A stretch of 64,000 nucleotides of DNA from an uncultured Thermoleophilia bacterium (GTDB lineage Bacteria; Actinomycetota; Thermoleophilia; Gaiellales; Gaiellaceae). Of this stretch, positions 1-64,000 are shown one piece after another (positions within the stretch are counted from its first letter, which is position 1; every line of letters starts with the position of its first letter). The DNA lies in assembly GCA_963827525.1 (NCBI GenBank), contig CAWHBH010000001.1, forward strand, positions 1,863-65,862. The letters are read 5' to 3'. The notes under the pieces were generated by a model. That model worked only from the letters and a program-made list of their open reading frames with translations, was not told the DNA's origin and did not search any database. The position numbers and the translations under genes were made by a program.

Positions 1-2
1 CG

Positions 3-473
3 TTCTACCTCACGTGGAAGGCGCGCGAATACGGCTTCTACACCGAGTTCATCGAGCTCGCGGGGAAGGTCAACGAATCGATGCCGTATTACTGCCGGTC
101 GGTCGTCTCGCAAGCGCTGAACCATGCGCGGCAGCGCTCCCTGAACGGATCCCGCATCCTCGTTCTCGGCGTCGCGTACAAGCCCGACATCTCGGACACG
201 CGCGAGTCACCGGCGGTGAAGCTGATCAGCCTGCTCAAGAACGCAGGCGCCGAGGTCGACTACCACGACCCGCACGTCCCCTCGTTCCAGGAAAACGGGG
301 TCGCCATGAGCTCGTCGCCGCTCGCAGCGGGCGCGTACGACTGCGTCGTCGTCGTGACGAACCATTCCGGCATCGACTACGAGCGCCTCGTCGAGGATGC
401 GAACCTCGTGGTCGACCTTCGAAACGCCACCGGGAACAACGGAAAGCACTCGGAGAAGGTCTGGAAGCTGTGA
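3..473 (+). CDS. nucleotide-sugar dehydrogenase (UDP-GlcNAc/ManNAc dehydrogenase type, WbpA/WecC-like), C-terminal part; 5' end is outside the window
   Basis: Frame is open from the window edge. The translation ...RILVLGVAYKPDISDTRESPA...VDYHDPHV matches the UDP-glucose/GDP-mannose dehydrogenase family C-terminal domain. Stop TGA 471-473 overlaps the next start (GTGA). Confidence 0.7.
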   Translation, partial: FYLTWKAREYGFYTEFIELAGKVNESMPYYCRSVVSQALNHARQRSLNGSRILVLGVAYKPDISDTRESPAVKLISLLKNAGAEVDYHDPHVPSFQENGVAMSSSPLAAGAYDCVVVVTNHSGIDYERLVEDANLVVDLRNATGNNGKHSEKVWKL

Positions 474-1435
474 GAGTAGGTGTCGCCGGCCTCGGTCACT
501 GGGGGCCGAACCTCGCACGAAACTTCGCCGACATCGCCGAGCTCGCATGGCTCTGCGACTCCGATCCTGCGAAGCAAGAAGTCGCGGCGCGGTACGCGCA
601 GGCGAGGTTCACGAGCTCGTTCGAGGAGATGCTCGGCGATGCGGGGCTCGACGCGGTTGTCGTCGCAACCCCGGTCCCGACCCACTTCGAGCTCGCACGA
701 AAGGCGCTGGAGGCGGGCAAGCACGTGCTCGTTGAAAAGCCGCCTGCGATGAAGACACACGAGATGGACGAGCTCGTTGCACTCGCGGACGAGCGAGACC
801 TCGTGCTGATGCCCGGCCACCTTCTCCTCTATCACCCCGGCGTCCAGCGGGTGAAGGAGATGATCGCCGCAGGGGAGCTCGGCGACGTGCTCTGCGTCTA
901 CGGAAACCGGCAGAACCTCGGGATCATCCGCTCCAACGAGAACGCGCTTTGGTCGCTCGGCGTCCACGACCTGTCGGTGATCCTCTACCTCCTCGACGAG
1001 GATCCCGAGCAGGCTGACGCATTCGGCCGCGACTTCCTCACGAGCGGAGTCGAGGACGTCGTCTTCTGCTACCTCCGCTTCCCGTCGGGGAGAATCGCGC
1101 ACATGCATCTCTCCTGGCTGGACCCGCACAAGATGCGGAAGATCACGGTCGTCGGGACCGAGAAGATGGTCGTCTTCGACGACATGGAGCTCGAGCGCAA
1201 GGTGACGATCTACGAAAAGGCTCCCTGGCGCCCCTCCGACCGCTACGGGGAGTGGCAGACACGAACCGGCGACATCTTCAGCCCGCGGATCGCCAGCGAC
1301 GAGCCGCTCAAGCTCGAGTGCATGGAGTTCCTCCGCTTGGTCGCGGGCGAGGGTGACCGCCAGAAGGTTGCCACGGACGGCGCGCGCGTCGTTCGCGCGC
1401 TCGACATGCTCACGATGTCTCTGCATGGCAGCTGA
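470..1435 (+). CDS. Gfo/Idh/MocA-family NAD-dependent sugar oxidoreductase (WbpB-like)
   Basis: GTG at 470 is followed by the Rossmann N-terminus VRVGVAGLGHWGPN and the motif VEKPPA. The first ~150 codons of track ORF 14..1435 are out-of-frame overlap with the upstream dehydrogenase. Confidence 0.75.
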   Translation: MRVGVAGLGHWGPNLARNFADIAELAWLCDSDPAKQEVAARYAQARFTSSFEEMLGDAGLDAVVVATPVPTHFELARKALEAGKHVLVEKPPAMKTHEMDELVALADERDLVLMPGHLLLYHPGVQRVKEMIAAGELGDVLCVYGNRQNLGIIRSNENALWSLGVHDLSVILYLLDEDPEQADAFGRDFLTSGVEDVVFCYLRFPSGRIAHMHLSWLDPHKMRKITVVGTEKMVVFDDMELERKVTIYEKAPWRPSDRYGEWQTRTGDIFSPRIASDEPLKLECMEFLRLVAGEGDRQKVATDGARVVRALDMLTMSLHGS

Positions 1436-2066
1436 GGTTCACCCGAGCGCGACCGTCTACCCCGGCACAGTTCTGGGCGAGGGGGTGAAGGTGCTCGAGA
1501 ACGCCGTGATCGGCAAGCAGCCTGCGCTCTCCCCACGGTCGACCGCGAAGCGGGACCCGCTTCCCCCGACGGAGATCGGGGACGGCACCATCGTCTCGAC
1601 GGGAGCGATCGTCTTCGCCGGATCGACGATCGGCTCGCGCGTCATCCTCGGCGACCAGTCGTGCGTGCGCGAGCGGGTCACGATAGGCGACGACGTCGTC
1701 CTCGGGCGCGGCTCGCTGGTCGAGAACGACACGACGATCGGGGCACTGACCCGAATCCAGGCGGAGGCGTACATCACCGCCTACTCCACGCTGGAGGAGC
1801 ACGTGTTCATCGCCCCCTGCGTCGTCACCACGAACGACAACTTCATGGGGCGCACCGAACGGCGTCACGAGCTGATGAAAGGTCCGACCATCCGTCGTGG
1901 CGCGCGAATCGGAGGAGGCGCTGTCCTCTGCCCGGGGATCGAGATCGGCGAGGAGGCGTTCGTGGGCGCCGGTGCAGTCGTCACGAAGGACGTCCCGCCG
2001 CGAGTCATCGTCGTCGGGAACCCGGCGCGCGTCGTCAGAGACGTCCCCGAGGACGAGCTGCTCTAG
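1425..2066 (+). CDS. left-handed beta-helix (hexapeptide repeat) sugar N-acetyltransferase (WbpD-like)
   Basis: ATG 1425 overlaps the upstream stop. Repeated [LIV]G-x4 hexapeptide periodicity (VIGKQ, IVSTGAIVFAGSTIGSRVILGD, VTIGDDVVLG). Sits next to the dehydrogenase/oxidoreductase pair. Confidence 0.7.
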   Translation: MAAEVHPSATVYPGTVLGEGVKVLENAVIGKQPALSPRSTAKRDPLPPTEIGDGTIVSTGAIVFAGSTIGSRVILGDQSCVRERVTIGDDVVLGRGSLVENDTTIGALTRIQAEAYITAYSTLEEHVFIAPCVVTTNDNFMGRTERRHELMKGPTIRRGARIGGGAVLCPGIEIGEEAFVGAGAVVTKDVPPRVIVVGNPARVVRDVPEDELL

Positions 2067-2074
2067 GGAGCGAC

Positions 2075-3712
2075 TCAGCCCTTGATGAGAGTCAATCGGT
2101 AGCGCGTGAGCCCCGGGCTCGACATTCGCACCTGCACGAAGTAGGTGCCTGTCGCGCCGGCGCGGTACGAGAGGTACTGCCGAGCGCCGTTCCTCGCCGA
2201 AACGCGCGCGCGGAAGCGGAGGCTCGAGACGCTCTCGATCGAGCGCGCCTGCGGAAGCCAGAAGGCCAGGCTGAGATCGACGCTCGTATCTGCCCCGGTG
2301 AGCCCTACGTAGATGGGCTGGTCCCGTTGCAGGTGGATCGCGTAGACGTCGTCCTGGTCGTCCCAGAAATCGACGGTCGCCTTGATCCGTCGATTCGAGC
2401 CGGAAGTCGGGTACGCGCGCGAGCCGGCGTCGTCGTTGGCCTCGTAGAAGTCACGAAGAGGCAGTCGCTTGCCGAGAGCGGCGATCGCGGCTGCAACGTC
2501 GAGGTGTCCCGAGCCCGAGTCCGCGTCACGTCCGACGGTGCAGGCGTCACACCCAGTCGAAGCGGTCATGTCGACGGCAGTGCTCCGCAGGATCTCGGTC
2601 ACCTGCTCGGCTCGTAGCGTGGGGCGCAGGCTGAGGAGCACTGCTGCAGCCGCGCTCGCCTGCGGCGCGGCGAACGACGTCCCCTGCGCCTCTCGATACT
2701 CGTCCGGCCCACAGCTCGAGTAGCCCTGCTCGGCGCAGGCGGGGAACCTGGACGTGAGCGTGCGAGGAAGGAGCGAGAGAATCTCGAGCCCTGGGGCGGC
2801 AATGTCGTTGAAGATCCGATCGCGGTTCGAGAAGTCGGGTATCCCACCCGTGTCGTTCGTGGCGCTGACGCCGAGCACGTGCGGGAGCGCGGCTGGATAG
2901 CTGGCGTATTTCCCGGAGGCGTGCCCTGTTGCGCTGTTCCCGACAGCGGCGACGACGACGGCGCCGTTCGAGACGGCGTAGGCGACAGCATCCGCCTCCA
3001 GCCGAGAGTAGGTGTCGCGGCTCGGATCGAGCGGGTCGCGGGCTCCTCCCAGGCTCATGTTGATCACGCGTGCGCCGTGCTCGACAGCCCAGCGAATGGC
3101 CTTGGCTTCCGCCTCCACGGGAATCGCCCGCGAGCGCGTTACGACCTTTGCGACGAGAAGCTCGGCGGAAGGCGCGAGACCGGCGATCCCGATTCCGTTG
3201 TCGACCCCGGAGGCGATGAGACCGGCAACGAACGTCCCGTGCCCGAGCGAGTCCTGGCGCGCCGAGCCGCCGACGAAGCTCTTCGCTCCGAGCACCTTCC
3301 CTGCGAGCTCGGGATGTCCGGTGTCCACACCCGAATCGATCACCGCAACGGGTATGCGCTCGAAGGCTGGCAGTGTCAGCCACGACTCGTAGAAGCGGCT
3401 CTGGGTGAGGTACCACTGCTTCGAGACGAGCGGGTCGGTGGGCGTGAATGCAAGCCGCCGCGTCAGGAGCGGCTCGACGTACCGGATCCCCCGGATACCT
3501 CGGAGCGAACGGCCGGCGGGAAGCTCGACGACGAGTGCGGGGATCGGAGCGAGACTTTGGGGGCGAGATCCTGCTCGGCGCTCGACCGCCCTCGCAACAG
3601 TCGCGACATCCACGCCTCGGTGGAGGCCGATGGCAACTCTGGCCGCATCAGCGTCGGCAGGCAGCGCGACCCAGACGGCGACGACGGAGACGAGCAGCGC
3701 GAGGCGCCTCAT
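2075..3712 (-). CDS. secreted subtilisin-like serine protease (peptidase S8)
   Basis: Signal-peptide-like N-terminus MRRLALLVSVVAVWVALPADA. Catalytic triad contexts VIDSGVD (Asp), HGTFVAGLIA (His) and GTSFAAPQAS (Ser). Confidence 0.8.
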   Translation of the reverse strand: MRRLALLVSVVAVWVALPADADAARVAIGLHRGVDVATVARAVERRAGSRPQSLAPIPALVVELPAGRSLRGIRGIRYVEPLLTRRLAFTPTDPLVSKQWYLTQSRFYESWLTLPAFERIPVAVIDSGVDTGHPELAGKVLGAKSFVGGSARQDSLGHGTFVAGLIASGVDNGIGIAGLAPSAELLVAKVVTRSRAIPVEAEAKAIRWAVEHGARVINMSLGGARDPLDPSRDTYSRLEADAVAYAVSNGAVVVAAVGNSATGHASGKYASYPAALPHVLGVSATNDTGGIPDFSNRDRIFNDIAAPGLEILSLLPRTLTSRFPACAEQGYSSCGPDEYREAQGTSFAAPQASAAAAVLLSLRPTLRAEQVTEILRSTAVDMTASTGCDACTVGRDADSGSGHLDVAAAIAALGKRLPLRDFYEANDDAGSRAYPTSGSNRRIKATVDFWDDQDDVYAIHLQRDQPIYVGLTGADTSVDLSLAFWLPQARSIESVSSLRFRARVSARNGARQYLSYRAGATGTYFVQVRMSSPGLTRYRLTLIKG

Positions 3713-5319
3713 CCTGCCACCTGCAACACCGGTGACATACCCGCCGCAAAACCTCCGGTGGCCGGGATACGAGCGCGGTAGCTCCCCGAGAGGAGGGCGA
3801 GCTCCAGCCGGAACGCGCCGACCCCGTCAACCGTCGCTTCTCCGACCGGCACCCACGCGGAGCCCTTCCTTCGTTCGATGACGACCGTGGCTCCTGGGAG
3901 CTTGGGGCGCACCGTTCCGGTCAGGACGCTCGGCTCGAGCTCGGAAGGTAGTGCGAGTTGGAGCCGGGGGGCGACCTGGACGAGCAGCGCCGGCGAAGCG
4001 GCTCCTTCGACCTCTATCCGGTAGCGCGTGGTTCGTACCGGCTTGACGTCGAGCGCCACCCGTCCATTCGCGTCACGCACGAGCTCCCCGACCGAAGCCC
4101 ACACAGCGCCATCAGACGATGACGCGAGCGTCGGTGACGGGAGACCCCGAGCGATCCCGCTGAGGCGAGCGGCGGAGCCGAAGACGACGACACCGCTCGC
4201 GCGATCGAGGCGGAGCACGCCAACTGAGATCCATGTCGAACGCAATCCGAGTGCGGTGCGTACGAGGGAGCTCGGAACGGACTGCGAGCCCGCAGTAGTG
4301 GAGAGAACGACTGACCGAAGTCGTCCCGACGACGTGACAACTCCAGTCGCGTCGACGACCCGGGGCTCGACTTCCAGCTTCGCCTGGACGGTTCTTGCGC
4401 CGAGGAGCACCGGGCCCCAGCGGTGGTAGGGCGAGAGCTTGTCCCAGGGATCTGGCCGCGAGACGAGGTACGGGACGCTGAACCCGAATACATCGGCGGC
4501 GCTTGCCGTCTTGCCTCCAGAGGTCGAGAAGTAGTACGTCGTCGCCACCTTGCCGCCGTAGAGGACGACCTCGCCGGCAGTCGCATCGACGGCCTCGGAG
4601 GTCCTCGGCGTCTCACCTGCGACGCCCTGGTACACCTGACTCCGCACGTCGGAATACAGGTCGAACGCCTTTCCTTTGACGAGGTTCGCCAGTGCGTACG
4701 AGCGTGCGGCGACGGCCTGGGCTTTGAGGGTCTCGAGCGGCCACCTGTGCGGCACCTCGCCGGCCACGACACCGTCGAGATAGCTCTCGAGCGGAACGAC
4801 GTTCACGACACGCAGGAACTCAGCCTGAACGGCGATTTCGAGCTTTCCCCGGTAGAGGCGCCCGTCGAGTGCGAGCGGCACTTTCTTCCCTGGGCGAATC
4901 ACCACAGGTGAGACCGGAGCGACCGCTCCCTCTTCGGTGCGAAGGGCGAGATCTGCCCGCAGCGCGAGTGGGCCTTTCGGCAGGCGATATGTCTGGCCCG
5001 CTGCGTCGATTGCCGTGAATGGCACGGTCGAGGAGATCGTCACCGCACGCCTTCCCTCCGCGAGCAGCACACGCACTTCCTTCGTCCGCGCGGGACCAAG
5101 CTCCGTGCCCGAGTAGTAATGCGCGAGGATCTGGTCGTACCCCCTTCCGGCCAGAGCCTGGCCGTAAGCGCCGTACTGGCTCATGCCCACACCGTGCCCC
5201 CACCCTCGGCCGGAGACGACGAACAGCGCTTCGCCGGGAACGGCGGCCGGCGGAGCAGGCTGCGCCGACGCGGTGGCCGCGAGGACAGCGATCGAGAGAA
5301 CAGCGAGTAAAGGGCGCAC
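3709..5319 (-). CDS. SpoIID/LytB domain protein (peptidoglycan remodelling), secreted
   Basis: Signal peptide MRPLLAVLSIAVLAATASA. SpoIID-type motifs GWGHGVGMSQYGA and YFSTSGG. ATGA overlap with the downstream S8 protease gene. Confidence 0.75.
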   Translation of the reverse strand: MRPLLAVLSIAVLAATASAQPAPPAAVPGEALFVVSGRGWGHGVGMSQYGAYGQALAGRGYDQILAHYYSGTELGPARTKEVRVLLAEGRRAVTISSTVPFTAIDAAGQTYRLPKGPLALRADLALRTEEGAVAPVSPVVIRPGKKVPLALDGRLYRGKLEIAVQAEFLRVVNVVPLESYLDGVVAGEVPHRWPLETLKAQAVAARSYALANLVKGKAFDLYSDVRSQVYQGVAGETPRTSEAVDATAGEVVLYGGKVATTYYFSTSGGKTASAADVFGFSVPYLVSRPDPWDKLSPYHRWGPVLLGARTVQAKLEVEPRVVDATGVVTSSGRLRSVVLSTTAGSQSVPSSLVRTALGLRSTWISVGVLRLDRASGVVVFGSAARLSGIARGLPSPTLASSSDGAVWASVGELVRDANGRVALDVKPVRTTRYRIEVEGAASPALLVQVAPRLQLALPSELEPSVLTGTVRPKLPGATVVIERRKGSAWVPVGEATVDGVGAFRLELALLSGSYRARIPATGGFAAGMSPVLQVAG

Positions 5320-5408
5320 GAACGGGGTTTAGGCTAGCTCCGCAGGGTTAATTCTTTGTGTTCTCGGTGTTCTCGGCAGCACAGCCGAAGCCTTGAGGCT
5401 GCTGACCG

Positions 5409-6407
5409 CTAGCGCCAGGACGTCTCGACGACAGGTGCGCGACCCTTGAGCGGCTCCCACCAGCTTCGGTTTGCCTCGTACCAGGCGACGGTCTCGGCGA
5501 GACCCTCTTCCCAGCCGTGCGTCGGCGCCCAGCCCAGCTCAGCCTGAATCTTTCCCGCATCGAGGAGGTAGCGGCGGTCGTGGCCCGGCCGATCCGGAAC
5601 GATCGTCTTCAGGCTCGACGGCTTCCCTGTCAGGTCGAGCACGAGGTCGGCGATCTCCTCGATCGTCGCCTCGAGGCCCGAGCCGACGTTGTACGTCTCC
5701 CCCGCGCGTCCTCGGCGCAGGACGAGGTCGATGGCCTCGCAATGGTCGAGGACGTGCAGCCACTCGCGCTTGTTCTGCGTAGACGCATACATCGGAAGTG
5801 GCTGATCCTCGATGGCGTTGGTCGTGAAGAGCGGGATCACCTTCTCCGGGAACTGGTACGCGCCGTAGTTGTTCGAGCAGTTCGTGATCGTCACCGGCAA
5901 GCCGAACGTCTCGAAGTACGCACGGACAGCGTGGTCCGCCCCTGCCTTCGATGCGTTGTAGGGCGTGCGCGGGCGGTACGGGGATTCCTCTGTGAACACC
6001 TCGTCGGTGTCGAGGTCGAGGTCGCCGTACACCTCGCACGTGGAGACGTGATGGAACCGCTCGACTCCCGACACTCGCGCGGCGTCGAGGAGGGTCTGAG
6101 TGCCCAGGACGTTCGTGCGGAAGAACCTCGTCGGGTCGACCACGGCCAGGCTGTTGTGCGACTCCGCGGCGAAGTTCACGACGACCTCTATCCGCTCGTC
6201 GCGAAGCGTGCTCTCGGCGAGCTCTCGGTCGCAGATATCGCCGTGGACGAAGACGATGCGGTCCTCGATGTCGGCGATGCTCGGTCGGTTCCCGGCGTAG
6301 GTCAGCAGGTCGTAGACGACGAGATGGTCGTCCGGGTATCGCTCGAGCCAGAAGTGCACGAAGTTCGAACCGATGAACCCGGCTCCGCCGGTAACCAGAA
6401 GGCGCAT
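5409..6407 (-). CDS. rfbB: dTDP-glucose 4,6-dehydratase
   Basis: ATG at 6407 gives MRLLVTGGAGFIGSNF, plus YNASKAGADH (SDR YxxxK), 332 aa. The longer track ORF (to 6899) is an R/S-rich upstream extension. Confidence 0.9.
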   Translation of the reverse strand: MRLLVTGGAGFIGSNFVHFWLERYPDDHLVVYDLLTYAGNRPSIADIEDRIVFVHGDICDRELAESTLRDERIEVVVNFAAESHNSLAVVDPTRFFRTNVLGTQTLLDAARVSGVERFHHVSTCEVYGDLDLDTDEVFTEESPYRPRTPYNASKAGADHAVRAYFETFGLPVTITNCSNNYGAYQFPEKVIPLFTTNAIEDQPLPMYASTQNKREWLHVLDHCEAIDLVLRRGRAGETYNVGSGLEATIEEIADLVLDLTGKPSSLKTIVPDRPGHDRRYLLDAGKIQAELGWAPTHGWEEGLAETVAWYEANRSWWEPLKGRAPVVETSWR

Positions 6408-6417
6408 CGCGGGAAGG

Positions 6418-7266
6418 TTAGATGCTGCCCATTGCCGCGAGGCACTCGCGCAGACCGGCACGCCAGTGTGGAAGGACAGGCGCCCCCGCTCGCTCGCTAC
6501 GCAGAACCGCATAAGCCGGCCGGGGTGCGGGCCGCCCGAGCTCCTGGGTCGAGACGCGTCGCACCCGACAGTCGATGCGGGCTTCCGAGAAGACGGCCTC
6601 GGCGAGCTCGGCCCACGTGCAGTCCCCATCTGCAGCCACGTGCCACACGCCTCGCGGACGTTCGGTGTCGACGAGCTCGTGAACGGCGCTCGCAAGATGG
6701 CCGACGTAGGTGGGACAGCCGCGTTGGTCGTCGACCACAGCCACCTCCTCCCGTTCGGATCCGAGCCGGAGCATCGTCCGAACGAAGTTGTCGCCCGTAG
6801 GCCCGAAGAGCCACGACGATCTGACGATCCAGGCGTCCGGCCCAGCAGCCGTCTCGCCGTGGAGCTTCGTTCGCCCATAGACCGAGAGCGGGTTGACACC
6901 GTCCGACTCGACGTACGGCTCCTGCTTCCGCCCGTCGAACACGTAGTCGGTGGAGAAGGCGACGAGCGGGGCGCCGAGCGAAGCGGCGTTCGCGGTTCCA
7001 GCGATGTTCACGGCCGCGGCCCCCTGCGGATCGGCCTCTGCTCCATCCACGTCGGTCCACGCCGCTGCGTGCAGGACGAGATCGAAACCTCGTTGCGACA
7101 CCTTGTCACTTGGGGGAGTCGCTACGTCCCAGTCGGCGTGGCTCAGCGCGAGTACGTCGTGGGCGACGAACTCCTGCTGGAGCGCGCGGCCGAGCTGGCC
7201 GCCCGCCCCGGTGATCAGGACTCGGCGGCGTCCCTCGTGGACAGGATCGGGGTGCTCGAGCTCCAT
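6418..7266 (-). CDS. rfbD: dTDP-4-dehydrorhamnose reductase
   Basis: VLITGAGGQLGRAL N-terminus, YGRTKLHGE motif, position in the rfb operon. The only canonical start is ATG 7266, which overlaps the rfbC 3' end by 52 nt. Confidence 0.8.
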   Translation of the reverse strand: MELEHPDPVHEGRRRVLITGAGGQLGRALQQEFVAHDVLALSHADWDVATPPSDKVSQRGFDLVLHAAAWTDVDGAEADPQGAAAVNIAGTANAASLGAPLVAFSTDYVFDGRKQEPYVESDGVNPLSVYGRTKLHGETAAGPDAWIVRSSWLFGPTGDNFVRTMLRLGSEREEVAVVDDQRGCPTYVGHLASAVHELVDTERPRGVWHVAADGDCTWAELAEAVFSEARIDCRVRRVSTQELGRPAPRPAYAVLRSERAGAPVLPHWRAGLRECLAAMGSI

Positions 7267-7679
7267 AGGTGCGCGACGCGCGGGTCGTTCCAGGGAACCG
7301 TGTGCTCATCGGGATCGTGAGGGTCGTACTCGTCTGTGACGTGGTAGCAGAAGAGGATGTCCGTCAGCGCCTCGAACCCGTGTGCATGACGACCCGGGAT
7401 GTACACCGCGACAGGGTTGTCCTCGCCGATGTCCTCCGTGAACGTCTCACCCGTGTCGCGGTCGAGCACGACGACACGGGCAGTGCCGCGGAGGCACGCG
7501 AAGAGGTCGTCCTGGCCGCGCTGGTGGTAGTGGAGCCCGCGAATGACGCCCGCGAGGGAGAACGAGACGTTCGTCTGCGCCATCGGTCGCGGGAGGGTGC
7601 TGTCGCGGCGGAGCTCCAGGAACCAGCCACGGTCGTCCTCGTGCACGCGGAGCGGAATTCGCGTGATTCCGTCGATCAC
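7215..7679 (-). CDS. rfbC: dTDP-4-dehydrorhamnose 3,5-epimerase
   Basis: GTG 7679 overlaps the rfbA stop (GTGA). Cupin motifs DDRGWF, RGLHYH, HGFEAL. Confidence 0.85.
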   Translation of the reverse strand: MIDGITRIPLRVHEDDRGWFLELRRDSTLPRPMAQTNVSFSLAGVIRGLHYHQRGQDDLFACLRGTARVVVLDRDTGETFTEDIGEDNPVAVYIPGRHAHGFEALTDILFCYHVTDEYDPHDPDEHTVPWNDPRVAHLWSSSTPILSTRDAAES

Positions 7680-8470
7680 TCCGGGTCTCGCTTGTTGGCG
7701 CCCGTCTCGTCGATCCGGCGGCCGATGTCGGCGAGATGGCGCCAGTGCTTGCCCGCGTCTTCCCACCAGCCGACGACTTCGGAGGCGTCGAGGCGGCTGA
7801 CGAGCGCATAGTGGCGATTCACGTCCGTGATCTCGAGCTCTCCTCGCGTCGACGGAGCCAACGTGTCGATCACGTCGAAGACGTCCGGCGGATAGCAGTA
7901 GAGGCCGACCACGGCGTGCGAGGACGGCGGCGTATCGAACCGTGTATCGACGACTCCGGCCTTCTCGACGATGTCAGCCACCTCGCCCTCCTCGTCATAT
8001 ACGACGACACCGAAGTTCTCGGGGTCCTCTACCTCCTTCACGAAGATGTGCGCGCGGGTCGAGCTCGCGGCCCAGTTGCGCAACACATCCGATTGCGCGA
8101 ACTCGAAGATGTTGTCGCCGAGAACGACTACGAGCGGCGCTCCCGCCGCGAAGTCGCTCGCCATGCCCACCACCTGCGCTATTCCGCCCGGCTCGGTCTG
8201 CACCTTGTACGTGAGATCGAGCTCCAGGATCGGATCGCCGCCGCCGCGCGGGGCCAGTCGCCCGTCCCCGAGAAGGTCGATCATCTGGCCTGCGTGCCCT
8301 TTCCCCGTGACGAGAAGGACATCGCGAATGCCAGCGAGCTGGAGCAGCTGCAGCGGGTAGTAGATCATCGGCCAGCTCCCTACCGGGAGCAGGTGCTTGT
8401 TCGCAACACGCGTCAGCTCGCCTAGGCGCGTGGCTTCGCCTCCGGCGCAGATCAAGCCTTTCGGAAGCAC
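7676..8470 (-). CDS. rfbA: glucose-1-phosphate thymidylyltransferase-like sugar nucleotidyltransferase
   Basis: N-terminal GLICAGGEATRLGELT (GxGxR nucleotidyltransferase loop). First gene of the rfbA-C-D-B operon. GTG start at 8470. Confidence 0.75.
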   Translation of the reverse strand: MLPKGLICAGGEATRLGELTRVANKHLLPVGSWPMIYYPLQLLQLAGIRDVLLVTGKGHAGQMIDLLGDGRLAPRGGGDPILELDLTYKVQTEPGGIAQVVGMASDFAAGAPLVVVLGDNIFEFAQSDVLRNWAASSTRAHIFVKEVEDPENFGVVVYDEEGEVADIVEKAGVVDTRFDTPPSSHAVVGLYCYPPDVFDVIDTLAPSTRGELEITDVNRHYALVSRLDASEVVGWWEDAGKHWRHLADIGRRIDETGANKRDPE

Positions 8471-8479
8471 GGGAGGATG

Positions 8480-8638
8480 CTAGTGGTCCTCCGGGAGTAC
8501 GCCACCCCTTCGCGCGGCTGCGAACACATCGCATGCCGTCGTCCTCGGTCGGCCACATACCTTTGGTATGCGGCCTCCCTGCGTCCTAGGCCTGCTCGGT
8601 TCTCGCCGGCGAATGGGCACCGGACTTCCCGGAGAGAC
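8480..8638 (-). repeat. hairpin-rich repeat, copy 1 (leader of the rfb operon); MIRU-like element or structured RNA, family unknown
   Basis: Aligns with 26701-26870. By eye there are 3 substitutions and 3 single-base indels over ~160 nt, with a 73-nt identical block. Four stems have A-C mismatches on the plus strand that become G-U pairs on the minus strand. Confidence 0.6.
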
Positions 8639-8672
8639 AGTGCCTGGGGTCTGCGCCTACAGGTCGACCGCG

Positions 8673-8882
8673 TCAATCAGCGGCGCTACGGTAGCTCCGG
8701 TCACGACTGCGCCAGGTAGCACGAGCCCGTAGCTTGCGCTCCTTCACCATTGGGCCCGCGCGCACGGAAGCGACCCAGACGTAGACAAATCCCCCGATCA
8801 ACCCGGCGAAGAGGGTTAGAAGTCGCTTCGGATGGAGAAGTAGAAACAGAACTCCCGACACTCGGGCGATCGTAGACGACAT
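8673..8882 (-). CDS. possible small membrane protein (hypothetical)
   Basis: 69-codon ORF with a hydrophobic stretch VSGVLFLLL...LFAGLIGGFVYVWVASV. Only moderate third-position GC, no recognisable family. Confidence 0.25.
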   Translation of the reverse strand: MSSTIARVSGVLFLLLHPKRLLTLFAGLIGGFVYVWVASVRAGPMVKERKLRARATWRSRDRSYRSAAD

Positions 8883-8905
8883 ACTTCAAGACGAGTCGAG
8901 GAAAG

Positions 8906-9386
8906 GTGGCAAACCAGATGAAGACCAAAGAGAAGCCGACACTGAGCACCGACGCACTTCGTCCCTACGTTCAGCGGGCGATGACGGATCCGGACCTCCG
9001 AGATGACCTGCTCGCCGCATTCGTTGCCGCACGCGGCCTCTACGGGCAGCTGGGCAAGGGGCGCGGCGTGAAGGGCAAGGCGAACAAGGTCTCGGACAAG
9101 AAGTTCCAGAAGGAGCTCCAGGGACTCGTCGCCGAGCTCACGGACGCGTCGGATCGCCTTCAGGGCAAAGGGGCGAAGAAAGCCCACAAGGCGCGAAACC
9201 GCGTGCTTCTGCTCACCGGCGTGACGCTCGGCGTCCTCTACAACCCTTGGACGGGAGTCGTCGACGCGCGACTGGATCATGGATCGCGTCGCCGGAGGCG
9301 ACGGAGACGGGCTGGACGAGCTCGAGGCGGAGCTCGCGGCGAGTGCCGAGAGCACGACACCGGGCAACGGCAACGAGGCCGCCTAG
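8906..9386 (+). CDS. hypothetical protein (basic/coiled N-half, one TM-like segment, acidic tail); reading frame broken by +1 near 9250
   Basis: Strong GC3 in frame 2 from ATG 8906 to ~9255 (..GVLYNPWTG). GC3 then moves to frame 3 (..RDWIMDRVAGGDGDGLDELEAELAAS..NEAA, stop 9384-9386). The frame-2 continuation is R-rich and antisense to the M23 gene. Confidence 0.5.
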
Positions 9387-9487
9387 TTTGCGCAGAACCC
9401 GAGTTCGCTAGCCCCGATTCCGGTTCGCGCGTAAATCCGTGGAAGGCCCGCTTGGCGGGGTGCGCAGTGTTGATCAGTGCTCGCGGC

Positions 9488-10870
9488 CTAGCGGGTGAGC
9501 GCGCGTTCGAGCGCCCCCGGGACGAGTCCGCTGGTCGACCCGATGTCGTCGGCTTCGAGGAGGACCGCCCCTGGGGGTGGCAACGTCGCGAAGCCCGGTC
9601 CCGAAGGAACATAGATCCGTCCGGCTGCGAAGGAGACGTCGTCCGCTCGCCGCCAGGCGAGCAGGATCGGATACGGCGCGACCACTCCGTCGTATCCGAG
9701 ACCCGCCATTGCGGCCGGATGGATCTCGAAGTGGAGATGCGGAGTGCCGCCCTCGGCGTCGCCTGTATCCCCGACGAACCCGACGACGTCGCCCGCCTCG
9801 ACACGGCGCCCCTCCACGGCGAGCGGTGAGTACGCCGAGAGGTGCGCGTAGTAGAACTCGTTTCCGGAGGTGTCGCGCAACCAGAGCCGATAGCCGCCGA
9901 TCTTGTTGAAGCCGATTGTGTGCAGCGTCCCGTCGGCCACCGCCAGGAGCGGAGTGCCCGTTCGCGCGAAGATGTCCTCACCGTGGTGCCAACCGCCCGG
10001 AACGTTCGGCCGCGGCGCGCCGAAGCTGTCGCCGAACGAAGCGGTTCCGTACACCGGGAACACGTAGCCGCCACCCGTGAATCGCGCGGTGACCTCGGGC
10101 GCGACGAGCACAGGACCGCCGGGAACCTCACCGCCGACGTCGGGCTCGGGAGCTGCCGGGCGCGTCGGCCGAACAACAGGCGGGCGCGGGGTCGTCACCG
10201 GATCAGGGCGCGGCGTCGCCGACAGCTTGGCCACGGCGACGGCCTGCACGCTTCCGACGAGGATCTCGGTGCCAGCAGGAAGCCCACCGTGTGCGGCCGT
10301 CAACACGACACGAAGCGCGGCGGCCGACCCCTGCGCACCGGGTGGCCCTGACTTGCGGGCGCCACTGCTTTCGGTCAGCACGGCGATGGTCCCCCAGTCC
10401 TCGAGCGATGCGCGAGAGCCGGGAGTGGTCGAGACGTCGCTGCCGAGCACCCGGAGTCCCTGGACCCCGGATGCCGTGACGTCGGCGCCGACAGAGCGAG
10501 CGCTTGCTCCGGCGGACGCCGACGCCGTCACCTGCGCAGCGACCACCTCACCGCCGAAGAGCGACAGGACGATCACTTCCGCGAACGCCTGCGCAGCGGC
10601 CGCATCGCCAGACTGCGCGAAGACGGCGGCACGAGACCTACCGAGGCTCACGATCGAGCCGTCGTCCGGGTACTGGAACGACTGGACGTCCACCGTCGTG
10701 CTCGTCGGCCACTCGAGCGCACCCAACGAGACCGTGTCTTGTCCGGGAACGGTGATGCGAACGAGAACGGCCGTCGCACCTGTCGCCGCGCCCTTGGGTG
10801 GAGGCGCGGCCGCCGCCAAGGTCGTCGAGAGGACGAGGGCCGCGCCAACGAAGGCGGCAAGGCGGATCAC
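9488..10870 (-). CDS. secreted M23-family metallopeptidase (peptidoglycan endopeptidase)
   Basis: Signal peptide MIRLAAFVGAALVLSTTLAAA. C-terminal M23 motifs HHGEDIF and GDTGDAEGGTPHLHFEIH. GTGA overlap with the upstream TauE gene. Confidence 0.8.
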   Translation of the reverse strand: MIRLAAFVGAALVLSTTLAAAAPPPKGAATGATAVLVRITVPGQDTVSLGALEWPTSTTVDVQSFQYPDDGSIVSLGRSRAAVFAQSGDAAAAQAFAEVIVLSLFGGEVVAAQVTASASAGASARSVGADVTASGVQGLRVLGSDVSTTPGSRASLEDWGTIAVLTESSGARKSGPPGAQGSAAALRVVLTAAHGGLPAGTEILVGSVQAVAVAKLSATPRPDPVTTPRPPVVRPTRPAAPEPDVGGEVPGGPVLVAPEVTARFTGGGYVFPVYGTASFGDSFGAPRPNVPGGWHHGEDIFARTGTPLLAVADGTLHTIGFNKIGGYRLWLRDTSGNEFYYAHLSAYSPLAVEGRRVEAGDVVGFVGDTGDAEGGTPHLHFEIHPAAMAGLGYDGVVAPYPILLAWRRADDVSFAAGRIYVPSGPGFATLPPPGAVLLEADDIGSTSGLVPGALERALTR

Positions 10871-11262
10871 GGCACGTCAGGGTAGCGAGGACGCGCGCGG
10901 CGAGCCCGCCAGACGAGCTGCGCCGCGACCGCGAACAGGAGAACGGCGAAGAGCTTGCGAAGCACGCTCTCGGGCAACTCGGTCACGATCCTGGCGCCGA
11001 CCTCGACCCCGATGATCGACGCGAGGCCGACGACGACCGCCGTGCGTACCCGAAGGTGCCCGTACCGGTGCTGGTTCAAGGTGCCGGCCGCGACCGTCGG
11101 GAGAATCGCGAGCAGAGACGTTCCCTGAGCCTCGAGCTGTCCGAGCCCGAGGGCGACGAGCGCTGGCACGAAGAGGATCCCACCGCCTACCCCGAACAGG
11201 CCCGCCATGACCCCGGCGGCGAGCCCGAGGCAGATACCGATGGCAATCGTGGTTGTGCTCAC
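10867..11262 (-). CDS. TauE/SafE (DUF81) family membrane protein, half-size, second of a pair
   Basis: 131 aa, about 4 TM segments, motif GLFGVGGGILFVPAL. GTG 11262 overlaps the upstream stop (GTGA). Confidence 0.65.
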   Translation of the reverse strand: MSTTTIAIGICLGLAAGVMAGLFGVGGGILFVPALVALGLGQLEAQGTSLLAILPTVAAGTLNQHRYGHLRVRTAVVVGLASIIGVEVGARIVTELPESVLRKLFAVLLFAVAAQLVWRARRARPRYPDVP

Positions 11263-11603
11263 GACACGAGCAGCCAGACGCCGACGCCCGAGAGGAGCAC
11301 CGCGAATCCGTAGGTGAGCGTGCTCGTGCGAACGCGCTGCTGTAACGACGTTCCCGCCACGGCGCCCACTGCGGCGGGCAGACCGACGAGAGCCGCATAG
11401 CCGACGTCGACCTCTCCCCTGACCGAGAAGACGACGACCCCGGCTGTCGCCGTGATCCCGATGGCGGCCAGCGACGTCGCCGTGGCGGCCCGCTCGGGGA
11501 TGCCTGCAAACAGGATGAGCAGCGGGACGGCGAGCATGCCGCCCCCGACCCCGAAGAACGCGGAGAAGACCCCCGCCGCGATCCCGATGGCGACGAGGCG
11601 CAC
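11259..11603 (-). CDS. TauE/SafE (DUF81) family membrane protein, half-size, first of a pair
   Basis: 114 aa, about 4 TM segments, motif AFFGVGGGMLAVPLL, which parallels the motif in the downstream half. Confidence 0.65.
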   Translation of the reverse strand: MRLVAIGIAAGVFSAFFGVGGGMLAVPLLILFAGIPERAATATSLAAIGITATAGVVVFSVRGEVDVGYAALVGLPAAVGAVAGTSLQQRVRTSTLTYGFAVLLSGVGVWLLVS

Positions 11604-11618
11604 GGACGTATCGTACGA

Positions 11619-12243
11619 GTGTGGTCAGTCGTGTCGCGATCGTCTTGCTCGTCGATCGTTGCCGCGCTGGTCGGGGCCCGCGAGCGCGAGCAGTGGCCCG
11701 CGCAGCGTCGGTCGTCGCTACTACGTGGTACAGCCCGATCCGACGACTGTGTCCCTCGCCCTTATGTGGTGGCGACTGGGTCGCACTCGCGAACCACCCA
11801 CGTACGAGATGTCACGACGGAGCGCTTCGACCTCGGTGCTACGTGGCACGGACCGTCGACGAGGAGCGCCACCCGCAAGCCGTCGCGTGCCTGCGGGTGC
11901 GCTTGTTCGCGCTGAGGGACGAGCCGTGGAAGGACGCGTCCCGGCTTCGGCAGCTCGGCGACACTCGTCGTCGCGGACGTCTTGCTCGCCGGCCAGCGCG
12001 GCAGGGCCGCCGAAAGGACCCTTCTTCGATTGGCCGACACCGGTGTTCGCTGCATCCGCGCGCCTTGCTTCTCCATACGGCGTCACTGGCTCAACGGGTT
12101 GTCGCACACGAGCGTCTCAGGCATCGACCATCGAAGCGGCGTACGAGCAACGCCTGAGCGAGACTATGCGCGTGATCGATGGCGGGCGCCCTCGGTACGA
12201 AGAGCGGGCCGTAATCGCACAGGGAGCATCGCTCGGCCCGTGA
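11619..12243 (+). pseudogene. Cys-motif (CPSPLCGG ... GVRCIRAPC) protein gene spread over three reading frames; family assignment tentative
   Basis: Frame 2 reads ..WYSPIRRLCPSPLCGGDWV..TRCHDG..RCYVARTVDEE... Frame 3 reads ..LLRLADTGVRCIRAPCFS..LNG..VSGID. Frame 1 reads ..AAYEQRLSETMRVIDGG..., stop 12241-12243. Each frame turns R-rich after its plausible stretch. Confidence 0.3.
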
Positions 12244-12286
12244 CGGCAGGGCGTAAGTTCCTTGGCGACCCAGTTCTTCCTCAAGA

Positions 12287-13596
12287 TCAGCCCACTGACG
12301 CCTCGCGCCTGAGAACGTTCCAGGCCAGGCGAACGTCGTCTTCGGTGGTGCGAAAGTTGCCGACCGCCAGGCGCAACGCGTACCGGTCGCCGAGCCTCGC
12401 GTGCGAGAGGAAGACCTCGCCGGAGTCGTTGACCCGCTCGAGCAGCCGCTCGTTTTCCTCGTCCGTGCCCTGCCGGCGAAAGCACACGAGCGAGAAGTGC
12501 CGAGGAGCGACGACTTCCCAGCCCGGCTCGGCGCGTACCCACTGCTCGAACAGGGACGCGAGCCGTGACATGCTCGCGGATTCGCTCCTGCAGCCCGGCC
12601 TTGCCATAGCAGCGAAGCACCGCCCACAGCTTGAGCGCCCGAAACCGGCGGCCGAGCGGGATCGAGAGCTCGCTCAGGTTCACCGCGTCGTCGGGAGACT
12701 GGAGGAACTCGGGAACGAGGCTGAACGCTCGGCGGAATTCATCGAGACGACGTGTCCAGAGTGCGGAGCAGTCCATCGGGACGCCGAGCCACTTGTGCGG
12801 GTTGACGCCGATCGAGTCGGCGCGCTCCCAGCCGTCGAAGTGACGCGCGAAGCTCCGGGCAGACGGCAGCAGAGCCCGCGTACGCGGCGTCGACGTGCAG
12901 CCATGCGCCCGCGCCACGACATGCGTCCGCCAGCTCAGGAACCGGATCGACTGCGGCGGCTCCAGTCGTCCCGATCGTCGCGACGACCGCGCAAGCGTCG
13001 CCGAGCTCGAGGAGTTCGGCCCGGAGCCGAAACTCGTCGTCGACTGGGACCTTTCGCAGCTCGAGCTCGAGGAGCCGCGCCGCCTTGTCCACGACGGAGT
13101 GGGCGTGCTCGGAGCAGACGACCACCCGTCGATCTGGTCGCAGCGACCGCGCCACCGCGAGTGAGGCGAGAACACCGCTCGACGCCGTGTCCTCGATGTG
13201 GCCGTGAAACTCCTCCGGTAGCCCGACCAGCTGCCGGAGCCAGTCGAGTGTCACCTCTTCGAGCTCCTGCAACGCCGGAGAGGTGCGCCAGAGGATCCCG
13301 ACCTGGTTCAACCCTGCGATCAGGAGCTCCGCGAGGACTCCCGGCTCCGAGCCGGTCGTCGCGAAGTACGCGAAGAAGCGCGGGCTCTGCCAGTGCGTGA
13401 GCCCCGGCAGCAGGACGGTGTCGAGATCGCGCAGCACGGCCTCGAACGGCTCGGCATCGTCGGGTGGCGATGCGGGTAGAGCGGCACGAATTTGCCCCGG
13501 GTCGACCTGCGACAGGACCGGCAGCTCCCGGACGCGCTCGAGGTAGGACGCGACCCAGTCGAGCGCGAGCGCCCCGTCGTCGCGAAAGGCGCTCAC
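12287..13596 (-). pseudogene. PLP-dependent group II (aromatic-L-amino-acid/DDC-type) decarboxylase, two +1 frame disruptions (~12845 and ~12567)
   Basis: Three track ORFs (12739..13596, 12117..13175, 12287..12607) join into one DDC-like protein: ..HVDAAYAGSAAVCPELRA | HFDGWERADSIGVNPHKW (PLP Lys)..IREHV | RLASLFEQWVRAEPGWEV.. Confidence 0.75.
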
Positions 13597-15303
13597 CGCT
13601 TCAGCTTCTCGATCTCCCGCCAGGACCGCGTGTTCAGCACCTGTTCCTTCGTCAGCCAGGCGCGCCTGGCCTGGGCGACGCCGAGCTCCGCGTAGTCGAG
13701 CGCGCCGATCGAGTGGGCATCCGTCGTGATCGGAATCCGAACACCCGCTTCACCAGCCAATCGGGCGTGGGTGTCGCGCATGTCGAGCCGGTCCGCCTGC
13801 GAGTTGATCTCGAGCGCCGTGCCCGTCTCCGCGGCTCGCTCGACGACACGCTCGACGTCGACCTCTGCGCCGGTGCGCTTCAGCAGGCGCCTCCCCGTGA
13901 GATGGCCTATGCAGTCGACGTTGGGATTGTCGATCGCGCCCAGGATCCGCTCGGTCGGGCTGCGGTCGAACGACGTGTGAAGCGAGGCGACCACCCAGTC
14001 GAGCTGCGCCAGCACGTCGTCGGGAACGTCGAGCGACCCGTCCGCGCGGATGTTCGCCTCGATGCCGCGCAGCACGCGAAACGGCTTGACGACGACATTG
14101 ACGGCGTCGATCTCCTTCCACTGGGATTCGAGCCGGCCGTCGCGGAGGTAGTGCGAGTGGTCGGTCAGGCAGAGGAACCGGTAGCCCCGGAGCTTGGCCG
14201 CCTGCGCCATCTCCTCGATGGTGTTCTTTCCATCCGACGACCACGTCGAGTGACAGTGCATCTCGCCGCGGAGATCCGACAGCTCGACGAGCTCTGGTAG
14301 AGCCCCCTTGCGGCCGGCCACGATCTCGTCCGTCCCCTCGCGCAGCTCCGGGGCGATCCAGGCGTAGCCGAGGTACTCGTACAGCTCTGCCTCGGAGGCG
14401 TGGGTCACGACCTCGCCCGTCTCGACGATCGTCACCCCGTACTCGGAGATCGAGAGCCCCCGTCGCTGTGCGTCTTCACGCAACGCGATGTTGTGGTCCT
14501 TCGATCCCGTGAAGTGCTGGAGCACGTTCCCGTAGCACTCGGGTGGCACGACCCGCAGGTCGAAGCGGAGACCATCGTGCCCGACGACCGTTGCCTTCGT
14601 ATCGCCGCGCGCGGCTACCTCGGCAACCCACTTCCCGCCGCAGAAAGTAGTGATGAGCGCGGGCGCGTCGCTCGACGTCGCAATGAGATCCAGGTCGCGC
14701 ACCGTCTCGCGCCGACGCCGCACGCTGCCTGCTTCCGAGACGGCGATCGCGGCCGGATGAGCCGTGAGCTCCGCGGCTACCCGGCGAACTGCAGGCAATG
14801 CCGTGCCGAGAAGCCGGCGTGGCTCGACCTCCTCGCCGACGCCCGCCTCGAGCGCCTTCAGAATCTTCTCCTCGCTGCGAGCACCCATCCCCGAGAGCTC
14901 GCGTAGGCGACCGTCTTCCGCAGCCGCCTTGAGGCTCGCGAGCGTCGTCACACCCAGCTGGGTCCAGATCCGGGCGGCCGTCTTCGGCCCGACTCCCGGC
15001 AGCCGTAGGAAGTCGACGACCCCGGCGGGGACGCGCTGCCGTCTCCTCGTGAGAGCCTCCATCTCGCCCGCCCTCCACGACCTCGACGACCTTCTGCTCG
15101 ATCGTCCTGCCGATTCCGGGAAGCTCTTTCGCCTTTCCCTCGAGCGCAAGCTCGGCGATAGGAACCGCGGACTCCCGGATCCGAGTTGCCGCGCGCCGGT
15201 ATGCGATCACCTTGAACGACTCCTCTTCGAGGATCTCCGAGAGATCGGCAAGGAGGTCGAGCTGGTCGGCGAGCTCGGCGTTTCGGGGCAGGGCCTTGGC
15301 CAT
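13593..15303 (-). CDS. polX: PolX-family DNA polymerase with C-terminal PHP phosphoesterase domain; one +1 frame disruption near 15066
   Basis: N-terminus (ORF 14476..15303) ..ELPGIGRTIEQKVVEVVEGG joins ORF 13593..15149 at EMEALTRR..LRLPGVGPKTAARIW (HhH). PHP motif HCHSTWSSDG. GTGA overlap with the decarboxylase gene. Confidence 0.8.
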
Positions 15304-15320
15304 GCCGCGATGATACGGCG

Positions 15321-16043
15321 ATGCCTCGTGCCGTTCTGTGCCTCCCGACCTACAACGAGCGGGAGAACCTCGAGCCGATGATCCGTGAGCTCGGAGACGT
15401 CCTGGACACCTCGAAGGACCGCGTTCTCGTCATCGACGACGCGTCTCCTGACGGAACCGGCGAGATCGCAGACCGGCTCGGCGCCGAACTGTCATGGGTG
15501 TCCGTCCTCCATCGCGAGCGCAAGGAGGGGATCGGGCCGGCGTACATCGCCGGCTTTGAGTGGGCGCTCGCGGAGGGTGCGGAGCTCGTCCTCGAGATGG
15601 ACTGCGACTTCTCGCATCGCCCGAGCGACGTGCCGCGGCTGATCGCGGCCGCCGAGGATGCCGACCTCGTGCTCGGCTCACGCTACGCGCCCGGAGGAGG
15701 AACCGAGAACTGGGGGCTCGTGCGGCGGATCGTGTCCCGCGGCGGCTGCCTCTACGCGCAGGTCCTGCTCGGGATGCGGGTGCGCGACCTGACCGGCGGG
15801 TTCAAATGCTTCCGGCGAGGCGCGCTCGAAGCCATCGACCTCGACGCGTTGTCGGCGCACGGGTACGCGTTTCAGATCGAGACGACGTACCGGGTTCGTC
15901 GCGCAGGGCTCCGCGTGCAGGAGATCCCGATCACGTTCGTCGAGCGGCGCGCAGGTGCGTCGAAGATGACGGGCTCGATCGTCGCGGAGGCGATCTGGAA
16001 AGTGCCGCTTCTGCGCCTTCGGGCGTTGACCGGTCGTCTGTAG
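15321..16043 (+). CDS. polyprenol-phosphate mannosyltransferase (GT2, Ppm1/DPM1-like)
   Basis: LPTYNERENL, VIDDASPDGT, EMDCDFSH and GSRY motifs typical of GT2 dolichol/polyprenol-P-mannose synthases. Confidence 0.8.
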   Translation: MPRAVLCLPTYNERENLEPMIRELGDVLDTSKDRVLVIDDASPDGTGEIADRLGAELSWVSVLHRERKEGIGPAYIAGFEWALAEGAELVLEMDCDFSHRPSDVPRLIAAAEDADLVLGSRYAPGGGTENWGLVRRIVSRGGCLYAQVLLGMRVRDLTGGFKCFRRGALEAIDLDALSAHGYAFQIETTYRVRRAGLRVQEIPITFVERRAGASKMTGSIVAEAIWKVPLLRLRALTGRL

Positions 16044-16079
16044 AACTGGCTCGAACCCGCTCACCACTACGCTGACGCC

Positions 16080-16403
16080 GTGGACGAGGTCACGGACGCA
16101 ACCTTCGCCGACGAGGTGCTCGCCTGTCCGCTGCCCGTGATCGTCGACTTCTGGGCACCTTGGTGCAAGCCGTGCGAGGCGATCGAGCCACACCTGCACG
16201 CCCTCGCGGAACAATGGGAGGGTCGCGTGCGGCTAGTGCGGCTCAACGTCGACGAGAACCTCGCCGTCTCGGGTCGTCACGGTGTGCTCTCGCTGCCGAC
16301 CGTGATCCTCTTCGACCGCGGAGAGCCTCGGGCAACCGTGTACGGAGCGCAGCCGCGCGCGCGATTCGAGCGAGAGTTCAGCCCGTTCGTCCAAGATCAG
16401 TAG
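16080..16403 (+). CDS. trxA: thioredoxin
   Basis: 107 aa with active site FWAPWCKPC and the cis-Pro context LPTVILF. Confidence 0.85.
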   Translation: MDEVTDATFADEVLACPLPVIVDFWAPWCKPCEAIEPHLHALAEQWEGRVRLVRLNVDENLAVSGRHGVLSLPTVILFDRGEPRATVYGAQPRARFEREFSPFVQDQ

Positions 16404-16430
16404 CGCGCCGCCGTTCCTGATTCGACTCGA

Positions 16431-18761
16431 GTGACTCGCGGGTCCCGTACGAGTCACGCACTGCGCGTACTGCGGGTCTGGCGTCGCGCCTGGCAAGCCC
16501 TAGCCGCCTGCGACACTGGGCGCGTGGCCATAGACGTTGCGGCAACCTGGGCCGATCTCCTCGAGGGCGAGGAGATCGCGTATCGCGGGACCGAGCCACC
16601 CCGCGAAGCGCGCGTCGAGCCGCTTCCCGACGACCTCGACCCTCGCGTCGCGTCGGCGCTCGTCGCCGCCGGAGTCACCGCGCTCTACCGCCACCAGGCC
16701 GAAGCCTGGGAGGCCGCGCGGCGCGGCGAGAACATCGTCGTCACGACGGGCACCGCCTCGGGGAAGTCTCTGGCCTTCAACCTCCCCGTCCTCGATGCGA
16801 TCGCACGCGATCCGAAGACTCGCGCGCTCTACCTCTACCCGACCAAGGCGCTCTCGCAGGATCAGGCGCGCGGGCTCGCTGACCTCCGGCTGAAAGGGCT
16901 CAAGCCGGCGATCTACGACGGCGACACGCCCGGCGAGCGGCGCTGGCAGATCCGCAAGTGGTCGAACGTCATCCTCACGAATCCGGACATGCTCCACGTC
17001 GGCCTTCTTCCTCATCACGACCGCTGGGGAGACGTTCTCGCCAACCTGCGGTACGTGATCGTCGACGAGGCGCACGTCTACCGCGGCGTCTTCGGGTCAC
17101 ACGTGGCCAACGTCCTACGCCGGCTCCGGCGGCTGGCACGGATCTACGACTCCGAGCCGCAGTTCCTGCTCGCCTCGGCGACGATTGCGAACGCGGGTGA
17201 GCTCGCGGAGGCTCTCACCGGCGAGCGCGCAACGGTGATCGAGCACGACACGTCGCCGAAAGCCGAGCGCGACGTCGTCATCTGGAATCCGCCTCTCCTC
17301 GACGCCGAGCTCGGCTTGCGAGCGAGCCCGCTGGGTGATGCTGCACGCCTTCTCTCACAGCTCACGTCACGAGGTCTTCGGACGATCTGCTTCGCCAAGA
17401 GCCGCAAGGCCGCCGAGCTCATCCATCGGTTCGCGTCAGAGCGGGTCGACGTCGCCACCGCGAGCCGCCTGGCCCCCTACCGCGCGGGTTACACCCCCGA
17501 GCAGCGCCGCGACATCGAGCGACGCCTCGTCGACGGAGACCTCCTCGGCGTCACGGCAACCGACGCGCTCGAGCTCGGGATCGACATCGGCCTCCTCGAC
17601 TGCGCGATCTCCGTTGGGTTCCCCGGGACAATCGCGTCGCTTCGCCAGCAGTGGGGTCGGGCGGGCCGGCGCGGCCACGGGCTGGCAATCCTGGTCGCGA
17701 GCGAGGATGCGCTCGACCAGTTCTTTGCGCGCGAGCCCGAAGCGCTCTTGTCGCGTCGCGTCGAAGCGGCCATCGTCGACCATGCAAATCCCCGGATCCT
17801 CGACCCGCACGTCCTCTCGGCGGCGTACGAGGCGCCGCTCGACGAGAAGGACGCTGCAACTCTCGGCAGCGAGGCGCTTCGCCGAGCGGCCGAGCTCCCC
17901 GAGCTCGACCACACCTCGGCCGGCTTCGTCTGGAAGGGGCGCGACTACCCCGCGGCCCGGTTCTCGCTCCGTTCCGGAGACGGCGACGCCTTCACGGTCG
18001 TGGATGCGAGCACCGGCTCTCTGCTCGGCCTCGTCGAGCGCGACCGAGCGTACTCGACCGTCCACGAGGGCGCTGTCTATCTCCATCTCGGTGAGCAGTA
18101 CCTCGTCGAGACGCTCGACCTGGAAGGACGCATCGCGGCCGTCGCCCCGGCGAGCGTCGATTGGTACACGCAAGTCAAGAAGGAGACCGAGACCGCTATC
18201 GAGGAGGCCGAGCGGGTCGAGCAACGTCTCGGGGTCGAGCTCAACTTCGGACGGGTATCCGTCACAGAGCAGGTCGTCGCCTTCGCGCGCAAGGCGGTCC
18301 GCGATGGGTCGACGATCGACGTCGTGCCGATGCTCATGCCGGAAACGACCTTCGAGACGGAGGCGATCTGGTTCTCGCCCGAATCCGCGCTGCTCGAGGA
18401 GCTCGAGCAGATGCCGAAGCTCCTCGGCACGCTCCACGCCGCCGAGCACACGCTCATCGCATTGCTCCCGCTCTGGGCGATGTGCGACCGCTGGGATATC
18501 GGCGGCCTCTCGACGAACGTCCACTACCAGACCGGTCGCCCGACGATCTTCGTCTACGACGGTCACGCGGGCGGAGTCGGGATCACGGCGCGCGGATTCG
18601 ACCGCTTCGAGGACTGGGTGGAGGACACCGTGCACCTGCTCCAACGCTGCCCGTGCTCGGCGGGCTGTCCCTCGTGCGTCCAGAGCCCGAAGTGCGGCAA
18701 CCTCAACGAGCCGCTCGACAAGGGCGGGGCGCGCACGCTGCTAGGGCGGATGCTCACGTAG
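16431..18761 (+). CDS. DEAD/DEAH-box helicase with C-terminal DUF1998 four-Cys domain (MrfA/YprA-like)
   Basis: Walker A TGTASGKS, DEAH box VIVDEAH, QQWGRAGRRG motif VI, C-terminal CPCSAGCPSCVQSPKCGN. The start may instead be GTG 16524. Confidence 0.8.
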   Translation: MTRGSRTSHALRVLRVWRRAWQALAACDTGRVAIDVAATWADLLEGEEIAYRGTEPPREARVEPLPDDLDPRVASALVAAGVTALYRHQAEAWEAARRGENIVVTTGTASGKSLAFNLPVLDAIARDPKTRALYLYPTKALSQDQARGLADLRLKGLKPAIYDGDTPGERRWQIRKWSNVILTNPDMLHVGLLPHHDRWGDVLANLRYVIVDEAHVYRGVFGSHVANVLRRLRRLARIYDSEPQFLLASATIANAGELAEALTGERATVIEHDTSPKAERDVVIWNPPLLDAELGLRASPLGDAARLLSQLTSRGLRTICFAKSRKAAELIHRFASERVDVATASRLAPYRAGYTPEQRRDIERRLVDGDLLGVTATDALELGIDIGLLDCAISVGFPGTIASLRQQWGRAGRRGHGLAILVASEDALDQFFAREPEALLSRRVEAAIVDHANPRILDPHVLSAAYEAPLDEKDAATLGSEALRRAAELPELDHTSAGFVWKGRDYPAARFSLRSGDGDAFTVVDASTGSLLGLVERDRAYSTVHEGAVYLHLGEQYLVETLDLEGRIAAVAPASVDWYTQVKKETETAIEEAERVEQRLGVELNFGRVSVTEQVVAFARKAVRDGSTIDVVPMLMPETTFETEAIWFSPESALLEELEQMPKLLGTLHAAEHTLIALLPLWAMCDRWDIGGLSTNVHYQTGRPTIFVYDGHAGGVGITARGFDRFEDWVEDTVHLLQRCPCSAGCPSCVQSPKCGNLNEPLDKGGARTLLGRMLT

Positions 18762-18821
18762 CGTGTCGATCCGGCGAAGCGCTGTTCGTCGTACTCGTGG
18801 AATCGGATCTAAGGAGACCGC

Positions 18822-19187
18822 ATGCAGTACATGGCACTGATCTACGGCGACCAGAACGCTTGGGACGGGTTCTCGCCCGCCGAGAAGGAGTCCGCATACG
18901 AGCAGTACCGCGCGTTCTCCAAGGAAGCACGCGAGGCCGGCGTGCTGGTGGGCGGCGACGAGCTCGCATCTACGCGCGACGCGACGACCGTCCGCGTCCG
19001 CGACGACGAGACACTCGTCACCGACGGCCCGTACGCCGAGGTGAAGGAAGCGCTCGGCGGCTACTACGTCTTCGAGTGCGGATCGATGGACGAGGCGGTG
19101 GACTACGCCGCGAAGATCCCCGGCGCCGAGCACGGCGCGGTCGAGGTCCGCCCGGTGTACGTCGATCCCGCGGAGGTGCAGCTGTGA
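18822..19187 (+). CDS. YCII-related (DGPF) domain protein
   Basis: MQYMALIYGD...VTDGPYAEVKEALGGYYVFE. AAGGAG Shine-Dalgarno sequence 7 nt upstream of the ATG. Confidence 0.75.
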   Translation: MQYMALIYGDQNAWDGFSPAEKESAYEQYRAFSKEAREAGVLVGGDELASTRDATTVRVRDDETLVTDGPYAEVKEALGGYYVFECGSMDEAVDYAAKIPGAEHGAVEVRPVYVDPAEVQL

Positions 19188-19540
19188 AGTACGCGCTGCT
19201 CATCTACGGGGACGACTCGGAGTGGGTCGACCTCCCCGAGGAAGACAAGGCAAAGCTCCGAGCCGACGAGATGCCGCGGTGGGTCGCGTTGTTCGAGGAG
19301 CTGGGCAAGGTGGATCCGAACGTCGGCGGCCACGAGCTCGATGGCCGGGACACGGCGAAGGTCGTGAAGGTCCGTGACGGCGAGCGCATCGTGACCGACG
19401 GCCCGTTCGCGGAGACGAAGGAGATCCTGGGCGGCGTCTTCCTGATCGATCTGCCCGATCTCGACGAGGCGATCCGCCTCGCCGCGCTGGTCCCGACCGC
19501 GAGGCACGGCTCCCTGGAGATCCGGCCGATCGTCGAGTGA
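19184..19540 (+). CDS. YCII-related (DGPF) domain protein, second copy
   Basis: GTG 19184 overlaps the upstream stop (GTGA). [10 protein letters not shown]...[20 protein letters not shown]. Confidence 0.75.
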
Positions 19541-20727
19541 CGGTCGAGCAAGTCTTCCGCGAGGAGTGGGGACATGCGGTGGCGATCCTCACGCGCGTCC
19601 TCGGCGACCTCGAGCTCGCCGAGGACGCGGTGCAGGACGCCTTCGCGACTGCCCTCGAGCGCTGGCCTCGTGACGGTGTCCCTCGTAAACCCGGCGCGTG
19701 GATCGTCACGACCGCGCGAAACCGTGCGATCGACCGGATCAGGCGCGATCGGGTCTTTCAGCAGAAGGCAGAGCTCCTCGGCCGCCTCCAGGAGTTACCC
19801 GCCGAGGAAGAGGACGTGAGCGCAATCCCGGACGACCGGCTGGCGCTCGTCTTCACCTGCTGCCACCCGGCACTCGCGGCGGAGAGCCGAGTCGCGCTGA
19901 CTCTGCGTGAGGTCGGCGGGCTCACGACCACAGAGATCGCGCGCGCGTTCCTCGTAGCCGAGCCCGCGATGGCGCAGCGCCTCGTGCGCGCGAAGCGGAA
20001 GATCCGCGCGGCCGGCATCCCGTTCCGTGTTCCGCCGGACTACTTGCTTCCCGAACGGCTCCGCTCCGTCCTCGCGGTCCTCTATCTGGTCTTCAACGAG
20101 GGGTACGCGGCAACCGCAGGCGCCGACCTCGTCCGCGCCGAGTTGTGCGACGAGGCGATTCGCCTCGGCAAGCTCCTCGCCATCCTGATGCCCGACGAGC
20201 CCGAGGTGCTGGGGCTGCTCGCGCTGATGCTCCTCCAGGACTCGCGCCGGGCAGCGCGGGTCGGAGTGGACGGGGAGCTCGTGCTTCTCGAGGATCAGGA
20301 TCGCTCGCTGTGGGATCGCAATCGCATCGACGAGGGCCTGCGGATGCTCGAGCGAGCCGTATCGCTGCGGCGACCGGGTCCGTATCAGCTCCAGGCGGCG
20401 ATCGCGGCGGCACACGCGGAAGGTCGCCCTTGGAGCGAGATCGTCCTCCTCTACGACCGGCTCGCGGAGATCGACCCGTCGCCGGTGATCCTGCTGAATC
20501 GCGCGGTCGCAGTCGCACTTTCCGGTCGCGTTGACGAGGGCCTCGAGCTCATGGCGGGCGTCGAGGGTCTCGACGGATATCACCTTCTGCACGCTGCGCG
20601 AGCTGACCTCCTGCGGCGGCTGGATCGACACGACGAGGCCGCCGCCTCGTACAGGCGCGCGCTCGAGCTGACTGCCAGCGAGTCCGAGACGCGCTACCTG
20701 GAGCGCCGCTTAGCCGAGGTGTCGTAG
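19537..20727 (+). CDS. ECF sigma factor with long C-terminal TPR-like extension (ECF42-type)
   Basis: Sigma-2 region [12 protein letters not shown] and sigma-4 [18 protein letters not shown], plus a ~200-aa C-terminal extension. Follows two DGPF genes with a GTGA overlap. Confidence 0.75.
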
Positions 20728-21153
20728 CGCGAGGTCGACCGCCTCGGCGGCGTGCTCGGCATGGAGCGCCCCTTCGATCTCCGGAGCACCAGCGAGAGCG
20801 ACCACTGTACGGCCGAGCCTTAGCGCGAGGGCCATCTCTGCGATCGTGCCGTAGCTTCCGCCGATCGCGATCACGGAGTCACCCGAAGCAGCTACGGCAA
20901 GGTTGCGCGCGTGGCCGATGCCGGTCACCACGACGTGATCCGCCCATGGGTTCGCCGCCGACCGCTGCTCGCCGGGGAGGATCGCGATAGTCGTCCCGCC
21001 CGCCGCCTTGGCACCGCGATGCGCGGCCGCCATGACCTCGTCGAGGCCGCCGGTGACGACGGTGCAGCCTCGTTCCGCGAGCAGCCGTCCGACCTCCTCA
21101 GCGGTGCTCTCCCACTCCGCACCGCTCCCAACCACCGCGACCTGGTGTGCCAC
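20710..21153 (-). CDS. TIGR00725/LOG-like Rossmann-fold protein
   Basis: [39 protein letters not shown] pattern. GTG start 21153. Converges on and overlaps the sigma gene by 18 nt. Confidence 0.6.
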
Positions 21154-21169
21154 GTGGTAAGCATGACGC

Positions 21170-22420
21170 GTGGAGCAACGGGAGGCACGCGGCGGGACGC
21201 TGATCCTCGGCGGCGGTTTCGCGGGGAGCTACGTCGCGCGGCTTCTCAAGCGCCATGGGGCAACGATCCTCTCCCCCGAGAACTTCATGCTCTACACGCC
21301 GCTGCTTCCCGAAGCCGGCGCTGGGACACTCGAGCCGCGACACGTGGTCGTGCCGCTCCGACAGATGTGCCCGCACGCGGAGCTCCTGCTGGGGCGCGCC
21401 ACGGGGCTCGACGAGGAGCGCCAGGTGATCGCCGCCGAGACACTCGCCGGCCCGTACGAGATCTCCTACGAACGCCTGGTCATAGCGCTAGGAGCCATCA
21501 CCCGCTTCCTCCCGGTCCCCGGGCTGCGGGAGCACGGTCTGGGCTTCAAGGACCTGGCCGACGCGATCGGGTTGCGTAACCGTCTGTTGCAGCAGCTCGA
21601 GCGAGCCGTGATCCATCCGGACGCACCGGACGAGCTCGGTTTCGTCTTCGTCGGCGCCGGCTACGCGGGGGTCGAGGCGCTGGCGGAGCTCAACGATCTC
21701 GCACACGCGGCGCTTCGTTTCTATCCGACTCTGCGGGATGTTCCGCAACGCTGGGTTCTCGTCGACGCAGCACCGAAGATCCTGCCGGAGATACCGCGCC
21801 GGCTTGGCGAATACGCGGCTCGCCACCTCGAAAAGCGCGGGATCGAGATCCACGTCTCGACGACGCTCGAGTCGTACGACGGGCGTGAGGCGGTGCTTTC
21901 GGATGGCACCCGTGTGCCCGCGCGAACGCTGGTGTGGTCGGCGGGTGTTCGCCCCCACCCCTTTCTCGGTGAGCTCGGGCTTCCGGTGGACGAGCGCGGG
22001 CGCCTCCGGGTCGACGAGATGCTCCGCGTCGAGGGGCGCGAGACCGTCTGGGCGCTCGGCGACTGCGCGGCGGTCGTCAACGTGCGAACTCCGGGCGTGA
22101 ACGATCCGCCCACGTCCCAACACGCGTTGCGACAGGCACGCCGACTCGCCAAGAACCTGACAGGCCCCCCGGAGCCGTACGGGTACCGGATGCTCGGGCA
22201 GGTGGCGACGCTCGGCTATCACAAGGGCATCGCCGAGATCCCGGGCCTGCGCCTGCGCGGCTTCCTCGGGTGGTGGGTGGCCCGCACGTACCACCTGTAC
22301 CAGCTGCCGCTCCTCTCACGAAAGCTGCGCGTCGTCACCGACTGGACGGTCGCGCTGTTCTTCAGACGAGACATCGTCGAGCTCTCGGTGCTCGGCCACC
22401 CGAAGCGCCTCGGCGAATGA
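21170..22420 (+). CDS. ndh: type II NADH dehydrogenase (NDH-2), FAD-dependent pyridine nucleotide-disulfide oxidoreductase
   Basis: Two dinucleotide-binding motifs, LILGGGFAGSY and FVFVGAGYAGVE. GDCA motif near the C-terminal third. Confidence 0.8.
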   Translation: MEQREARGGTLILGGGFAGSYVARLLKRHGATILSPENFMLYTPLLPEAGAGTLEPRHVVVPLRQMCPHAELLLGRATGLDEERQVIAAETLAGPYEISYERLVIALGAITRFLPVPGLREHGLGFKDLADAIGLRNRLLQQLERAVIHPDAPDELGFVFVGAGYAGVEALAELNDLAHAALRFYPTLRDVPQRWVLVDAAPKILPEIPRRLGEYAARHLEKRGIEIHVSTTLESYDGREAVLSDGTRVPARTLVWSAGVRPHPFLGELGLPVDERGRLRVDEMLRVEGRETVWALGDCAAVVNVRTPGVNDPPTSQHALRQARRLAKNLTGPPEPYGYRMLGQVATLGYHKGIAEIPGLRLRGFLGWWVARTYHLYQLPLLSRKLRVVTDWTVALFFRRDIVELSVLGHPKRLGE

Positions 22421-22432
22421 CGCGTCGGCGCA

Positions 22433-23251
22433 CTACGTCAGCAGGTCGAGAAATGCCGCGATGTCGGCTGCGACCCGCTCGGGTTGCTCCCAATGCACCA
22501 CATGGCCGACGCCCTCATAAACGACTAGCCGGGAGTTGGAGATCGCGGCCGTGAGTTTCTCCTGATCCTCGCGGGGCGCGAAGACGTCGCGATCGCCCCA
22601 CACGATCAGCGTCGGAGCAGCGATCGTTCCGGTCGCAGCCGCTGGCACGGCCTCGAGCAGGCCTTCTAGCGATTCCTTCCAGACGCGCGCGGGCACTTTG
22701 AGGCTCTCGCCGACCAGCTTCTCGAGGAAAGCGGGAGACACCGGCCCGGACACGGTGCTCGCAACGAACTCGCGCACGAAAGTGGGGTCGACCGGGTCGC
22801 TGAGCGCAAACACGTCCCTGGCCAGATCCGAGTCCGCCGCGTCACCGAGGCTCCAGGGCACTCCGATCAGCACGAGACCCAGCGTTCTATGCGGATTGTC
22901 TAGCGCGAAGCGCTGCGCAGTAAAGCTTGCACTCGAAGAGGCAACCAGCACAGCGCGCTCGAGTCCGAGAACGTCCAGAAAAGCGACGAGATCGGCGGCG
23001 AAGTCGGTGACCGCGTAGCCCGATGTTGGTTTGTCGGCTTCCCCGTGTCCACGCTGCGTCACCGCGATGGCACGAATCGACCTCGGAAGATGCGGAAGCA
23101 CGAGCTCGAAGGACCGCCATGAGTCCGCGTAACCGTGGAGAAGGACTACGGGTAGACCGGCGGCCTCGTCGCCCTGTTCTACATATGGCAACTCGAGCGC
23201 GTTCGGCAGCGTGGCCCACTTGATCTCGGTAGGAGTCCACGCGCTCGCCAT
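22433..23251 (-). CDS. alpha/beta-fold hydrolase
   Basis: VVLLHGYADS oxyanion region, nucleophile elbow ASSSASF (Ser context), C-terminal GVGHVVHWE. Confidence 0.7.
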   Translation of the reverse strand: MASAWTPTEIKWATLPNALELPYVEQGDEAAGLPVVLLHGYADSWRSFELVLPHLPRSIRAIAVTQRGHGEADKPTSGYAVTDFAADLVAFLDVLGLERAVLVASSSASFTAQRFALDNPHRTLGLVLIGVPWSLGDAADSDLARDVFALSDPVDPTFVREFVASTVSGPVSPAFLEKLVGESLKVPARVWKESLEGLLEAVPAAATGTIAAPTLIVWGDRDVFAPREDQEKLTAAISNSRLVVYEGVGHVVHWEQPERVAADIAAFLDLLT

Positions 23252-23254
23252 CGG

Positions 23255-25558
23255 CTAGCGAAGAGCATGGAGGGCCTTCGCCAGCGACTGCTTACCGCCG
23301 AGGACTCCCGCGTAGAGATCCCCGTCACGCGCGACGCGATCGAGCACGGCGTCCATCGTGAAGGCCGAAGGATCGAGCCCGGAGACGACCTCCTCCCACC
23401 GGAGCGGCGTCGAGACGGGCGCTCCCGCACGCGGCCGCACGGAGTAGACGGACGCGTTGGTCTTCCCCGGTCCGTTCTGATTCGCGTCCACGAGGACACC
23501 TCGACGCTTCTGCTTCGCCCACTCCGTGGTCACGAGCCCCGGATGCGCACGGGCGAGAGCGCCGGCGACGATGCCGGCGAACTCCCGGACGTCCGCGAAC
23601 GTGTGGCGCCGCTGGATGGGCACGAGCACGTGGATGCCTCTCGAGCCCGAGGTCTTGGGAAAGCTCTCGAGCTCGAGCAGGTCGAGCGTCTCGCGAACGA
23701 GCCTCGCTACCTCGATCACCTCCTCGAACCCGGCTCCCTCGGAAGGGTCGAGGTCGAACATCACCCAGTCAGGCCGTTCCGGGCGGTCGGCGCGTGACGC
23801 CCAGGTGTGCAGGTCGATGCAGCCCATGTTCGCCATCCAGAGCAGCGCGAGCCCGTCATTCACGAGGGCGTAGTCGATGACCTTCTTCTCACCCTCGCGC
23901 GTGGAAGCCGGGAAGGGTGCTCGCGGAATCCACTCGGGCATGTGGGAGGGTGACTGCTTCTGGAAGAAGTTCTTGCCCTGCCAGCCGTCCGGGTAGCGCT
24001 TCATCGTGAACGGCCGGCCACGCAGGTGCGGGACGAGCACGTCTGCGACGTCGCGGTAGTAGGCGATCAGGTCGCCCTTCGTGATCCCTTCCTCCGGCCA
24101 GAACGGCTTGTCGAGGTTCGAGAGGCGGAGCTCACGCCGACCGCGCGTGACAACCGTGGGAACCGGGGCGCGCTCACGCCGAACGTCCGAGGCCGGCCTC
24201 GTCCTCGCGCAATCGCACATAGACCGGTGCGCGCAGCCGGCCTTCGCGCGTCCACTCTGCGAACTCGACCTCGGCGACCAGTCGCGGCTCGACCCAAACG
24301 ACGTCCGAACGGCGAATGCGTGGCATCCTCGGCACCTCCTTCAGCGGCGACTCCTTGCGCTCGAGTGGCCTCAGGAGCCCGAGCAGACGCTCGATCTCCC
24401 CGTCGCTGAAACCGGTTCCGACGTTCCCGGCCCAGCGGAGCCCTCCCGCTTCGTGGACGGCCACGACGAGCGCGCCGAAAGCGCCCGAACGGCGTCCTTG
24501 GCCACGGGTGTACCCGACGACGACGACCTCCTGGGTCTGACGCAGCTTCACCTTGTGCCAGTCGACGCTCCGTTGCCCGGGCCGGTACCGAGAATCCACG
24601 CGTTTGGCGACGACCCCCTCGAGCTCCTGCTCGCGGGCTGCGACGAGAAGCGCCTCCCCGTCCTCGAACTGCGGCGACACGAAGACCTGCCCGCCCGGCT
24701 TGACAAGAGCTTCGAGTCGCCTGCGCCGCTCGCTGAGTGGCTCGTCGAGGAGCGGCTCCGAATCGACCTCGAGCAGGTCGAAGAGCACGAGCGCAAGGTT
24801 CCCGGTTCCTTCCTGAAGCAGCGAGAAGCGTGATCGCCCGCGCTCGTCGAGTGCACAGATCTCACCGTCCAGAACCGCATCTGCCGAGCGAATACCCAGC
24901 TTCGCGGCTCGCGCAACGTCAATGAACCGCTCGGTGAGGTCGTTTCCGTTTCGGCTCGTGAGCGTCACGTCGCCGCCCGCGACGGTGACGATCGCGCGGA
25001 AGCCGTCCCACTTCGGTTCATAGACCCATGCTTCGCCCGCCGGGAGAGTCGCCGAGGTCGTCGGCGAGCATCGGCGAGTACCCGAGGCTCTTCTCGCCAC
25101 CGCCATCCTTCCTCAGGAGCAGCCAGTTCTTCGGATCGCCGTCGAGGTGCGCCGAGACCAGCGTCCAGACACCGTCGAGGCGATTTCCACGAAGGCGGAC
25201 GGTCAAACCGCCGTCGCGTCTTCTCCTCGACGAGCTCATAGGTGCCGCGATCCCAGATCTCGACGGTCCCGGCGCCGTACTGGCCGGCGGGGATCGTCCC
25301 TTCGAACTCCGCGTACTCGAGAGGATGATCCTCGACGTGCACGGCGAGATGGCGCTCTCCGCGACGGAGCGGGACCCCTTTTGGCACGGCCCAGCTCGCC
25401 AGGGCCCCGTGGCGCTCGAGTCGAAAGTCGTAGTGGAGGCTCCTCGCGGCATGTCGCTGGATGACGAACCGCGGCTGATCGCCAACCGCCTGCGGTTTCC
25501 CGAACGGCTCAGGCGTCTTGCCCGGCTTCCGGCGGCGGCGGTACTCGTTCAGGCTCAC
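23255..25558 (-). pseudogene. ligD: multidomain NHEJ ligase LigD (phosphoesterase - ATP-dependent ligase - primase/polymerase) broken by three +1 disruptions (~25210, ~25050, ~24195)
   Basis: PE domain FVIQRHAARSLHYDFRLE.. continues in another frame as DGGLTVRLRGNRLDGVWTLV. PMLADDLGD | LPAGEAWVYEPKWDGFR (ligase KxDG). ..VYVRLREDE | PASDV..GRRELRLSNLDKPFWP (polymerase domain). Confidence 0.8.
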
Positions 25559-25672
25559 CTGTGGATTGTCGCCTGAATCGCAACGCTTTCTTTACCAAGC
25601 GGCTGCATATCGCGACTTTTCCCTGCTCAGGAACGTTTCGCCGCAGGGGATAAGCCTGTGGAACCTGTGGAA
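25558..25672. promoter_or_regulatory. three CCTGTGGA(A/T) DnaA-box-like motifs upstream of and overlapping the ligD start
   Basis: CCTGTGGAT at 25558-25566 (overlaps GTG 25558-25556). Perfect tandem CCTGTGGAA at 25655-25663 and 25664-25672. The same 9-mer type occurs in the dnaA/rpmH spacer. Confidence 0.35.
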
Positions 25673-25759
25673 AGCGCGTAGCGCTTTGTCCGCGAGCGGA
25701 CCAGTGGAGGGGGTCTGGGGAGACCGGGAGGTTCCCCCAGCAGCGATCGCCGATCCGCG

Positions 25760-26698
25760 TTAGGCAGGGGCCAGAACCCCCATCATCCTGTACTTCGCGC
25801 GCCGCTGGCGGCGGCGTTCGACGGGCTCGAGCGTCTCGACTTCCTCCAATGCCTTCAGAATGCCCTGCCCCAAGAGCTTCGCGGCCGCATCGGCGTCCAT
25901 GTGCGCGCCCCCCTCGGGCTCGGCCACGATCGCGTCGATGACGCCGAGCTCGAGGCAGTGAGCCGCGTCCGGCTTGAACGCTGCCGCGGCCTTCGGGGCC
26001 GCCGCGGGGTCGCGCCACAGGATCGCAGCGCACCCTTCCGGCGAGATCACGGAGTAGATCGCGTGCTCCTGCATGAGCACCCGGTCGGCGACCGCCACGG
26101 CCACCGCGCCCCCCGAGCCTCCCTCGCCGATGACACACGCGACCGTCGGTACGGACAGCCGAGCCATCGCGGCCTGTGAGCGGGCGATCGCTCCACCCTG
26201 GCCGTGTTGCTCGGCCGCCACGCCCGGATAGGCCCCGGGGGTGTCGATCATCGTGACGAGCGGGAACCCGTGGCGATCAGCGAGCGCCATCGCACGCGTC
26301 GCCTTGCGATAGCCCTCGGGATACGCCATCCCGAAGTTCCGCTTCGTACGCTCCTTTAGATCGCGGCCCTTCTGGTGACCGACCAGCACGACAGTCCGCC
26401 CGGCAAGCTTGCCCACGCCGGCGACGAGCGCGAGGTCGTCAGCCCGCCCGCGATCGCCGTGAAGCTCGAAGAAATCGTCGAGGATCCGCTCGACGTAGTC
26501 GAGGGTGTACGGGCGATCCTGATGTCGCGCAAGCTCGACCGAGCGCCAGATCTCGTCGGCGTCCGGCTCTGAACGCAGCTGGTCGAGCTGGTCCTGGAGC
26601 CGCTCGAGCTCACCGCTCAGCTTCGTTCCGCGAAGGAGCTTCATGGCGGCGAGCTTACTGAGCCGCTCGCGCAGCCGCATTTCGGCCTCACCGGCCAC
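25760..26698 (-). CDS. accA: acetyl-CoA carboxylase carboxyltransferase alpha subunit
   Basis: ..HQDRPYTLDY..GHQKGRD..NFGMAYPEGYRKA..IDTPGAYPG..EGGSGGA. The start is GTG 26698 or, more likely, ATG 26680, which has GGTGAGG 7 nt upstream. Confidence 0.9.
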   Translation of the reverse strand: MAGEAEMRLRERLSKLAAMKLLRGTKLSGELERLQDQLDQLRSEPDADEIWRSVELARHQDRPYTLDYVERILDDFFELHGDRGRADDLALVAGVGKLAGRTVVLVGHQKGRDLKERTKRNFGMAYPEGYRKATRAMALADRHGFPLVTMIDTPGAYPGVAAEQHGQGGAIARSQAAMARLSVPTVACVIGEGGSGGAVAVAVADRVLMQEHAIYSVISPEGCAAILWRDPAAAPKAAAAFKPDAAHCLELGVIDAIVAEPEGGAHMDADAAAKLLGQGILKALEEVETLEPVERRRQRRAKYRMMGVLAPA

Positions 26699-26700
26699 GC

Positions 26701-26870
26701 CCTAGCGGTCGCTCCGGGAGATACGCCACCCCTTCGCGCGGCTGCGAACACTTCGCATGCCGTCGTCCTCAGTCGGCCACATACCTTTTGGTATGCGGCC
26801 TCCCTGCGTCCTAGGCCTGCTCGGTTCTCGCCGGCGAATGGGCACCGGACTTCCCGGAGAGACCACTAGG
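26701..26870 (-). repeat. hairpin-rich repeat, copy 2, filling the accD-accA intercistronic gap
   Basis: Near-identical to 8480-8638. 10-bp terminal inverted repeat CCTAGCGGTC / GACCACTAGG. The accD stop TAG (26868-26866) lies inside the terminal repeat. Confidence 0.6.
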
Positions 26871-27717
26871 ACTTCCCGAAGAGCCGCAGCAGGCGGGCGA
26901 GCGTGGTTCGGAGGTCGCCGCGCGAAACGATCGCGTCGAGGTGGCCGAAGCGGAAGTTCGACTCGGCGAGGCCGAAGTCGTCCGGGAGCTTCTCGCGCGT
27001 CGTCTGGGCGACGACCCGAGGGCCTGCGAAGGACATCAGAGCGCCGGGCTCGGCGACAACGACATCACCGAGACTCGCGTAGCTGGCGAGTACTCCGCCG
27101 GTGGTGGGGTGCGTGAGCACGGAGAGCAGCGCGCCCCCCGATTCGTGGAGCTCCTCGATCGCGCACACCGTCTTCGGGAGCTGCATCAACGCGAGGATTC
27201 CCTCCTGCATCCTCGCGCCACCTGAGGCCGACACCGACACGAGTGGAGATCCAGAGGCACCGGCGCGCTCGCACGCTCGCACGAACTTCTCTCCAACCAC
27301 GCTTCCCATCGAGCCGCCCATGAACGCGAAGTCCATGACTGCGAGCTGACAGCGCTCGCCTTCGATTGCGGCCGACCCACAGACGATCGCATCGCCGAGG
27401 CCCGTTTCCACCTCTGCCTCGGCCAGGCGTTCCGTGTAGGGGCGGAGGTCGAAGAACCCGAGCGGATCGGCAGAGCGAAGCTCAGCGTCCTCCTCCACGA
27501 ACGATCCCGGATCCGCGAGCTGCTCGATCCGATCGCGGGCACGCACCGGGAAGTGGTGCCCACAGTGCGGGCACACGCGGAGGGTGCTGGCGAGCTCGTC
27601 GTCTCGGTAGTGCGAGCCGCAGCTGGGACAGGTGTTCGGATGCGCCTTTCCTTGGGTCGGCTCGTCGGGTCGCTTGTTCTCGACCTCGACGTCGACGCGA
27701 TCCTGTCCGGAAGACAT
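26866..27717 (-). CDS. accD: acetyl-CoA carboxylase carboxyltransferase beta subunit
   Basis: N-terminal zinc ribbon CPSCGSH..CPHCGHH, then GGSMGSVVGEK and ASGGARMQEG motifs. Confidence 0.9.
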   Translation of the reverse strand: MSSGQDRVDVEVENKRPDEPTQGKAHPNTCPSCGSHYRDDELASTLRVCPHCGHHFPVRARDRIEQLADPGSFVEEDAELRSADPLGFFDLRPYTERLAEAEVETGLGDAIVCGSAAIEGERCQLAVMDFAFMGGSMGSVVGEKFVRACERAGASGSPLVSVSASGGARMQEGILALMQLPKTVCAIEELHESGGALLSVLTHPTTGGVLASYASLGDVVVAEPGALMSFAGPRVVAQTTREKLPDDFGLAESNFRFGHLDAIVSRGDLRTTLARLLRLFGKS

Positions 27718-27779
27718 GCGCTGGATCTTATGCGGGGTGGGATCGAGCCCGTTCGCTCGGGTCCGGTCCTATCGCGTGG

Positions 27780-28547
27780 CTACAGACCCGCAGCGGCGAG
27801 AAGCCGTGAGATCACCGCGATATTGCGATCCGCGAGGAGAAAGCCGGTCACGCCGACGCCAGCGATCGTCGTCCGGGCGCTCGTCTCGCGCAAGACGACG
27901 TCGATCTTGTCGACGCTTGGGCCATTGGGCTCCGGCATGAACATGTCCGCCTCGGTCGGGTCGAGCACGTCGAGGTCGAGAGCGACGTAAACAGCGTCCA
28001 CGTCTGCGACTGCGCGCTCGAGCGAGTCGTCGATCCCCATCTTGGCGAGGTAGTCGACCTCCGGCGGATCGAGGCTTCGGGCACCGATGAGCGCCACGTC
28101 GCCGGGAGCCACTACCCCGTCGTCGAGGAGCATCCGCAGCGGCATCCCCCAGAGGTTTCCCGAGGGCGACGATTCCGGCGTGTTGAGATCGCCGTGAGCA
28201 TCGATCCAGACGATCCCGAGCCGATCGAACCGGCCCGCCAGCCCACGCGCCGCGCCCACGTGCGAGCAACAGCAGCCGCCAAGGACGACGGGTCGAGCCG
28301 GAAGCATCGAGGCGAGAGCGTCGCTCTGCTCGTCCAGCGTGTCCCGCTCGACGACGCCGACCTCCGGGTAGGGAATCGCGAGGCCGGCTCCCTCGGCCAT
28401 CGCCTCGCCGCCGGAGCCCCAGGCGCGAGGCACCCGGACCATCCCCGCCGCGAACGACCTTCCGCAGCTGTGACACTCGTAGCCGTCGTCCACAGCCACC
28501 GCGGTGAAGGTGCGGCAGTCGGGGCAACGTGCGCGCAGGGAGCTCAT
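27780..28547 (-). CDS. arginase/ureohydrolase-fold protein with N-terminal CxxC..CxxC zinc ribbon and atypical metal motifs
   Basis: ATG 28547 overlaps the upstream stop (ATGA). CPDCRTF..CHSCG. GGCCCSH where the family has GGDHS. WIDAHGD and ALDLDVLDP are retained. Confidence 0.7.
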   Translation of the reverse strand: MSSLRARCPDCRTFTAVAVDDGYECHSCGRSFAAGMVRVPRAWGSGGEAMAEGAGLAIPYPEVGVVERDTLDEQSDALASMLPARPVVLGGCCCSHVGAARGLAGRFDRLGIVWIDAHGDLNTPESSPSGNLWGMPLRMLLDDGVVAPGDVALIGARSLDPPEVDYLAKMGIDDSLERAVADVDAVYVALDLDVLDPTEADMFMPEPNGPSVDKIDVVLRETSARTTIAGVGVTGFLLADRNIAVISRLLAAAGL

Positions 28548-29401
28548 GCGACCACCTTCTCGTAGACGTCGAAACAATCCGAGACGCGCATTCCCACGGA
28601 CTCGTACAGCTTGTTCGCTCCGGTGAGGCTCTCGGCATCGACCCCCAGTCTCGCCCGCGTCATTCCGTGACGTCGGAACTCCGAGAAAGCATTGAGAAGG
28701 AGTGCGCGACCGAGACCACGCCCACGCGACGACCTGCGAACTCCGAGAATCCGCACCCAACCGAGGTCCTTCTGTACGGCGTGCGGATGACACATCGCGA
28801 AGCCGGCGGCCTCACCTTCCGAAGAGGCGAGAACCCACAGCTCGGGAGCGAACGCTGGAGATACGAGAAACTGATGAGCCCACTCGTCGTACGTCTCCTC
28901 GATGGGTTCCCAGGAGTCCTTGAACGTCTCCTGGTGCAACTCGTAGAAGGCGCGCTCGTCACCGACTTCGAACGTGCGTGCGTTGATCCCCGCCGGCCAT
29001 ATCGGCTCTGGGGTGGGCTCGGCGAGATCGATCGACATGCGATGGGAGTTGCGGACCAGGCGAAACCCACGCCGCGCGAGCTCCTCGAGGAGTGCCTCCT
29101 GCGTCTTCCAGCCTCCAGACAACAGGCGGTGGCCCTTTTCCCGCGCACGGCCCTCAGCCCAGTCGAGAAGCGTCGCACTTGGGCGTCCGGCAAGCCCGAT
29201 CCAGACTCGGCCGTCGCCAAAACCGTCTACGAATGCGTACGCATCTCCGTCGAGCCGTGCGTCGTGCTCGAGTTGAACGCCCGGGAAGGTCCATTCGCGC
29301 AGGACACTCGCCTCGTCGACCGGCTCGGGCCAGCTCTCGCTCGTCAGTCGCGCCACCGTCCCCGCGTCCTCCTCGCGCGGCGGGCGAAGAGAGTCGCTCA
29401 C
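28544..29401 (-). CDS. tandem-GNAT N-acetyltransferase (MshD-like architecture)
   Basis: 285 aa with two acetyltransferase halves. C-terminal half has RILGVRRSSRGRGLGRALL (acetyl-CoA P-loop-like Q/RxxGxG/A). GTGA overlap with the upstream HAD gene. Confidence 0.65.
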   Translation of the reverse strand: MSDSLRPPREEDAGTVARLTSESWPEPVDEASVLREWTFPGVQLEHDARLDGDAYAFVDGFGDGRVWIGLAGRPSATLLDWAEGRAREKGHRLLSGGWKTQEALLEELARRGFRLVRNSHRMSIDLAEPTPEPIWPAGINARTFEVGDERAFYELHQETFKDSWEPIEETYDEWAHQFLVSPAFAPELWVLASSEGEAAGFAMCHPHAVQKDLGWVRILGVRRSSRGRGLGRALLLNAFSEFRRHGMTRARLGVDAESLTGANKLYESVGMRVSDCFDVYEKVVA

Positions 29402-30063
29402 GTCGGCGACACGAGCTCGTCGAGAGCAGAGGCCAACTCGGCGACGTCGCTCAACGTTTTCGTGGGCCGGGGGTCCTCCGGCTCACCGAGCCGATTGATC
29501 CAGATCGAGGGAATCCCGAGCTCTGCCGCTGGAGCGATGTCATGGAAGAGGCTCTGTGCGACGTGGACGTGCGCCGCGGAGTCGGCGCCAGTCTGCTCGT
29601 AGAACACCTCCCAGTGACGATGCGCAGGCTTGTACGAGCCGATCTCGCCGGCGACGACGATCGCGTCGAACGGCACGTCGATCGTCTCCAGCGAGGCGTC
29701 GATGAGATCTCGGTCCGTATTGGAGAGGATCCCAAGCTTCCAGCCGCGGCTCCTGGCCTCCGTGAGGCCTGGGTGGACGTCGTCGAAGACGGGCCAGGAC
29801 GGAAGGGAACGCGCCAGCGCGCTCGCCTCCCCTTCGGGAAGCGTGAGCCCGGTCTCTGCCGCGAGACGCTCGAGCGCGATCGTCAGGACCTCGCGATACG
29901 AAACGCCGGGTTTGGAAGCCTGGATCTGCGGCTCGAGCTCGTGGTAGCGCATGAGGAGCTCGTCGGCACGCCGGACGCCGAAGAGGTCTTCGAACTCGGC
30001 ACGAATGCCGCCGTTCCAGTCCACGAGCGTGCCGTAGCAGTCGAAAGTCGCCCACCGCTCCAC
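29398..30063 (-). CDS. HAD-superfamily hydrolase (haloacid dehalogenase type II-like)
   Basis: N-terminal nucleophile motif FDCYGTLVDW, SNTDRD (motif II region), VAGEIGSYKP (Lys motif). Confidence 0.7.
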   Translation of the reverse strand: MERWATFDCYGTLVDWNGGIRAEFEDLFGVRRADELLMRYHELEPQIQASKPGVSYREVLTIALERLAAETGLTLPEGEASALARSLPSWPVFDDVHPGLTEARSRGWKLGILSNTDRDLIDASLETIDVPFDAIVVAGEIGSYKPAHRHWEVFYEQTGADSAAHVHVAQSLFHDIAPAAELGIPSIWINRLGEPEDPRPTKTLSDVAELASALDELVSPT

Positions 30064-30086
30064 GCCGCAAGCCTAGATGCTCGGTA

Positions 30087-30570
30087 ATGCGCACGATGCG
30101 CATTCGAGAGCTGAGAGCGGAGGACTGGCCCGCTGTCGAAGCGATCTACGCGGAAGGGATCGCGACGCGGAACGCGACCTTCGAGACCGAGACGCCGACC
30201 TGGGCCGAGTTCGACGCCGGCAGGCTGCGTGACCATCGGCTCGTCGCGATCGACGGCGATCGCATCGTCGGCTGGGCTGCGTTCTCCCCTACCTCGAGTC
30301 GAGCCTGCTACGCCGGAGTCGTCGAGCACTCCGTGTACGTCGCCTCGGAGTACCGTGGACGAGGCATCGGTAGGACGCTGCTCGAGGCGCTCGTCCACAG
30401 CGCCGACATCGGGCGGGATCTGGACGATCCAGACGAGCGTGTTCCCCGAGAACGAGGCGAGCCTCGCGCTCCACGAACGCGTCGGGTTCCGGGTAGTCGG
30501 ACGCCGTGAGCGCATCGCGCAGCTCGATGACGTCTGGCGCGACACGATCCTGCTCGAGCGCCGCGTCTGA
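30087..30570 (+). CDS. GNAT acetyltransferase (phosphinothricin/MSO N-acetyltransferase-like); one +1 frame disruption near 30414
   Basis: ORF 30087..30509 reads ..YVASEYRGRGIGRTLLEALVHSADIG then turns R/P-rich. ORF 30229..30570 carries the expected continuation GIWTIQTSVFPENEASLALHERVGFRVVG. Confidence 0.7.
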
Positions 30571-30582
30571 GCCGACCAGCTG

Positions 30583-31851
30583 CTAGGCGCTCTCGTCCCA
30601 GCGGCGGAACACGACACAGGCGTTGTGACCGCCGAAGCCGAACGAGTTGGACACGCCGATTTCGATCTCCTCGCTTCGCGCATCGTTCGGGATGTAGTCG
30701 AGGTCGCAGGTCGGATCCGGCACCTCGTAATTGATCGTCGGCGGGAGCACCCCACGCTGCACCGCGAAGATGGTGAAGATCGCCTCGACCGCGCCCGCAG
30801 CCCCCAGGCAATGCCCGGTCGCTCCCTTGGTCGACGAGACCGGGGTGCGAAAGGCCTTCTCTTCGCCGAGCGCCAACTTGAGAACGCGCGTCTCGGCCGA
30901 GTCCCCGAGTGGCGTCGACGTGCCGTGCGCGTTCACGTAGCCAACCTGGTCGGGCGTGATTCTCGCGTCGGCGAACGCCATCTGCATCGCGCGAGCGGGA
31001 TTCGTACCGCTCGGATCCGGCTCGGTTACATGAGTCGCATCCGATGACACGCCGTAGCCGAGCAGCTCGGCGTAGATCTTGGCGCCGCGCGCTCGCGCGT
31101 GCTCGAGCTCCTCGAGCACCACCACGGCGCCCGCCTCTCCCATGACGAAGCCGTCCCGGTGCGCATCGAACGGGCGGGAGCCGCGTTCCGGATCGTCGTT
31201 GCGCTGTGAGAGAGCGCGCATTGCGCTGAACCCCGCGATGCCGACTCGTGTGACGGGCGCCTCCGTGCCGCCGCAGAGCATGACTTCCGCGCGACCGAGG
31301 CGGATCGCGTCGAGCCCGTCGCCGATCGCCATGTTCGAGGCCGCACACGCGGTGACTTGGGCCGTAAGTGGGCCCCGCGCCCCCAGCTCCATCGACACCC
31401 AGGCGGCGGCCATGTTGGGGATGATCTGGATGATCGAGAGAGGGCTCGTCCGATCGGGTCCCCGTTCGATCAAGTTCCGGACGCAGTCCTCGAACGCCGT
31501 GAGCCCTCCGATCCCGGTTGCGATCGCAGCGCCGACACGGTCTGGCTCGTCGGCGATCGAGATCCCGCTGTCGGCCTCGGCCATGCGTGCCGCGGAGAGC
31601 GCGAACTGGGAGAAGTGGTCCATCCTCCGCGCCTGCTTTCGGTCGATCCAGGTCGTGGGGTCGTAGTCCTTCAGCTCACAGGCGAAACGCACGGCGTATT
31701 CACTCGTGTCGAACCGCGTGATCGGACCTGCGCCGGATTTCCCCGCGATGAGGTTCTGCCACGTCGACTCGGCATCGTTGCCGAGCGGCGTCACCATTCC
31801 CACCCCGGTGACGACGACCCGGCGCCGACCGTTTTGCGAGGTCTCCGCCAT
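30583..31851 (-). CDS. fabF: 3-oxoacyl-ACP synthase II
   Basis: RVVVTGVGMVTPLG; active-site Cys context VTACAASN; HGTSTPLGD and FGFGGHN motifs. Confidence 0.9.
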   Translation of the reverse strand: MAETSQNGRRRVVVTGVGMVTPLGNDAESTWQNLIAGKSGAGPITRFDTSEYAVRFACELKDYDPTTWIDRKQARRMDHFSQFALSAARMAEADSGISIADEPDRVGAAIATGIGGLTAFEDCVRNLIERGPDRTSPLSIIQIIPNMAAAWVSMELGARGPLTAQVTACAASNMAIGDGLDAIRLGRAEVMLCGGTEAPVTRVGIAGFSAMRALSQRNDDPERGSRPFDAHRDGFVMGEAGAVVVLEELEHARARGAKIYAELLGYGVSSDATHVTEPDPSGTNPARAMQMAFADARITPDQVGYVNAHGTSTPLGDSAETRVLKLALGEEKAFRTPVSSTKGATGHCLGAAGAVEAIFTIFAVQRGVLPPTINYEVPDPTCDLDYIPNDARSEEIEIGVSNSFGFGGHNACVVFRRWDESA

Positions 31852-31854
31852 CCG

Positions 31855-32589
31855 TTACATCCCGAGCCCGCCGTCCACCAGGAGCACTGCGCCCGTGATG
31901 AACGACGCTTCCTCGGAGCACAGGAACCGTACCGCGCCGGCTACGTCCTCCGGATCGCCCAGACGCCCAAGTGGCGTCGACTGCAGCATCGTGTCGGTTG
32001 CCCCCTCGGGGAGGACGTCGGTCAGCTGAGTCTTGACGTAGCCGGGTACCACCACGTTCGCGCGGACGTTCCGGCTTCCCAGCTCGCGCGCCAGCGCCTT
32101 GGTAAAGCCGATGATCCCGGCCTTCGACGCCGCGTAATTCGTCTGCCCCCAATTTCCATGGATGCCGACGATCGACGAGATGTTCACGACCGCGCCCGAA
32201 CGCTTCTTCATCATCCCGCGGGCCGCGGTGCGACAGGTGTAGAAGCACGACGCGAGGTTCGTGTCGATGACGGTGTTCCAGTCCTCGTCCGACATGCGGA
32301 CGAGCAGGCCGTCACGGGTCACACCGGCGTTGTTCACGAGGATGTCGAGATCCCCCGCAGCCTCGACGAGCGCACGAGCCGACTCCGGATCGGAGACATC
32401 GGCCTGAACGGCGCGGCCTCCGATCTCACGCGCCAGCTCCGCCGCTTCGTCGGCTCCGGTTCGATACGAGAGCACGACCGAGGCGCCGGCGGCGGCGAGG
32501 TCCGTGGCGATCGCGCGGCCGATCCCGCGCGAGGCCCCCGTCACGAGCGCGTTCTTGCCGTCGAGTGAGCAGAACGCGGGTTGGCTCAC
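31855..32589 (-). CDS. fabG: 3-oxoacyl-ACP reductase
   Basis: GTG 32589 overlaps the fabD stop (GTGA). ALVTGASRGIGRAIA, NNAG, YAASKAG (SDR). Confidence 0.9.
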   Translation of the reverse strand: MSQPAFCSLDGKNALVTGASRGIGRAIATDLAAAGASVVLSYRTGADEAAELAREIGGRAVQADVSDPESARALVEAAGDLDILVNNAGVTRDGLLVRMSDEDWNTVIDTNLASCFYTCRTAARGMMKKRSGAVVNISSIVGIHGNWGQTNYAASKAGIIGFTKALARELGSRNVRANVVVPGYVKTQLTDVLPEGATDTMLQSTPLGRLGDPEDVAGAVRFLCSEEASFITGAVLLVDGGLGM

Positions 32590-33509
32590 CGCGCGAGCGC
32601 TTCCTGCGCGCGCTCCAGGCTGTCGAGCGTGTTCACCGACATCGTCTTCACGCTTCGGTCGATCCGCTTCACGAGACCCGAGAGAACGTTGCCCGGACCG
32701 ACCTCGACGAATGTCGTAGCCCCGCTGCGGACGAGCTCGGTCGCAGCCTGCGTGAAGCGCACCGGCCCGGTCAGTTGATCGACGAGCAGCGCGGCGATCC
32801 TCTGAGCGGGCTCGACCTTCGCGGTCACGGTCGACATGAACGGCGCGAGTGGCTCCGTGAAGCGCACCCGGTCGAGAGCGGGCCGTAGGCGGTCGGCTGC
32901 CCGCGCGACGAGAGGACTGTGGAACGCGCCCGAGACCTTGAGGCGCACGGCTCGTCGGGCGCCGAGGCTTTCCGCCTCGGCGCAACACTCCTCCACGGCC
33001 TCGTGCTCGCCGGAGATGACGATCTGCCCGGGGCAGTTGTAGTTCGCCGGCCAGACCCCCACGATCCTCCGACACAACTTCTCGACCTCCTCGTCGGCGA
33101 GGCCGAGAATCGCGGCCATCGCACCTGGACGCTGGCGCGCGGCTTCCGCCATCGCAAGGCCCCGCTCACGCACGAGCCCTATGGCTGCTCCGGTCCCGAG
33201 CGATCCTGCCGCGGCGAGCGCGGCGAACTCGCCGACCGAATGACCGACGACGACATCCGGCTCGAGTCCGCGCTCCCGCATGGCCGCGAGAATCGCCAGG
33301 CTGGTTGCGACGAGCGCGGGCTGCTGCACTTCCGTCTCGACCATCTGCTCGAGCGGCGTCTCGAAGCAGAGCTTCTCGAGATCCAGGCCGGACGCCTCCG
33401 ATCCGATGCGGTACACCTCCCGGGCGACGGGGAACGCTTCCGCGATCTCCCTGCCCATTCCCATCTCGAGCGACCCCTGACCGGGGAAACAAAACGCAAC
33501 CTTGCTCAT
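32586..33509 (-). CDS. fabD: malonyl-CoA:ACP transacylase
   Basis: ATG 33509 overlaps the fabH stop (ATGA). FCFPGQGS, GHSVGEFAA (nucleophile Ser), SGAFHSPL. Confidence 0.9.
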   Translation of the reverse strand: MSKVAFCFPGQGSLEMGMGREIAEAFPVAREVYRIGSEASGLDLEKLCFETPLEQMVETEVQQPALVATSLAILAAMRERGLEPDVVVGHSVGEFAALAAAGSLGTGAAIGLVRERGLAMAEAARQRPGAMAAILGLADEEVEKLCRRIVGVWPANYNCPGQIVISGEHEAVEECCAEAESLGARRAVRLKVSGAFHSPLVARAADRLRPALDRVRFTEPLAPFMSTVTAKVEPAQRIAALLVDQLTGPVRFTQAATELVRSGATTFVEVGPGNVLSGLVKRIDRSVKTMSVNTLDSLERAQEALAR

Positions 33510-34501
33510 GAGGGCCTCCCGTTCGTCCATTCGATAAGAGCTGAGCCCCAGGTGAGACCTGCGCCCATTCCGGTCATCAGGACCAGCGCGCCGTCGCGCA
33601 GCCGACCGTCTGCCCGCGCGTCTGCGAGCGCGAGCGGGATCGAGCCTGAAGAAGTGTTGCCATAGCGGTCGACATTCACGACTGTCTTCTCCGAAGGAAT
33701 CCCGAGCTTAGCGACCGCGTAGTCGATAATCCGCTTGTTTGCCTGGTGAGGGATGTACACGTCGATGTCGTCCACGGTCTTGCCGCACTCGGGCAACAGC
33801 TGCTGCGCGGAGTAGACCATGATTCGGGTCGCAAACTTGAACACCTCGCGGCCGTTCATCTTTAGCAACGCCTCCGGGTTCTCGAATGTCCTCGAGCCTG
33901 ACCCCGGATACCAGAGATTCTCTCCGCCCCCACCGTCCGCGCCAAGCTCGAACCCGAGGAAGCCGCCCCGGTCGACAGGCTCCATGACGACAGCTCCGGC
34001 GCCGTCGCCGAACAGCACGAGGGTCGAGCGATCCTCCCAGTCCAGGATCTTGGAAAGCACGTCGCCTCCGACGACGAGCGCGTGGCGCGAGAGCCCGGAT
34101 GCCAGCATCGCGTACGCCTGCGCGATTGCATAGACGAAGCCCGTACACCCCGCGAGGAGGTCGTAGGCCGCGGCTTTCGGCATCCCCAGCTCGTCGGCGA
34201 GCAGTGCCGAAGAGGTGGGGAACATCATGTCCGGGGTCACGGTCGCGCAGATCAGGAGATCGATATCGGCCGCATCGACTGCGGCATCTGCCAGCGCTGC
34301 TTTGGCGGCAGGCAACGCGATATCGGTCAGAGCCTCGTCCTCGGCTGCGATGCGACGCTCGCGGATCCCCGTCCGCTCGAAGATCCACTCGTCCGAGGTC
34401 TCGACGATCTGTGCAAGCTCGTCGTTCGTCATGACCCGCTCGGGCACGTGAGTGCCGAGCCCTGTGATCCCGATCCGAGTGCCTACGGCCGGCCCGAGCA
34501 C
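33506..34501 (-). CDS. fabH: 3-oxoacyl-ACP synthase III
   Basis: GTG 34501 lies directly after the fabZ stop. TSDEWIFERTGIRERR, AGCTGFVYA (Cys), IPHQANKRI, YGNTSSGSIP. The upstream part of track ORF 33506..34801 is R-rich. Confidence 0.9.
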   Translation of the reverse strand: MLGPAVGTRIGITGLGTHVPERVMTNDELAQIVETSDEWIFERTGIRERRIAAEDEALTDIALPAAKAALADAAVDAADIDLLICATVTPDMMFPTSSALLADELGMPKAAAYDLLAGCTGFVYAIAQAYAMLASGLSRHALVVGGDVLSKILDWEDRSTLVLFGDGAGAVVMEPVDRGGFLGFELGADGGGGENLWYPGSGSRTFENPEALLKMNGREVFKFATRIMVYSAQQLLPECGKTVDDIDVYIPHQANKRIIDYAVAKLGIPSEKTVVNVDRYGNTSSGSIPLALADARADGRLRDGALVLMTGMGAGLTWGSALIEWTNGRPS

Positions 34502-34503
34502 GG

Positions 34504-34953
34504 CTACCGCTCGACGGCGAAGGTCAGGGTGCCGCGGGCGGCGAGCTCGCTGCCGACGTGGGCGGTCGCCTTGCCGCGCCCGATCGGCCCGCGGACGGTG
34601 TCGATCTCGCAGACCAGCGTCAGGATGTCTCCTGGCTCGACGATCCTCTTGAAACGGCAGTCGTCGATGCCCGCGAAGAACGCGATTTTCCCCCGGTTCT
34701 CCTCCTGTACGAGCACAGCAACGGCACCTGTTTGCGCCATCGCTTCGACGATCAACACACCCGGCATCACAGGCCGGCTCGGAAAGTGCCCTGGAAACCA
34801 CCAGTCGTCCGCACGCACGTCTCGCCGCGCAACGACCCTGTGCCCGGGCTCGAGCTCCGTCACCTCATCGATGAGCAGAAACGGCTCGCGGTGGGGCAAA
34901 ATCGACTCGATCACATCGCGACCGAACGGAACCGGGGGAAACGGCGCCTGCAC
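34504..34953 (-). CDS. fabZ: 3-hydroxyacyl-ACP dehydratase
   Basis: LPHREPFLLIDEV, FPGHFPSRPVMPGVLIVEAMAQ hot-dog fold motifs. Confidence 0.85.
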   Translation of the reverse strand: MQAPFPPVPFGRDVIESILPHREPFLLIDEVTELEPGHRVVARRDVRADDWWFPGHFPSRPVMPGVLIVEAMAQTGAVAVLVQEENRGKIAFFAGIDDCRFKRIVEPGDILTLVCEIDTVRGPIGRGKATAHVGSELAARGTLTFAVER

Positions 34954-34986
34954 GGCGGGAGTCTACTGGCCTGATCCCAGGCGACC

Positions 34987-37097
34987 CTATGGCGCAACGC
35001 GAACGACGGGGCTGCTCGAGTTCCCGGCCGCATCCCAGGCGACGACGCGGACGCTCGCGGCAGCGCCGTTCCACGGTATTCGAACGACCCCGGCCCGCTT
35101 CACCTCACGACGAAGCGCCCGGCCGTCGATACGGAGGGTGAGCACTGAGGGCTCGCTCACCTCGATGCGCAACTTCTCGCCCGGGAGGATGCGCACGCGC
35201 GGAGGCACGGTGTCGGAGCTGAACGAGACGCCATACGAGATGGACGACACTCCGTCCTCGGCCTCGACGATCGCCTCGTAGGCTCCGTCTCGGAGAGGAC
35301 CTGCGGCTCGGACACCGTCCCACACGAAGCGTTGGTTGCCGGGAAGAAAACTTGCCGTGAGCGGGCTGGCAACCCAGCGGCCGTCACGCTCGATCCTGAT
35401 CCGGACATCTGCAGGCGCCGTAAGCGCGAAGGTCATCGCGAGCACGTCCTTCCTACCGTCTCCGTTCGGAGAGAACGCTACGGGGCTCGCCGTCACCACC
35501 CCGAGCGTCCTGCTCACGTTGAGCGGAACGATGCTCTGTACCTCCGCGCCTGAAGCGGTGCGAGCGGTGATCACGACTCCGTAGCGGCCATCGGGTAGAA
35601 CGGCGCCGTCGATCGTCAACGTGTGCTGTCCCGCCCGCGTCCAGACGCGGTCGACGGGCGTGGAGATCACGCCTCCGATCGAGTCGACGACCTCGACGGT
35701 GACATTCGCCGACGCGTTCAAGCGGTACGTGAGAAGCGTTGTGTCGGCCTGCTCGTCCCCGTTCGGGCTGATTGCCTCGGGATCGGCCGAGGCGGCCTCG
35801 ATCGCAAGTGGCGGAGTGGCACCTCCGGCGCGCAGGGCGCCGGTTGCCGAGCGAGCGCCCGCGGTGCCGATCGACCACGTGAAGCTTCCCGCGGCAACAC
35901 CGGCGGAGTCCCAGGTCCAGTCGACGTCCGGTCCGGTACCGGCGCCGCGCGCCACTTCGACGCGCGCAGTGTTCGTGACTGAAACTGTCCACGGCTCGCG
36001 GCGATGAAAGCCTGGCACGAAAACGGATCGCGGTACCGCTGAGGGTCGACGCGCGGCTCGAAGATCTTGGGTAGCCCCACCGACCTTGCCGACGCAGCGA
36101 GCGATCCGAGCCTGCCGTACAGCGCAGCTCCTGGGCACTCCGTGAACCCGGTGTCGCGATGGCCTGACACAGCGTTCAGGACAACCGGGATCCCGCTCGC
36201 ATAGCGCTCGCTCCCGCCGGAGATGTACGTCAGGAAGCTCGTCGGGTCGACGTGCGCAAGGTCGAGGCGCCAGGCTAGAAGGCGGGCGATCGCATCTTGT
36301 GCGGCCTTCGACGGTTGGGCGTCTCCATACGTGCCGAGCAGCGCCACACCCACCGAGCCCGTGTTGAACCCTCGCGCGTGGGCTCCGACCACGTTGCGGT
36401 CGGTCCCGCCGAACCGGCCCTCGTACACGGTTCCGAATCGGTCGACGAGAAAGTTGTAGCCGATGTCGTTCCAGCCGTTTCCCTGCACGTGGAACAGCTG
36501 GATGCCCTTGACGATCGCTGCTGCCTCGGCCCGCGAGTAGTCGTTGCTTCCGGCGGTGTGGTGCACGATCGCGAACCGAACTTCGGCCGCGTAGGTCGGA
36601 GGTCCGCGGCGAATCGACTCATCCGCTCCCCACGAAAGTCGCGGAACGACGGGAGGCGCGTCGGTGCTGGCCGGAAGTCGGTACGGCACCCGCGACTCGG
36701 GGCTCCAAACGAGATGCGCGCGAATTCGCGACACGCGGCCGATTGCCCTAGCCTCGATCGCGACCGCCGGTCCAACCCACCAGGGATTCCCTTTCCTCCA
36801 AGCGACAGCCAGGCTCTCGCGGGACCCGGAGTCCGGTCCATCTTCGTCCTCCGGCGCCCCGGGCCGCCACTTGCTCCATCGCCCCGTCGTCGCACGGGTG
36901 CGAAAGACGACGCGGCCCGGACCACGCCACTGCACGCCGGCAAGCGTGAACGGCGCAGTCGAGCTCGGTGCAAAGGTGTGCGACTCAGTCGCGTGTAGCT
37001 CGACCGTCGTCACCTGCCCGTTCGTCACTGCGAGCGCGTCGGGGGCTAGGCTCGGTGCGACGAGAAGAGCGGCAATGAGGAAGAGGCGGCGGCGCAT
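34987..37097 (-). CDS. secreted N-acetylmuramoyl-L-alanine amidase (PGRP/Amidase_2) with C-terminal FlgD-Ig-like repeats; -1 frame disruption near 36010-36040
   Basis: ATG 37097 with signal peptide MRRRLFLIAALLVAPSLA. IVHHTAGS..GWNDIGYNFLVDRFG..GAHARGFN..GHRD..CPG. The C-terminal half is in ORF 34987..36138 (ISPNGDEQAD.., FSPNGDGRKD..). Confidence 0.7.
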
Positions 37098-37170
37098 ACG
37101 AGCCAGGGTGGCCTTCCAGCTGTTCGCCCACAAGGGTGGGAAACCCTCCGTTGATAGAATCCTTACACCG

Positions 37171-38490
37171 GTGCGTAGCGGCTGTTTGCGGGGATTTCTT
37201 CTTCTCACGCTCATCCTTGTCGCACTCGCAGCGCCAGTTGGCGCCGGCGGGCAGGACAACGAGCGGCGTGTTCTCGCCGTCCATCTCGACAACGACATCA
37301 ACCCTGTCACGCAGGAGTACGTCGAGAACGCAGTCGACCGTGGCGAAGACGAGGACGTCGCAGCAGTCGTCCTCGTGCTCGACACGCCGGGCGGGCTCGC
37401 CTCGTCGATGCGTGGAATCGTAAAGCGGTTTCTGGCGTCCACGGTGCCGGTCATCGTCTACGTGGCTCCCCCGGGCTCGAGCGCGGACTCGGCAGGGGCG
37501 GTGATCGCGATGGCCGCGGACGTCGCGGCGATGGCGCCTCAAACCAACATCGGTTCTTCGACCCCGATCTCGCTCGGCGGCGAAGACATCTCGAAGGATC
37601 TGCGACGAAAGGTCATCAACGACGCGGCGGCCTACGTCGGGGAGCTCGCGCGCGAGCACGACCGCAACGTTCCGGCGGCCCGGAAGATGGTCACCGAGGC
37701 GGCCAACTACGGCGCACGCCAGGCCGAGGCGATCGGGCTCGTCGAGGTGATCGCTCCAACGCTTCCCGCGCTGCTGGAGGAGATCGACGGCATGAAGACC
37801 GTCCCGAAGGGCCTCGTGCTCGACACTGCCGGCGCGCAGATCGAGAACGTCGAGATGAGCTTCTGGCAGCGGGCTAGGGACTTCCTCGTCGATCCGAACC
37901 TGATCGCGCTGATGCTTTCGATCGGCCTCATCGGGATCGTCGTAGAGCTGTGGAATCCCGGGCTCGTGTTTCCGGGTACCGTCGGGGCGATCTCGCTCAT
38001 CCTGGGCCTCTACGGCCTCCAGGTGCTTCCCGTCTCGCTCGCCGGCCTGCTGCTCATGATCCTCGCAGCGGCTTTCTTCGTCGCGGAGGCATTTGTGCCA
38101 ACACACGGAGCGCTAACCGTCGCCGGAGCGGTCCTGTTCGTCCTCGGAGCGCTGATGCTCTTCGACCCGGCCGGTGACGCCTACCAGGTATCGCTCCCTG
38201 TTGCGATCGGCATCGCGGGCAGCCTTGCCTTGCTTCTCGGAATCGCCCTCACTCGGGTGGTACGCGTGGCGCGGAGACCCGCAGCGGTCGGTGTCCAGGG
38301 CATGGTGGGTCACGACGGTGTCGTCAGACGCGACGGCATGGTGCAGATCAACGGTGAGCTCTGGCGAGCGCGGACGACCGACGACACGCCTCTCGTGGCC
38401 GGCGAGCACGTTCGGGTCGAGCAGGTAGAGGACGACCTGCGTCTCGTCGTAGGATCCCCGGGACCCCCGAACGAGGAGGAAGCGCGCTAA
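37171..38490 (+). CDS. NfeD-family membrane-bound ClpP-class serine protease
   Basis: GTG 37171 then a signal/TM segment. [18 protein letters not shown] (Ser), four TM segments, C-terminal OB-like NfeD domain ([10 protein letters not shown]). Confidence 0.8.
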
Positions 38491-39260
38491 TGGCAGCTGC
38501 CGGAATTGCGATCGTCGCCGTACTAGTCGTCGTCGTGTTGATCCTCTTCGCGGCGGTCAAGATCGCACGCGAGTACGAGCGTGGAGTGATCTTCCGTCTC
38601 GGCCGGCTCCTCCCCGTGCCGAAGGGCCCGGGTCTCTTCCTGCTCATCCCGATCGTCGACCGCATGGTCAAGGTCGACCTCCGCACGGTGACTCTGAACG
38701 TCCCACCGCAAGAAGTGATCACGAAGGACAACGTCCCGGTCCGTGTGAACGCGGTCGCCTACTTCCGAATCGTGGAACCGAACAACGCGATCGTTCAGGT
38801 CGAGAATTACATGGTCGCAACCTCGCAGATCGCGCAGACGACGCTCCGGTCGGTGCTCGGCCAGCACGTCCTCGACGAGCTCCTGTCCGAACGCGACAAG
38901 ATCAACGCGATTCTGCAGGCGATCATCGACGAGGCAACATCGCCTTGGGGGATCAAGGTCTCCGTCGTCGAGGTCAAGGACGTCGAGATCCCCGCCGGCA
39001 TGCAGCGCGCGATGGCGCGCCAGGCAGAGGCCGAGCGCGAGCGCCGCGCAAAGGTCATCTCCGCCGAAGGCGAGTTCCAGGCATCGGAGCGGCTCAAGGA
39101 CGCCGCGGCAGTCATGTCCCAGGAGCCGATCACGGTGCAGCTCCGCTACCTGCAGACGCTGCTCGAGATCGGGGCGTCGAACAACTCGACGATCGTCTTC
39201 CCGATCCCGATCGACCTGCTCACCGCGCTCAAGAACACCGCGGAAGCCGGCGGGACGTAG
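38490..39260 (+). CDS. SPFH/band-7 (stomatin/slipin-like) protein
   Basis: TAATG overlap with nfeD. N-terminal TM, then [36 protein letters not shown]. Confidence 0.85.
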
Positions 39261-39261
39261 C

Positions 39262-44708
<5,447 letters not shown>

Positions 44709-44709
<1 letters not shown>

Positions 44710-45764
44710 CAGCGAACCATGCCGGGCGTCACGGCGAGGACCTGGGCCGGCTCGGCAGGAAGTGCCGCGGCGGCCGTTGCCGTAATGATCGTCTGACCGC
44801 CCCCGGCCACGATCTCCGCGAGTGCTCGTCGCCGGTCTTCGTCCAGCTCCGAGAGAACATCGTCGAGGAGGACGAGGGGCGACGAACCGTGCCGCTCGCG
44901 CAGAACTTCGGCTTCGGCGAGGACGAGAGCAAGAACAGCCATCCGCTGCTCCCCTTGCGATCCGAACGAGCGAAGCTCTCGACCGCGGGCTTCGAGCTTG
45001 ACGTCGTGCAGATGCGGGCCGGCACCGGTGAGACCGCGCTCGAGGTCGCGCTCCAGTCGTGCGTTGAGCTCGTCGACGGTGGCCGGCTCCCCGTCGTACC
45101 CGAGAGTCGCCGAGGCAAGGCCGAGGAGACCGGCAAGCTCGGCGAATGGGCCGGCGAGGGTCTTCGCAGCCTCCGAGCGCGCGACGACGAGCTCGGCGCC
45201 GAGTGAAGCGACTCTCTCGGTCCAGGGCTGCAGTGCCTGGAGCGAGGAGCTCCCAGCCCGAAGACGACGGAGACCTGCGTTGCGCTGCCCGACGGCCGCG
45301 GCGTACTCCACGGGCAGCATGGCCTTGGAGGGCGACAGTCGGCCGAGGCTTCGGTCGAGATACGCCCGCCGCGTTGCGGGGGCACCTTTGACGACCGCCA
45401 GACGGTCCGGTGTGAAGACGAGCGTGCGCAGCTCGTGCCGCAGCCGCTCGGCCGAGGCAAGGCGGTCGCCGTTGAGGTGGGCTCGACGCGCATCGCGCCC
45501 GGCGAGGACGACGTCCGTCTCGAATGCGGTATGCGCGTTCGTCCCGTGAAGGACGATACGACCTGCGTCGGCGCCGAAGCGCACCATCTGCGCGTCGTTC
45601 CGCGCGCGAGGCGAGAAGCCCTGCGTGCCGACGTGAAGCGCCTCGAGGAGGTTCGTCTTCCCGGCTCCGTTGGGGCCGTGCAGAAGCACGACTCCGGGCT
45701 CGAGGTGGAGCTCCAGGCCTGCGTACGAACGGAAGTCCCGGAGCGTGACCTCGCGGACGATCAG
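44709..45764 (-). CDS. recF: DNA replication/repair protein RecF; apparent CTG start overlapping the dnaN stop
   Basis: Walker A GPNGAGKTNLLEA, signature FGSQGEQR, Walker B LVLLDDV. The conserved N-terminus IVREVTLRDFRSY lies upstream of the first canonical start (GTG 45689). The only in-frame candidate there is CTG 45764. Confidence 0.8.
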
Positions 45765-46885
45765 CCCGCGAGCCGGATCGGCATGATCAGATACCAGAAG
45801 CTTTCGTCCGGTGACTCGATGAGTCCGGGACGCAACCGGTTGATGAGCTTGAGCTGGATCGTGTCGGCCGCCACTGCTTCGAGACCGTCTCGCAGGAAGT
45901 CAGGGTTGAAGCCGATCTCGATCTCTTCTCCGCTGTAGTCGATCGGGAGCGACTCCGTCGCCTCGCCGATGTCCTGGGTCTGGGCGGAGATGGTCAGCTC
46001 GCCCTCTGCAAACCGCAGACGCAGCGGCGCATTGCGCTGCGCCATCACGCCTGCACGGCGTACGACTTCGAGCAAGGGCTCGCGCTGAATCGCGATCTCA
46101 GCCTCGAATGTCTCGGGAAGGAGCTGCTTGTAGTTCGGGAACTGGCCGTCAATGCGGCGGCTGGTGAGCCACGCGTCTCCGGCGGAGAAGATGACGTAGT
46201 TGTCGTGCACGCCGAGCTCCACGTCCTCCGCTCCCGCCGCAAGCCGGACAAGCTCCTGCAGCGCACGCGCGGGGATGATCGCATCGAGCTCCGGCGCGGC
46301 AGTGGTCAGCTCCGTCTCCTTTACGGCGAGCCGATACGAATCGGTCGCGGCCATGATCAGACGGTCACCTTCGAAGCGAACGAGGACGCCGGTGAGAACG
46401 GGCCTCGACTCGTCCCGCGATGCCGCGCGGCCAACCTTGTCGATCGTTCGCAGAAGTGCCGTCGCGTCGATCCGCTGAAGCGGAATGTCGAGAGGAGGAA
46501 GCCGTGGGAAGTCCTCGGCGCTGTACACGTTCAGCCTCGACGAGTGACTGCCCGAGACGACTGCAAGTACCCCATCGCCTTCCTCGTGCGTGAGCGTCAC
46601 CGATTCGTCTGGAAGTAGCCGGACAAGATCGGTGAGGAGCCGACCCGGGACGACGACTGCGGCGTCTCCGGAGATCTCGCCGGTGATCGACGCGCGCAGC
46701 GAGATCTCCATGTCGGTCGCCGCTAGCGTGAGGCGTCCCTCTTCGGCCTGAAGCAGGATGCCGCTCAGCACCTGCACGGCCCCACGGCTGGATACGGCTC
46801 GCGCGACCACACCGAGAGCCGACGCGAGGTCGTCCCGCGAGCAGGTGACGCGAAGAGAAGTTCCGGAGGCTATGTCTGTGTTCAT
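45761..46885 (-). CDS. dnaN: DNA polymerase III beta sliding clamp
   Basis: ATG 46885 gives MNTDIASGTSLRVTCSRDDL. Also LTLAATDMEI, MAATDSYRLA, IDGQFPNYKQ, YLIMPIRLAG C-terminus. Confidence 0.9.
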   Translation of the reverse strand: MNTDIASGTSLRVTCSRDDLASALGVVARAVSSRGAVQVLSGILLQAEEGRLTLAATDMEISLRASITGEISGDAAVVVPGRLLTDLVRLLPDESVTLTHEEGDGVLAVVSGSHSSRLNVYSAEDFPRLPPLDIPLQRIDATALLRTIDKVGRAASRDESRPVLTGVLVRFEGDRLIMAATDSYRLAVKETELTTAAPELDAIIPARALQELVRLAAGAEDVELGVHDNYVIFSAGDAWLTSRRIDGQFPNYKQLLPETFEAEIAIQREPLLEVVRRAGVMAQRNAPLRLRFAEGELTISAQTQDIGEATESLPIDYSGEEIEIGFNPDFLRDGLEAVAADTIQLKLINRLRPGLIESPDESFWYLIMPIRLAG

Positions 46886-47044
46886 TACTGAAGAAAAGAA
46901 CTCGTAGAAGTAGTAGGAGTGTGCAGCACGTGGAAGACAGGACGATTGTGCCGCAGAAGCGGGGAAAACAACTGTGCGAGCACCTGGGGATGGAAGCACA
47001 CTGTTTCCACAGCCCGCCCGCGTTGAGTGCGCTGGACCCCCACT

Positions 47045-48499
47045 TCAGCGTGCCTGCTTGATACGCGCGGTGAGCTCTTGCACAAGGTTGTACACAGAAC
47101 GGTCTTCGCGAATGAGGCGTGTGATCTTGTCCTTCGCATGGATCACAGTGGTGTGATCGCGGCCGCCGAACTCCTTCCCGATCTTGGGAAGTGACGAGTC
47201 GGTCAATTCGCGAGAGAGGTACATCGCGACCTGTCTGGGGTACGCGACCGCCTGAGACCGACGCGGGCTCACGAGCTCGTCCAGGGTGACGCCAAAGCGT
47301 TTCGAGACGGCCTCCTGGATCCGCGAGATCGTGACCTCGGGCGCGGCCTCACCCTGCGGGTAGACGTCTTTGAGGACATGCTCCGCAAGCTCGACGGTCA
47401 TCGGGCGATCCGTGAGAGACGAGAACGCGACGACCCGGGTGAGCGCGCCCTCGAGCTCGCGGATGTTGGACGACACGCGGGCGGCGATGAATGTCAGCAC
47501 CTCAGGGTCGGTGACAGCGATCCGCTCCGTGTTGACCTTCTTGCGAAGGATCGCGATTCGCGTCTCCAGATCCGGCGCCTGGATGTCTGTGAGCAGGCCC
47601 CACTCGAATCGCGACCGCAGCCTCTCCTCGAGCGTCGCGATCTCGCGCGGAGGGCGGTCGGACGAGATGATGATCTGCGCGCCACCCTCGTAGAGCGAGT
47701 TGAAGGTGTGGAAGAACTCCTCCTGGATCCGCTCCTTCCCTTCGAAGAACTGGATGTCGTCGATCAGCAGGACGTCGTAGTTGCGATAGCGCCGCTTGAA
47801 CCCCTCGATGCGCTTGTCTCGGAGCGAGTCGATGAAGTCGTTCATGAACGTTTCACTCGTTACGTAGCGCAGGGTCAGGCGCCGGGAGTGCTGCCGGACG
47901 TAATGGCCGATCGCCTGGAGCAGATGGGTCTTGCCGAGACCGGTGCCGCCGTAGATGAAGAGCGGGTTATAGGCCTGAGCCGGGGCTTCGGCGACCGCGA
48001 GGGCGGCGGCATGTGCGAAGCGGTTCGAGGAGCCGATGACGAAGAGATCGAACGTGTACTTCGAGTTGAGCTCGACCTCGGGCGTATCCCGATACGGAAG
48101 CTCCGCATCGCGGCCGCGAAAGTCGCTTTCGGCGGGCGCCTGTGTGGGCGGCGGAGTCGTTGTCCGCCCCTCGGCGACGGCGAACGTCACCACGACTTCG
48201 CTGCCCAGAGCCTCGCGAGCTGCACCGGAGACGAAATCGAGGAAATGGCCTTCGATCCACTCCCGCGTGAAGTCGTTGGGGACCTCGATCACGAGCGCGC
48301 CGTCCTTCAACGAGTGTGACCCCGCCTGGCCGAACCAGGTCTCATAGGTCGTCTCGGTGAGCGCCTCTCTCAGTCGCCCTGCAATCGACTCCCAGAGGTT
48401 CTCGGCTGTCGGCTCGGTGGTGTGCTCCACCCGTCCTCGCGCTGGTTCGGGTCGTAGGGAAGGGGCGAGCATAGCACCACTCGGAGCGCCACTCAACAC
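47045..48499 (-). CDS. dnaA: chromosomal replication initiator DnaA
   Basis: AAA+ Walker [14 protein letters not shown], box VII, C-terminal DnaA-box-binding helix ..[12 protein letters not shown]. Start uncertain (GTG 48499, ATG 48472 or GTG 48430). Confidence 0.9.
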
Positions 48500-48513
48500 G
48501 GCCGATCATGTCT

Positions 48514-48672
48514 CCTGTGGATGAAAAACCGGCATATTTGCAGGGTTTTTATGTCATCCACACACCTTTCCACAGGTGTGGACGATCACCGCACCGTTAG
48601 CGGGTGAGACAACGAAGCGACGCGCGGAGCAGCGATTTCGAGATTCACCTGCTTCTCCACGACTGTGGAAAA
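48514..48672. promoter_or_regulatory. DnaA-box cluster with AT-rich stretch; candidate oriC / dnaA autoregulatory region
   Basis: Five TGTGGA/TCCACA cores in 156 bp: CCTGTGGAT 48514-48522, TCATCCACA 48554-48562, TTTCCACAGG 48567-48576, TGTGGACGA 48577-48585, TGTGGAAAA 48664-48672. AT-rich stretch at 48521-48556. Confidence 0.55.
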
Positions 48673-48743
48673 CTTCGGCTCGAGCACGTCGTCTATACTG
48701 CCCGCTCCCCCGGCTCCAACACCCTCTCGAGAGCGAAGACGAC

Positions 48744-48878
48744 GTGAAACGAACCTACCAACCGAACGTCCGTCGCCGAAAGCGGCGACACGGGTTTCGA
48801 GCGCGAATGGCCTCGCGCGGAGGCCGCGCGATCCTCAAGCGGCGTCGCGCGAGAGGGCGCAAGCGCCTCTCGGCCTGA
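48744..48878 (+). CDS. rpmH: 50S ribosomal protein L34
   Basis: GTG 48744 gives [44 protein letters not shown] (44 aa). Confidence 0.9.
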
Positions 48879-48889
48879 GGCGCCCGCCC

Positions 48890-49240
48890 GTGCAGCGCCG
48901 CAACCGGCTCTCCCGTTCACGGGATTTCGACACCGTCTACAGACGCGGTCAGTCCGTTTCGACGCGGTATCTCGTTCTCCATTGGTTCCCGCGCGACGAG
49001 GACTTGGATGGCGTGCCGCGGGTCGGTCTCGCAGTGCCACGGTCCGTCGGCTCTGCGGTGGTCCGCAACCGTGTGAAGCGGCTTCTGAGGGAGGCCTGGC
49101 GTGAACTGCTTCCCACTGTGCCCAGTGGGCACGACTACGTACTTGCCGCACGCGCGGGTATCGCCGAGCCCGCAGAGGCGCGCGGGCTCGAATGGCTTGC
49201 CGCTGAGATAGACGACGTTCTCGGGAAGGTCCGGACGTGA
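48890..49240 (+). CDS. rnpA: ribonuclease P protein component
   Basis: GTG 48890. RLSRSRDFDTVYRRG..VGLAVPRSVGSAVVRNRVKRLLREA (RNR motif). Follows rpmH. Confidence 0.85.
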   Translation: MQRRNRLSRSRDFDTVYRRGQSVSTRYLVLHWFPRDEDLDGVPRVGLAVPRSVGSAVVRNRVKRLLREAWRELLPTVPSGHDYVLAARAGIAEPAEARGLEWLAAEIDDVLGKVRT

Positions 49241-49494
49241 GATACGTGGGGATCTGGGCCGTGCAAGCTTGGCGCTGGACCTTCGGGCTCCTCACACCGC
49301 CCGGGACGTGCAAGTACCACCCGAGCTGCTCGCAGTACGCCATCGACGCGCTTCGTGAGCTCGGCCTCGTCCGCGGCAGCGTTCTCGCCACCTGGCGCTT
49401 GCTTCGCTGCAATCCCTGGAGCCATGGCGGGGTCGACTACGCCAGAGATCAGTCGGTGTTCCCGCTGTTTCGCTCCGGAAAGGCGCGGACGTGA
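49237..49494 (+). CDS. yidD: membrane protein insertion efficiency factor YidD
   Basis: CKYHPSCSQYA..RLLRCNPWSHGGVDY. GTGA overlap with rnpA. Confidence 0.85.
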   Translation: MRYVGIWAVQAWRWTFGLLTPPGTCKYHPSCSQYAIDALRELGLVRGSVLATWRLLRCNPWSHGGVDYARDQSVFPLFRSGKART

Positions 49495-50315
49495 TCGTCG
49501 GTGGAGTTCTCTCCCCGCTCGAGAACGTCCTCACCGAGGTCCTCATCTGGCTTCACGAAACGGGCGGACTGACCTGGGCCTGGTCGATCGTCGCGCTCAC
49601 CGTGATCGTGCGCATGCTTCTCGTTCCGGTCGCGATTCGCCAGATCCACTCGATGCAGAGCCTGCAGATCCACGCGCCCGAGATGAAGGCGATCCAGCAG
49701 CGCTACAAGGCGGACCGGCAGAAGCAGTCGGAAGAGCTGATGAAGTTCTACAAGGAGAACAAGATCAACCCGTACGCCTCCTGCCTGCCGATCGTCTTCC
49801 AGATCCCGATCTTCATCGCGCTCTTCTTCGTTCTTCGCGACTTCGAGGACGAGATCTTCCCGAACTTCCCGGCCTCAACGCTCGAATGGATCAGCCTCGT
49901 CGACATCACCCAACCGACCAAGGACGGCTGGGGGCCCGTGCTGATCGCGGTTTACGTCGTGAGCCAGCTCACCTCGACGTGGCTGATGTCTACGTCAATG
50001 CAGAGCAAGGCTCAGCGCTACATGATCATGTTTCTCCCCATCGTCTTTCTCCCGTTCATCCTCGGCTTCCCCTCGGGGCTCATGATCTACTGGCTGACGA
50101 CGAACCTCTGGACGACAGGCCAGGGCCTCGTCACGCGGCGCCTGATGCCGAAGCCGACCCCGCCGCCCAAACGCTCGAGTCGAACACCACCCAAGGACGC
50201 GGGAGAGTCTCCAGCGACGACGGCCTCGGTCGAGCCACAAGGTGACGGAGGACCGCAACGCACCGGGCCGCCGCGCCGCGTGAAGCGCAAGCGTGGTGGG
50301 AGAGCACGGAGATGA
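49491..50315 (+). CDS. yidC: membrane protein insertase YidC (short form)
   Basis: ..VIVRMLLVPVAIRQ..MKAIQQRYK..MKFYKENKINPYASCLP.., basic C-terminal tail. GTGA overlap with yidD. Confidence 0.85.
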   Translation: MIVGGVLSPLENVLTEVLIWLHETGGLTWAWSIVALTVIVRMLLVPVAIRQIHSMQSLQIHAPEMKAIQQRYKADRQKQSEELMKFYKENKINPYASCLPIVFQIPIFIALFFVLRDFEDEIFPNFPASTLEWISLVDITQPTKDGWGPVLIAVYVVSQLTSTWLMSTSMQSKAQRYMIMFLPIVFLPFILGFPSGLMIYWLTTNLWTTGQGLVTRRLMPKPTPPPKRSSRTPPKDAGESPATTASVEPQGDGGPQRTGPPRRVKRKRGGRARR

Positions 50316-50996
50316 GCGGTGCGGACGCAATCACGGTCGAGGCGACCGGCGAGACGGTCGGCGAAGCAAAATGGGCGGCACTCCGCGAGCTCGAGCAGCT
50401 CGTGCCAGGCCTCGACCGCGAGAGCGTGGAGTTCCAGGTGGTCTCGGAGGGAGAGCGTGGCCTTCTGGGCGTGGGATTCACGCCCGCGCAGGTGATCGCA
50501 AGCGCTTCCGCGCAGGAACAGGCGGCAACTGGCCGAATCCAGCGAAGAGGCCGAGACCGCACGCGAGTTCGTTCAGCGCGTCGCCGCCGCTATCGGAGCG
50601 AGCGTCAAGGCGTCCGTCTCCGAGCGCGACGACTCGGTGACGGTCACGGTAACCGGCACCGATCTGGGCCTCTTCATCGGCAAGCACGGCCAGACGATCG
50701 ATGCAATCCAGTATCTGGCGAACGCGATCGCGAGAACCGAGGGCGGCGGCCACGCGGTCGTCGTCGACGCGGCGGGCTATCGCGCGCGTCGAACCGCGAC
50801 GCTCGAGACGGTTGCGCGGCGCACCGCGCAGCGTGCATCAGCCACGGGCCGACGAGTCGAGCTCGACCCCATGACACCCGTCGAACGAAAGATCGTCCAC
50901 GAGGCTCTGAAGGACGATCCGGAGGTCGAGACCATGAGCGAGGGCTCGGAGCCGAACCGGTACGTCGTCGTCCTTCCGCGGCACGCCGCGGACTGA
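50312..50996 (+). CDS. jag: Jag/R3H-KH RNA-binding protein; +1 frame disruption near 50528
   Basis: N-domain ITVEATGETVGEAKWAALRELE (frame of 50312). KH/R3H part GTDLGLFIGKHGQTIDAIQYL..MTPVERKIVHEAL..SEGSEPNRYVVV is in the frame of ORF 50637..50996. Confidence 0.75.
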
Positions 50997-50997
50997 C

Positions 50998-51588
50998 ATG
51001 GCGAACGCGTTCCTCGAGCGCTGGCTCGGGGAGGTCCTCACTGCTCCCGGCGCGACCGGGATCGACGGTCTCGGCGACGCACGCCGCATGCTTCTCGACG
51101 ACGCGCTGCGCGCAGCCCCGATCGTCGAGAGCTCGCCCGGGCCGGTGATCGACGTGGGGTCGGGAGGCGGCACACCAGGTATCCCCCTCGCGGTAGCGCT
51201 CCCCGGGCGGAGCTTCACGCTGCTCGAGGCGGAGCGCCGGAAGTGCGACTTCCTGAGCAGGATCTCCGCCGAGCTTCCGAACGTCGAAGTCGTCTGGGGC
51301 CGCGCCGAAGAGCAGCAGACCGACGTTTTCGGCGTCGCCCTTGCGAAGGCCCTCGCGAAGCCTCCGGTCGCGGCAGAGCTCTGCCTGCCGCTCGTGAAGC
51401 CGGGAGGGATCGCAATCCTCTGGGTCGGCGAGAACCCAGAGCTGGATCGGGTCGGGCAAGTGGCCGAGAAGCTCGGCTCGCGCCTCGAGGACGAGGCCGA
51501 CGGATTGCTCGTGCTGAGGAAGACGGAATCCACGCCAGCCGGCTTTCCCCGCCGGCCGGGTATGGCGAAGAAGCGGCCGCTCGCCTAG
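50998..51588 (+). CDS. rsmG: 16S rRNA (guanine527-N7)-methyltransferase
   Basis: VIDVGSGGGTPGIPLA SAM motif, LLEAERRKCDFL, position between jag and parA. Confidence 0.85.
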   Translation: MANAFLERWLGEVLTAPGATGIDGLGDARRMLLDDALRAAPIVESSPGPVIDVGSGGGTPGIPLAVALPGRSFTLLEAERRKCDFLSRISAELPNVEVVWGRAEEQQTDVFGVALAKALAKPPVAAELCLPLVKPGGIAILWVGENPELDRVGQVAEKLGSRLEDEADGLLVLRKTESTPAGFPRRPGMAKKRPLA

Positions 51589-51864
51589 CGATCCGGTCGT
51601 GGCTGCGCGTTGTGCAGCCGGATGCCGCTGAACTCGAGCGTTGACCCGACGAGCGATCCCAGTGCGGCCAGAGATCGCGAGGGAACCGTAACTCGATTCC
51701 GGCAGGTGACGGAGTCGTCGAGCCGCCTCACGCCGAGGCGAGCTCGCGTTGCTCGAGGCCGTGGCACTGACGTGCGGGTCGAACCGTTCGACCGCCGCGT
51801 CGTCGCTGACATGCCAGAGCGCATACGGGCCTTCGCCGACGTAGGGTGGCGCCGGATCGCGCAC
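51585..51864 (-). pseudogene. remnant of a conserved-hypothetical gene (N-terminal LWHVSDDAAVERFDP and C-terminal STLEFSGIRLHNA pieces only)
   Basis: The two short family-like pieces lie in different frames (+1 apart) only ~90 codons apart. I recall the family as ~170-200 aa (possibly DUF6886; from memory, unverified). Confidence 0.3.
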
Positions 51865-51903
51865 ACGGCCGACTCTAGCCGCACCCCTCACTAGTCTTGT
51901 CGC

Positions 51904-52659
51904 GTGCCCGCCCGGGTCTACGCAGTGGCGAACCAGAAGGGCGGCGTCGGGAAGACGACGACCGCCGTCAACGTCAGCGCCTGCCTCGCCGAGGCTGGAG
52001 AGCGGGTGCTCCTCATCGATCTCGACCCACAGGCGAACGCGACGTCCGGGCTCGGCATGCGGGCGAACGGAGCTTCGACGCACGACCTCCTCGACGGCGT
52101 GCCGCTGCCTTCGCTTGCGAAGCCGTCGGGAGTTCCGAACCTCGATGTCGTCATGGCCAAGAGCGACCTCGCCGCGGCCGCGGTAGAGCTCTCGACACGC
52201 GCGGGGGGAGAGCGGTACCTCGCCGAGGCACTCGCCGACACCCTCGAGCCGTACTCCTACGTTCTTCTCGACTGCCCGCCTTCGTTCGGACCACTGACTG
52301 TGAACGCCTTGGCGGCGGCCAGTCGCGCCCTCGTCCCGGTTCAGGCCGAGTACTACGCCCTCGAAGGGCTGTCCCAGCTGCTGGGGACGATCAACCTCGT
52401 GAAGGCTCGCCTGAACCCTGAGCTCGCTGTGGCCGGGATCCTGCTCACGATGGCCGATGGCCGAACCCGCCTGACCGCCGAGGTCGAGTCCGAGCTTCGC
52501 ACTCACTTCGGCTCGCTCGTCTTCACGACGACGATTCCTCGCTCGATCCGGCTCGCCGAGGCTCCGAGCCATGGTGTTCCCGCAATCGCCTACGACCGGC
52601 GGTCCGCCGGAGCCGAGGCCTACTGGAAGGTGGCGATGGAGCTTGTCGAGCGTTCCTAA
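51904..52659 (+). CDS. parA: chromosome partitioning ATPase ParA/Soj
   Basis: Deviant Walker A ANQKGGVGKTTT, LIDLDPQANAT, DCPPS. Confidence 0.9.
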   Translation: MPARVYAVANQKGGVGKTTTAVNVSACLAEAGERVLLIDLDPQANATSGLGMRANGASTHDLLDGVPLPSLAKPSGVPNLDVVMAKSDLAAAAVELSTRAGGERYLAEALADTLEPYSYVLLDCPPSFGPLTVNALAAASRALVPVQAEYYALEGLSQLLGTINLVKARLNPELAVAGILLTMADGRTRLTAEVESELRTHFGSLVFTTTIPRSIRLAEAPSHGVPAIAYDRRSAGAEAYWKVAMELVERS

Positions 52660-53500
52660 GGAGAGACGTGGTCTCGGGCGCGGCCTCGAGGTGCTGCTGG
52701 GCGAGGCGGGACAACCCGAGTTGCTCCATATCCCCGTTGAGACGATCCACCCGAACCCACGCCAGCCCAGGCGACGCTTCGAGCCCGAGGCCGCGGCGGG
52801 GCTCGCGAGCTCGATCAGGCTGCAAGGCGTGCTTCAGCCGGTGGTCGTCCGTCGCCGCTCCGAGGGGGGCTTCGAGCTCATCGCGGGGGAGCGCCGTTGG
52901 CGCGCAGCTCGCGCGGCGGGGAGTGCAACGCTTCCCGCGGTCGTTCGCGACGTGGGTGACCGCGACTCACTTCTTCTCGGGCTCGTAGAGAACGTCGCTC
53001 GCGAACAGCTCTCCCCGGTCGAGGAAGCACGTGCGTACGCGTCGCTCGTCGACGAGTTCGAGCTCTCTCTCGGAGACGTTGCGGACCGTGTCGGCCGATC
53101 GAAGTCAGCCGTCTCGAACCGGCTGCGGCTTCTCGAGCTGCCGGAAGAGGTGCTCTGGATGCTCGCGCGCGGCGACATGAGCGAAGGGCACGCAAGGGCA
53201 GTGCTGTCGCTTCCCGACGATGACGCTCGCAAGAGGCTCGCGAGGAGGATCCTCAAGGAAGGCCTGACCGTTCGAGCTGCCGAGCGCGCGGCGCACGAGG
53301 GTGGCGCTCGCCGGCGTCCGCGGAAAGTTGCGAGCGTCGACCCGGCGCTCGTCGATCGAGCCCGATCCGTGGCAGAGCGGCTGACCGCGATGCCAGCGCG
53401 TATTTCGGGCGGCACGCTCCAGATCAGATTCGAGGACGAGAAGGGCCTCGCCGAGCTCGTCGAGGTCCTCGAGGCAATGACGGTACGGGCTGCGGCCTGA
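52643..53500 (+). CDS. parB: chromosome partitioning protein ParB/Spo0J
   Basis: TTG 52643 gives MSSVPKERRGLGRGLEVLL. Also NPRQPRRRF, IAGERRWRAA, HTH region SKSAVSNRLRLL. The upstream part of the track ORF overlaps parA out of frame. Confidence 0.85.
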   Translation: MSSVPKERRGLGRGLEVLLGEAGQPELLHIPVETIHPNPRQPRRRFEPEAAAGLASSIRLQGVLQPVVVRRRSEGGFELIAGERRWRAARAAGSATLPAVVRDVGDRDSLLLGLVENVAREQLSPVEEARAYASLVDEFELSLGDVADRVGRSKSAVSNRLRLLELPEEVLWMLARGDMSEGHARAVLSLPDDDARKRLARRILKEGLTVRAAERAAHEGGARRRPRKVASVDPALVDRARSVAERLTAMPARISGGTLQIRFEDEKGLAELVEVLEAMTVRAAA

Positions 53501-53531
53501 GAACCTCGGGCGGTTGGGCTAGAAACGCGAT

Positions 53532-53552
53532 AGCGCCCGCGAAGCGGGCGCT
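53532..53552. terminator. perfect 9-bp GC hairpin between convergent parB and tRNA-Ile (possible bidirectional terminator)
   Basis: AGCGCCCGC-GAA-GCGGGCGCT. Only a short T/U run follows on either strand. Confidence 0.4.
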
Positions 53553-53611
53553 TGTAGGGATCTTGCGAGGCGGAACTCCGCGCTGGCGGATTTCCGGTCT
53601 TCCGCACAAGG

Positions 53612-53685
53612 TGGGCGATCGTGGACTCGAACCACGGACCTCCGCCTTATCAGAGCGGCGCTCTAACCAGCTGAGCTAATCGCCC
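53612..53685 (-). tRNA. tRNA-Ile(GAU): tRNA-Ile (anticodon GAU)
   Basis: Minus strand GGGCGAUUAGCUCAGCUGGUUAGAGCGCCGCUCUGAUAAGGCGGAGGUCCGUGGUUCGAGUCCACGAUCGCCCA. Cloverleaf with anticodon loop CU-GAU-AA and T-loop GGUUCGAGUCC. CCA is not fully encoded. Confidence 0.9.
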
Positions 53686-53736
53686 GGCGCCGCAACTGTA
53701 GCGAAGCCTCCTGTCTAAGATGAGACGGGGCCGGCA

Positions 53737-54324
53737 ATGCGAGAAATGACCTTGTACGGGGTGAGCTTCGAGCCGATCGGCAAGCAGCCGATCGTGCTCC
53801 TGAAGACCGCGGACGACGACAGGTTCCTGCCGATCTGGATCGGACACCCCGAAGCCGCAGCCATACTCATGAAGCTGCAGGGGGCGAGTCCTCCACGCCC
53901 GATGACGCATGACCTCTTCGCCGACGTTATTTCGGAGCTGCAAGGCGAGCTCGTCAGAGTCACCATCACCGAGCTCCGCGACAACACGTATTACGCGCGA
54001 ATCACGATCAGCCAAGACGGACGCGAAGTCGAGATCGACTCGAGGCCTTCGGATGCGATCGCCATGGCTGTTCGTTGCGACGCCCAGATCTTCGCCTCCG
54101 ACGAAGTCGTCGACGAGTCGGGAATCGAGCTCCACGCCGAGGACGACGAGCAGCCGGGCCTCGTCACGGCGTCGAATCTCGCCGACCTCGACCCGGCAGA
54201 GTTCCGCCAGTTCCTCGAGAACGTCACTCCGGAAGAGTTCGCGTCGAGCCTCGAGGAGGAGGCCCTCGAGGACGACGAGCCGCTGGAAGACGACGACGAA
54301 GACGAGGACGAAGAGCTCCCGTAG
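53737..54324 (+). CDS. bifunctional nuclease family protein (DUF151/BFN) with acidic C-terminal tail
   Basis: ..PIVLLKTADDDRFLPIWIG..EAAAI..PRPMTHDL..ARITI..IDSRPSDAIA.., followed by a D/E-rich tail. Confidence 0.7.
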   Translation: MREMTLYGVSFEPIGKQPIVLLKTADDDRFLPIWIGHPEAAAILMKLQGASPPRPMTHDLFADVISELQGELVRVTITELRDNTYYARITISQDGREVEIDSRPSDAIAMAVRCDAQIFASDEVVDESGIELHAEDDEQPGLVTASNLADLDPAEFRQFLENVTPEEFASSLEEEALEDDEPLEDDDEDEDEELP

Positions 54325-54330
54325 TCCCGG

Positions 54331-55116
54331 CTAGCCCGCTCCGCTGACAGAGACGAGGAGCGCCGTCCCGTTGAAGACTGCATGGAGGAGCATCGATGGA
54401 TAGATGCTGTCTGTGCGGACACGTAGCCAGCCGACGACGATCCCGAAGATCACAAGCACGGGGAGCGCGACCAGGAGCCCGTGCGCTGCGCCGAAGAGGA
54501 CTCCGGTGACGAGAATCGCAAGCACTGTTCCGTACGGAACGAGCAGCGACAGGCCTAGCCCGCGGTACATCAACTCCTCCACGGCGGGCGCCACGAACGT
54601 GACCACCAGGAAGAACGCGATGAACGGAGCCGCGCGGCTCGAGTCCCACTGGTCGGGCACGAGCCCCTGCTCCTCCGTCGGGTTCCAGTCGCCGAACGCG
54701 GAGAGTGCGAGGTCGTACACGAATGCGGCGAGATAGATCGCGAAGAGGGAGAGCACCGCGAGGCCGATGGCTCGCGGCCACGAGCCGGGGCGGCGCAGGG
54801 CGAAGGCATCCCGCCGCGGCAGCCCCCTCGCGATCAGGAGGAGGATCCCGAGCATGAGCCCGTACTGGATGAGCGCCGCGACCGAGGAGGACCAGCGGTA
54901 CGCGATGTCATCCGGAGTGTCGGTGTCGGCGAGGCGAGCGCCGTAGCTCAGAAGTGTCAGAGCGCCTACGAAGACGAGCCAGGCGACGAGCTTGCCGGGC
55001 CTGCGCAACGGCGTGCTGGTTCTGGTGCATTTCGGGATTCCAGCACGAACAGGGCGCCACGCTGCGCGAGGAGCGCGCAAACGCATCGGGAATCCAAAGC
55101 TTTCGGTGGCTAGCAT
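54331..55116 (-). CDS. CPBP-family intramembrane glutamic endopeptidase (CAAX protease/Abi)
   Basis: Multi-TM protein with motifs APAVEELMYRG, FGAAH and LHAVFN. The start may be ATG 55086. Confidence 0.75.
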   Translation of the reverse strand: MLATESFGFPMRLRAPRAAWRPVRAGIPKCTRTSTPLRRPGKLVAWLVFVGALTLLSYGARLADTDTPDDIAYRWSSSVAALIQYGLMLGILLLIARGLPRRDAFALRRPGSWPRAIGLAVLSLFAIYLAAFVYDLALSAFGDWNPTEEQGLVPDQWDSSRAAPFIAFFLVVTFVAPAVEELMYRGLGLSLLVPYGTVLAILVTGVLFGAAHGLLVALPVLVIFGIVVGWLRVRTDSIYPSMLLHAVFNGTALLVSVSGAG

Positions 55117-55122
55117 CCGCTC

Positions 55123-57228
55123 ATGAGCCCGCCTCGAAGTAGGCGAACTCCCCTCGACCCTGACTCGCTACGCCCGAGGGGTCGCCATCAGCGCGCCGCC
55201 CGGCGTCGGCGGAGACGCCGTGGCGCGATCGTCGCTATCGGGGCGATCCTGACGCTCGGACTCGCGGCCGGCGTGGCGGGCACGGCGGGGGTTCTTGCGT
55301 ATGGCTCGTCATGCGACCTGGACTCCCTTCGGAGCATCCGCATCGGGCAGAACACGTTCTTGTACGCGGCCGACGGCTCCCTGCTCGGCTCGATCCCGGC
55401 AGAGCGCAACCGCCAGCCCGTGAAGGCGGAAGGAATGTCGCTGTGGATCCGCAAGGCCACTATCGCCGTCGAGGACCGCCGATTCTTTGCCCACGGGGGT
55501 GTCGACATCGAGGGGATCGCGCGTGCCGCCGTGGCGGACATCCGAGCCGGCGAGATCGTGGAGGGTGGGTCGACGATCACGCAGCAGCTCGTCCGCAACC
55601 TCTACATCTCACGTGAGCGAACCGTGCAACGGAAGGTGAAGGAGGCCTGTCTCGCCACCAAGCTCGACGGGGCGTGGACGAAGCATCGGATCCTCACCAC
55701 GTACTTGAACCAGGTGTACTACGGGAATCACGCGTACGGCATCGAGGCTGCGGCACAGACGTACTACTCGAAGCCGGCGAAGGAGTTGAACCTTGCGCAA
55801 TCCGCCCTTCTCGCCGGGCTGACACAGGCGCCTTCTCTCTACGACCCCTTCACGACTCCCGCTCGCGCGCTCGCTCGGAGAGCGGTCGTCCTTCGTGCAA
55901 TGCTCGAAACGGCGGTCATCTCGAAGCGCGAGCACGATCTGGGTCTCGCATCCAAGCTCGCTCTTCGCCGAGGCCGCCTCTACAGCCGCATTCGCGAGCC
56001 CTACTTCTTCGGCTACGTGCGGGACAAGCTCATCGAGGCATACGGGCCTGAGATCGTTCGCTCGGGGGGGTTGCAGGTCTACACGACGATCGTTCCGCGC
56101 TACCAGCGGTTGGCCGAGAAGGCCATCCGCGACACGATGAACCAGCCGACCGACCCCGCCGCCGCACTGATCTCGATCAGCCCCCGCACCGGAGCGATCC
56201 GTGCGATGACCGCGGTGATCCCGAATCGACCGAAGAACGAGTTCAACCTTCTGTCGCAGGCGCGGCGGCAGACGGGCTCGACCTTCAAGACGTTCGTGCT
56301 CACGGCTGCGGTGGAGATGGGGATCAATCCCGATTCGACGTACTACGTATCGGCGCCGTTCACCTACCGAGTCCACCCTGCGGGGAACTGCGAGGACGGG
56401 ACGTGGTGGTGCGTGCACACGTACGCCAACGACTACTACGGCTGGAGCTCCATCAGAAGCGCGACGATTCGATCCGACAACGCGGTCTACGCGCAGCTAA
56501 CCCTGGACGTCACCCCGAAGAAGGTCGCGGAGACCGCGCGTCGCATGGGAGTTCGCTCTCAGCTGGACGTCGGGGGTGCATACGTGCCGGCGATCGGACT
56601 CGGCTCCATCGCCGTCTCGCCACTCGACATCGCATCTGGATACGCGACTCTTGCCGCCGGCGGTGTGTACGCGGAGCCGATGGCGATCCGGCGGGTCGTT
56701 CTCGCCAGCGGTCGCGAGGACACGACTGCGGGCTGGGGCGTTCCAAAGCGAAGGCGGGCGATCTCGGAGGGAACTGCGGCGGTCGTCACACGCATCCTCG
56801 AGCAGAACGTCCAATCTGGAACGGGAACACGGGCCGCGTTCGGGCGACCGGCGGCCGGGAAGACCGGAACGAACGAGGAGCACGCGGATGCGTGGTTCGC
56901 GGGGTACACGCCGGATCTCGCTACGACGGTCTGGCTGGGCTACACAAAAGGTGAGATTCCGATGGAAAACGTGCACGGGATCGCCGTCAGCGGGGGCAGC
57001 TTCCCGGCGGAGATCTGGCGGCTGTTCATGGAGCCGGCGCTCGAAGGAACCGAGGCGGCGCCGTTTCCCGAGCCGGCGTTCTGGCCGGAGTGGAAGCCGT
57101 TCACGCGGGGGCAGTACGCACTGAGCTACGACCCGAGCTACGTCGCGCCCGAGAGCACTGAGACGGAGACGACGCCGGCCGCGCAGGCGCCACCCCCAGC
57201 ACCACCGACCGGGTTCGGCCGACCGTAG
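55123..57228 (+). CDS. class A penicillin-binding protein (glycosyltransferase GT51 + transpeptidase)
   Basis: GT51 motifs EDRRFFAHGGVD, GGSTITQQL, RKVKE. Transpeptidase motifs STFK, SDN, KTGT. N-terminal TM anchor. Confidence 0.85.
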   Translation: MSPPRSRRTPLDPDSLRPRGRHQRAARRRRRRRGAIVAIGAILTLGLAAGVAGTAGVLAYGSSCDLDSLRSIRIGQNTFLYAADGSLLGSIPAERNRQPVKAEGMSLWIRKATIAVEDRRFFAHGGVDIEGIARAAVADIRAGEIVEGGSTITQQLVRNLYISRERTVQRKVKEACLATKLDGAWTKHRILTTYLNQVYYGNHAYGIEAAAQTYYSKPAKELNLAQSALLAGLTQAPSLYDPFTTPARALARRAVVLRAMLETAVISKREHDLGLASKLALRRGRLYSRIREPYFFGYVRDKLIEAYGPEIVRSGGLQVYTTIVPRYQRLAEKAIRDTMNQPTDPAAALISISPRTGAIRAMTAVIPNRPKNEFNLLSQARRQTGSTFKTFVLTAAVEMGINPDSTYYVSAPFTYRVHPAGNCEDGTWWCVHTYANDYYGWSSIRSATIRSDNAVYAQLTLDVTPKKVAETARRMGVRSQLDVGGAYVPAIGLGSIAVSPLDIASGYATLAAGGVYAEPMAIRRVVLASGREDTTAGWGVPKRRRAISEGTAAVVTRILEQNVQSGTGTRAAFGRPAAGKTGTNEEHADAWFAGYTPDLATTVWLGYTKGEIPMENVHGIAVSGGSFPAEIWRLFMEPALEGTEAAPFPEPAFWPEWKPFTRGQYALSYDPSYVAPESTETETTPAAQAPPPAPPTGFGRP

Positions 57229-57235
57229 CCGCGTC

Positions 57236-58433
57236 TTGGTGACGGAGCTCTTGACGATCGAGGACGCGCTAGCTCGCGTCCTCGACCGTGCGGAGCTCCT
57301 TCCGGTGGAGACGATCGCGGTTGCGGACGCAGCTGGCCGTGTTCTCCGCGAGCCAGCGACGTCGCAGGTCGATCTTCCGCCGTTCGCGAGCTCCGCGATG
57401 GACGGATTCGCGGTGCGGGCGGACGAGGTTCCTGCGGAGCTGCCGGTCGCCTTTCGGGTTGCGGCGGGCACGCCCGCGCAGGCCGCACTTCTCGTGGGAA
57501 CTGCGGCTGCGATCGCGACCGGTGGCGCCGTTCCGGCAGGGGCGGACGCAATCGTTCCCGTCGAGCACCTGGTTGACCATGGCGATCGCGTGGAGATACC
57601 GAAGGAAGCACGACCCGGGCAGCACATACGCCCACGCGGCGGCGATGTTCGGGAAGGCGACATCGTGGCTGCACCGGGCACGCTGCTCGGCCCGGCGCAG
57701 ATCGGCGCGCTCGCTGCGGTTGGAATCGCAGAGGTCCGTTGCTCCGTGCGCCCGCGCGTGGCCGTGCTCGCGACGGGAAGTGAGCTGCGGGCTGCCGGTG
57801 ACGCTCTAGCTCCGGGACAGATCTACGAGTCGAATCGGCCCATGATCGCGGCTGTGCTGCGCGCTGCGGGCGCCGAAGTCGAGCTGCTTCCCGTGGTCGA
57901 AGACGACGAGGACGCCCACCGGGCGGCTCTCGAGCGCGGTCTCGAGGCGGATGTGCTGGTGACCTCCGGCGGTGTTTCGATGGGTCCCCATGACCTCGTT
58001 CGCAAGGTCGTTGCCGAGCTGGGTGTCGAGGAGGTGTTCTGGGGCGTCTCCGTCAAGCCGGGGAAGCCGCTCTCCTTCGGAGTCCGGGGAGCAACGCTCG
58101 TCTTTGGTCTGCCGGGAAACCCTGTGTCGTCTCTGGTGGGCTCGCTGCTCTTCGTCAGACCCGCTCTTCTGGCTCGTCAGGGCGTCATGCCCCTCGATCT
58201 GGGTTTCGAGCACGGTCGAGACCGCGGCGGTGCTCCGACAGAACCCCCACCGAGACGAGTTCGTGCGGGCGCGCCGCCGCTCGGAGGAGGACGGTGTCTT
58301 CGTCGAACCGGTCTCTGGCCAGGAGTCGCACATGATCGTTCGAGCCGCTGCCGCCGACGCTCTGATCCACGTTCCTCGGGGCGAGGGCGAGATTGCCGCC
58401 GGTACCGCGGTTCGGTACCTCAAGCTCGTCTAG
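57236..58433 (+). CDS. moeA: molybdopterin molybdenumtransferase MoeA; +1 frame disruption near 58210
   Basis: ..SSAMDGFAV.., TGSEL, VTSGGVSMG, GLPGNPVSS in the frame of 57236. C-terminal domain ..VETAAVLRQNPHRDEFVRA..VSGQESHMI..GTAVRYLKLV is in the frame of ORF 57972..58433. Confidence 0.8.
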
Positions 58434-60255
58434 CGCGGAGCACGCTGCGAAGCGATCGTCGTACGACGCCTGCGGGCGGTGGCTCCAGGCCTGCCGCGTA
58501 CGGACCGTAGCGCCCGAACGTCAGCGAAGCCAGCTGTGCAGCGGCGGCCGCCCAACCGACCGCGGCCAGGAACGACCAGAGGGAGAGATAGCCGACCGTC
58601 GTAAGACCCGCCACGTAGAGCGGGGTATCAACGACGCCGAGGTCGAGTTGGCGACCCAGAATCGCCAGGCCGATCAACGGCCCCGCGAGCCCTACGAAGA
58701 AGAGGCCGCCGCGCTGCCACAGATTGCTGCGAAGAGGCAGCCACATCCAGGCGTACAGAGACGGAAGGACGAAGACGAGCGCATACGGCTTCGCGATCGC
58801 CAGCGCAACTGCCAGAGCACCGAGTCCGGCGAGGGCCGCCGTGAAGCCCGCGAGCTGCTCGTCGGCAGTGGCAGCTCGAGCCGGAACGAGGCGTCGCCGA
58901 CCGACCAACCAGCCGAGCGCGAGTGCGATGATCAGAACGGCGAGCCCAGCAGCTGGCGCGTCGACGACGAGCGAGGTGTACGGGGGAAGAGGAAGGGCGG
59001 CTCCTGTCGGGAACACGCCGGTCAGCGCGCCGATCCAGAGCAGCAGTCCACCGTAGAGCCAGAACAGTGCTCGTGCCCGGAGCCCGCGAAATCCGGGCGC
59101 CAACGGAAGGCCCCGCCGCCTGCTCCGGACGAGGAGATCGAACACTCCGAGCGCGAACGGAACGACGCAGAGGACGAGCGTGAGGCGTACCGCCCAGCCG
59201 CTCGCAGCACGGTCGCTGAAGAACAGGCTGTCCGGAGTTCTAAACGCGGCTCCGACGCTTGCGTCGAGTGAGCCGACGAGGGCCTCCGTCGCACGACCTA
59301 GCCGGCCGAGTCGCTGAACCGCGAGGGGAGCAGCGGGATCGCCGGCCGGCACGGGCGGATCGCTCGACTCCGTGGTCGTGAGGGTGATCGCGGCCACCCC
59401 TCGCTCGAGGAACGGGCCTTGCTCGCCCGCCGCGAACGGCATCCCGAGGTCCACGAGCTGAGTGAAGATCGAAGGCAGCGAGGGCGCGACGCCCAGTTGC
59501 TCCAGCACGCTCGCCGAAGCCGTGCTGACGAGCGCACGCGCGGGAGAAGCAGGGCCGTCACCTGCGATCGCGATTCGCGGACGACCTCGCCCGCCCAGCC
59601 CGTCCAGGACGACGACCGCGATCGCAGCGTCCGCCAGCGGGGACTTCCTCGCAAACCGCGCGGCTCCGGCGCCTCCGTAGGCACCAGCGTCGGTCGATAC
59701 GAGCACGAGGGTCCGTTGGGGGAGCGGGTCCGGGCCGGCTTCCTGCGGCGCGAAGGCGCTCGCGAGCTCGATCAGGGCGGCGGTGCCCGACGCGTTGTCG
59801 CCCAACGGCTCATCGGCCCCAGCGTTGTCTCGGTGCGCAACGAGAACGATGGTCTCCTCGGAACGGCCCGATACGACGGTCACGACGTTGCGAAGCTCGA
59901 CTGAGCCTAGGTCAGCGAGATCCTCGGTCCAGACGTCCTCTTCCGTGGCCAGACCCAACGCCGATATCGTCTCGCTGTACCAGCGGGTCGCTTCCTCGGC
60001 CGCCAGCGTGCCGGGAACGCGTGCCGGGTACACGGTCGACAGCTGGTCATGCAGCGCAGCAGCCGCCCGGGAGTCGAAGACCGGCTCGAGCGGCGACCGC
60101 GGAAGCGTGCCCGTTGTCGATATGGAGAACAGAAGCGCGAGTAAGGCCGGGGCAACGACGACGAACGCCACTCGAACGAGCCGCCCGTTCAGGGGACTGT
60201 CGACTGTGCCGCGACGCCGCCGCCGACCGCGCCTCCCGGGTCGGGCTGCTTCCAT
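58420..60255 (-). CDS. membrane-anchored M28-family peptidase-like protein with polytopic C-terminal domain
   Basis: VLVAHRDNAGADEPLGDNASGTAALIELA (M28 metal-ligand context), then 7 or more hydrophobic segments. ATG 60255 is preferred over the longer track start 60354. Confidence 0.6.
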   Translation of the reverse strand: MEAARPGRRGRRRRRGTVDSPLNGRLVRVAFVVVAPALLALLFSISTTGTLPRSPLEPVFDSRAAAALHDQLSTVYPARVPGTLAAEEATRWYSETISALGLATEEDVWTEDLADLGSVELRNVVTVVSGRSEETIVLVAHRDNAGADEPLGDNASGTAALIELASAFAPQEAGPDPLPQRTLVLVSTDAGAYGGAGAARFARKSPLADAAIAVVVLDGLGGRGRPRIAIAGDGPASPARALVSTASASVLEQLGVAPSLPSIFTQLVDLGMPFAAGEQGPFLERGVAAITLTTTESSDPPVPAGDPAAPLAVQRLGRLGRATEALVGSLDASVGAAFRTPDSLFFSDRAASGWAVRLTLVLCVVPFALGVFDLLVRSRRRGLPLAPGFRGLRARALFWLYGGLLLWIGALTGVFPTGAALPLPPYTSLVVDAPAAGLAVLIIALALGWLVGRRRLVPARAATADEQLAGFTAALAGLGALAVALAIAKPYALVFVLPSLYAWMWLPLRSNLWQRGGLFFVGLAGPLIGLAILGRQLDLGVVDTPLYVAGLTTVGYLSLWSFLAAVGWAAAAAQLASLTFGRYGPYAAGLEPPPAGVVRRSLRSVLRARRA

Positions 60256-60307
60256 CGCCGGGCTATAGTAGGCGGGCCGGCAGCCGCGGGCCTGCGCGAA
60301 TGCTCCG

Positions 60308-61006
60308 ATGCCCAACTCCTCGACAATTCTCCTCGTGGACGACGAGGATTCCATTCAGACACTGCTGACCTTTCCGCTCGAGCGGGACGGGTATCGCGTC
60401 GTGCAGGCGCGTGACGGCGAGGAGGCACTTCGCCGCTTCGGCGAGGAAGCCGTGGATCTCGTCGTTCTCGACGTGATGCTGCCTCGGCTCGATGGCCTGG
60501 AGGTGTGCAAGCGCCTACGTAGCCAGAGCGACGTGCCGATCATCATGCTCACCGCCCGCGGCGAGGAGCTGGACAAGGTGCTCGGTCTCGAGCTGGGCGC
60601 GGACGACTACATCACCAAGCCGTTCTCGATCCGGGAGTTCCGCAGCCGCGTCCGTGCGCTCTTGCGGCGGGCGGCGGTGCCTCGGGCGACAGCGGATCGC
60701 GAAGCGGTCATCGAGCGCGACGAACTCCGCATCGATCTGCCGCGCCGAACCGTGCAGGTCCGCGGCGAGGCAATCCAGCTGACGTTCATCGAGTTCGAGA
60801 TGCTCGTGGTCATGGCGTCGAGCCCGGGCGTCGTCTTCTCGCGTCGCGAGCTCCTGGAACGACTTCGTGGGGGGTCCGACTACCGCGAGCCACGCACGAT
60901 CGACGTGCACGTTCGACATCTTCGCGAGAAGATCGAGCGTAACCCGAGCGATCCCGAGCTCATTCTCACCATCCGCGGCGCCGGCTATCGCTTCAGACCG
61001 GAATAG
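60308..61006 (+). CDS. OmpR/PhoB-family response regulator
   Basis: Receiver ILLVDDE..DLVVLDVMLPRLDG..MLTAR. Winged-helix C-terminus ..LTFIEFEMLV..RTIDVHVRHLREK..IRGAGYRF. Confidence 0.85.
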   Translation: MPNSSTILLVDDEDSIQTLLTFPLERDGYRVVQARDGEEALRRFGEEAVDLVVLDVMLPRLDGLEVCKRLRSQSDVPIIMLTARGEELDKVLGLELGADDYITKPFSIREFRSRVRALLRRAAVPRATADREAVIERDELRIDLPRRTVQVRGEAIQLTFIEFEMLVVMASSPGVVFSRRELLERLRGGSDYREPRTIDVHVRHLREKIERNPSDPELILTIRGAGYRFRPE

Positions 61007-61010
61007 CATC

Positions 61011-62468
61011 GTGAGGCTCCCGGGCGGCATCCGGATCCGCATCGCGCTCGTCCTCATGGGAATCGTCGCCGGGGCGCTCGGCACCGCGTACTTGATCGTG
61101 GTGCCGTCGCTCGAGCGGAGGCTCGTCGATGCACGGCTCGACCAGCTCGAGAGGCTCGCGGAACCACTGGCGAAGTCGCTTCCGGAAGACACTCAGTTAT
61201 GGCAGGACCGGGTCGAGGAGTACGCCATTGCTACGAACGCACGCGTCATCGCTTTCAGGGTCCTCTCTACGAATCAGCCTGCTCTCGCGGCGTTTGCGGA
61301 CTCGCGGACAGGAAGGTCCGGCGATGTGGCGACGGATCCGGTGGCACTCCAAGCGCTCGTCAGCGGCAAGGTCGAGCGTGGTCGGGTCGTCGATGCAGAC
61401 GGCGACAACGCGAACGTGGCGATCCCACTCGACTCGGAGGCGGTCGTGCTCTTTCAGGCCACCCTCGCCGATTCGCTCGCCACTGTCCGCCTCGTCGAGC
61501 AACGACTCCTTCTCGCAACCGCGTTCGCGCTCGTTCTCGCGCTCGTCCTCGGCCTCACCGCCGCCGGAATGCTCGCCAACCGGTTGCTGCGTCTAGAGAG
61601 GTCAGCCGAACGGATTGCCGGCGGCGACTTCGACGCTCCGATCGTCGATCGCGGGGACGACGAGATCGGACAGCTCGCGGACGCGTTCGACCGAATGCGC
61701 GTGCAGCTCGCTCAGCTCGACAACGCGCGCAAGGCCTTCGTCGCCAATGCGTCGCATGAGCTGCGAACACCGCTGTTCTCACTCGGAGGCTTCCTCGAGC
61801 TGCTCGCGGACGAAGAGCTCGACGAAGAGACGCGGCGCCGCTTCATCGAGACGATGCAAGGGCAAGTGCAGCGCCTGGCGAAGCTGTCGACCGACCTGCT
61901 GGACCTCTCCCGCGTCGACGCCGGACAGCTCCGGGTGCTGCACGAGCCGGTCGATCTCGGAGAGGTCGTTCGGGTGCTGGCCGGGGAGCTCGAGCACCTC
62001 GCTTCGACTACAGGGCATTCGCTCGAGACCGATGTCGAGCCTGACGTGTGGTGCACGGGTGACGAGAATCGGGTGTTGCAGATCGGTCGCGCCCTCGTCA
62101 CGAACGCGATGGTTCACACACCCGCGGGAACGCGCGTCGTGATTCGGACTCGCCGGCGCGGCGCGCGGGCCGAGCTTTCGGTCGAGGACAACGGGCCGGG
62201 GATCTCGGCACAGCACCGCGAAGCCGTATTCGGCCGGTTCTACCGGGTCGACGGCGGCATGGCCTCCGGAAGCGGACTAGGTCTAGCCATCGCCCGGGAA
62301 ATCGCCAAGCTCATGGGCGGTGCGGTGCGCCTGGAGTCAGACAGCGCCCCGACGATCTTCACGCTCGATCTTCCGAGTGAGCCGATCCCTGAAGCGCAGG
62401 TCGACGAGCCGTCCTCGTTTTCACGTGAAAACGATCGGAGGACCTCTGAACGAGTTCCACATGCCTAG
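61011..62468 (+). CDS. sensor histidine kinase (TM-sensor-TM-HAMP-HisKA-HATPase)
   Basis: GTG 61011. H-box FVANASHELRTPL, N-box ALVTNAMVHTP, G-boxes EDNGPGI and GSGLGLAIA. Confidence 0.85.
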   Translation: MRLPGGIRIRIALVLMGIVAGALGTAYLIVVPSLERRLVDARLDQLERLAEPLAKSLPEDTQLWQDRVEEYAIATNARVIAFRVLSTNQPALAAFADSRTGRSGDVATDPVALQALVSGKVERGRVVDADGDNANVAIPLDSEAVVLFQATLADSLATVRLVEQRLLLATAFALVLALVLGLTAAGMLANRLLRLERSAERIAGGDFDAPIVDRGDDEIGQLADAFDRMRVQLAQLDNARKAFVANASHELRTPLFSLGGFLELLADEELDEETRRRFIETMQGQVQRLAKLSTDLLDLSRVDAGQLRVLHEPVDLGEVVRVLAGELEHLASTTGHSLETDVEPDVWCTGDENRVLQIGRALVTNAMVHTPAGTRVVIRTRRRGARAELSVEDNGPGISAQHREAVFGRFYRVDGGMASGSGLGLAIAREIAKLMGGAVRLESDSAPTIFTLDLPSEPIPEAQVDEPSSFSRENDRRTSERVPHA

Positions 62469-62593
62469 CGTCGCGCTCGTTCATGCGATGCTCGCGCGGC
62501 TGTGATCGGCACCGACGATGTGCTCGAGCCCTAACCGCTGGCGGCGTCGCACTTGATGTCCGAGCGTGTCGTAGTGAGGTCTACGATCTCGGC

Positions 62594-63052
62594 GTGAACG
62601 AGCGCGCAGACAGTCTTAGCCACGTCGAGGACTCCGGCGACGTACGGATGGTCGACGTCGGAACGAAGCCACTTTCGAAGCGGCGTGCGGTCGCGCGGGC
62701 CGTGGTGCACATGGCGCCAGCGACGGCGGCCATGCTCGAGGCCCTGCCGAAGGGCGACGCGCTCGTGACCGCGCAGCTGGCAGGGATCATGGCGGCCAAG
62801 CGAACATCCGAGCTCATTCCCCTCTGTCACCCCCTTCCCCTGACACACGTGGGCGTTCGTCTGACCCTCGGCGACGGCACGGTCGAGATCGAAGCGTCCG
62901 CGGAAACGATGGCTCAGACCGGAGTCGAGATGGAGGCGCTCGTTGCAGCGACAGTTGCTGCGCTCACCGTCTACGACATGGCCAAGGCCGTCGACAAGGA
63001 CATGGTGATCGGCGAGGTTACGCTCGTCGAGAAGACGAAGGAGCCCCTGTGA
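62594..63052 (+). CDS. moaC: cyclic pyranopterin monophosphate synthase
   Basis: LSHVEDSGDVRMVDVG.., IPLCHPL, VEMEALVAATVAALTVYDMAKA. The start is GTG 62594 or further upstream (track ORF starts at 62483). Confidence 0.85.
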   Translation: MNERADSLSHVEDSGDVRMVDVGTKPLSKRRAVARAVVHMAPATAAMLEALPKGDALVTAQLAGIMAAKRTSELIPLCHPLPLTHVGVRLTLGDGTVEIEASAETMAQTGVEMEALVAATVAALTVYDMAKAVDKDMVIGEVTLVEKTKEPL

Positions 63053-63531
63053 AAGCAGCGGTGCTCACGGTGTCCGATGGAGTTCACGCAGGAGTCCGCG
63101 AGGACCTGAGCGGTGCCACGCTCGACGAGCTCTTGCGCGACGAGGGATTCGAGGTCGAACGCCGCGTCGTTCCCGACGAGCTGACGGCGATCGCGAGCGC
63201 ATTGAACGAGCTGTCCGACCAGGCGTTGCTGATATTGACAACAGGCGGCACCGGATTCGCCCCGCGAGACGTGACTCCCGAAGCCACGCGAGAGGTGGTC
63301 GATCGCGAGGCGCCCGGGATCGCCGAGGCCATTCGAGCGGACGCGATCGCGAGGACGCCGCATGCGCTCCTCTCCCGTGGGGTCGCCGGACTACGAGGTG
63401 CGACGCTCGTCGTGAACCTGCCTGGATCGCCCGGGGGATGCCGGGACGGCTTCGCCGTCATCCAACCGGCGCTCAAACACGGGCTCGAGCTCGCCGCCGG
63501 AGAAACGGCGACTCCTCACCACCAAACGTGA
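63049..63531 (+). CDS. mogA: MogA/MoaB-family molybdopterin adenylyltransferase
   Basis: AAVLTVSDG.., LILTTGGTGFAPRDVTPEAT, PGSPGG. GTGA overlap with moaC. Confidence 0.8.
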   Translation: MKAAVLTVSDGVHAGVREDLSGATLDELLRDEGFEVERRVVPDELTAIASALNELSDQALLILTTGGTGFAPRDVTPEATREVVDREAPGIAEAIRADAIARTPHALLSRGVAGLRGATLVVNLPGSPGGCRDGFAVIQPALKHGLELAAGETATPHHQT

Positions 63532-64000
63532 CCGTCGCTCCTGTACCACTGCCGCGGCGTCTCGCATCGCTCGTGCGGATCGAACACACCGTGTTCGCGC
63601 TTCCCTTCGCTTACGTCGGCGCGTTCCTGGCGGTCGACGGCTGGCCCGGACTCGCAAATATCGTCTGGGTAACGGTCGCCATGGTCGGGGCGCGGACGCT
63701 TGCGATGGCGCTGAACCGGCTCATCGACGCCGAGCTCGACGCGCGCAACCCGCGCACAGCAATCCGTGAGCTTCCCAGCGGGGCTCTCACGCGTGTCCAG
63801 GTACTCGGTCTTTCCGTTGCGGCGCTCGCCGTGTTCCTCGTCGCCGTCTCGCAGCTCGACCCGATCGTGCGCTGGTTGTGGCCGATACCCGTCGCGATGT
63901 TCGTCGTCTACCCGTACCTGAAACGGTTCACCTGGCTCTGCCATGTCTGGCTCGGCGCCTGTCTCGGGCTCGCTCCGATCGGTGCGTGGCTCGCCGTCTC
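63528..64000 (+). CDS. UbiA-family aromatic prenyltransferase, 3' end outside the window
   Basis: GTG 63528 overlaps the mogA stop (GTGA). ..VRIEHTVFALPFAY.., NRLIDAELDARNPRT (NxxxDxxxD motif). Frame is open to the window edge. Confidence 0.7.
   Translation, partial: MTVAPVPLPRRLASLVRIEHTVFALPFAYVGAFLAVDGWPGLANIVWVTVAMVGARTLAMALNRLIDAELDARNPRTAIRELPSGALTRVQVLGLSVAALAVFLVAVSQLDPIVRWLWPIPVAMFVVYPYLKRFTWLCHVWLGACLGLAPIGAWLAV

Follow-up and report, generated by a model that had tools for sequence, protein, structure and literature searches.

Several families of small interspersed repeats approach the element described here, some in their mobility features and others in their fold. The closest are the Correia element of Neisseria (CREE/NEMIS) and the IS630-derived MITEs RUP and Nezha, together with MITEs of the IS5/Harbinger type. 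Correia and IS630 MITEs are, like the present element, non-coding units of 100-200 bp with inverted termini of 20-26 nt and a duplicated TA, and they are present as tens to hundreds of intergenic copies that are co-transcribed as hairpins. A preference for CTAG as the target is classic IS630 behaviour, and TA duplication in CTAG is IS630-like; duplication of TA, TNA or TWA is typical of groups of the IS5 superfamily (IS427, IS1031) and of their eukaryotic Harbinger/Tourist relatives. Actinobacterial members of the IS5 family were reported to 'recognize three nucleotides' as their insertion site (PMC2516522).

Structural likeness is also found in the ERIC/IRU sequences of enterobacteria and the Rickettsia palindromic elements (RPEs), which are imperfect palindromes of about 127-150 bp. 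Both lie in transcribed intergenic regions and form long RNA hairpins, and orientation-dependent effects have been discussed for them in the literature. MIRUs are direct repeats of 40-100 bp that form tandem arrays and are oriented with the operon. REPINs, the RAYT-mobilised doublets of REPs, are high-copy extragenic elements in which two inverted halves form a long hairpin, and they are thought to act as single-stranded hairpins; REPs themselves measure 20-40 bp, and one of their ends is marked by a conserved tag, GTAG or CGTC (PMC3733652).

The present element is about 168 bp long (165-169 bp) and non-coding, and two copies of it were studied in a 64-kb stretch of DNA, hereafter the window. 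It is placed among MITEs because it is small and non-coding, with inverted termini, TA/TNA duplications, dispersed copies and polymorphic sites, and it probably represents a non-autonomous MITE family, widespread in the Gaiellaceae and other Thermoleophilia, that is moved in trans by a DDE-type transposase. In contrast to the Correia and IS630 MITEs, it is palindromic throughout and not only at its ends, its sister family B duplicates a 3-bp TNA, and it has variable termini and an invariant interior with a one-strand signature of wobble pairs and G·A mismatches. With the IS5 derivatives (IS427/IS1031, PIF/Harbinger-Tourist) it shares the duplication of TA in CTAG or of a 3-bp TNA/TWA, TAA and TTA being the dominant duplications in family B. 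ERIC/IRU and the RPEs differ from it in being without clear target duplications or a defined transposase logic, RPEs moreover insert in frame into genes, and neither has the conserved asymmetric core. REPs have conserved ends and no target duplication, whereas here the ends are variable and TA/TNA is duplicated. The element is thus an ordinary MITE in its mobility signature but unusual in what is conserved.

The initial annotation had likened the repeat to the MIRU class. The likeness is confined to an intercistronic position in some cases and a stop codon overlapping the repeat end; the element consists of one palindromic unit, has inverted termini and duplicates its target, and its copies lie in both orientations relative to genes, mostly antisense. 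What that annotation proposed in general was a repeat family beyond Rfam with a one-strand wobble signature, which was borne out, and a MIRU-like, operon-oriented RNA, for which a MITE is the better explanation because of the inverted termini, the TA/TNA duplications, the dispersed copies and the empty orthologous sites.

Copies in the window and in related genomes

The two copies and their parts are located as follows.

8480-8640 (end approximate), minus strand: copy 1, a decayed family-A element, near-identical to copy 2 and on the same strand
8468-8483, minus strand: native insertion site of copy 1, CTAGCAUCCUCCCGUG, with the CTAG target, a -10-like TAGCAT (8477-8482) and a GTG start (8468-8470)
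26702-26869, minus strand: copy 2, which is complete (168 nt, family A; CTAGTGGTC...GACCGCTAG) and fills the accD-accA intercistronic gap, sense to the operon
26849-26869, minus strand: inverted repeat at the 5' terminus of copy 2 (CTAGTGGTCTCTCCGGGAAGT), whose CTAG includes the accD stop codon TAG (26866-26868)
26800-26838, minus strand: 5' core of copy 2 (TTCGCCGGCGAGAACCGAGCAGGCCTAGGACGCAGGGAG), with the super-core AGGACGCAGGGAG at 26800-26812
26776-26799, minus strand: apical hairpin of copy 2 (GCCGCAUACC-AAAA-GGUAUGUGGC), of subfamily-variable sequence with the pairing kept
26732-26775, minus strand: 3' core of copy 2 (CGACUGAGGACGACGGCAUGCGAAGUGUUCGCAGCCGCGCGAAG), not the complement of the 5' core
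26702-26722, minus strand: inverted repeat at the 3' terminus of copy 2 (ATCTCCCGGAGCGACCGCTAG), which pairs with the 5' one and so forms the rod's base

That the window holds two near-identical copies on the same strand was confirmed, except that the identical block is 77 nt long (8562-8638 = 26787-26863) and not 73 nt; in the adjoining 67 nt the copies are 97% identical. A profile HMM of 97 family members found these two copies only in the window, as would be expected of a simple local duplication or of chance similarity confined to it. Such an origin can be dismissed, since searches of genomes and metagenomes gave dozens to hundreds of copies in unrelated contexts, in several Gaiellaceae/Thermoleophilia MAGs and in soil metagenomes, and relatives have an empty site orthologous to each window copy. 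A 24-mer of the 5' arm occurred at 36 loci in species-representative genomes, about 27 of them within a single Gaiellaceae MAG, often at the end of a contig, and the remaining ones in five further Thermoleophilia/Gaiellaceae MAGs, and a 22-mer of the 3' arm was found in at least 120 soil and sediment metagenome contigs. Searching IMG/VR with the super-core pattern added one ordinary copy, located at a TAG stop, and the PLSDB plasmids gave no match to the element. Family-A copies, aligned with their flanks, are about 97% identical to one another. Copies are single units, with only one head-to-tail pair (L099), and at one locus (L032) a gene pair is flanked by two inverted copies.

The suggestion that this is a genuine repeat family with no Rfam model to explain it was upheld. 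Rfam gave nothing at the gathering score in the 64-kb window and only chance-level matches at E-value thresholds for copy 1 and four other family members, and riboswitches, ribozymes, small RNAs and 6S RNA were accordingly rejected as identities. A coding role was also rejected; a 56-codon open frame spans the element, but 1-nt indels and compensated stem changes exclude it. No account of this family was met with in the literature on Gaiellales or actinobacterial MITEs, and the family, being absent from Rfam and from the literature searched, is previously undescribed.

Copy 2 occupies exactly the interval between the stop codon of accD and accA, in agreement with the placement first proposed, and it must be co-transcribed within accD-accA. 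It would thereby put a hairpin of about 80 bp and roughly -111 kcal/mol, devoid of a U tract, into the operon mRNA, and cleavage by RNase III or a changed stability of the accD-accA mRNA is a plausible consequence. An intrinsic terminator was considered for both copies and rejected, as a GC-rich hairpin with a U tract is absent in or near them, and no terminator-like site was detected in or beside either copy on either strand.

Copy 1 stops 9 nt short of the GTG start codon of an RmlA-type nucleotidyltransferase gene (NTP_transferase assignment), the first gene of an rmlA-C-D(-B) cluster. Its 3' end, CCACTAG, is intact at 8480-8486; its 5' terminus has lost CTAG/GTGG and its 3' repeat has a 2-nt deletion. 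The initial annotation had described this copy as lying in the leader of rfbA, which is doubtful. The CTAG into which it inserted overlaps the conserved -10-like TAGCAT, 6 nt upstream of the GTG, and copy 1 may therefore lie upstream of the transcription start, with rmlA possibly leaderless. By its sequence, TAGCAT would fit the actinobacterial TANNNT and could be the -10 box of rmlA; a two-hexamer promoter scan gave no match. Probably copy 1 sits just upstream of the rmlA promoter, where it would take the place of the native upstream region and the duplicated TA would keep TAGCAT.

Window and family loci recovered by the searches shared no synteny and hence offered no empty sites, which were instead found through protein homologues in AccD and RmlA-region relatives (L157-L163). 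Homologues of AccD place the source of the window in the Gaiellaceae. At the accD-accA site two 99% relatives (L157, L158) have the element, whereas L160 has an empty site (...CCCTAG|GCAGTG...). In a Gaiellaceae MAG with 91% AccD identity (L159) the site holds only AGACCACTAG, the last 10 nt of the element, a remnant of deletion or excision. The site upstream of rmlA is without the element in L161 and L162 (90-92% identity), both of which conserve CTAGCATCC(N3)GTG. The element is present there in a 99% relative (L163), with the 5' end CGAGTGGTC. Compared with L163, window copy 1 has lost four more bases as well as two bases from the 3' repeat, which marks it as an old, decaying copy. Both window copies are ordinary insertions, of which copy 1 is the older and is decaying.

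Termini, target sites and the putative parent transposase

Every complete copy carries 21-nt inverted termini, CTAGTGGTC(T/G)CTCCGGGAAGT, at both ends, and the whole unit is an imperfect palindrome over its full length. Family A, to which the window copies belong, has the ends GTGG..., and family B has its own complementary termini, with the ends GTGC.... Copies cease to resemble one another exactly outside CTAG...CTAG, beyond which their flanks are unrelated. For the target-site counts, copies were anchored on their GTG...CAC ends. Family A is flanked as C-TA|...|TA-G in 38 of 55 copies, a pattern in which duplication of TA is indistinguishable from duplication of CTAG. In family B the same 3-bp triplet stands on both sides in 17 of 41 copies, set in C-TNA-G, and the flanking triplets differ in 20 of 41; the matching triplets were TAA (nine), TTA (seven), TCA (one) and CTA (two). 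Variable triplets that nevertheless match within one subfamily indicate a real staggered-cut duplication. Insertion is into C-TA-G by family A and into C-TNA-G by family B, with TA or TNA duplicated, and the footprint would be left by the staggered cut of a DDE-type transposase supplied in trans.

The family of this transposase is inferred from the duplication pattern alone, as IS5-superfamily-like or IS630-like. TA duplication in family A fits IS630, but family B duplicates 3 bp; the pattern of the IS5 superfamily (IS427/IS1031/Harbinger-Tourist) is compatible with both families. About 0.9 Mb of loci and the PLSDB plasmids were examined and yielded no autonomous element that shares the termini; none of the loci contained orphan termini possibly flanking a transposase, or an IS5-type or IS630-type transposase, or matching IS5-type termini.

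Several candidate parents were rejected. Members of other IS families have landed in the element, an IS481-family member at an internal CCTAGG (L036) and IS1595-family members in the apical loop (L037, L130/L039). The former is bounded by TGT...ACA ends of its own and by a 6-bp duplication of CCTAGG; the latter are flanked inside the apical loop by 8-bp duplications (TTCGTGAA, TGCAGGCA), and the apex is empty of an IS1595-family IS in L134. The gene pair between the inverted copies of L032 looks, by eye, like an ordinary membrane-protein/MoxR-type ATPase operon and not like a RAYT, and the variable termini and TA/TNA duplications also speak against a REP/REPIN-RAYT system. A PATE of the IS200/IS605 type, which inserts 3' of a fixed tetra- or pentanucleotide, has neither inverted termini nor duplications, and this element has both.

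Fold and conserved cores

The initial annotation described the repeat as hairpin-rich, and copy 2 indeed folds far better than its shuffled versions on both strands, with -111.3 kcal/mol (z -9.7) on the minus strand and -89 kcal/mol (z -5.9) on the plus strand. The fold, however, is one continuous rod, a single imperfect hairpin across the whole element, and not a set of four or five hairpins. Structure and conservation were analysed in an alignment of 97 distinct copies (A3). The rod has 63 pairs, of which 34 have changes on both sides, and 95.1% of the cells are paired against 83.9% in shuffles. Its covariation score of 0.335 compares with 0.148 for shuffled controls and with 0.04-0.10 for controls in which the partners were slid. 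For example, pair 45-126 changes from G-C to A-U in 19 copies of different backgrounds, and in the apical hairpin nine of the 16 pairs of the helix have changed on both sides. Of the stems that had been proposed, the closing one and the hairpin at the apex, GGCCGCAUACC/GGUAUGUGGCC, are real, but the three other local hairpins show no covariation, with a score of 0.070 against 0.072 in shuffles.

Conservation is inverted in comparison with a typical MITE, with variable but compensated termini and helices and an invariant, asymmetric interior. Mean pairwise identity among the 97 copies is 94-95% in the 5' core, a segment outside every metagenome search pattern, as compared with 67% in the terminal stems and 59% in the apical hairpin. 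Conservation of the 3' core is partly ascertained, because 22 nt of it served as the metagenome search pattern; its non-ascertained part has a mean pairwise identity of 82%. In unselected by-catch copies the super-core persists, as they keep just AGGACGCAGGGAG-[hairpin]-CGACYGAGGACGAC. The 5' and 3' cores are mutually non-complementary and face each other in the rod, where G-C pairs are interspersed with tandem G·A/A·G mismatches and one A is bulged; on the opposite strand these mismatches would be C·U/U·C. Both arms carry AGGACG as a direct repeat on the same strand. A hammerhead was considered on account of CUGAGGA in the 3' core and was rejected, since the U is C in many copies, the arrangement of helix II and GAAA is missing, and Rfam gave no match.

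Strand polarity and orientation to genes

The strand-specific G-U signature proposed at the outset is a property of the family, though weak in the family-A consensus alone (3 G·T vs 1 A·C). Pairs predicted on the sense strand comprise 453 G·U and 70 A·C cells; the corresponding counts are 456 and 114 when the pairs predicted for the two strands are pooled, and 276 and 66 for the 57 pairs common to both predictions. Seventeen pairs have at least five G·U cells and two pairs at least five A·C cells. Some of the wobbles have become fixed throughout a subfamily; for example, 44 copies have U·G at pair 9-164, and 55 have G·U at pair 68-101. Private changes, i.e., one-sided changes in a copy relative to its six nearest relatives, turned Watson-Crick pairs into G·U 107 times and into A·C 48 times (p = 2e-6). 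At unpaired sites the spectrum is symmetric, with 42 C>T plus A>G changes and 44 G>A plus T>C changes (Fisher p = 0.002 vs paired sites), which points to selection rather than mutation bias; the orientation of host transcription was found to be irrelevant as a source of such a bias. Such an excess of G·U on one strand is not what simple cut-and-paste of double-stranded DNA would lead one to expect.

The earlier proposal that the RNA of the gene-sense strand is under selection could not be maintained, because the bias persists in antisense-inserted copies. The ratio of G·U-creating to A·C-creating changes was 42:23 in copies antisense to the gene that reads into them; it was 15:12 for sense copies and 48:13 for those that no gene reads into. 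As the bias is independent of host gene orientation, the constraint is on the element's own strand and not on host mRNA. For orientation to genes, which like the stop-codon statistics rests on gene calls made with our own simple, crude GC3-based caller, 23 sense and 47 antisense cases were counted among genes whose stop codon abuts the element (p = 0.006), and 10 and 25 among copies between co-directional genes (p = 0.017). Co-orientation with operons therefore holds for the two window copies only, both of which, being sense, belong to the minority; across the family both orientations occur, antisense about twice as often as sense.

These data largely refute a cis-acting structured RNA, operon-oriented in the manner of MIRUs and selected in host transcripts, which we consider very improbable. 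Such an RNA would account for the co-orientation of both window copies with their genes, for the very stable fold of the sense strand and for the G·U excess on the sense strand of these copies. It would also suit the five differences between the accD-accA copy of the window and its orthologues in the 99% relatives, all of which are structure-neutral on the sense strand (loop changes, G·U to G-C, A-U to G·U); as a sign of sense-strand constraint they are suggestive only. Besides the mixed, antisense-leaning orientation and the G·U bias of antisense-inserted copies, it is opposed by neighbouring genes that are unrelated and follow no regulon logic, by the sharp termini, target duplications and empty sites, by the absence of a terminator-like tail, and by the position of copy 1, probably upstream of the transcription start. 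The one-strand constraint does not serve host gene regulation.

The invariant core and the one-strand pattern of wobbles and G·A mismatches point to the importance, for the element, of a folded single strand with a definite polarity. The strand-specific rod, the wobbles and the purine-rich core probably serve propagation of the element through a folded single strand, either ssDNA, in mobilisation or replication, or RNA. One form of this would be a mobile element that acts or is moved as such a strand, as an ssDNA hairpin recognised by an HUH/Y1-type or another structure-specific enzyme, after the manner of REPIN/RAYT or IS200/IS605-PATE, or as a protein-bound RNA, with the tandem-G·A core beside the apical hairpin as the recognition module. 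The polarity is intrinsic to the element, some wobbles have become fixed throughout subfamilies, the cores do not vary whereas covariation extends to all helices, the tandem mismatches are G·A/A·G on the sense strand and C·U/U·C on the other, and AGGACG is repeated on the same strand of both arms, all as would be expected; a two-to-one bias in gene orientation would also be expected if one strand matters in replication. We nevertheless regard this form as distinctly unlikely. Matching TAA/TTA/TCA triplets represent a staggered-cut duplication, which HUH/ssDNA transposons do not make, and true target duplications are thus a poor fit for a pure ssDNA mechanism of the HUH type. Inverted termini of 21 nt are atypical for IS200/IS605 and REP elements, and neither a RAYT/Y1 nor any other candidate gene was found adjoining any copy. 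As for an RNA, no promoter was found inside the element, and one that contained both termini would have to start outside it, which fits poorly with the result from the antisense copies.

The MITE preferred here could also be a transposon in which selection acts on a folded single strand and not on the duplex ends, a rod of interchangeable helices built about the invariant, purine-rich tandem-G·A core next to the apical hairpin, with the core read on a single strand, either in ssDNA during mobilisation or in an element RNA that a conserved partner binds. This is a tentative proposal that we judge rather unlikely, but if it were true it would imply a structure-guided mechanism of mobility or control that has not been described for TA/TNA-duplicating MITEs. 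The inverted conservation and the strand-intrinsic wobble bias make the family a testable case of a MITE constrained as a folded single strand, and its partner, whether a transposase, a host factor or an RNA-binding protein, could, once identified, reveal how elements of this sort are recognised in an abundant but barely cultivated soil lineage.

Target choice also bears on where the copies are found. With about 85% GC at third codon positions, CTAG/CTNAG sites are largely stop codons, and the copies therefore pile up at gene ends with the stop kept; accD, for example, retains its TAG because targeting of CTAG/CTNAG leaves the stop codon intact. By the gene calls described above, the stop codon overlaps the terminus of the element, T(N)A(G), in roughly 57 of the 91 genes that end within 150 nt of a copy. 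This is a clear case of stop-codon targeting through a CTAG/CTNAG preference in a high-GC lineage. In Gaiellaceae/Thermoleophilia MAGs the family is the reason for many breaks in contigs and odd hairpins between genes; it also misleads gene callers, rmlA being cut to 230 aa in element-bearing genomes.

Apex modules and nested insertion sequences

Extra modules were found at the apex of the element in some subfamilies (apex region of the fetched loci L074, L085, L087, L112, L041, L137, and L039). Module type 1 adds a second hairpin, GGGGUCAGAC...GUCUGACCCC, in which the copies differ by compensatory changes, and type 2 is a hairpin, CCCCAGGAAGUGC-GCA-GCACUUUCUGGGG, positioned ahead of the 3' core; judging from these additional hairpins, the element is modular.

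The element itself also serves as a target for insertion sequences (ISs).

IS insertions in element copies
L037:3040-4100; L130:5928-6030; L039:5397-5690; L134:5450-5565: IS1595-family insertions and family-B apex
L036:193-1206 (also L002:1-188 and L016): IS481-family IS inside the element

The apical loop of family-B elements is the exact insertion point of two different IS1595-family ISs, one of which encodes a 321-aa transposase (domains PF12762/PF12760), with 8-bp duplications TTCGTGAA and TGCAGGCA; the apex in L134 is intact and uninterrupted. These exact positions suggest that the palindrome tip is a preferred target of the two ISs. The element's internal CCTAGG in L036 holds an IS481-family IS, which encodes a 309-aa transposase (NF033577) and is flanked by a 6-bp CCTAGG duplication, and thus CTAG-seeking ISs nest in the CTAG-rich element.

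Sites of the two window copies

One Gaiellaceae MAG (JBOHAY01, L159:3850-3880) has just AGACCACTAG, the final 10 nt of the element, left between two CTAGs where accD meets accA. This is the footprint of a deletion or excision and points to an old insertion, lost afterwards.

At the site of copy 1, the RmlA-like gene is preceded by a conserved CTAGCATCC(N3)GTG in the window and in two element-free relatives (L161 and L162).

Conserved site upstream of the RmlA-like gene
window 8468-8483, minus strand: CTAGCATCC(N3)GTG
L161:1485-1503; L162:1485-1503: CTAGCATCC(N3)GTG

TAGCAT, which fits a -10 box, lies 6 nt before the GTG, and a Shine-Dalgarno sequence is absent before this GTG; the mRNA may therefore be leaderless. 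Public gene calls cut the RmlA-like protein to 230 aa in element-bearing genomes (P0181, P0203, and P0206), and it is 264 aa elsewhere.

Rfam gave no match in the window besides one tRNA gene, whose anticodon loop CUGAUAA contains GAU (Ile).

Rfam match
window 53612-53685, minus strand: tRNA gene (RF00005, 70.8 bits)

Clustered copies and contigs of other assignment

Element copies were also clustered or arranged head-to-tail.

Head-to-tail or clustered copies
L099:4237-4602
L152:8970-9344
L105:1-248

Two units in L099 meet at ...GACCAC-GAA-GGTCTC..., the second bearing a 14-nt internal insertion, and L152 holds three partial or complete copies inside 400 nt.

One copy, at a contig end in an 'Acidimicrobiia' bin (JAWOIO01, L013), is identical to copies in loci of the Gaiellaceae bin JAWOIV01. 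Both bins come from the sample CWP5-2, and the L013 copy probably reflects the mis-binning of a contig that ends in a repeat rather than cross-class spread. A divergent copy was present on an IMG/VR contig classified as viral (UViG_3300026300_000009, L164:540-710), and its start is the TAG stop of a gene, as in other copies.

Follow-up and report, generated by a model that had tools for sequence, protein, structure and literature searches.

Single surplus bases that interrupt conserved genes in a Gaiellaceae-like metagenome-assembled genome are very likely consensus errors

Interrupted genes in the window

The window, the whole stretch of 64,000 nucleotides that we analysed, belongs to a metagenome-assembled genome (MAG) of a Gaiellaceae-like actinobacterium. 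The MAG was very probably built from long reads, the platform being judged from contig sizes and from the Flye-style contig names of sister assemblies. In the window, some 13 to 20 conserved genes, or parts of genes, are each interrupted by a single surplus base (Table 1). To locate these bases the window was compared with five fully syntenic congeners by frameshift-aware protein-to-DNA alignment, for which the relatives' open reading frames (ORFs) were picked by a codon HMM, and by tiled MAFFT alignment; all comparison sequences were other strains or species, and the best-matching sequencing run shared 29% of the window's 31-mers.

Table 1. Features of the window with their frame disruptions, and the +1 sites supported by congeners
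Feature	Position	Strand	Disruption or remark
Small conserved gene	8903..9380	+	Interrupted by extra T at 9258
Small Cys-rich secreted-type gene, poorly conserved	11621..12290	+	At least five clustered frame disruptions
PLP-dependent decarboxylase	12290..13746	-	Two breaks: extra bases at 12567 and 12845
PolX (family X DNA polymerase with PHP domain)	13599..15327	-	Extra base at 15066-15069
LigD (phosphoesterase, ligase and primase-polymerase domains)	23258..25591	-	Three breaks: 25219/20, 25063, 24195
GNAT acetyltransferase	30069..30564	+	Extra base at 30405-30411
Amidase_2 / FlgD_ig-CHU_C gene	34993..37162	-	Two +1, at about 35992-36004 and at 36035-36044
gyrA	39262..41809	-	C-terminal acidic tail probably shifted; extra base at about 39307-39318
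jag/khpB (Jag_N, KH, R3H)	50291..50990	+	Extra base at 50513-50534
Gene remnant, truncated (full length about 190 aa)	51586..51900	-	Full gene carried by congeners G005 and G011 only
moeA	57191..58430	+	Extra base at 58220/1
Congener-supported +1 sites	9257/8, 12566/7, 12845/6, 15066-69, 24195-24200		
Congener-supported +1 sites, continued	25062/3, 25219/20, 30405-11, 50513-34, 58220/1		

Across the supported breaks, Pfam domains ran on as profile matches in neighbouring frames. In the PLP-dependent decarboxylase, positions 1-239 of PF00282 were matched in 12874-13596 and positions 244-343 in 12564-12869, with +1 events at 12846 and 12566 relative to five congeners. PolX (HHH_8 in 15070-15327; HHH_5, thumb and PHP in 13599-15068) and jag (Jag_N in 50291-50539; KH and R3H in 50544-50990) were likewise +1 relative to five congeners, as was the GNAT gene, whose acetyltransferase domains carry on past the break. 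In moeA, also +1 relative to congeners, MoeA_N and MoCF occupied 57191-58210 and MoeA_C profile positions 8-72 occupied 58221-58430. The Pfam domains of LigD were spread over four frames, with three +1 events relative to four or five congeners. The small gene that begins at 8903 had no Pfam family match; its +1 event, at 9257, was seen relative to all five congeners.

A first-pass annotation of the window had listed a single −1 event at 36020, in the amidase gene. The disruption there is real; two +1 events spaced by about 45 nt, each found relative to four or five congeners and both displayed as single-base gaps by MAFFT, describe it better. For gyrA, the unshifted tail is Arg-rich and its ORF shares 110 nt with the convergent gene; correction by +1 gives an acidic tail that ends 1 nt from that gene's stop codon. 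About 30 homologues had acidic tails, some ending in EDEPPA-like motifs, at total lengths of 834-860 aa. Tail composition and these homologues make the break proposed near 39310 probable, with the exact base not placeable by homology.

Two regions departed further from the first-pass annotation. A +1 event listed at 51760 was unsupported by either DNA or protein alignment, and the site lies inside the gene remnant, in which about 45 N-terminal residues align before the match fades; a −1 near 51687 is uncertain, and the remainder of the gene is missing. Events listed at 11960 and 12135 fell in a gene, called DUF6748 in its counterparts on contigs L111 and L113, that is indeed broken, though elsewhere and in more places: alignment to congeners G002 and G005 placed +1 events at 11654, 11679 and 11743, further events at about 11879-11930, and possible ones at 12134 and 12221-12261. 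Base 11654 was missing from a rhizosphere contig of run X1. The stretch of this gene was scored as non-coding by the codon HMM, a contig 99% alike departed from the window after 11668, and depth from other samples was low over the gene. A frame change at about 16045, seen relative to the five relatives and considered as a sixteenth site, proved to mark a genuine boundary between genes, with 34 nt inserted in the intergenic space.

Event counts and comparison with near-identical strains

Twelve single-base +1 events in the window were each backed by four or five of the five syntenic congeners, and relative to the same congeners there were no deletions among the well-supported events; by our own arithmetic, twelve +1 events and no −1 events would arise with a chance of 2^-12 if the odds of the two signs were equal. 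The tiled alignment gave a similar picture: of the private 1-nt indels, 10 were insertions and none was a deletion. No larger indels were seen in the window alignments besides the single-base +1 events, and Rfam and tRNA scans returned nothing that would account for the break sites. The first-pass annotation had counted about 15 disruptions, 14 of them +1; the 12 events sit at 11 of its 15 coordinates, 39310 is a probable addition, 51760 is unconfirmed, and the sign at 36020 and the placement of 11960 and 12135 were revised.

The well-supported sites were absent from all five congeners, and from the tested conspecifics with the exception of 12567. Contigs L111, L112 and L113 lacked the extra bases at 9258, 12845, 15066 and 24195; the T at 9258 (relative to these three contigs), the base at 12845 and the G at 15066 were unique to the window. 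On conspecific ENA contigs, from five other assemblies, PolX was intact (569 aa, 96-99% identity) as against a window product of 489 aa, and conspecific contigs indicated that its G was inserted between C and C, not, as first proposed, added to a run such that GGGC should read GGC. From JGI contig L029, which is 96.1% identical, exactly the three LigD bases were missing, leaving a single ORF of 777 codons, and base 25063 was also missing from contigs of three other soil runs. Note that the base at 12567 is common to the window and L111 and is lacking in L112 and L113; this shared insertion requires either a recurrent error at a common polymorphism or a real shared mutation. A search with dnaA found no conspecific long contig. 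An 8.4-kb short-read contig (L114, 91.5% identical) did not extend to the tail of gyrA, to jag or to moeA, and is a weak control because it contained only compensated indels. Comparison with orthologous loci in relatives, which had been suggested as a check at first pass, thus found the extra bases to be private and the genes of near-identical strains to be intact.

The defect was not confined to the window or to this genome. A genome-wide frameshift density had also been called for at first pass; a heuristic counted 491 switches of frame, of which 385 were +1 and 106 were −1. The resulting density of 1.6 per 10 kb compares with about 0.34 in cleaner congeners by the same heuristic, and it is fairly even along the contigs (0-4 per 10 kb). 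Essential genes were included: the frame of rpoB shifted within FMDQTN...LTHRRRLSALG, the region of the rifampicin pocket, and that of secA within the helicase motif GAVTIATNMAGRG. On the contigs these breaks lie at C8:37027 (rpoB) and near 71800 of C16 (secA). The defect recurs in congeners G005 and G002 and in the sister assembly L111, with private insertions at other places (insertions versus deletions of 18 versus 1, 4 versus 0 and 17 versus 4, respectively).

As the extra bases are limited to this assembly, we concluded that the frame disruptions of the window are, very likely, consensus errors of the MAG assembly and not features of the organism, whether gene decay or unusual decoding. 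The first-pass opinion that an artefact was likelier than gene decay was borne out by the privacy of the extra bases, the intact conspecific genes, the unrelaxed selection on LigD described below, the breakage of essential genes and the like pattern of insertions in sister assemblies. In living cells the genes are almost certainly intact at the affected sites, and as an artefact the phenomenon is of low biological interest. It matters for use of the genome, which serves as species representative: the consensus would be one base too long about once every 4-5 kb, and there are probably several hundred false frameshifts genome-wide (roughly estimated at 600-700, affecting about a fifth of the genes), so that pseudogene calls, protein lengths, and pangenome and metabolic inference are affected, as are the marker-gene values for completeness (89) and contamination (7.65).

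Origin of the extra bases

In 26 of 35 private insertions (74%) the extra base was the allele that other genomes carry at an adjacent column, relative to 30% expected (p = 1e-7, with a null computed without realignment and with genus-level variation standing in for within-sample polymorphism). Only 11 of the 35 extended a run or repeated a neighbouring base. Homopolymer over-calling was rejected as a general cause on this ground, and the earlier proposal that sites be repaired by deleting one base from a short run does not describe most of the events. These results suggest that the source is collapsed SNPs between strains and not over-called homopolymers. By the most likely route, a SNP between co-assembled strains would lead consensus building or polishing to write out both alleles in succession, and a substitution polymorphism would thereby become a one-base insertion. 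Such stacking would lead to near-exclusive +1 events, to mostly non-homopolymer sites and to a pile-up in strain-variable stretches. The signature (insertions only, mostly outside homopolymers, with the extra base equal to a neighbouring alternative allele) points to strain collapse in consensus building; if that is true, strain-aware polishing should outperform added coverage.

A precedent exists in the collapsed PacBio assembly of Trypanosoma brucei Lister 427, where nearby allelic variants misled read alignment and the collapsed consensus acquired indel errors and apparent frameshifts (PMC8445201). The consensus indels near allelic variants are alike in the two cases, and here the extra base is itself the neighbouring allele in the proportion given above; the T. 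brucei variants were the two haplotypes of a diploid eukaryote, whereas here they are presumed to be co-occurring soil strains, the link to SNPs within the sample being indirect. Frameshifts are also a known residue of long-read MAGs (PMC9262707; proovframe preprint). The indels of such Nanopore or PacBio MAGs, gauged by IDEEL-type tests and masked by proovframe, split conserved genes by 1 nt as they do here, at a density that depends on the assembly, and leave truncated proteins beside full-length orthologues in MAGs that still pass quality tiers (PMC9262707; proovframe preprint). In contrast to that literature, which stresses homopolymer indels of both signs, we found almost only insertions, two thirds of them outside homopolymers.

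The strongest competing account is that these are random residual insertion errors, left by an insertion-prone long-read chemistry at low coverage and independent of strain polymorphism. The direction of error would fit, raw PacBio continuous long reads being reported to have about 8% insertions versus 3% deletions (proovframe preprint), as would the fairly even density along the contigs and the 9 of 35 insertions without a matching neighbour allele. Random errors would not, however, be expected to match the neighbouring allele more than twice as often as the null, nor to cluster as at least five events in 650 nt of the most strain-variable gene, and the recurrence of one insertion at an identical site in two assemblies is unlikely for them. 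We consider this account rather unlikely, though it deserves more weight than any biological one.

Gene decay and recoding

Setting aside gene decay and programmed or unusual decoding as the cause, in favour of an assembly or consensus artefact, is supported by the following comparisons. If the frameshifts were real, the lineage would be in the midst of recent mass pseudogenisation by single-base insertions. This reading can accommodate three facts: all references are other strains, the insertion at 12567 is common to two conspecific assemblies, and one true gene remnant (51586-51900) is present. Against it, rpoB and secA are broken within invariant motifs, conspecific strains are intact, and other assemblies of the genus have different private sets of insertions. 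Pseudogenes of reductive evolution show mixed indel sizes, premature stops, a deletion bias and a dN/dS approaching 1, whereas the events of the window are single-base +1 events only. The first-pass observation that the displaced segments show no evident stop codons or substitution load was upheld: no stop codons were found in the displaced fragments, and LigD, the one gene measured, had a dN/dS of 0.11 overall relative to the 96% identical strain and of 0.08-0.14 per fragment, including those downstream of the breaks. Selection on LigD is not relaxed. Real mass pseudogenisation is thus very improbable.

Recoding, by which genome-wide programmed +1 ribosomal frameshifting or transcriptional slippage would decode the genes despite the extra base, draws on the near-uniform +1 direction and on downstream frames that are open and conserved, but we regard it as scarcely credible, since the sites are conserved in neither congeners nor conspecifics, their contexts share no motif (the exact base being placed only to within a few nt at some of them) and most lie outside slippery runs. 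In the 0 frame the first stop comes 10-604 nt after the break, so that the site itself has neither a stop nor a hungry codon. The first-pass judgement that programmed frameshifting was unlikely for want of a common slippery motif agrees with these differing contexts and with the restriction of the sites to one assembly. The +1 site of prfB (RF2) is conserved, and there a slippery codon is accompanied by an in-frame stop and, upstream, by a Shine-Dalgarno-like element. The breaks described here resemble it in having one extra DNA base and a protein that carries on in the +1 frame; those four features are absent, and the sites are private. A version in which the extra bases are truly in the DNA of the lineage and are bypassed by motif-independent +1 recoding or by transcript editing, so that rpoB, secA, gyrA, ligD and hundreds of other genes would remain functional, is exceedingly improbable. 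In rpoB the breaks lie at different places in G002, which has at least five frame switches, and in G000; in the other four genomes (G004, G005, G006 and G011) the gene is a single unbroken ORF.

Frame disruptions in conserved genes

The genome under study (G000) comprises 3.06 Mb in 46 contigs with 67% G+C and is rated 89% complete and 7.65% contaminated; the window is G000:C1:1863-65862. Homologous proteins carry names that put the genome among soil Thermoleophilia of a Gaiellaceae-like kind. Five genomes of the same genus (G002, G004, G005, G006, and G011) are colinear with the whole window at 70-81% nucleotide identity, and the syntenic 65-73 kb was taken from each. Frames were mapped with a codon-usage HMM trained on the long ORFs of G000 itself; in tblastn searches with the relatives' ORFs, one and the same query ran on in a neighboring frame, and frameshift-aware protein-to-DNA alignment was carried out with 314 relative ORFs, all events being listed. 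This alignment gave twelve events, each supported by four or five relatives and all +1 (the window carries a single surplus base), and local MAFFT alignments had a single-base gap in all relatives. When the window was aligned in tiles over its full length, there were 10 private 1-nt insertions in conserved context and no private 1-nt deletions. The first-pass annotation, which had described conserved genes broken mainly by +1 shifts with no stop codons in the displaced segments, was largely right; the frame map had no stop codon within any displaced fragment. The single −1 shift of that annotation, at 36020, proved instead to be a pair of +1 events some 45 nt from each other. A further suspected site at 16045 proved to be a true gene boundary.

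Coordinates of +1 events and of candidate stacked alleles
Position	Feature	Local sequence
9257	+1 event	
12566	+1 event	
12846	+1 event	
15069	+1 event	
24200	+1 event	
25062	+1 event	
25219	+1 event	
30405	+1 event	
~36000	+1 event	
~36040	+1 event	
50513-34	+1 event	
58220	+1 event	
15066	stacked alleles	window G then C; relatives either G or C
25063	stacked alleles	window C then G
12567	stacked alleles	window GTCA; L112 GTA

Pfam domains continued over the breaks in six genes. In the decarboxylase, PF00282 profile positions 1-239 and 244-343 lay on either side of the break; in PolX, HHH_8 lay on one side and the remaining PolX domains on the other. The LigD_N, ligase, and Prim-Pol domains of LigD spanned its breaks, jag was split into Jag_N and KH+R3H, moeA into MoeA_N+MoCF and MoeA_C, and a GNAT domain ran over the break in its gene. 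Homology gave no exact position for the probable break near 39310 in the gyrA tail, as tails of this kind are variable. Read without a shift, the tail becomes rich in Arg, and its ORF extends over the convergent gene for 110 nt; a +1 shift makes the tail acidic and puts its end a single base from that gene's stop, as seen in about 30 homologues. Two database GyrA proteins (P0003 and P0005) have Arg-rich, seemingly frameshifted tails beside near-identical proteins with acidic ones.

Related sequence, selection, and genome-wide extent

Contigs from other soil and rhizosphere samples were aligned with the window. Base 11654 was missing in contigs of one other run and base 25063 in those of three, exactly two predicted sites. 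The JGI contig L029, from a near-identical strain (96.1% identity over 4.3 kb), lacked exactly 24195, 25063, and 25220, and its LigD is one ORF of 777 codons. PolX was intact (569 aa, 96-99% identity) in five other assemblies, whereas the window's own product is a 489-aa fragment. Relative to conspecific contigs from three of these five (L111, L112, and L113; 91-98% identity), 9258 T, 12845 G, 15066 G, and 24195 G occurred only in the window, as did 25063 G and 25219 T relative to L113, which alone of the three reaches there. The exception was 12567 G, which breaks the decarboxylase: it was common to the window and L111 (ERZ25039504) and missing from L112, L113, and the five congeners. This base reflects either an error that recurred in the consensus at an A/C polymorphism common to the window and L111, or a genuine mutation that both share. 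Comparison with orthologous loci in close relatives, a check proposed in the first-pass annotation, otherwise found the extra bases missing.

When LigD was read through and compared with L029, dN/dS was 0.11 (0.08-0.14 in each of four fragments), so purifying selection has acted on LigD through essentially the entire divergence. A heuristic genome-wide count of same-strand frame switches with the upstream frame open for >60 nt gave 491 in G000 (385 of +1 type, 106 of −1 type). The density, a second proposed check, was raised: 1.6 per 10 kb versus ~0.34 across the stretches of G004, G006, and G011 that are syntenic with the window. As the heuristic picks up ~58% of verified loci in the window, we roughly estimate the true number at 600-700. 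Among four essential long genes tested in G000, rpoB carried a +1 shift within the FMDQTN...LTHRRRLSALG region and secA one within the GAVTIATNMAGRG motif; rpoC and ileS were intact. In G004, G005, G006, and G011, rpoB is a single ORF; in G002 it is interrupted by five or more frame switches, at positions other than in G000. Private 1-nt insertions and deletions numbered 18:1 in G005 (in 65 kb), 4:0 in G002, and 17:4 in L111, and G006 had no private 1-nt insertions. Because each assembly has its own insertion-dominated set, we attribute the insertions to pipeline rather than lineage behavior.

Origin of the extra bases

Contigs in the sister assemblies measure 0.4-0.9 Mb and are named in the style of Flye, which, by the usual naming conventions, we take to indicate long-read assembly. 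Frameshifts are well known in long-read MAGs (PMC9262707; proovframe preprint), and in a collapsed PacBio assembly nearby allelic variants gave indel errors (PMC8445201). The first-pass annotation had proposed systematic single-base over-calls, several of them repairable by removing a base from a short run. The artefactual origin stands, but over-calling of short runs does not explain most events: only 11/35 private insertions repeated a neighboring base. In 26/35 the extra base was an allele of other genomes at the adjacent column, versus the 30% that random placement of the same bases at comparable sites would give (p = 1e-7; the test used genus-level variation and a null model without realignment). 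The extra bases thus probably arise by SNP stacking, in which the consensus step would put out both alleles of a strain SNP in succession. Emission of both alleles would account for the bias to +1 events alone, for their accumulation in the gene that varies most among strains, and for recurrent insertion at a shared polymorphism. Random insertion error at low coverage, which would also be an artefact, is a reasonable though less likely alternative to SNP stacking.

Real mass pseudogenisation is highly improbable, since rpoB and secA are broken, only one event type occurs, dN/dS is low, and the genes are intact in conspecifics. Genome-wide +1 recoding is extremely improbable, for the sites lack conservation, 0-frame stops lie 10-604 nt away, and no motif was found at them, in agreement with the first-pass view that programmed frameshifting was unlikely. 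The frame disruptions are not a biological feature; the first reading of systematic error without gene decay was right in substance, given private extra bases and low dN/dS, and the result is a data-quality warning for G000 and several relatives.

Variable loci and neighboring features

In a small Cys-rich gene at 11621-12290 (DUF6748 in sister contigs), 650 nt contain five or more frame events; the gene had been called broken at 11960 and 12135, and it is broken, at other positions and more often. It is poorly covered by contigs from other samples, one 99%-alike contig parts from the window after 11668, and it may be a strain-hypervariable locus with a blended consensus. A proposed +1 shift at 51760 was unconfirmed: 51586-51900 retains ~45 conserved residues from the N-terminus of a minus-strand gene (190 aa) found in G005 and G011 and missing from G002, G004, and G006, and is probably a genuine truncated remnant.

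The probable Ku gene adjoining LigD (22433-23251) is open throughout in a single frame. Relative to L029, the window has an extra G at 22573 compensated by a missing G at 22630, and it carries 287 nt (22654-22940) not in L029; relative to congeners, it has private indels of 11, 22, 2, and 16 nt.

An intergenic repeat of ~160 nt at 8479-8638 and 26687-26870 is predicted to fold into a hairpin that is long but imperfect (−92 to −109 kcal/mol for the better strand), has no Rfam match, and resembles a MITE or REP-like element. G000 has ~30 copies at 78-97% identity; G002 has copies at 92-96%, above the conservation of flanking genes, and the repeat is a peak of depth in other soil runs.

The minus-strand order rnpA, dnaA (47052-48428), dnaN, recF, a DciA-family gene, gyrB, and gyrA at 39262-49400 is that of a classical origin region, and cumulative GC skew has its minimum near 40-44 kb of the window.
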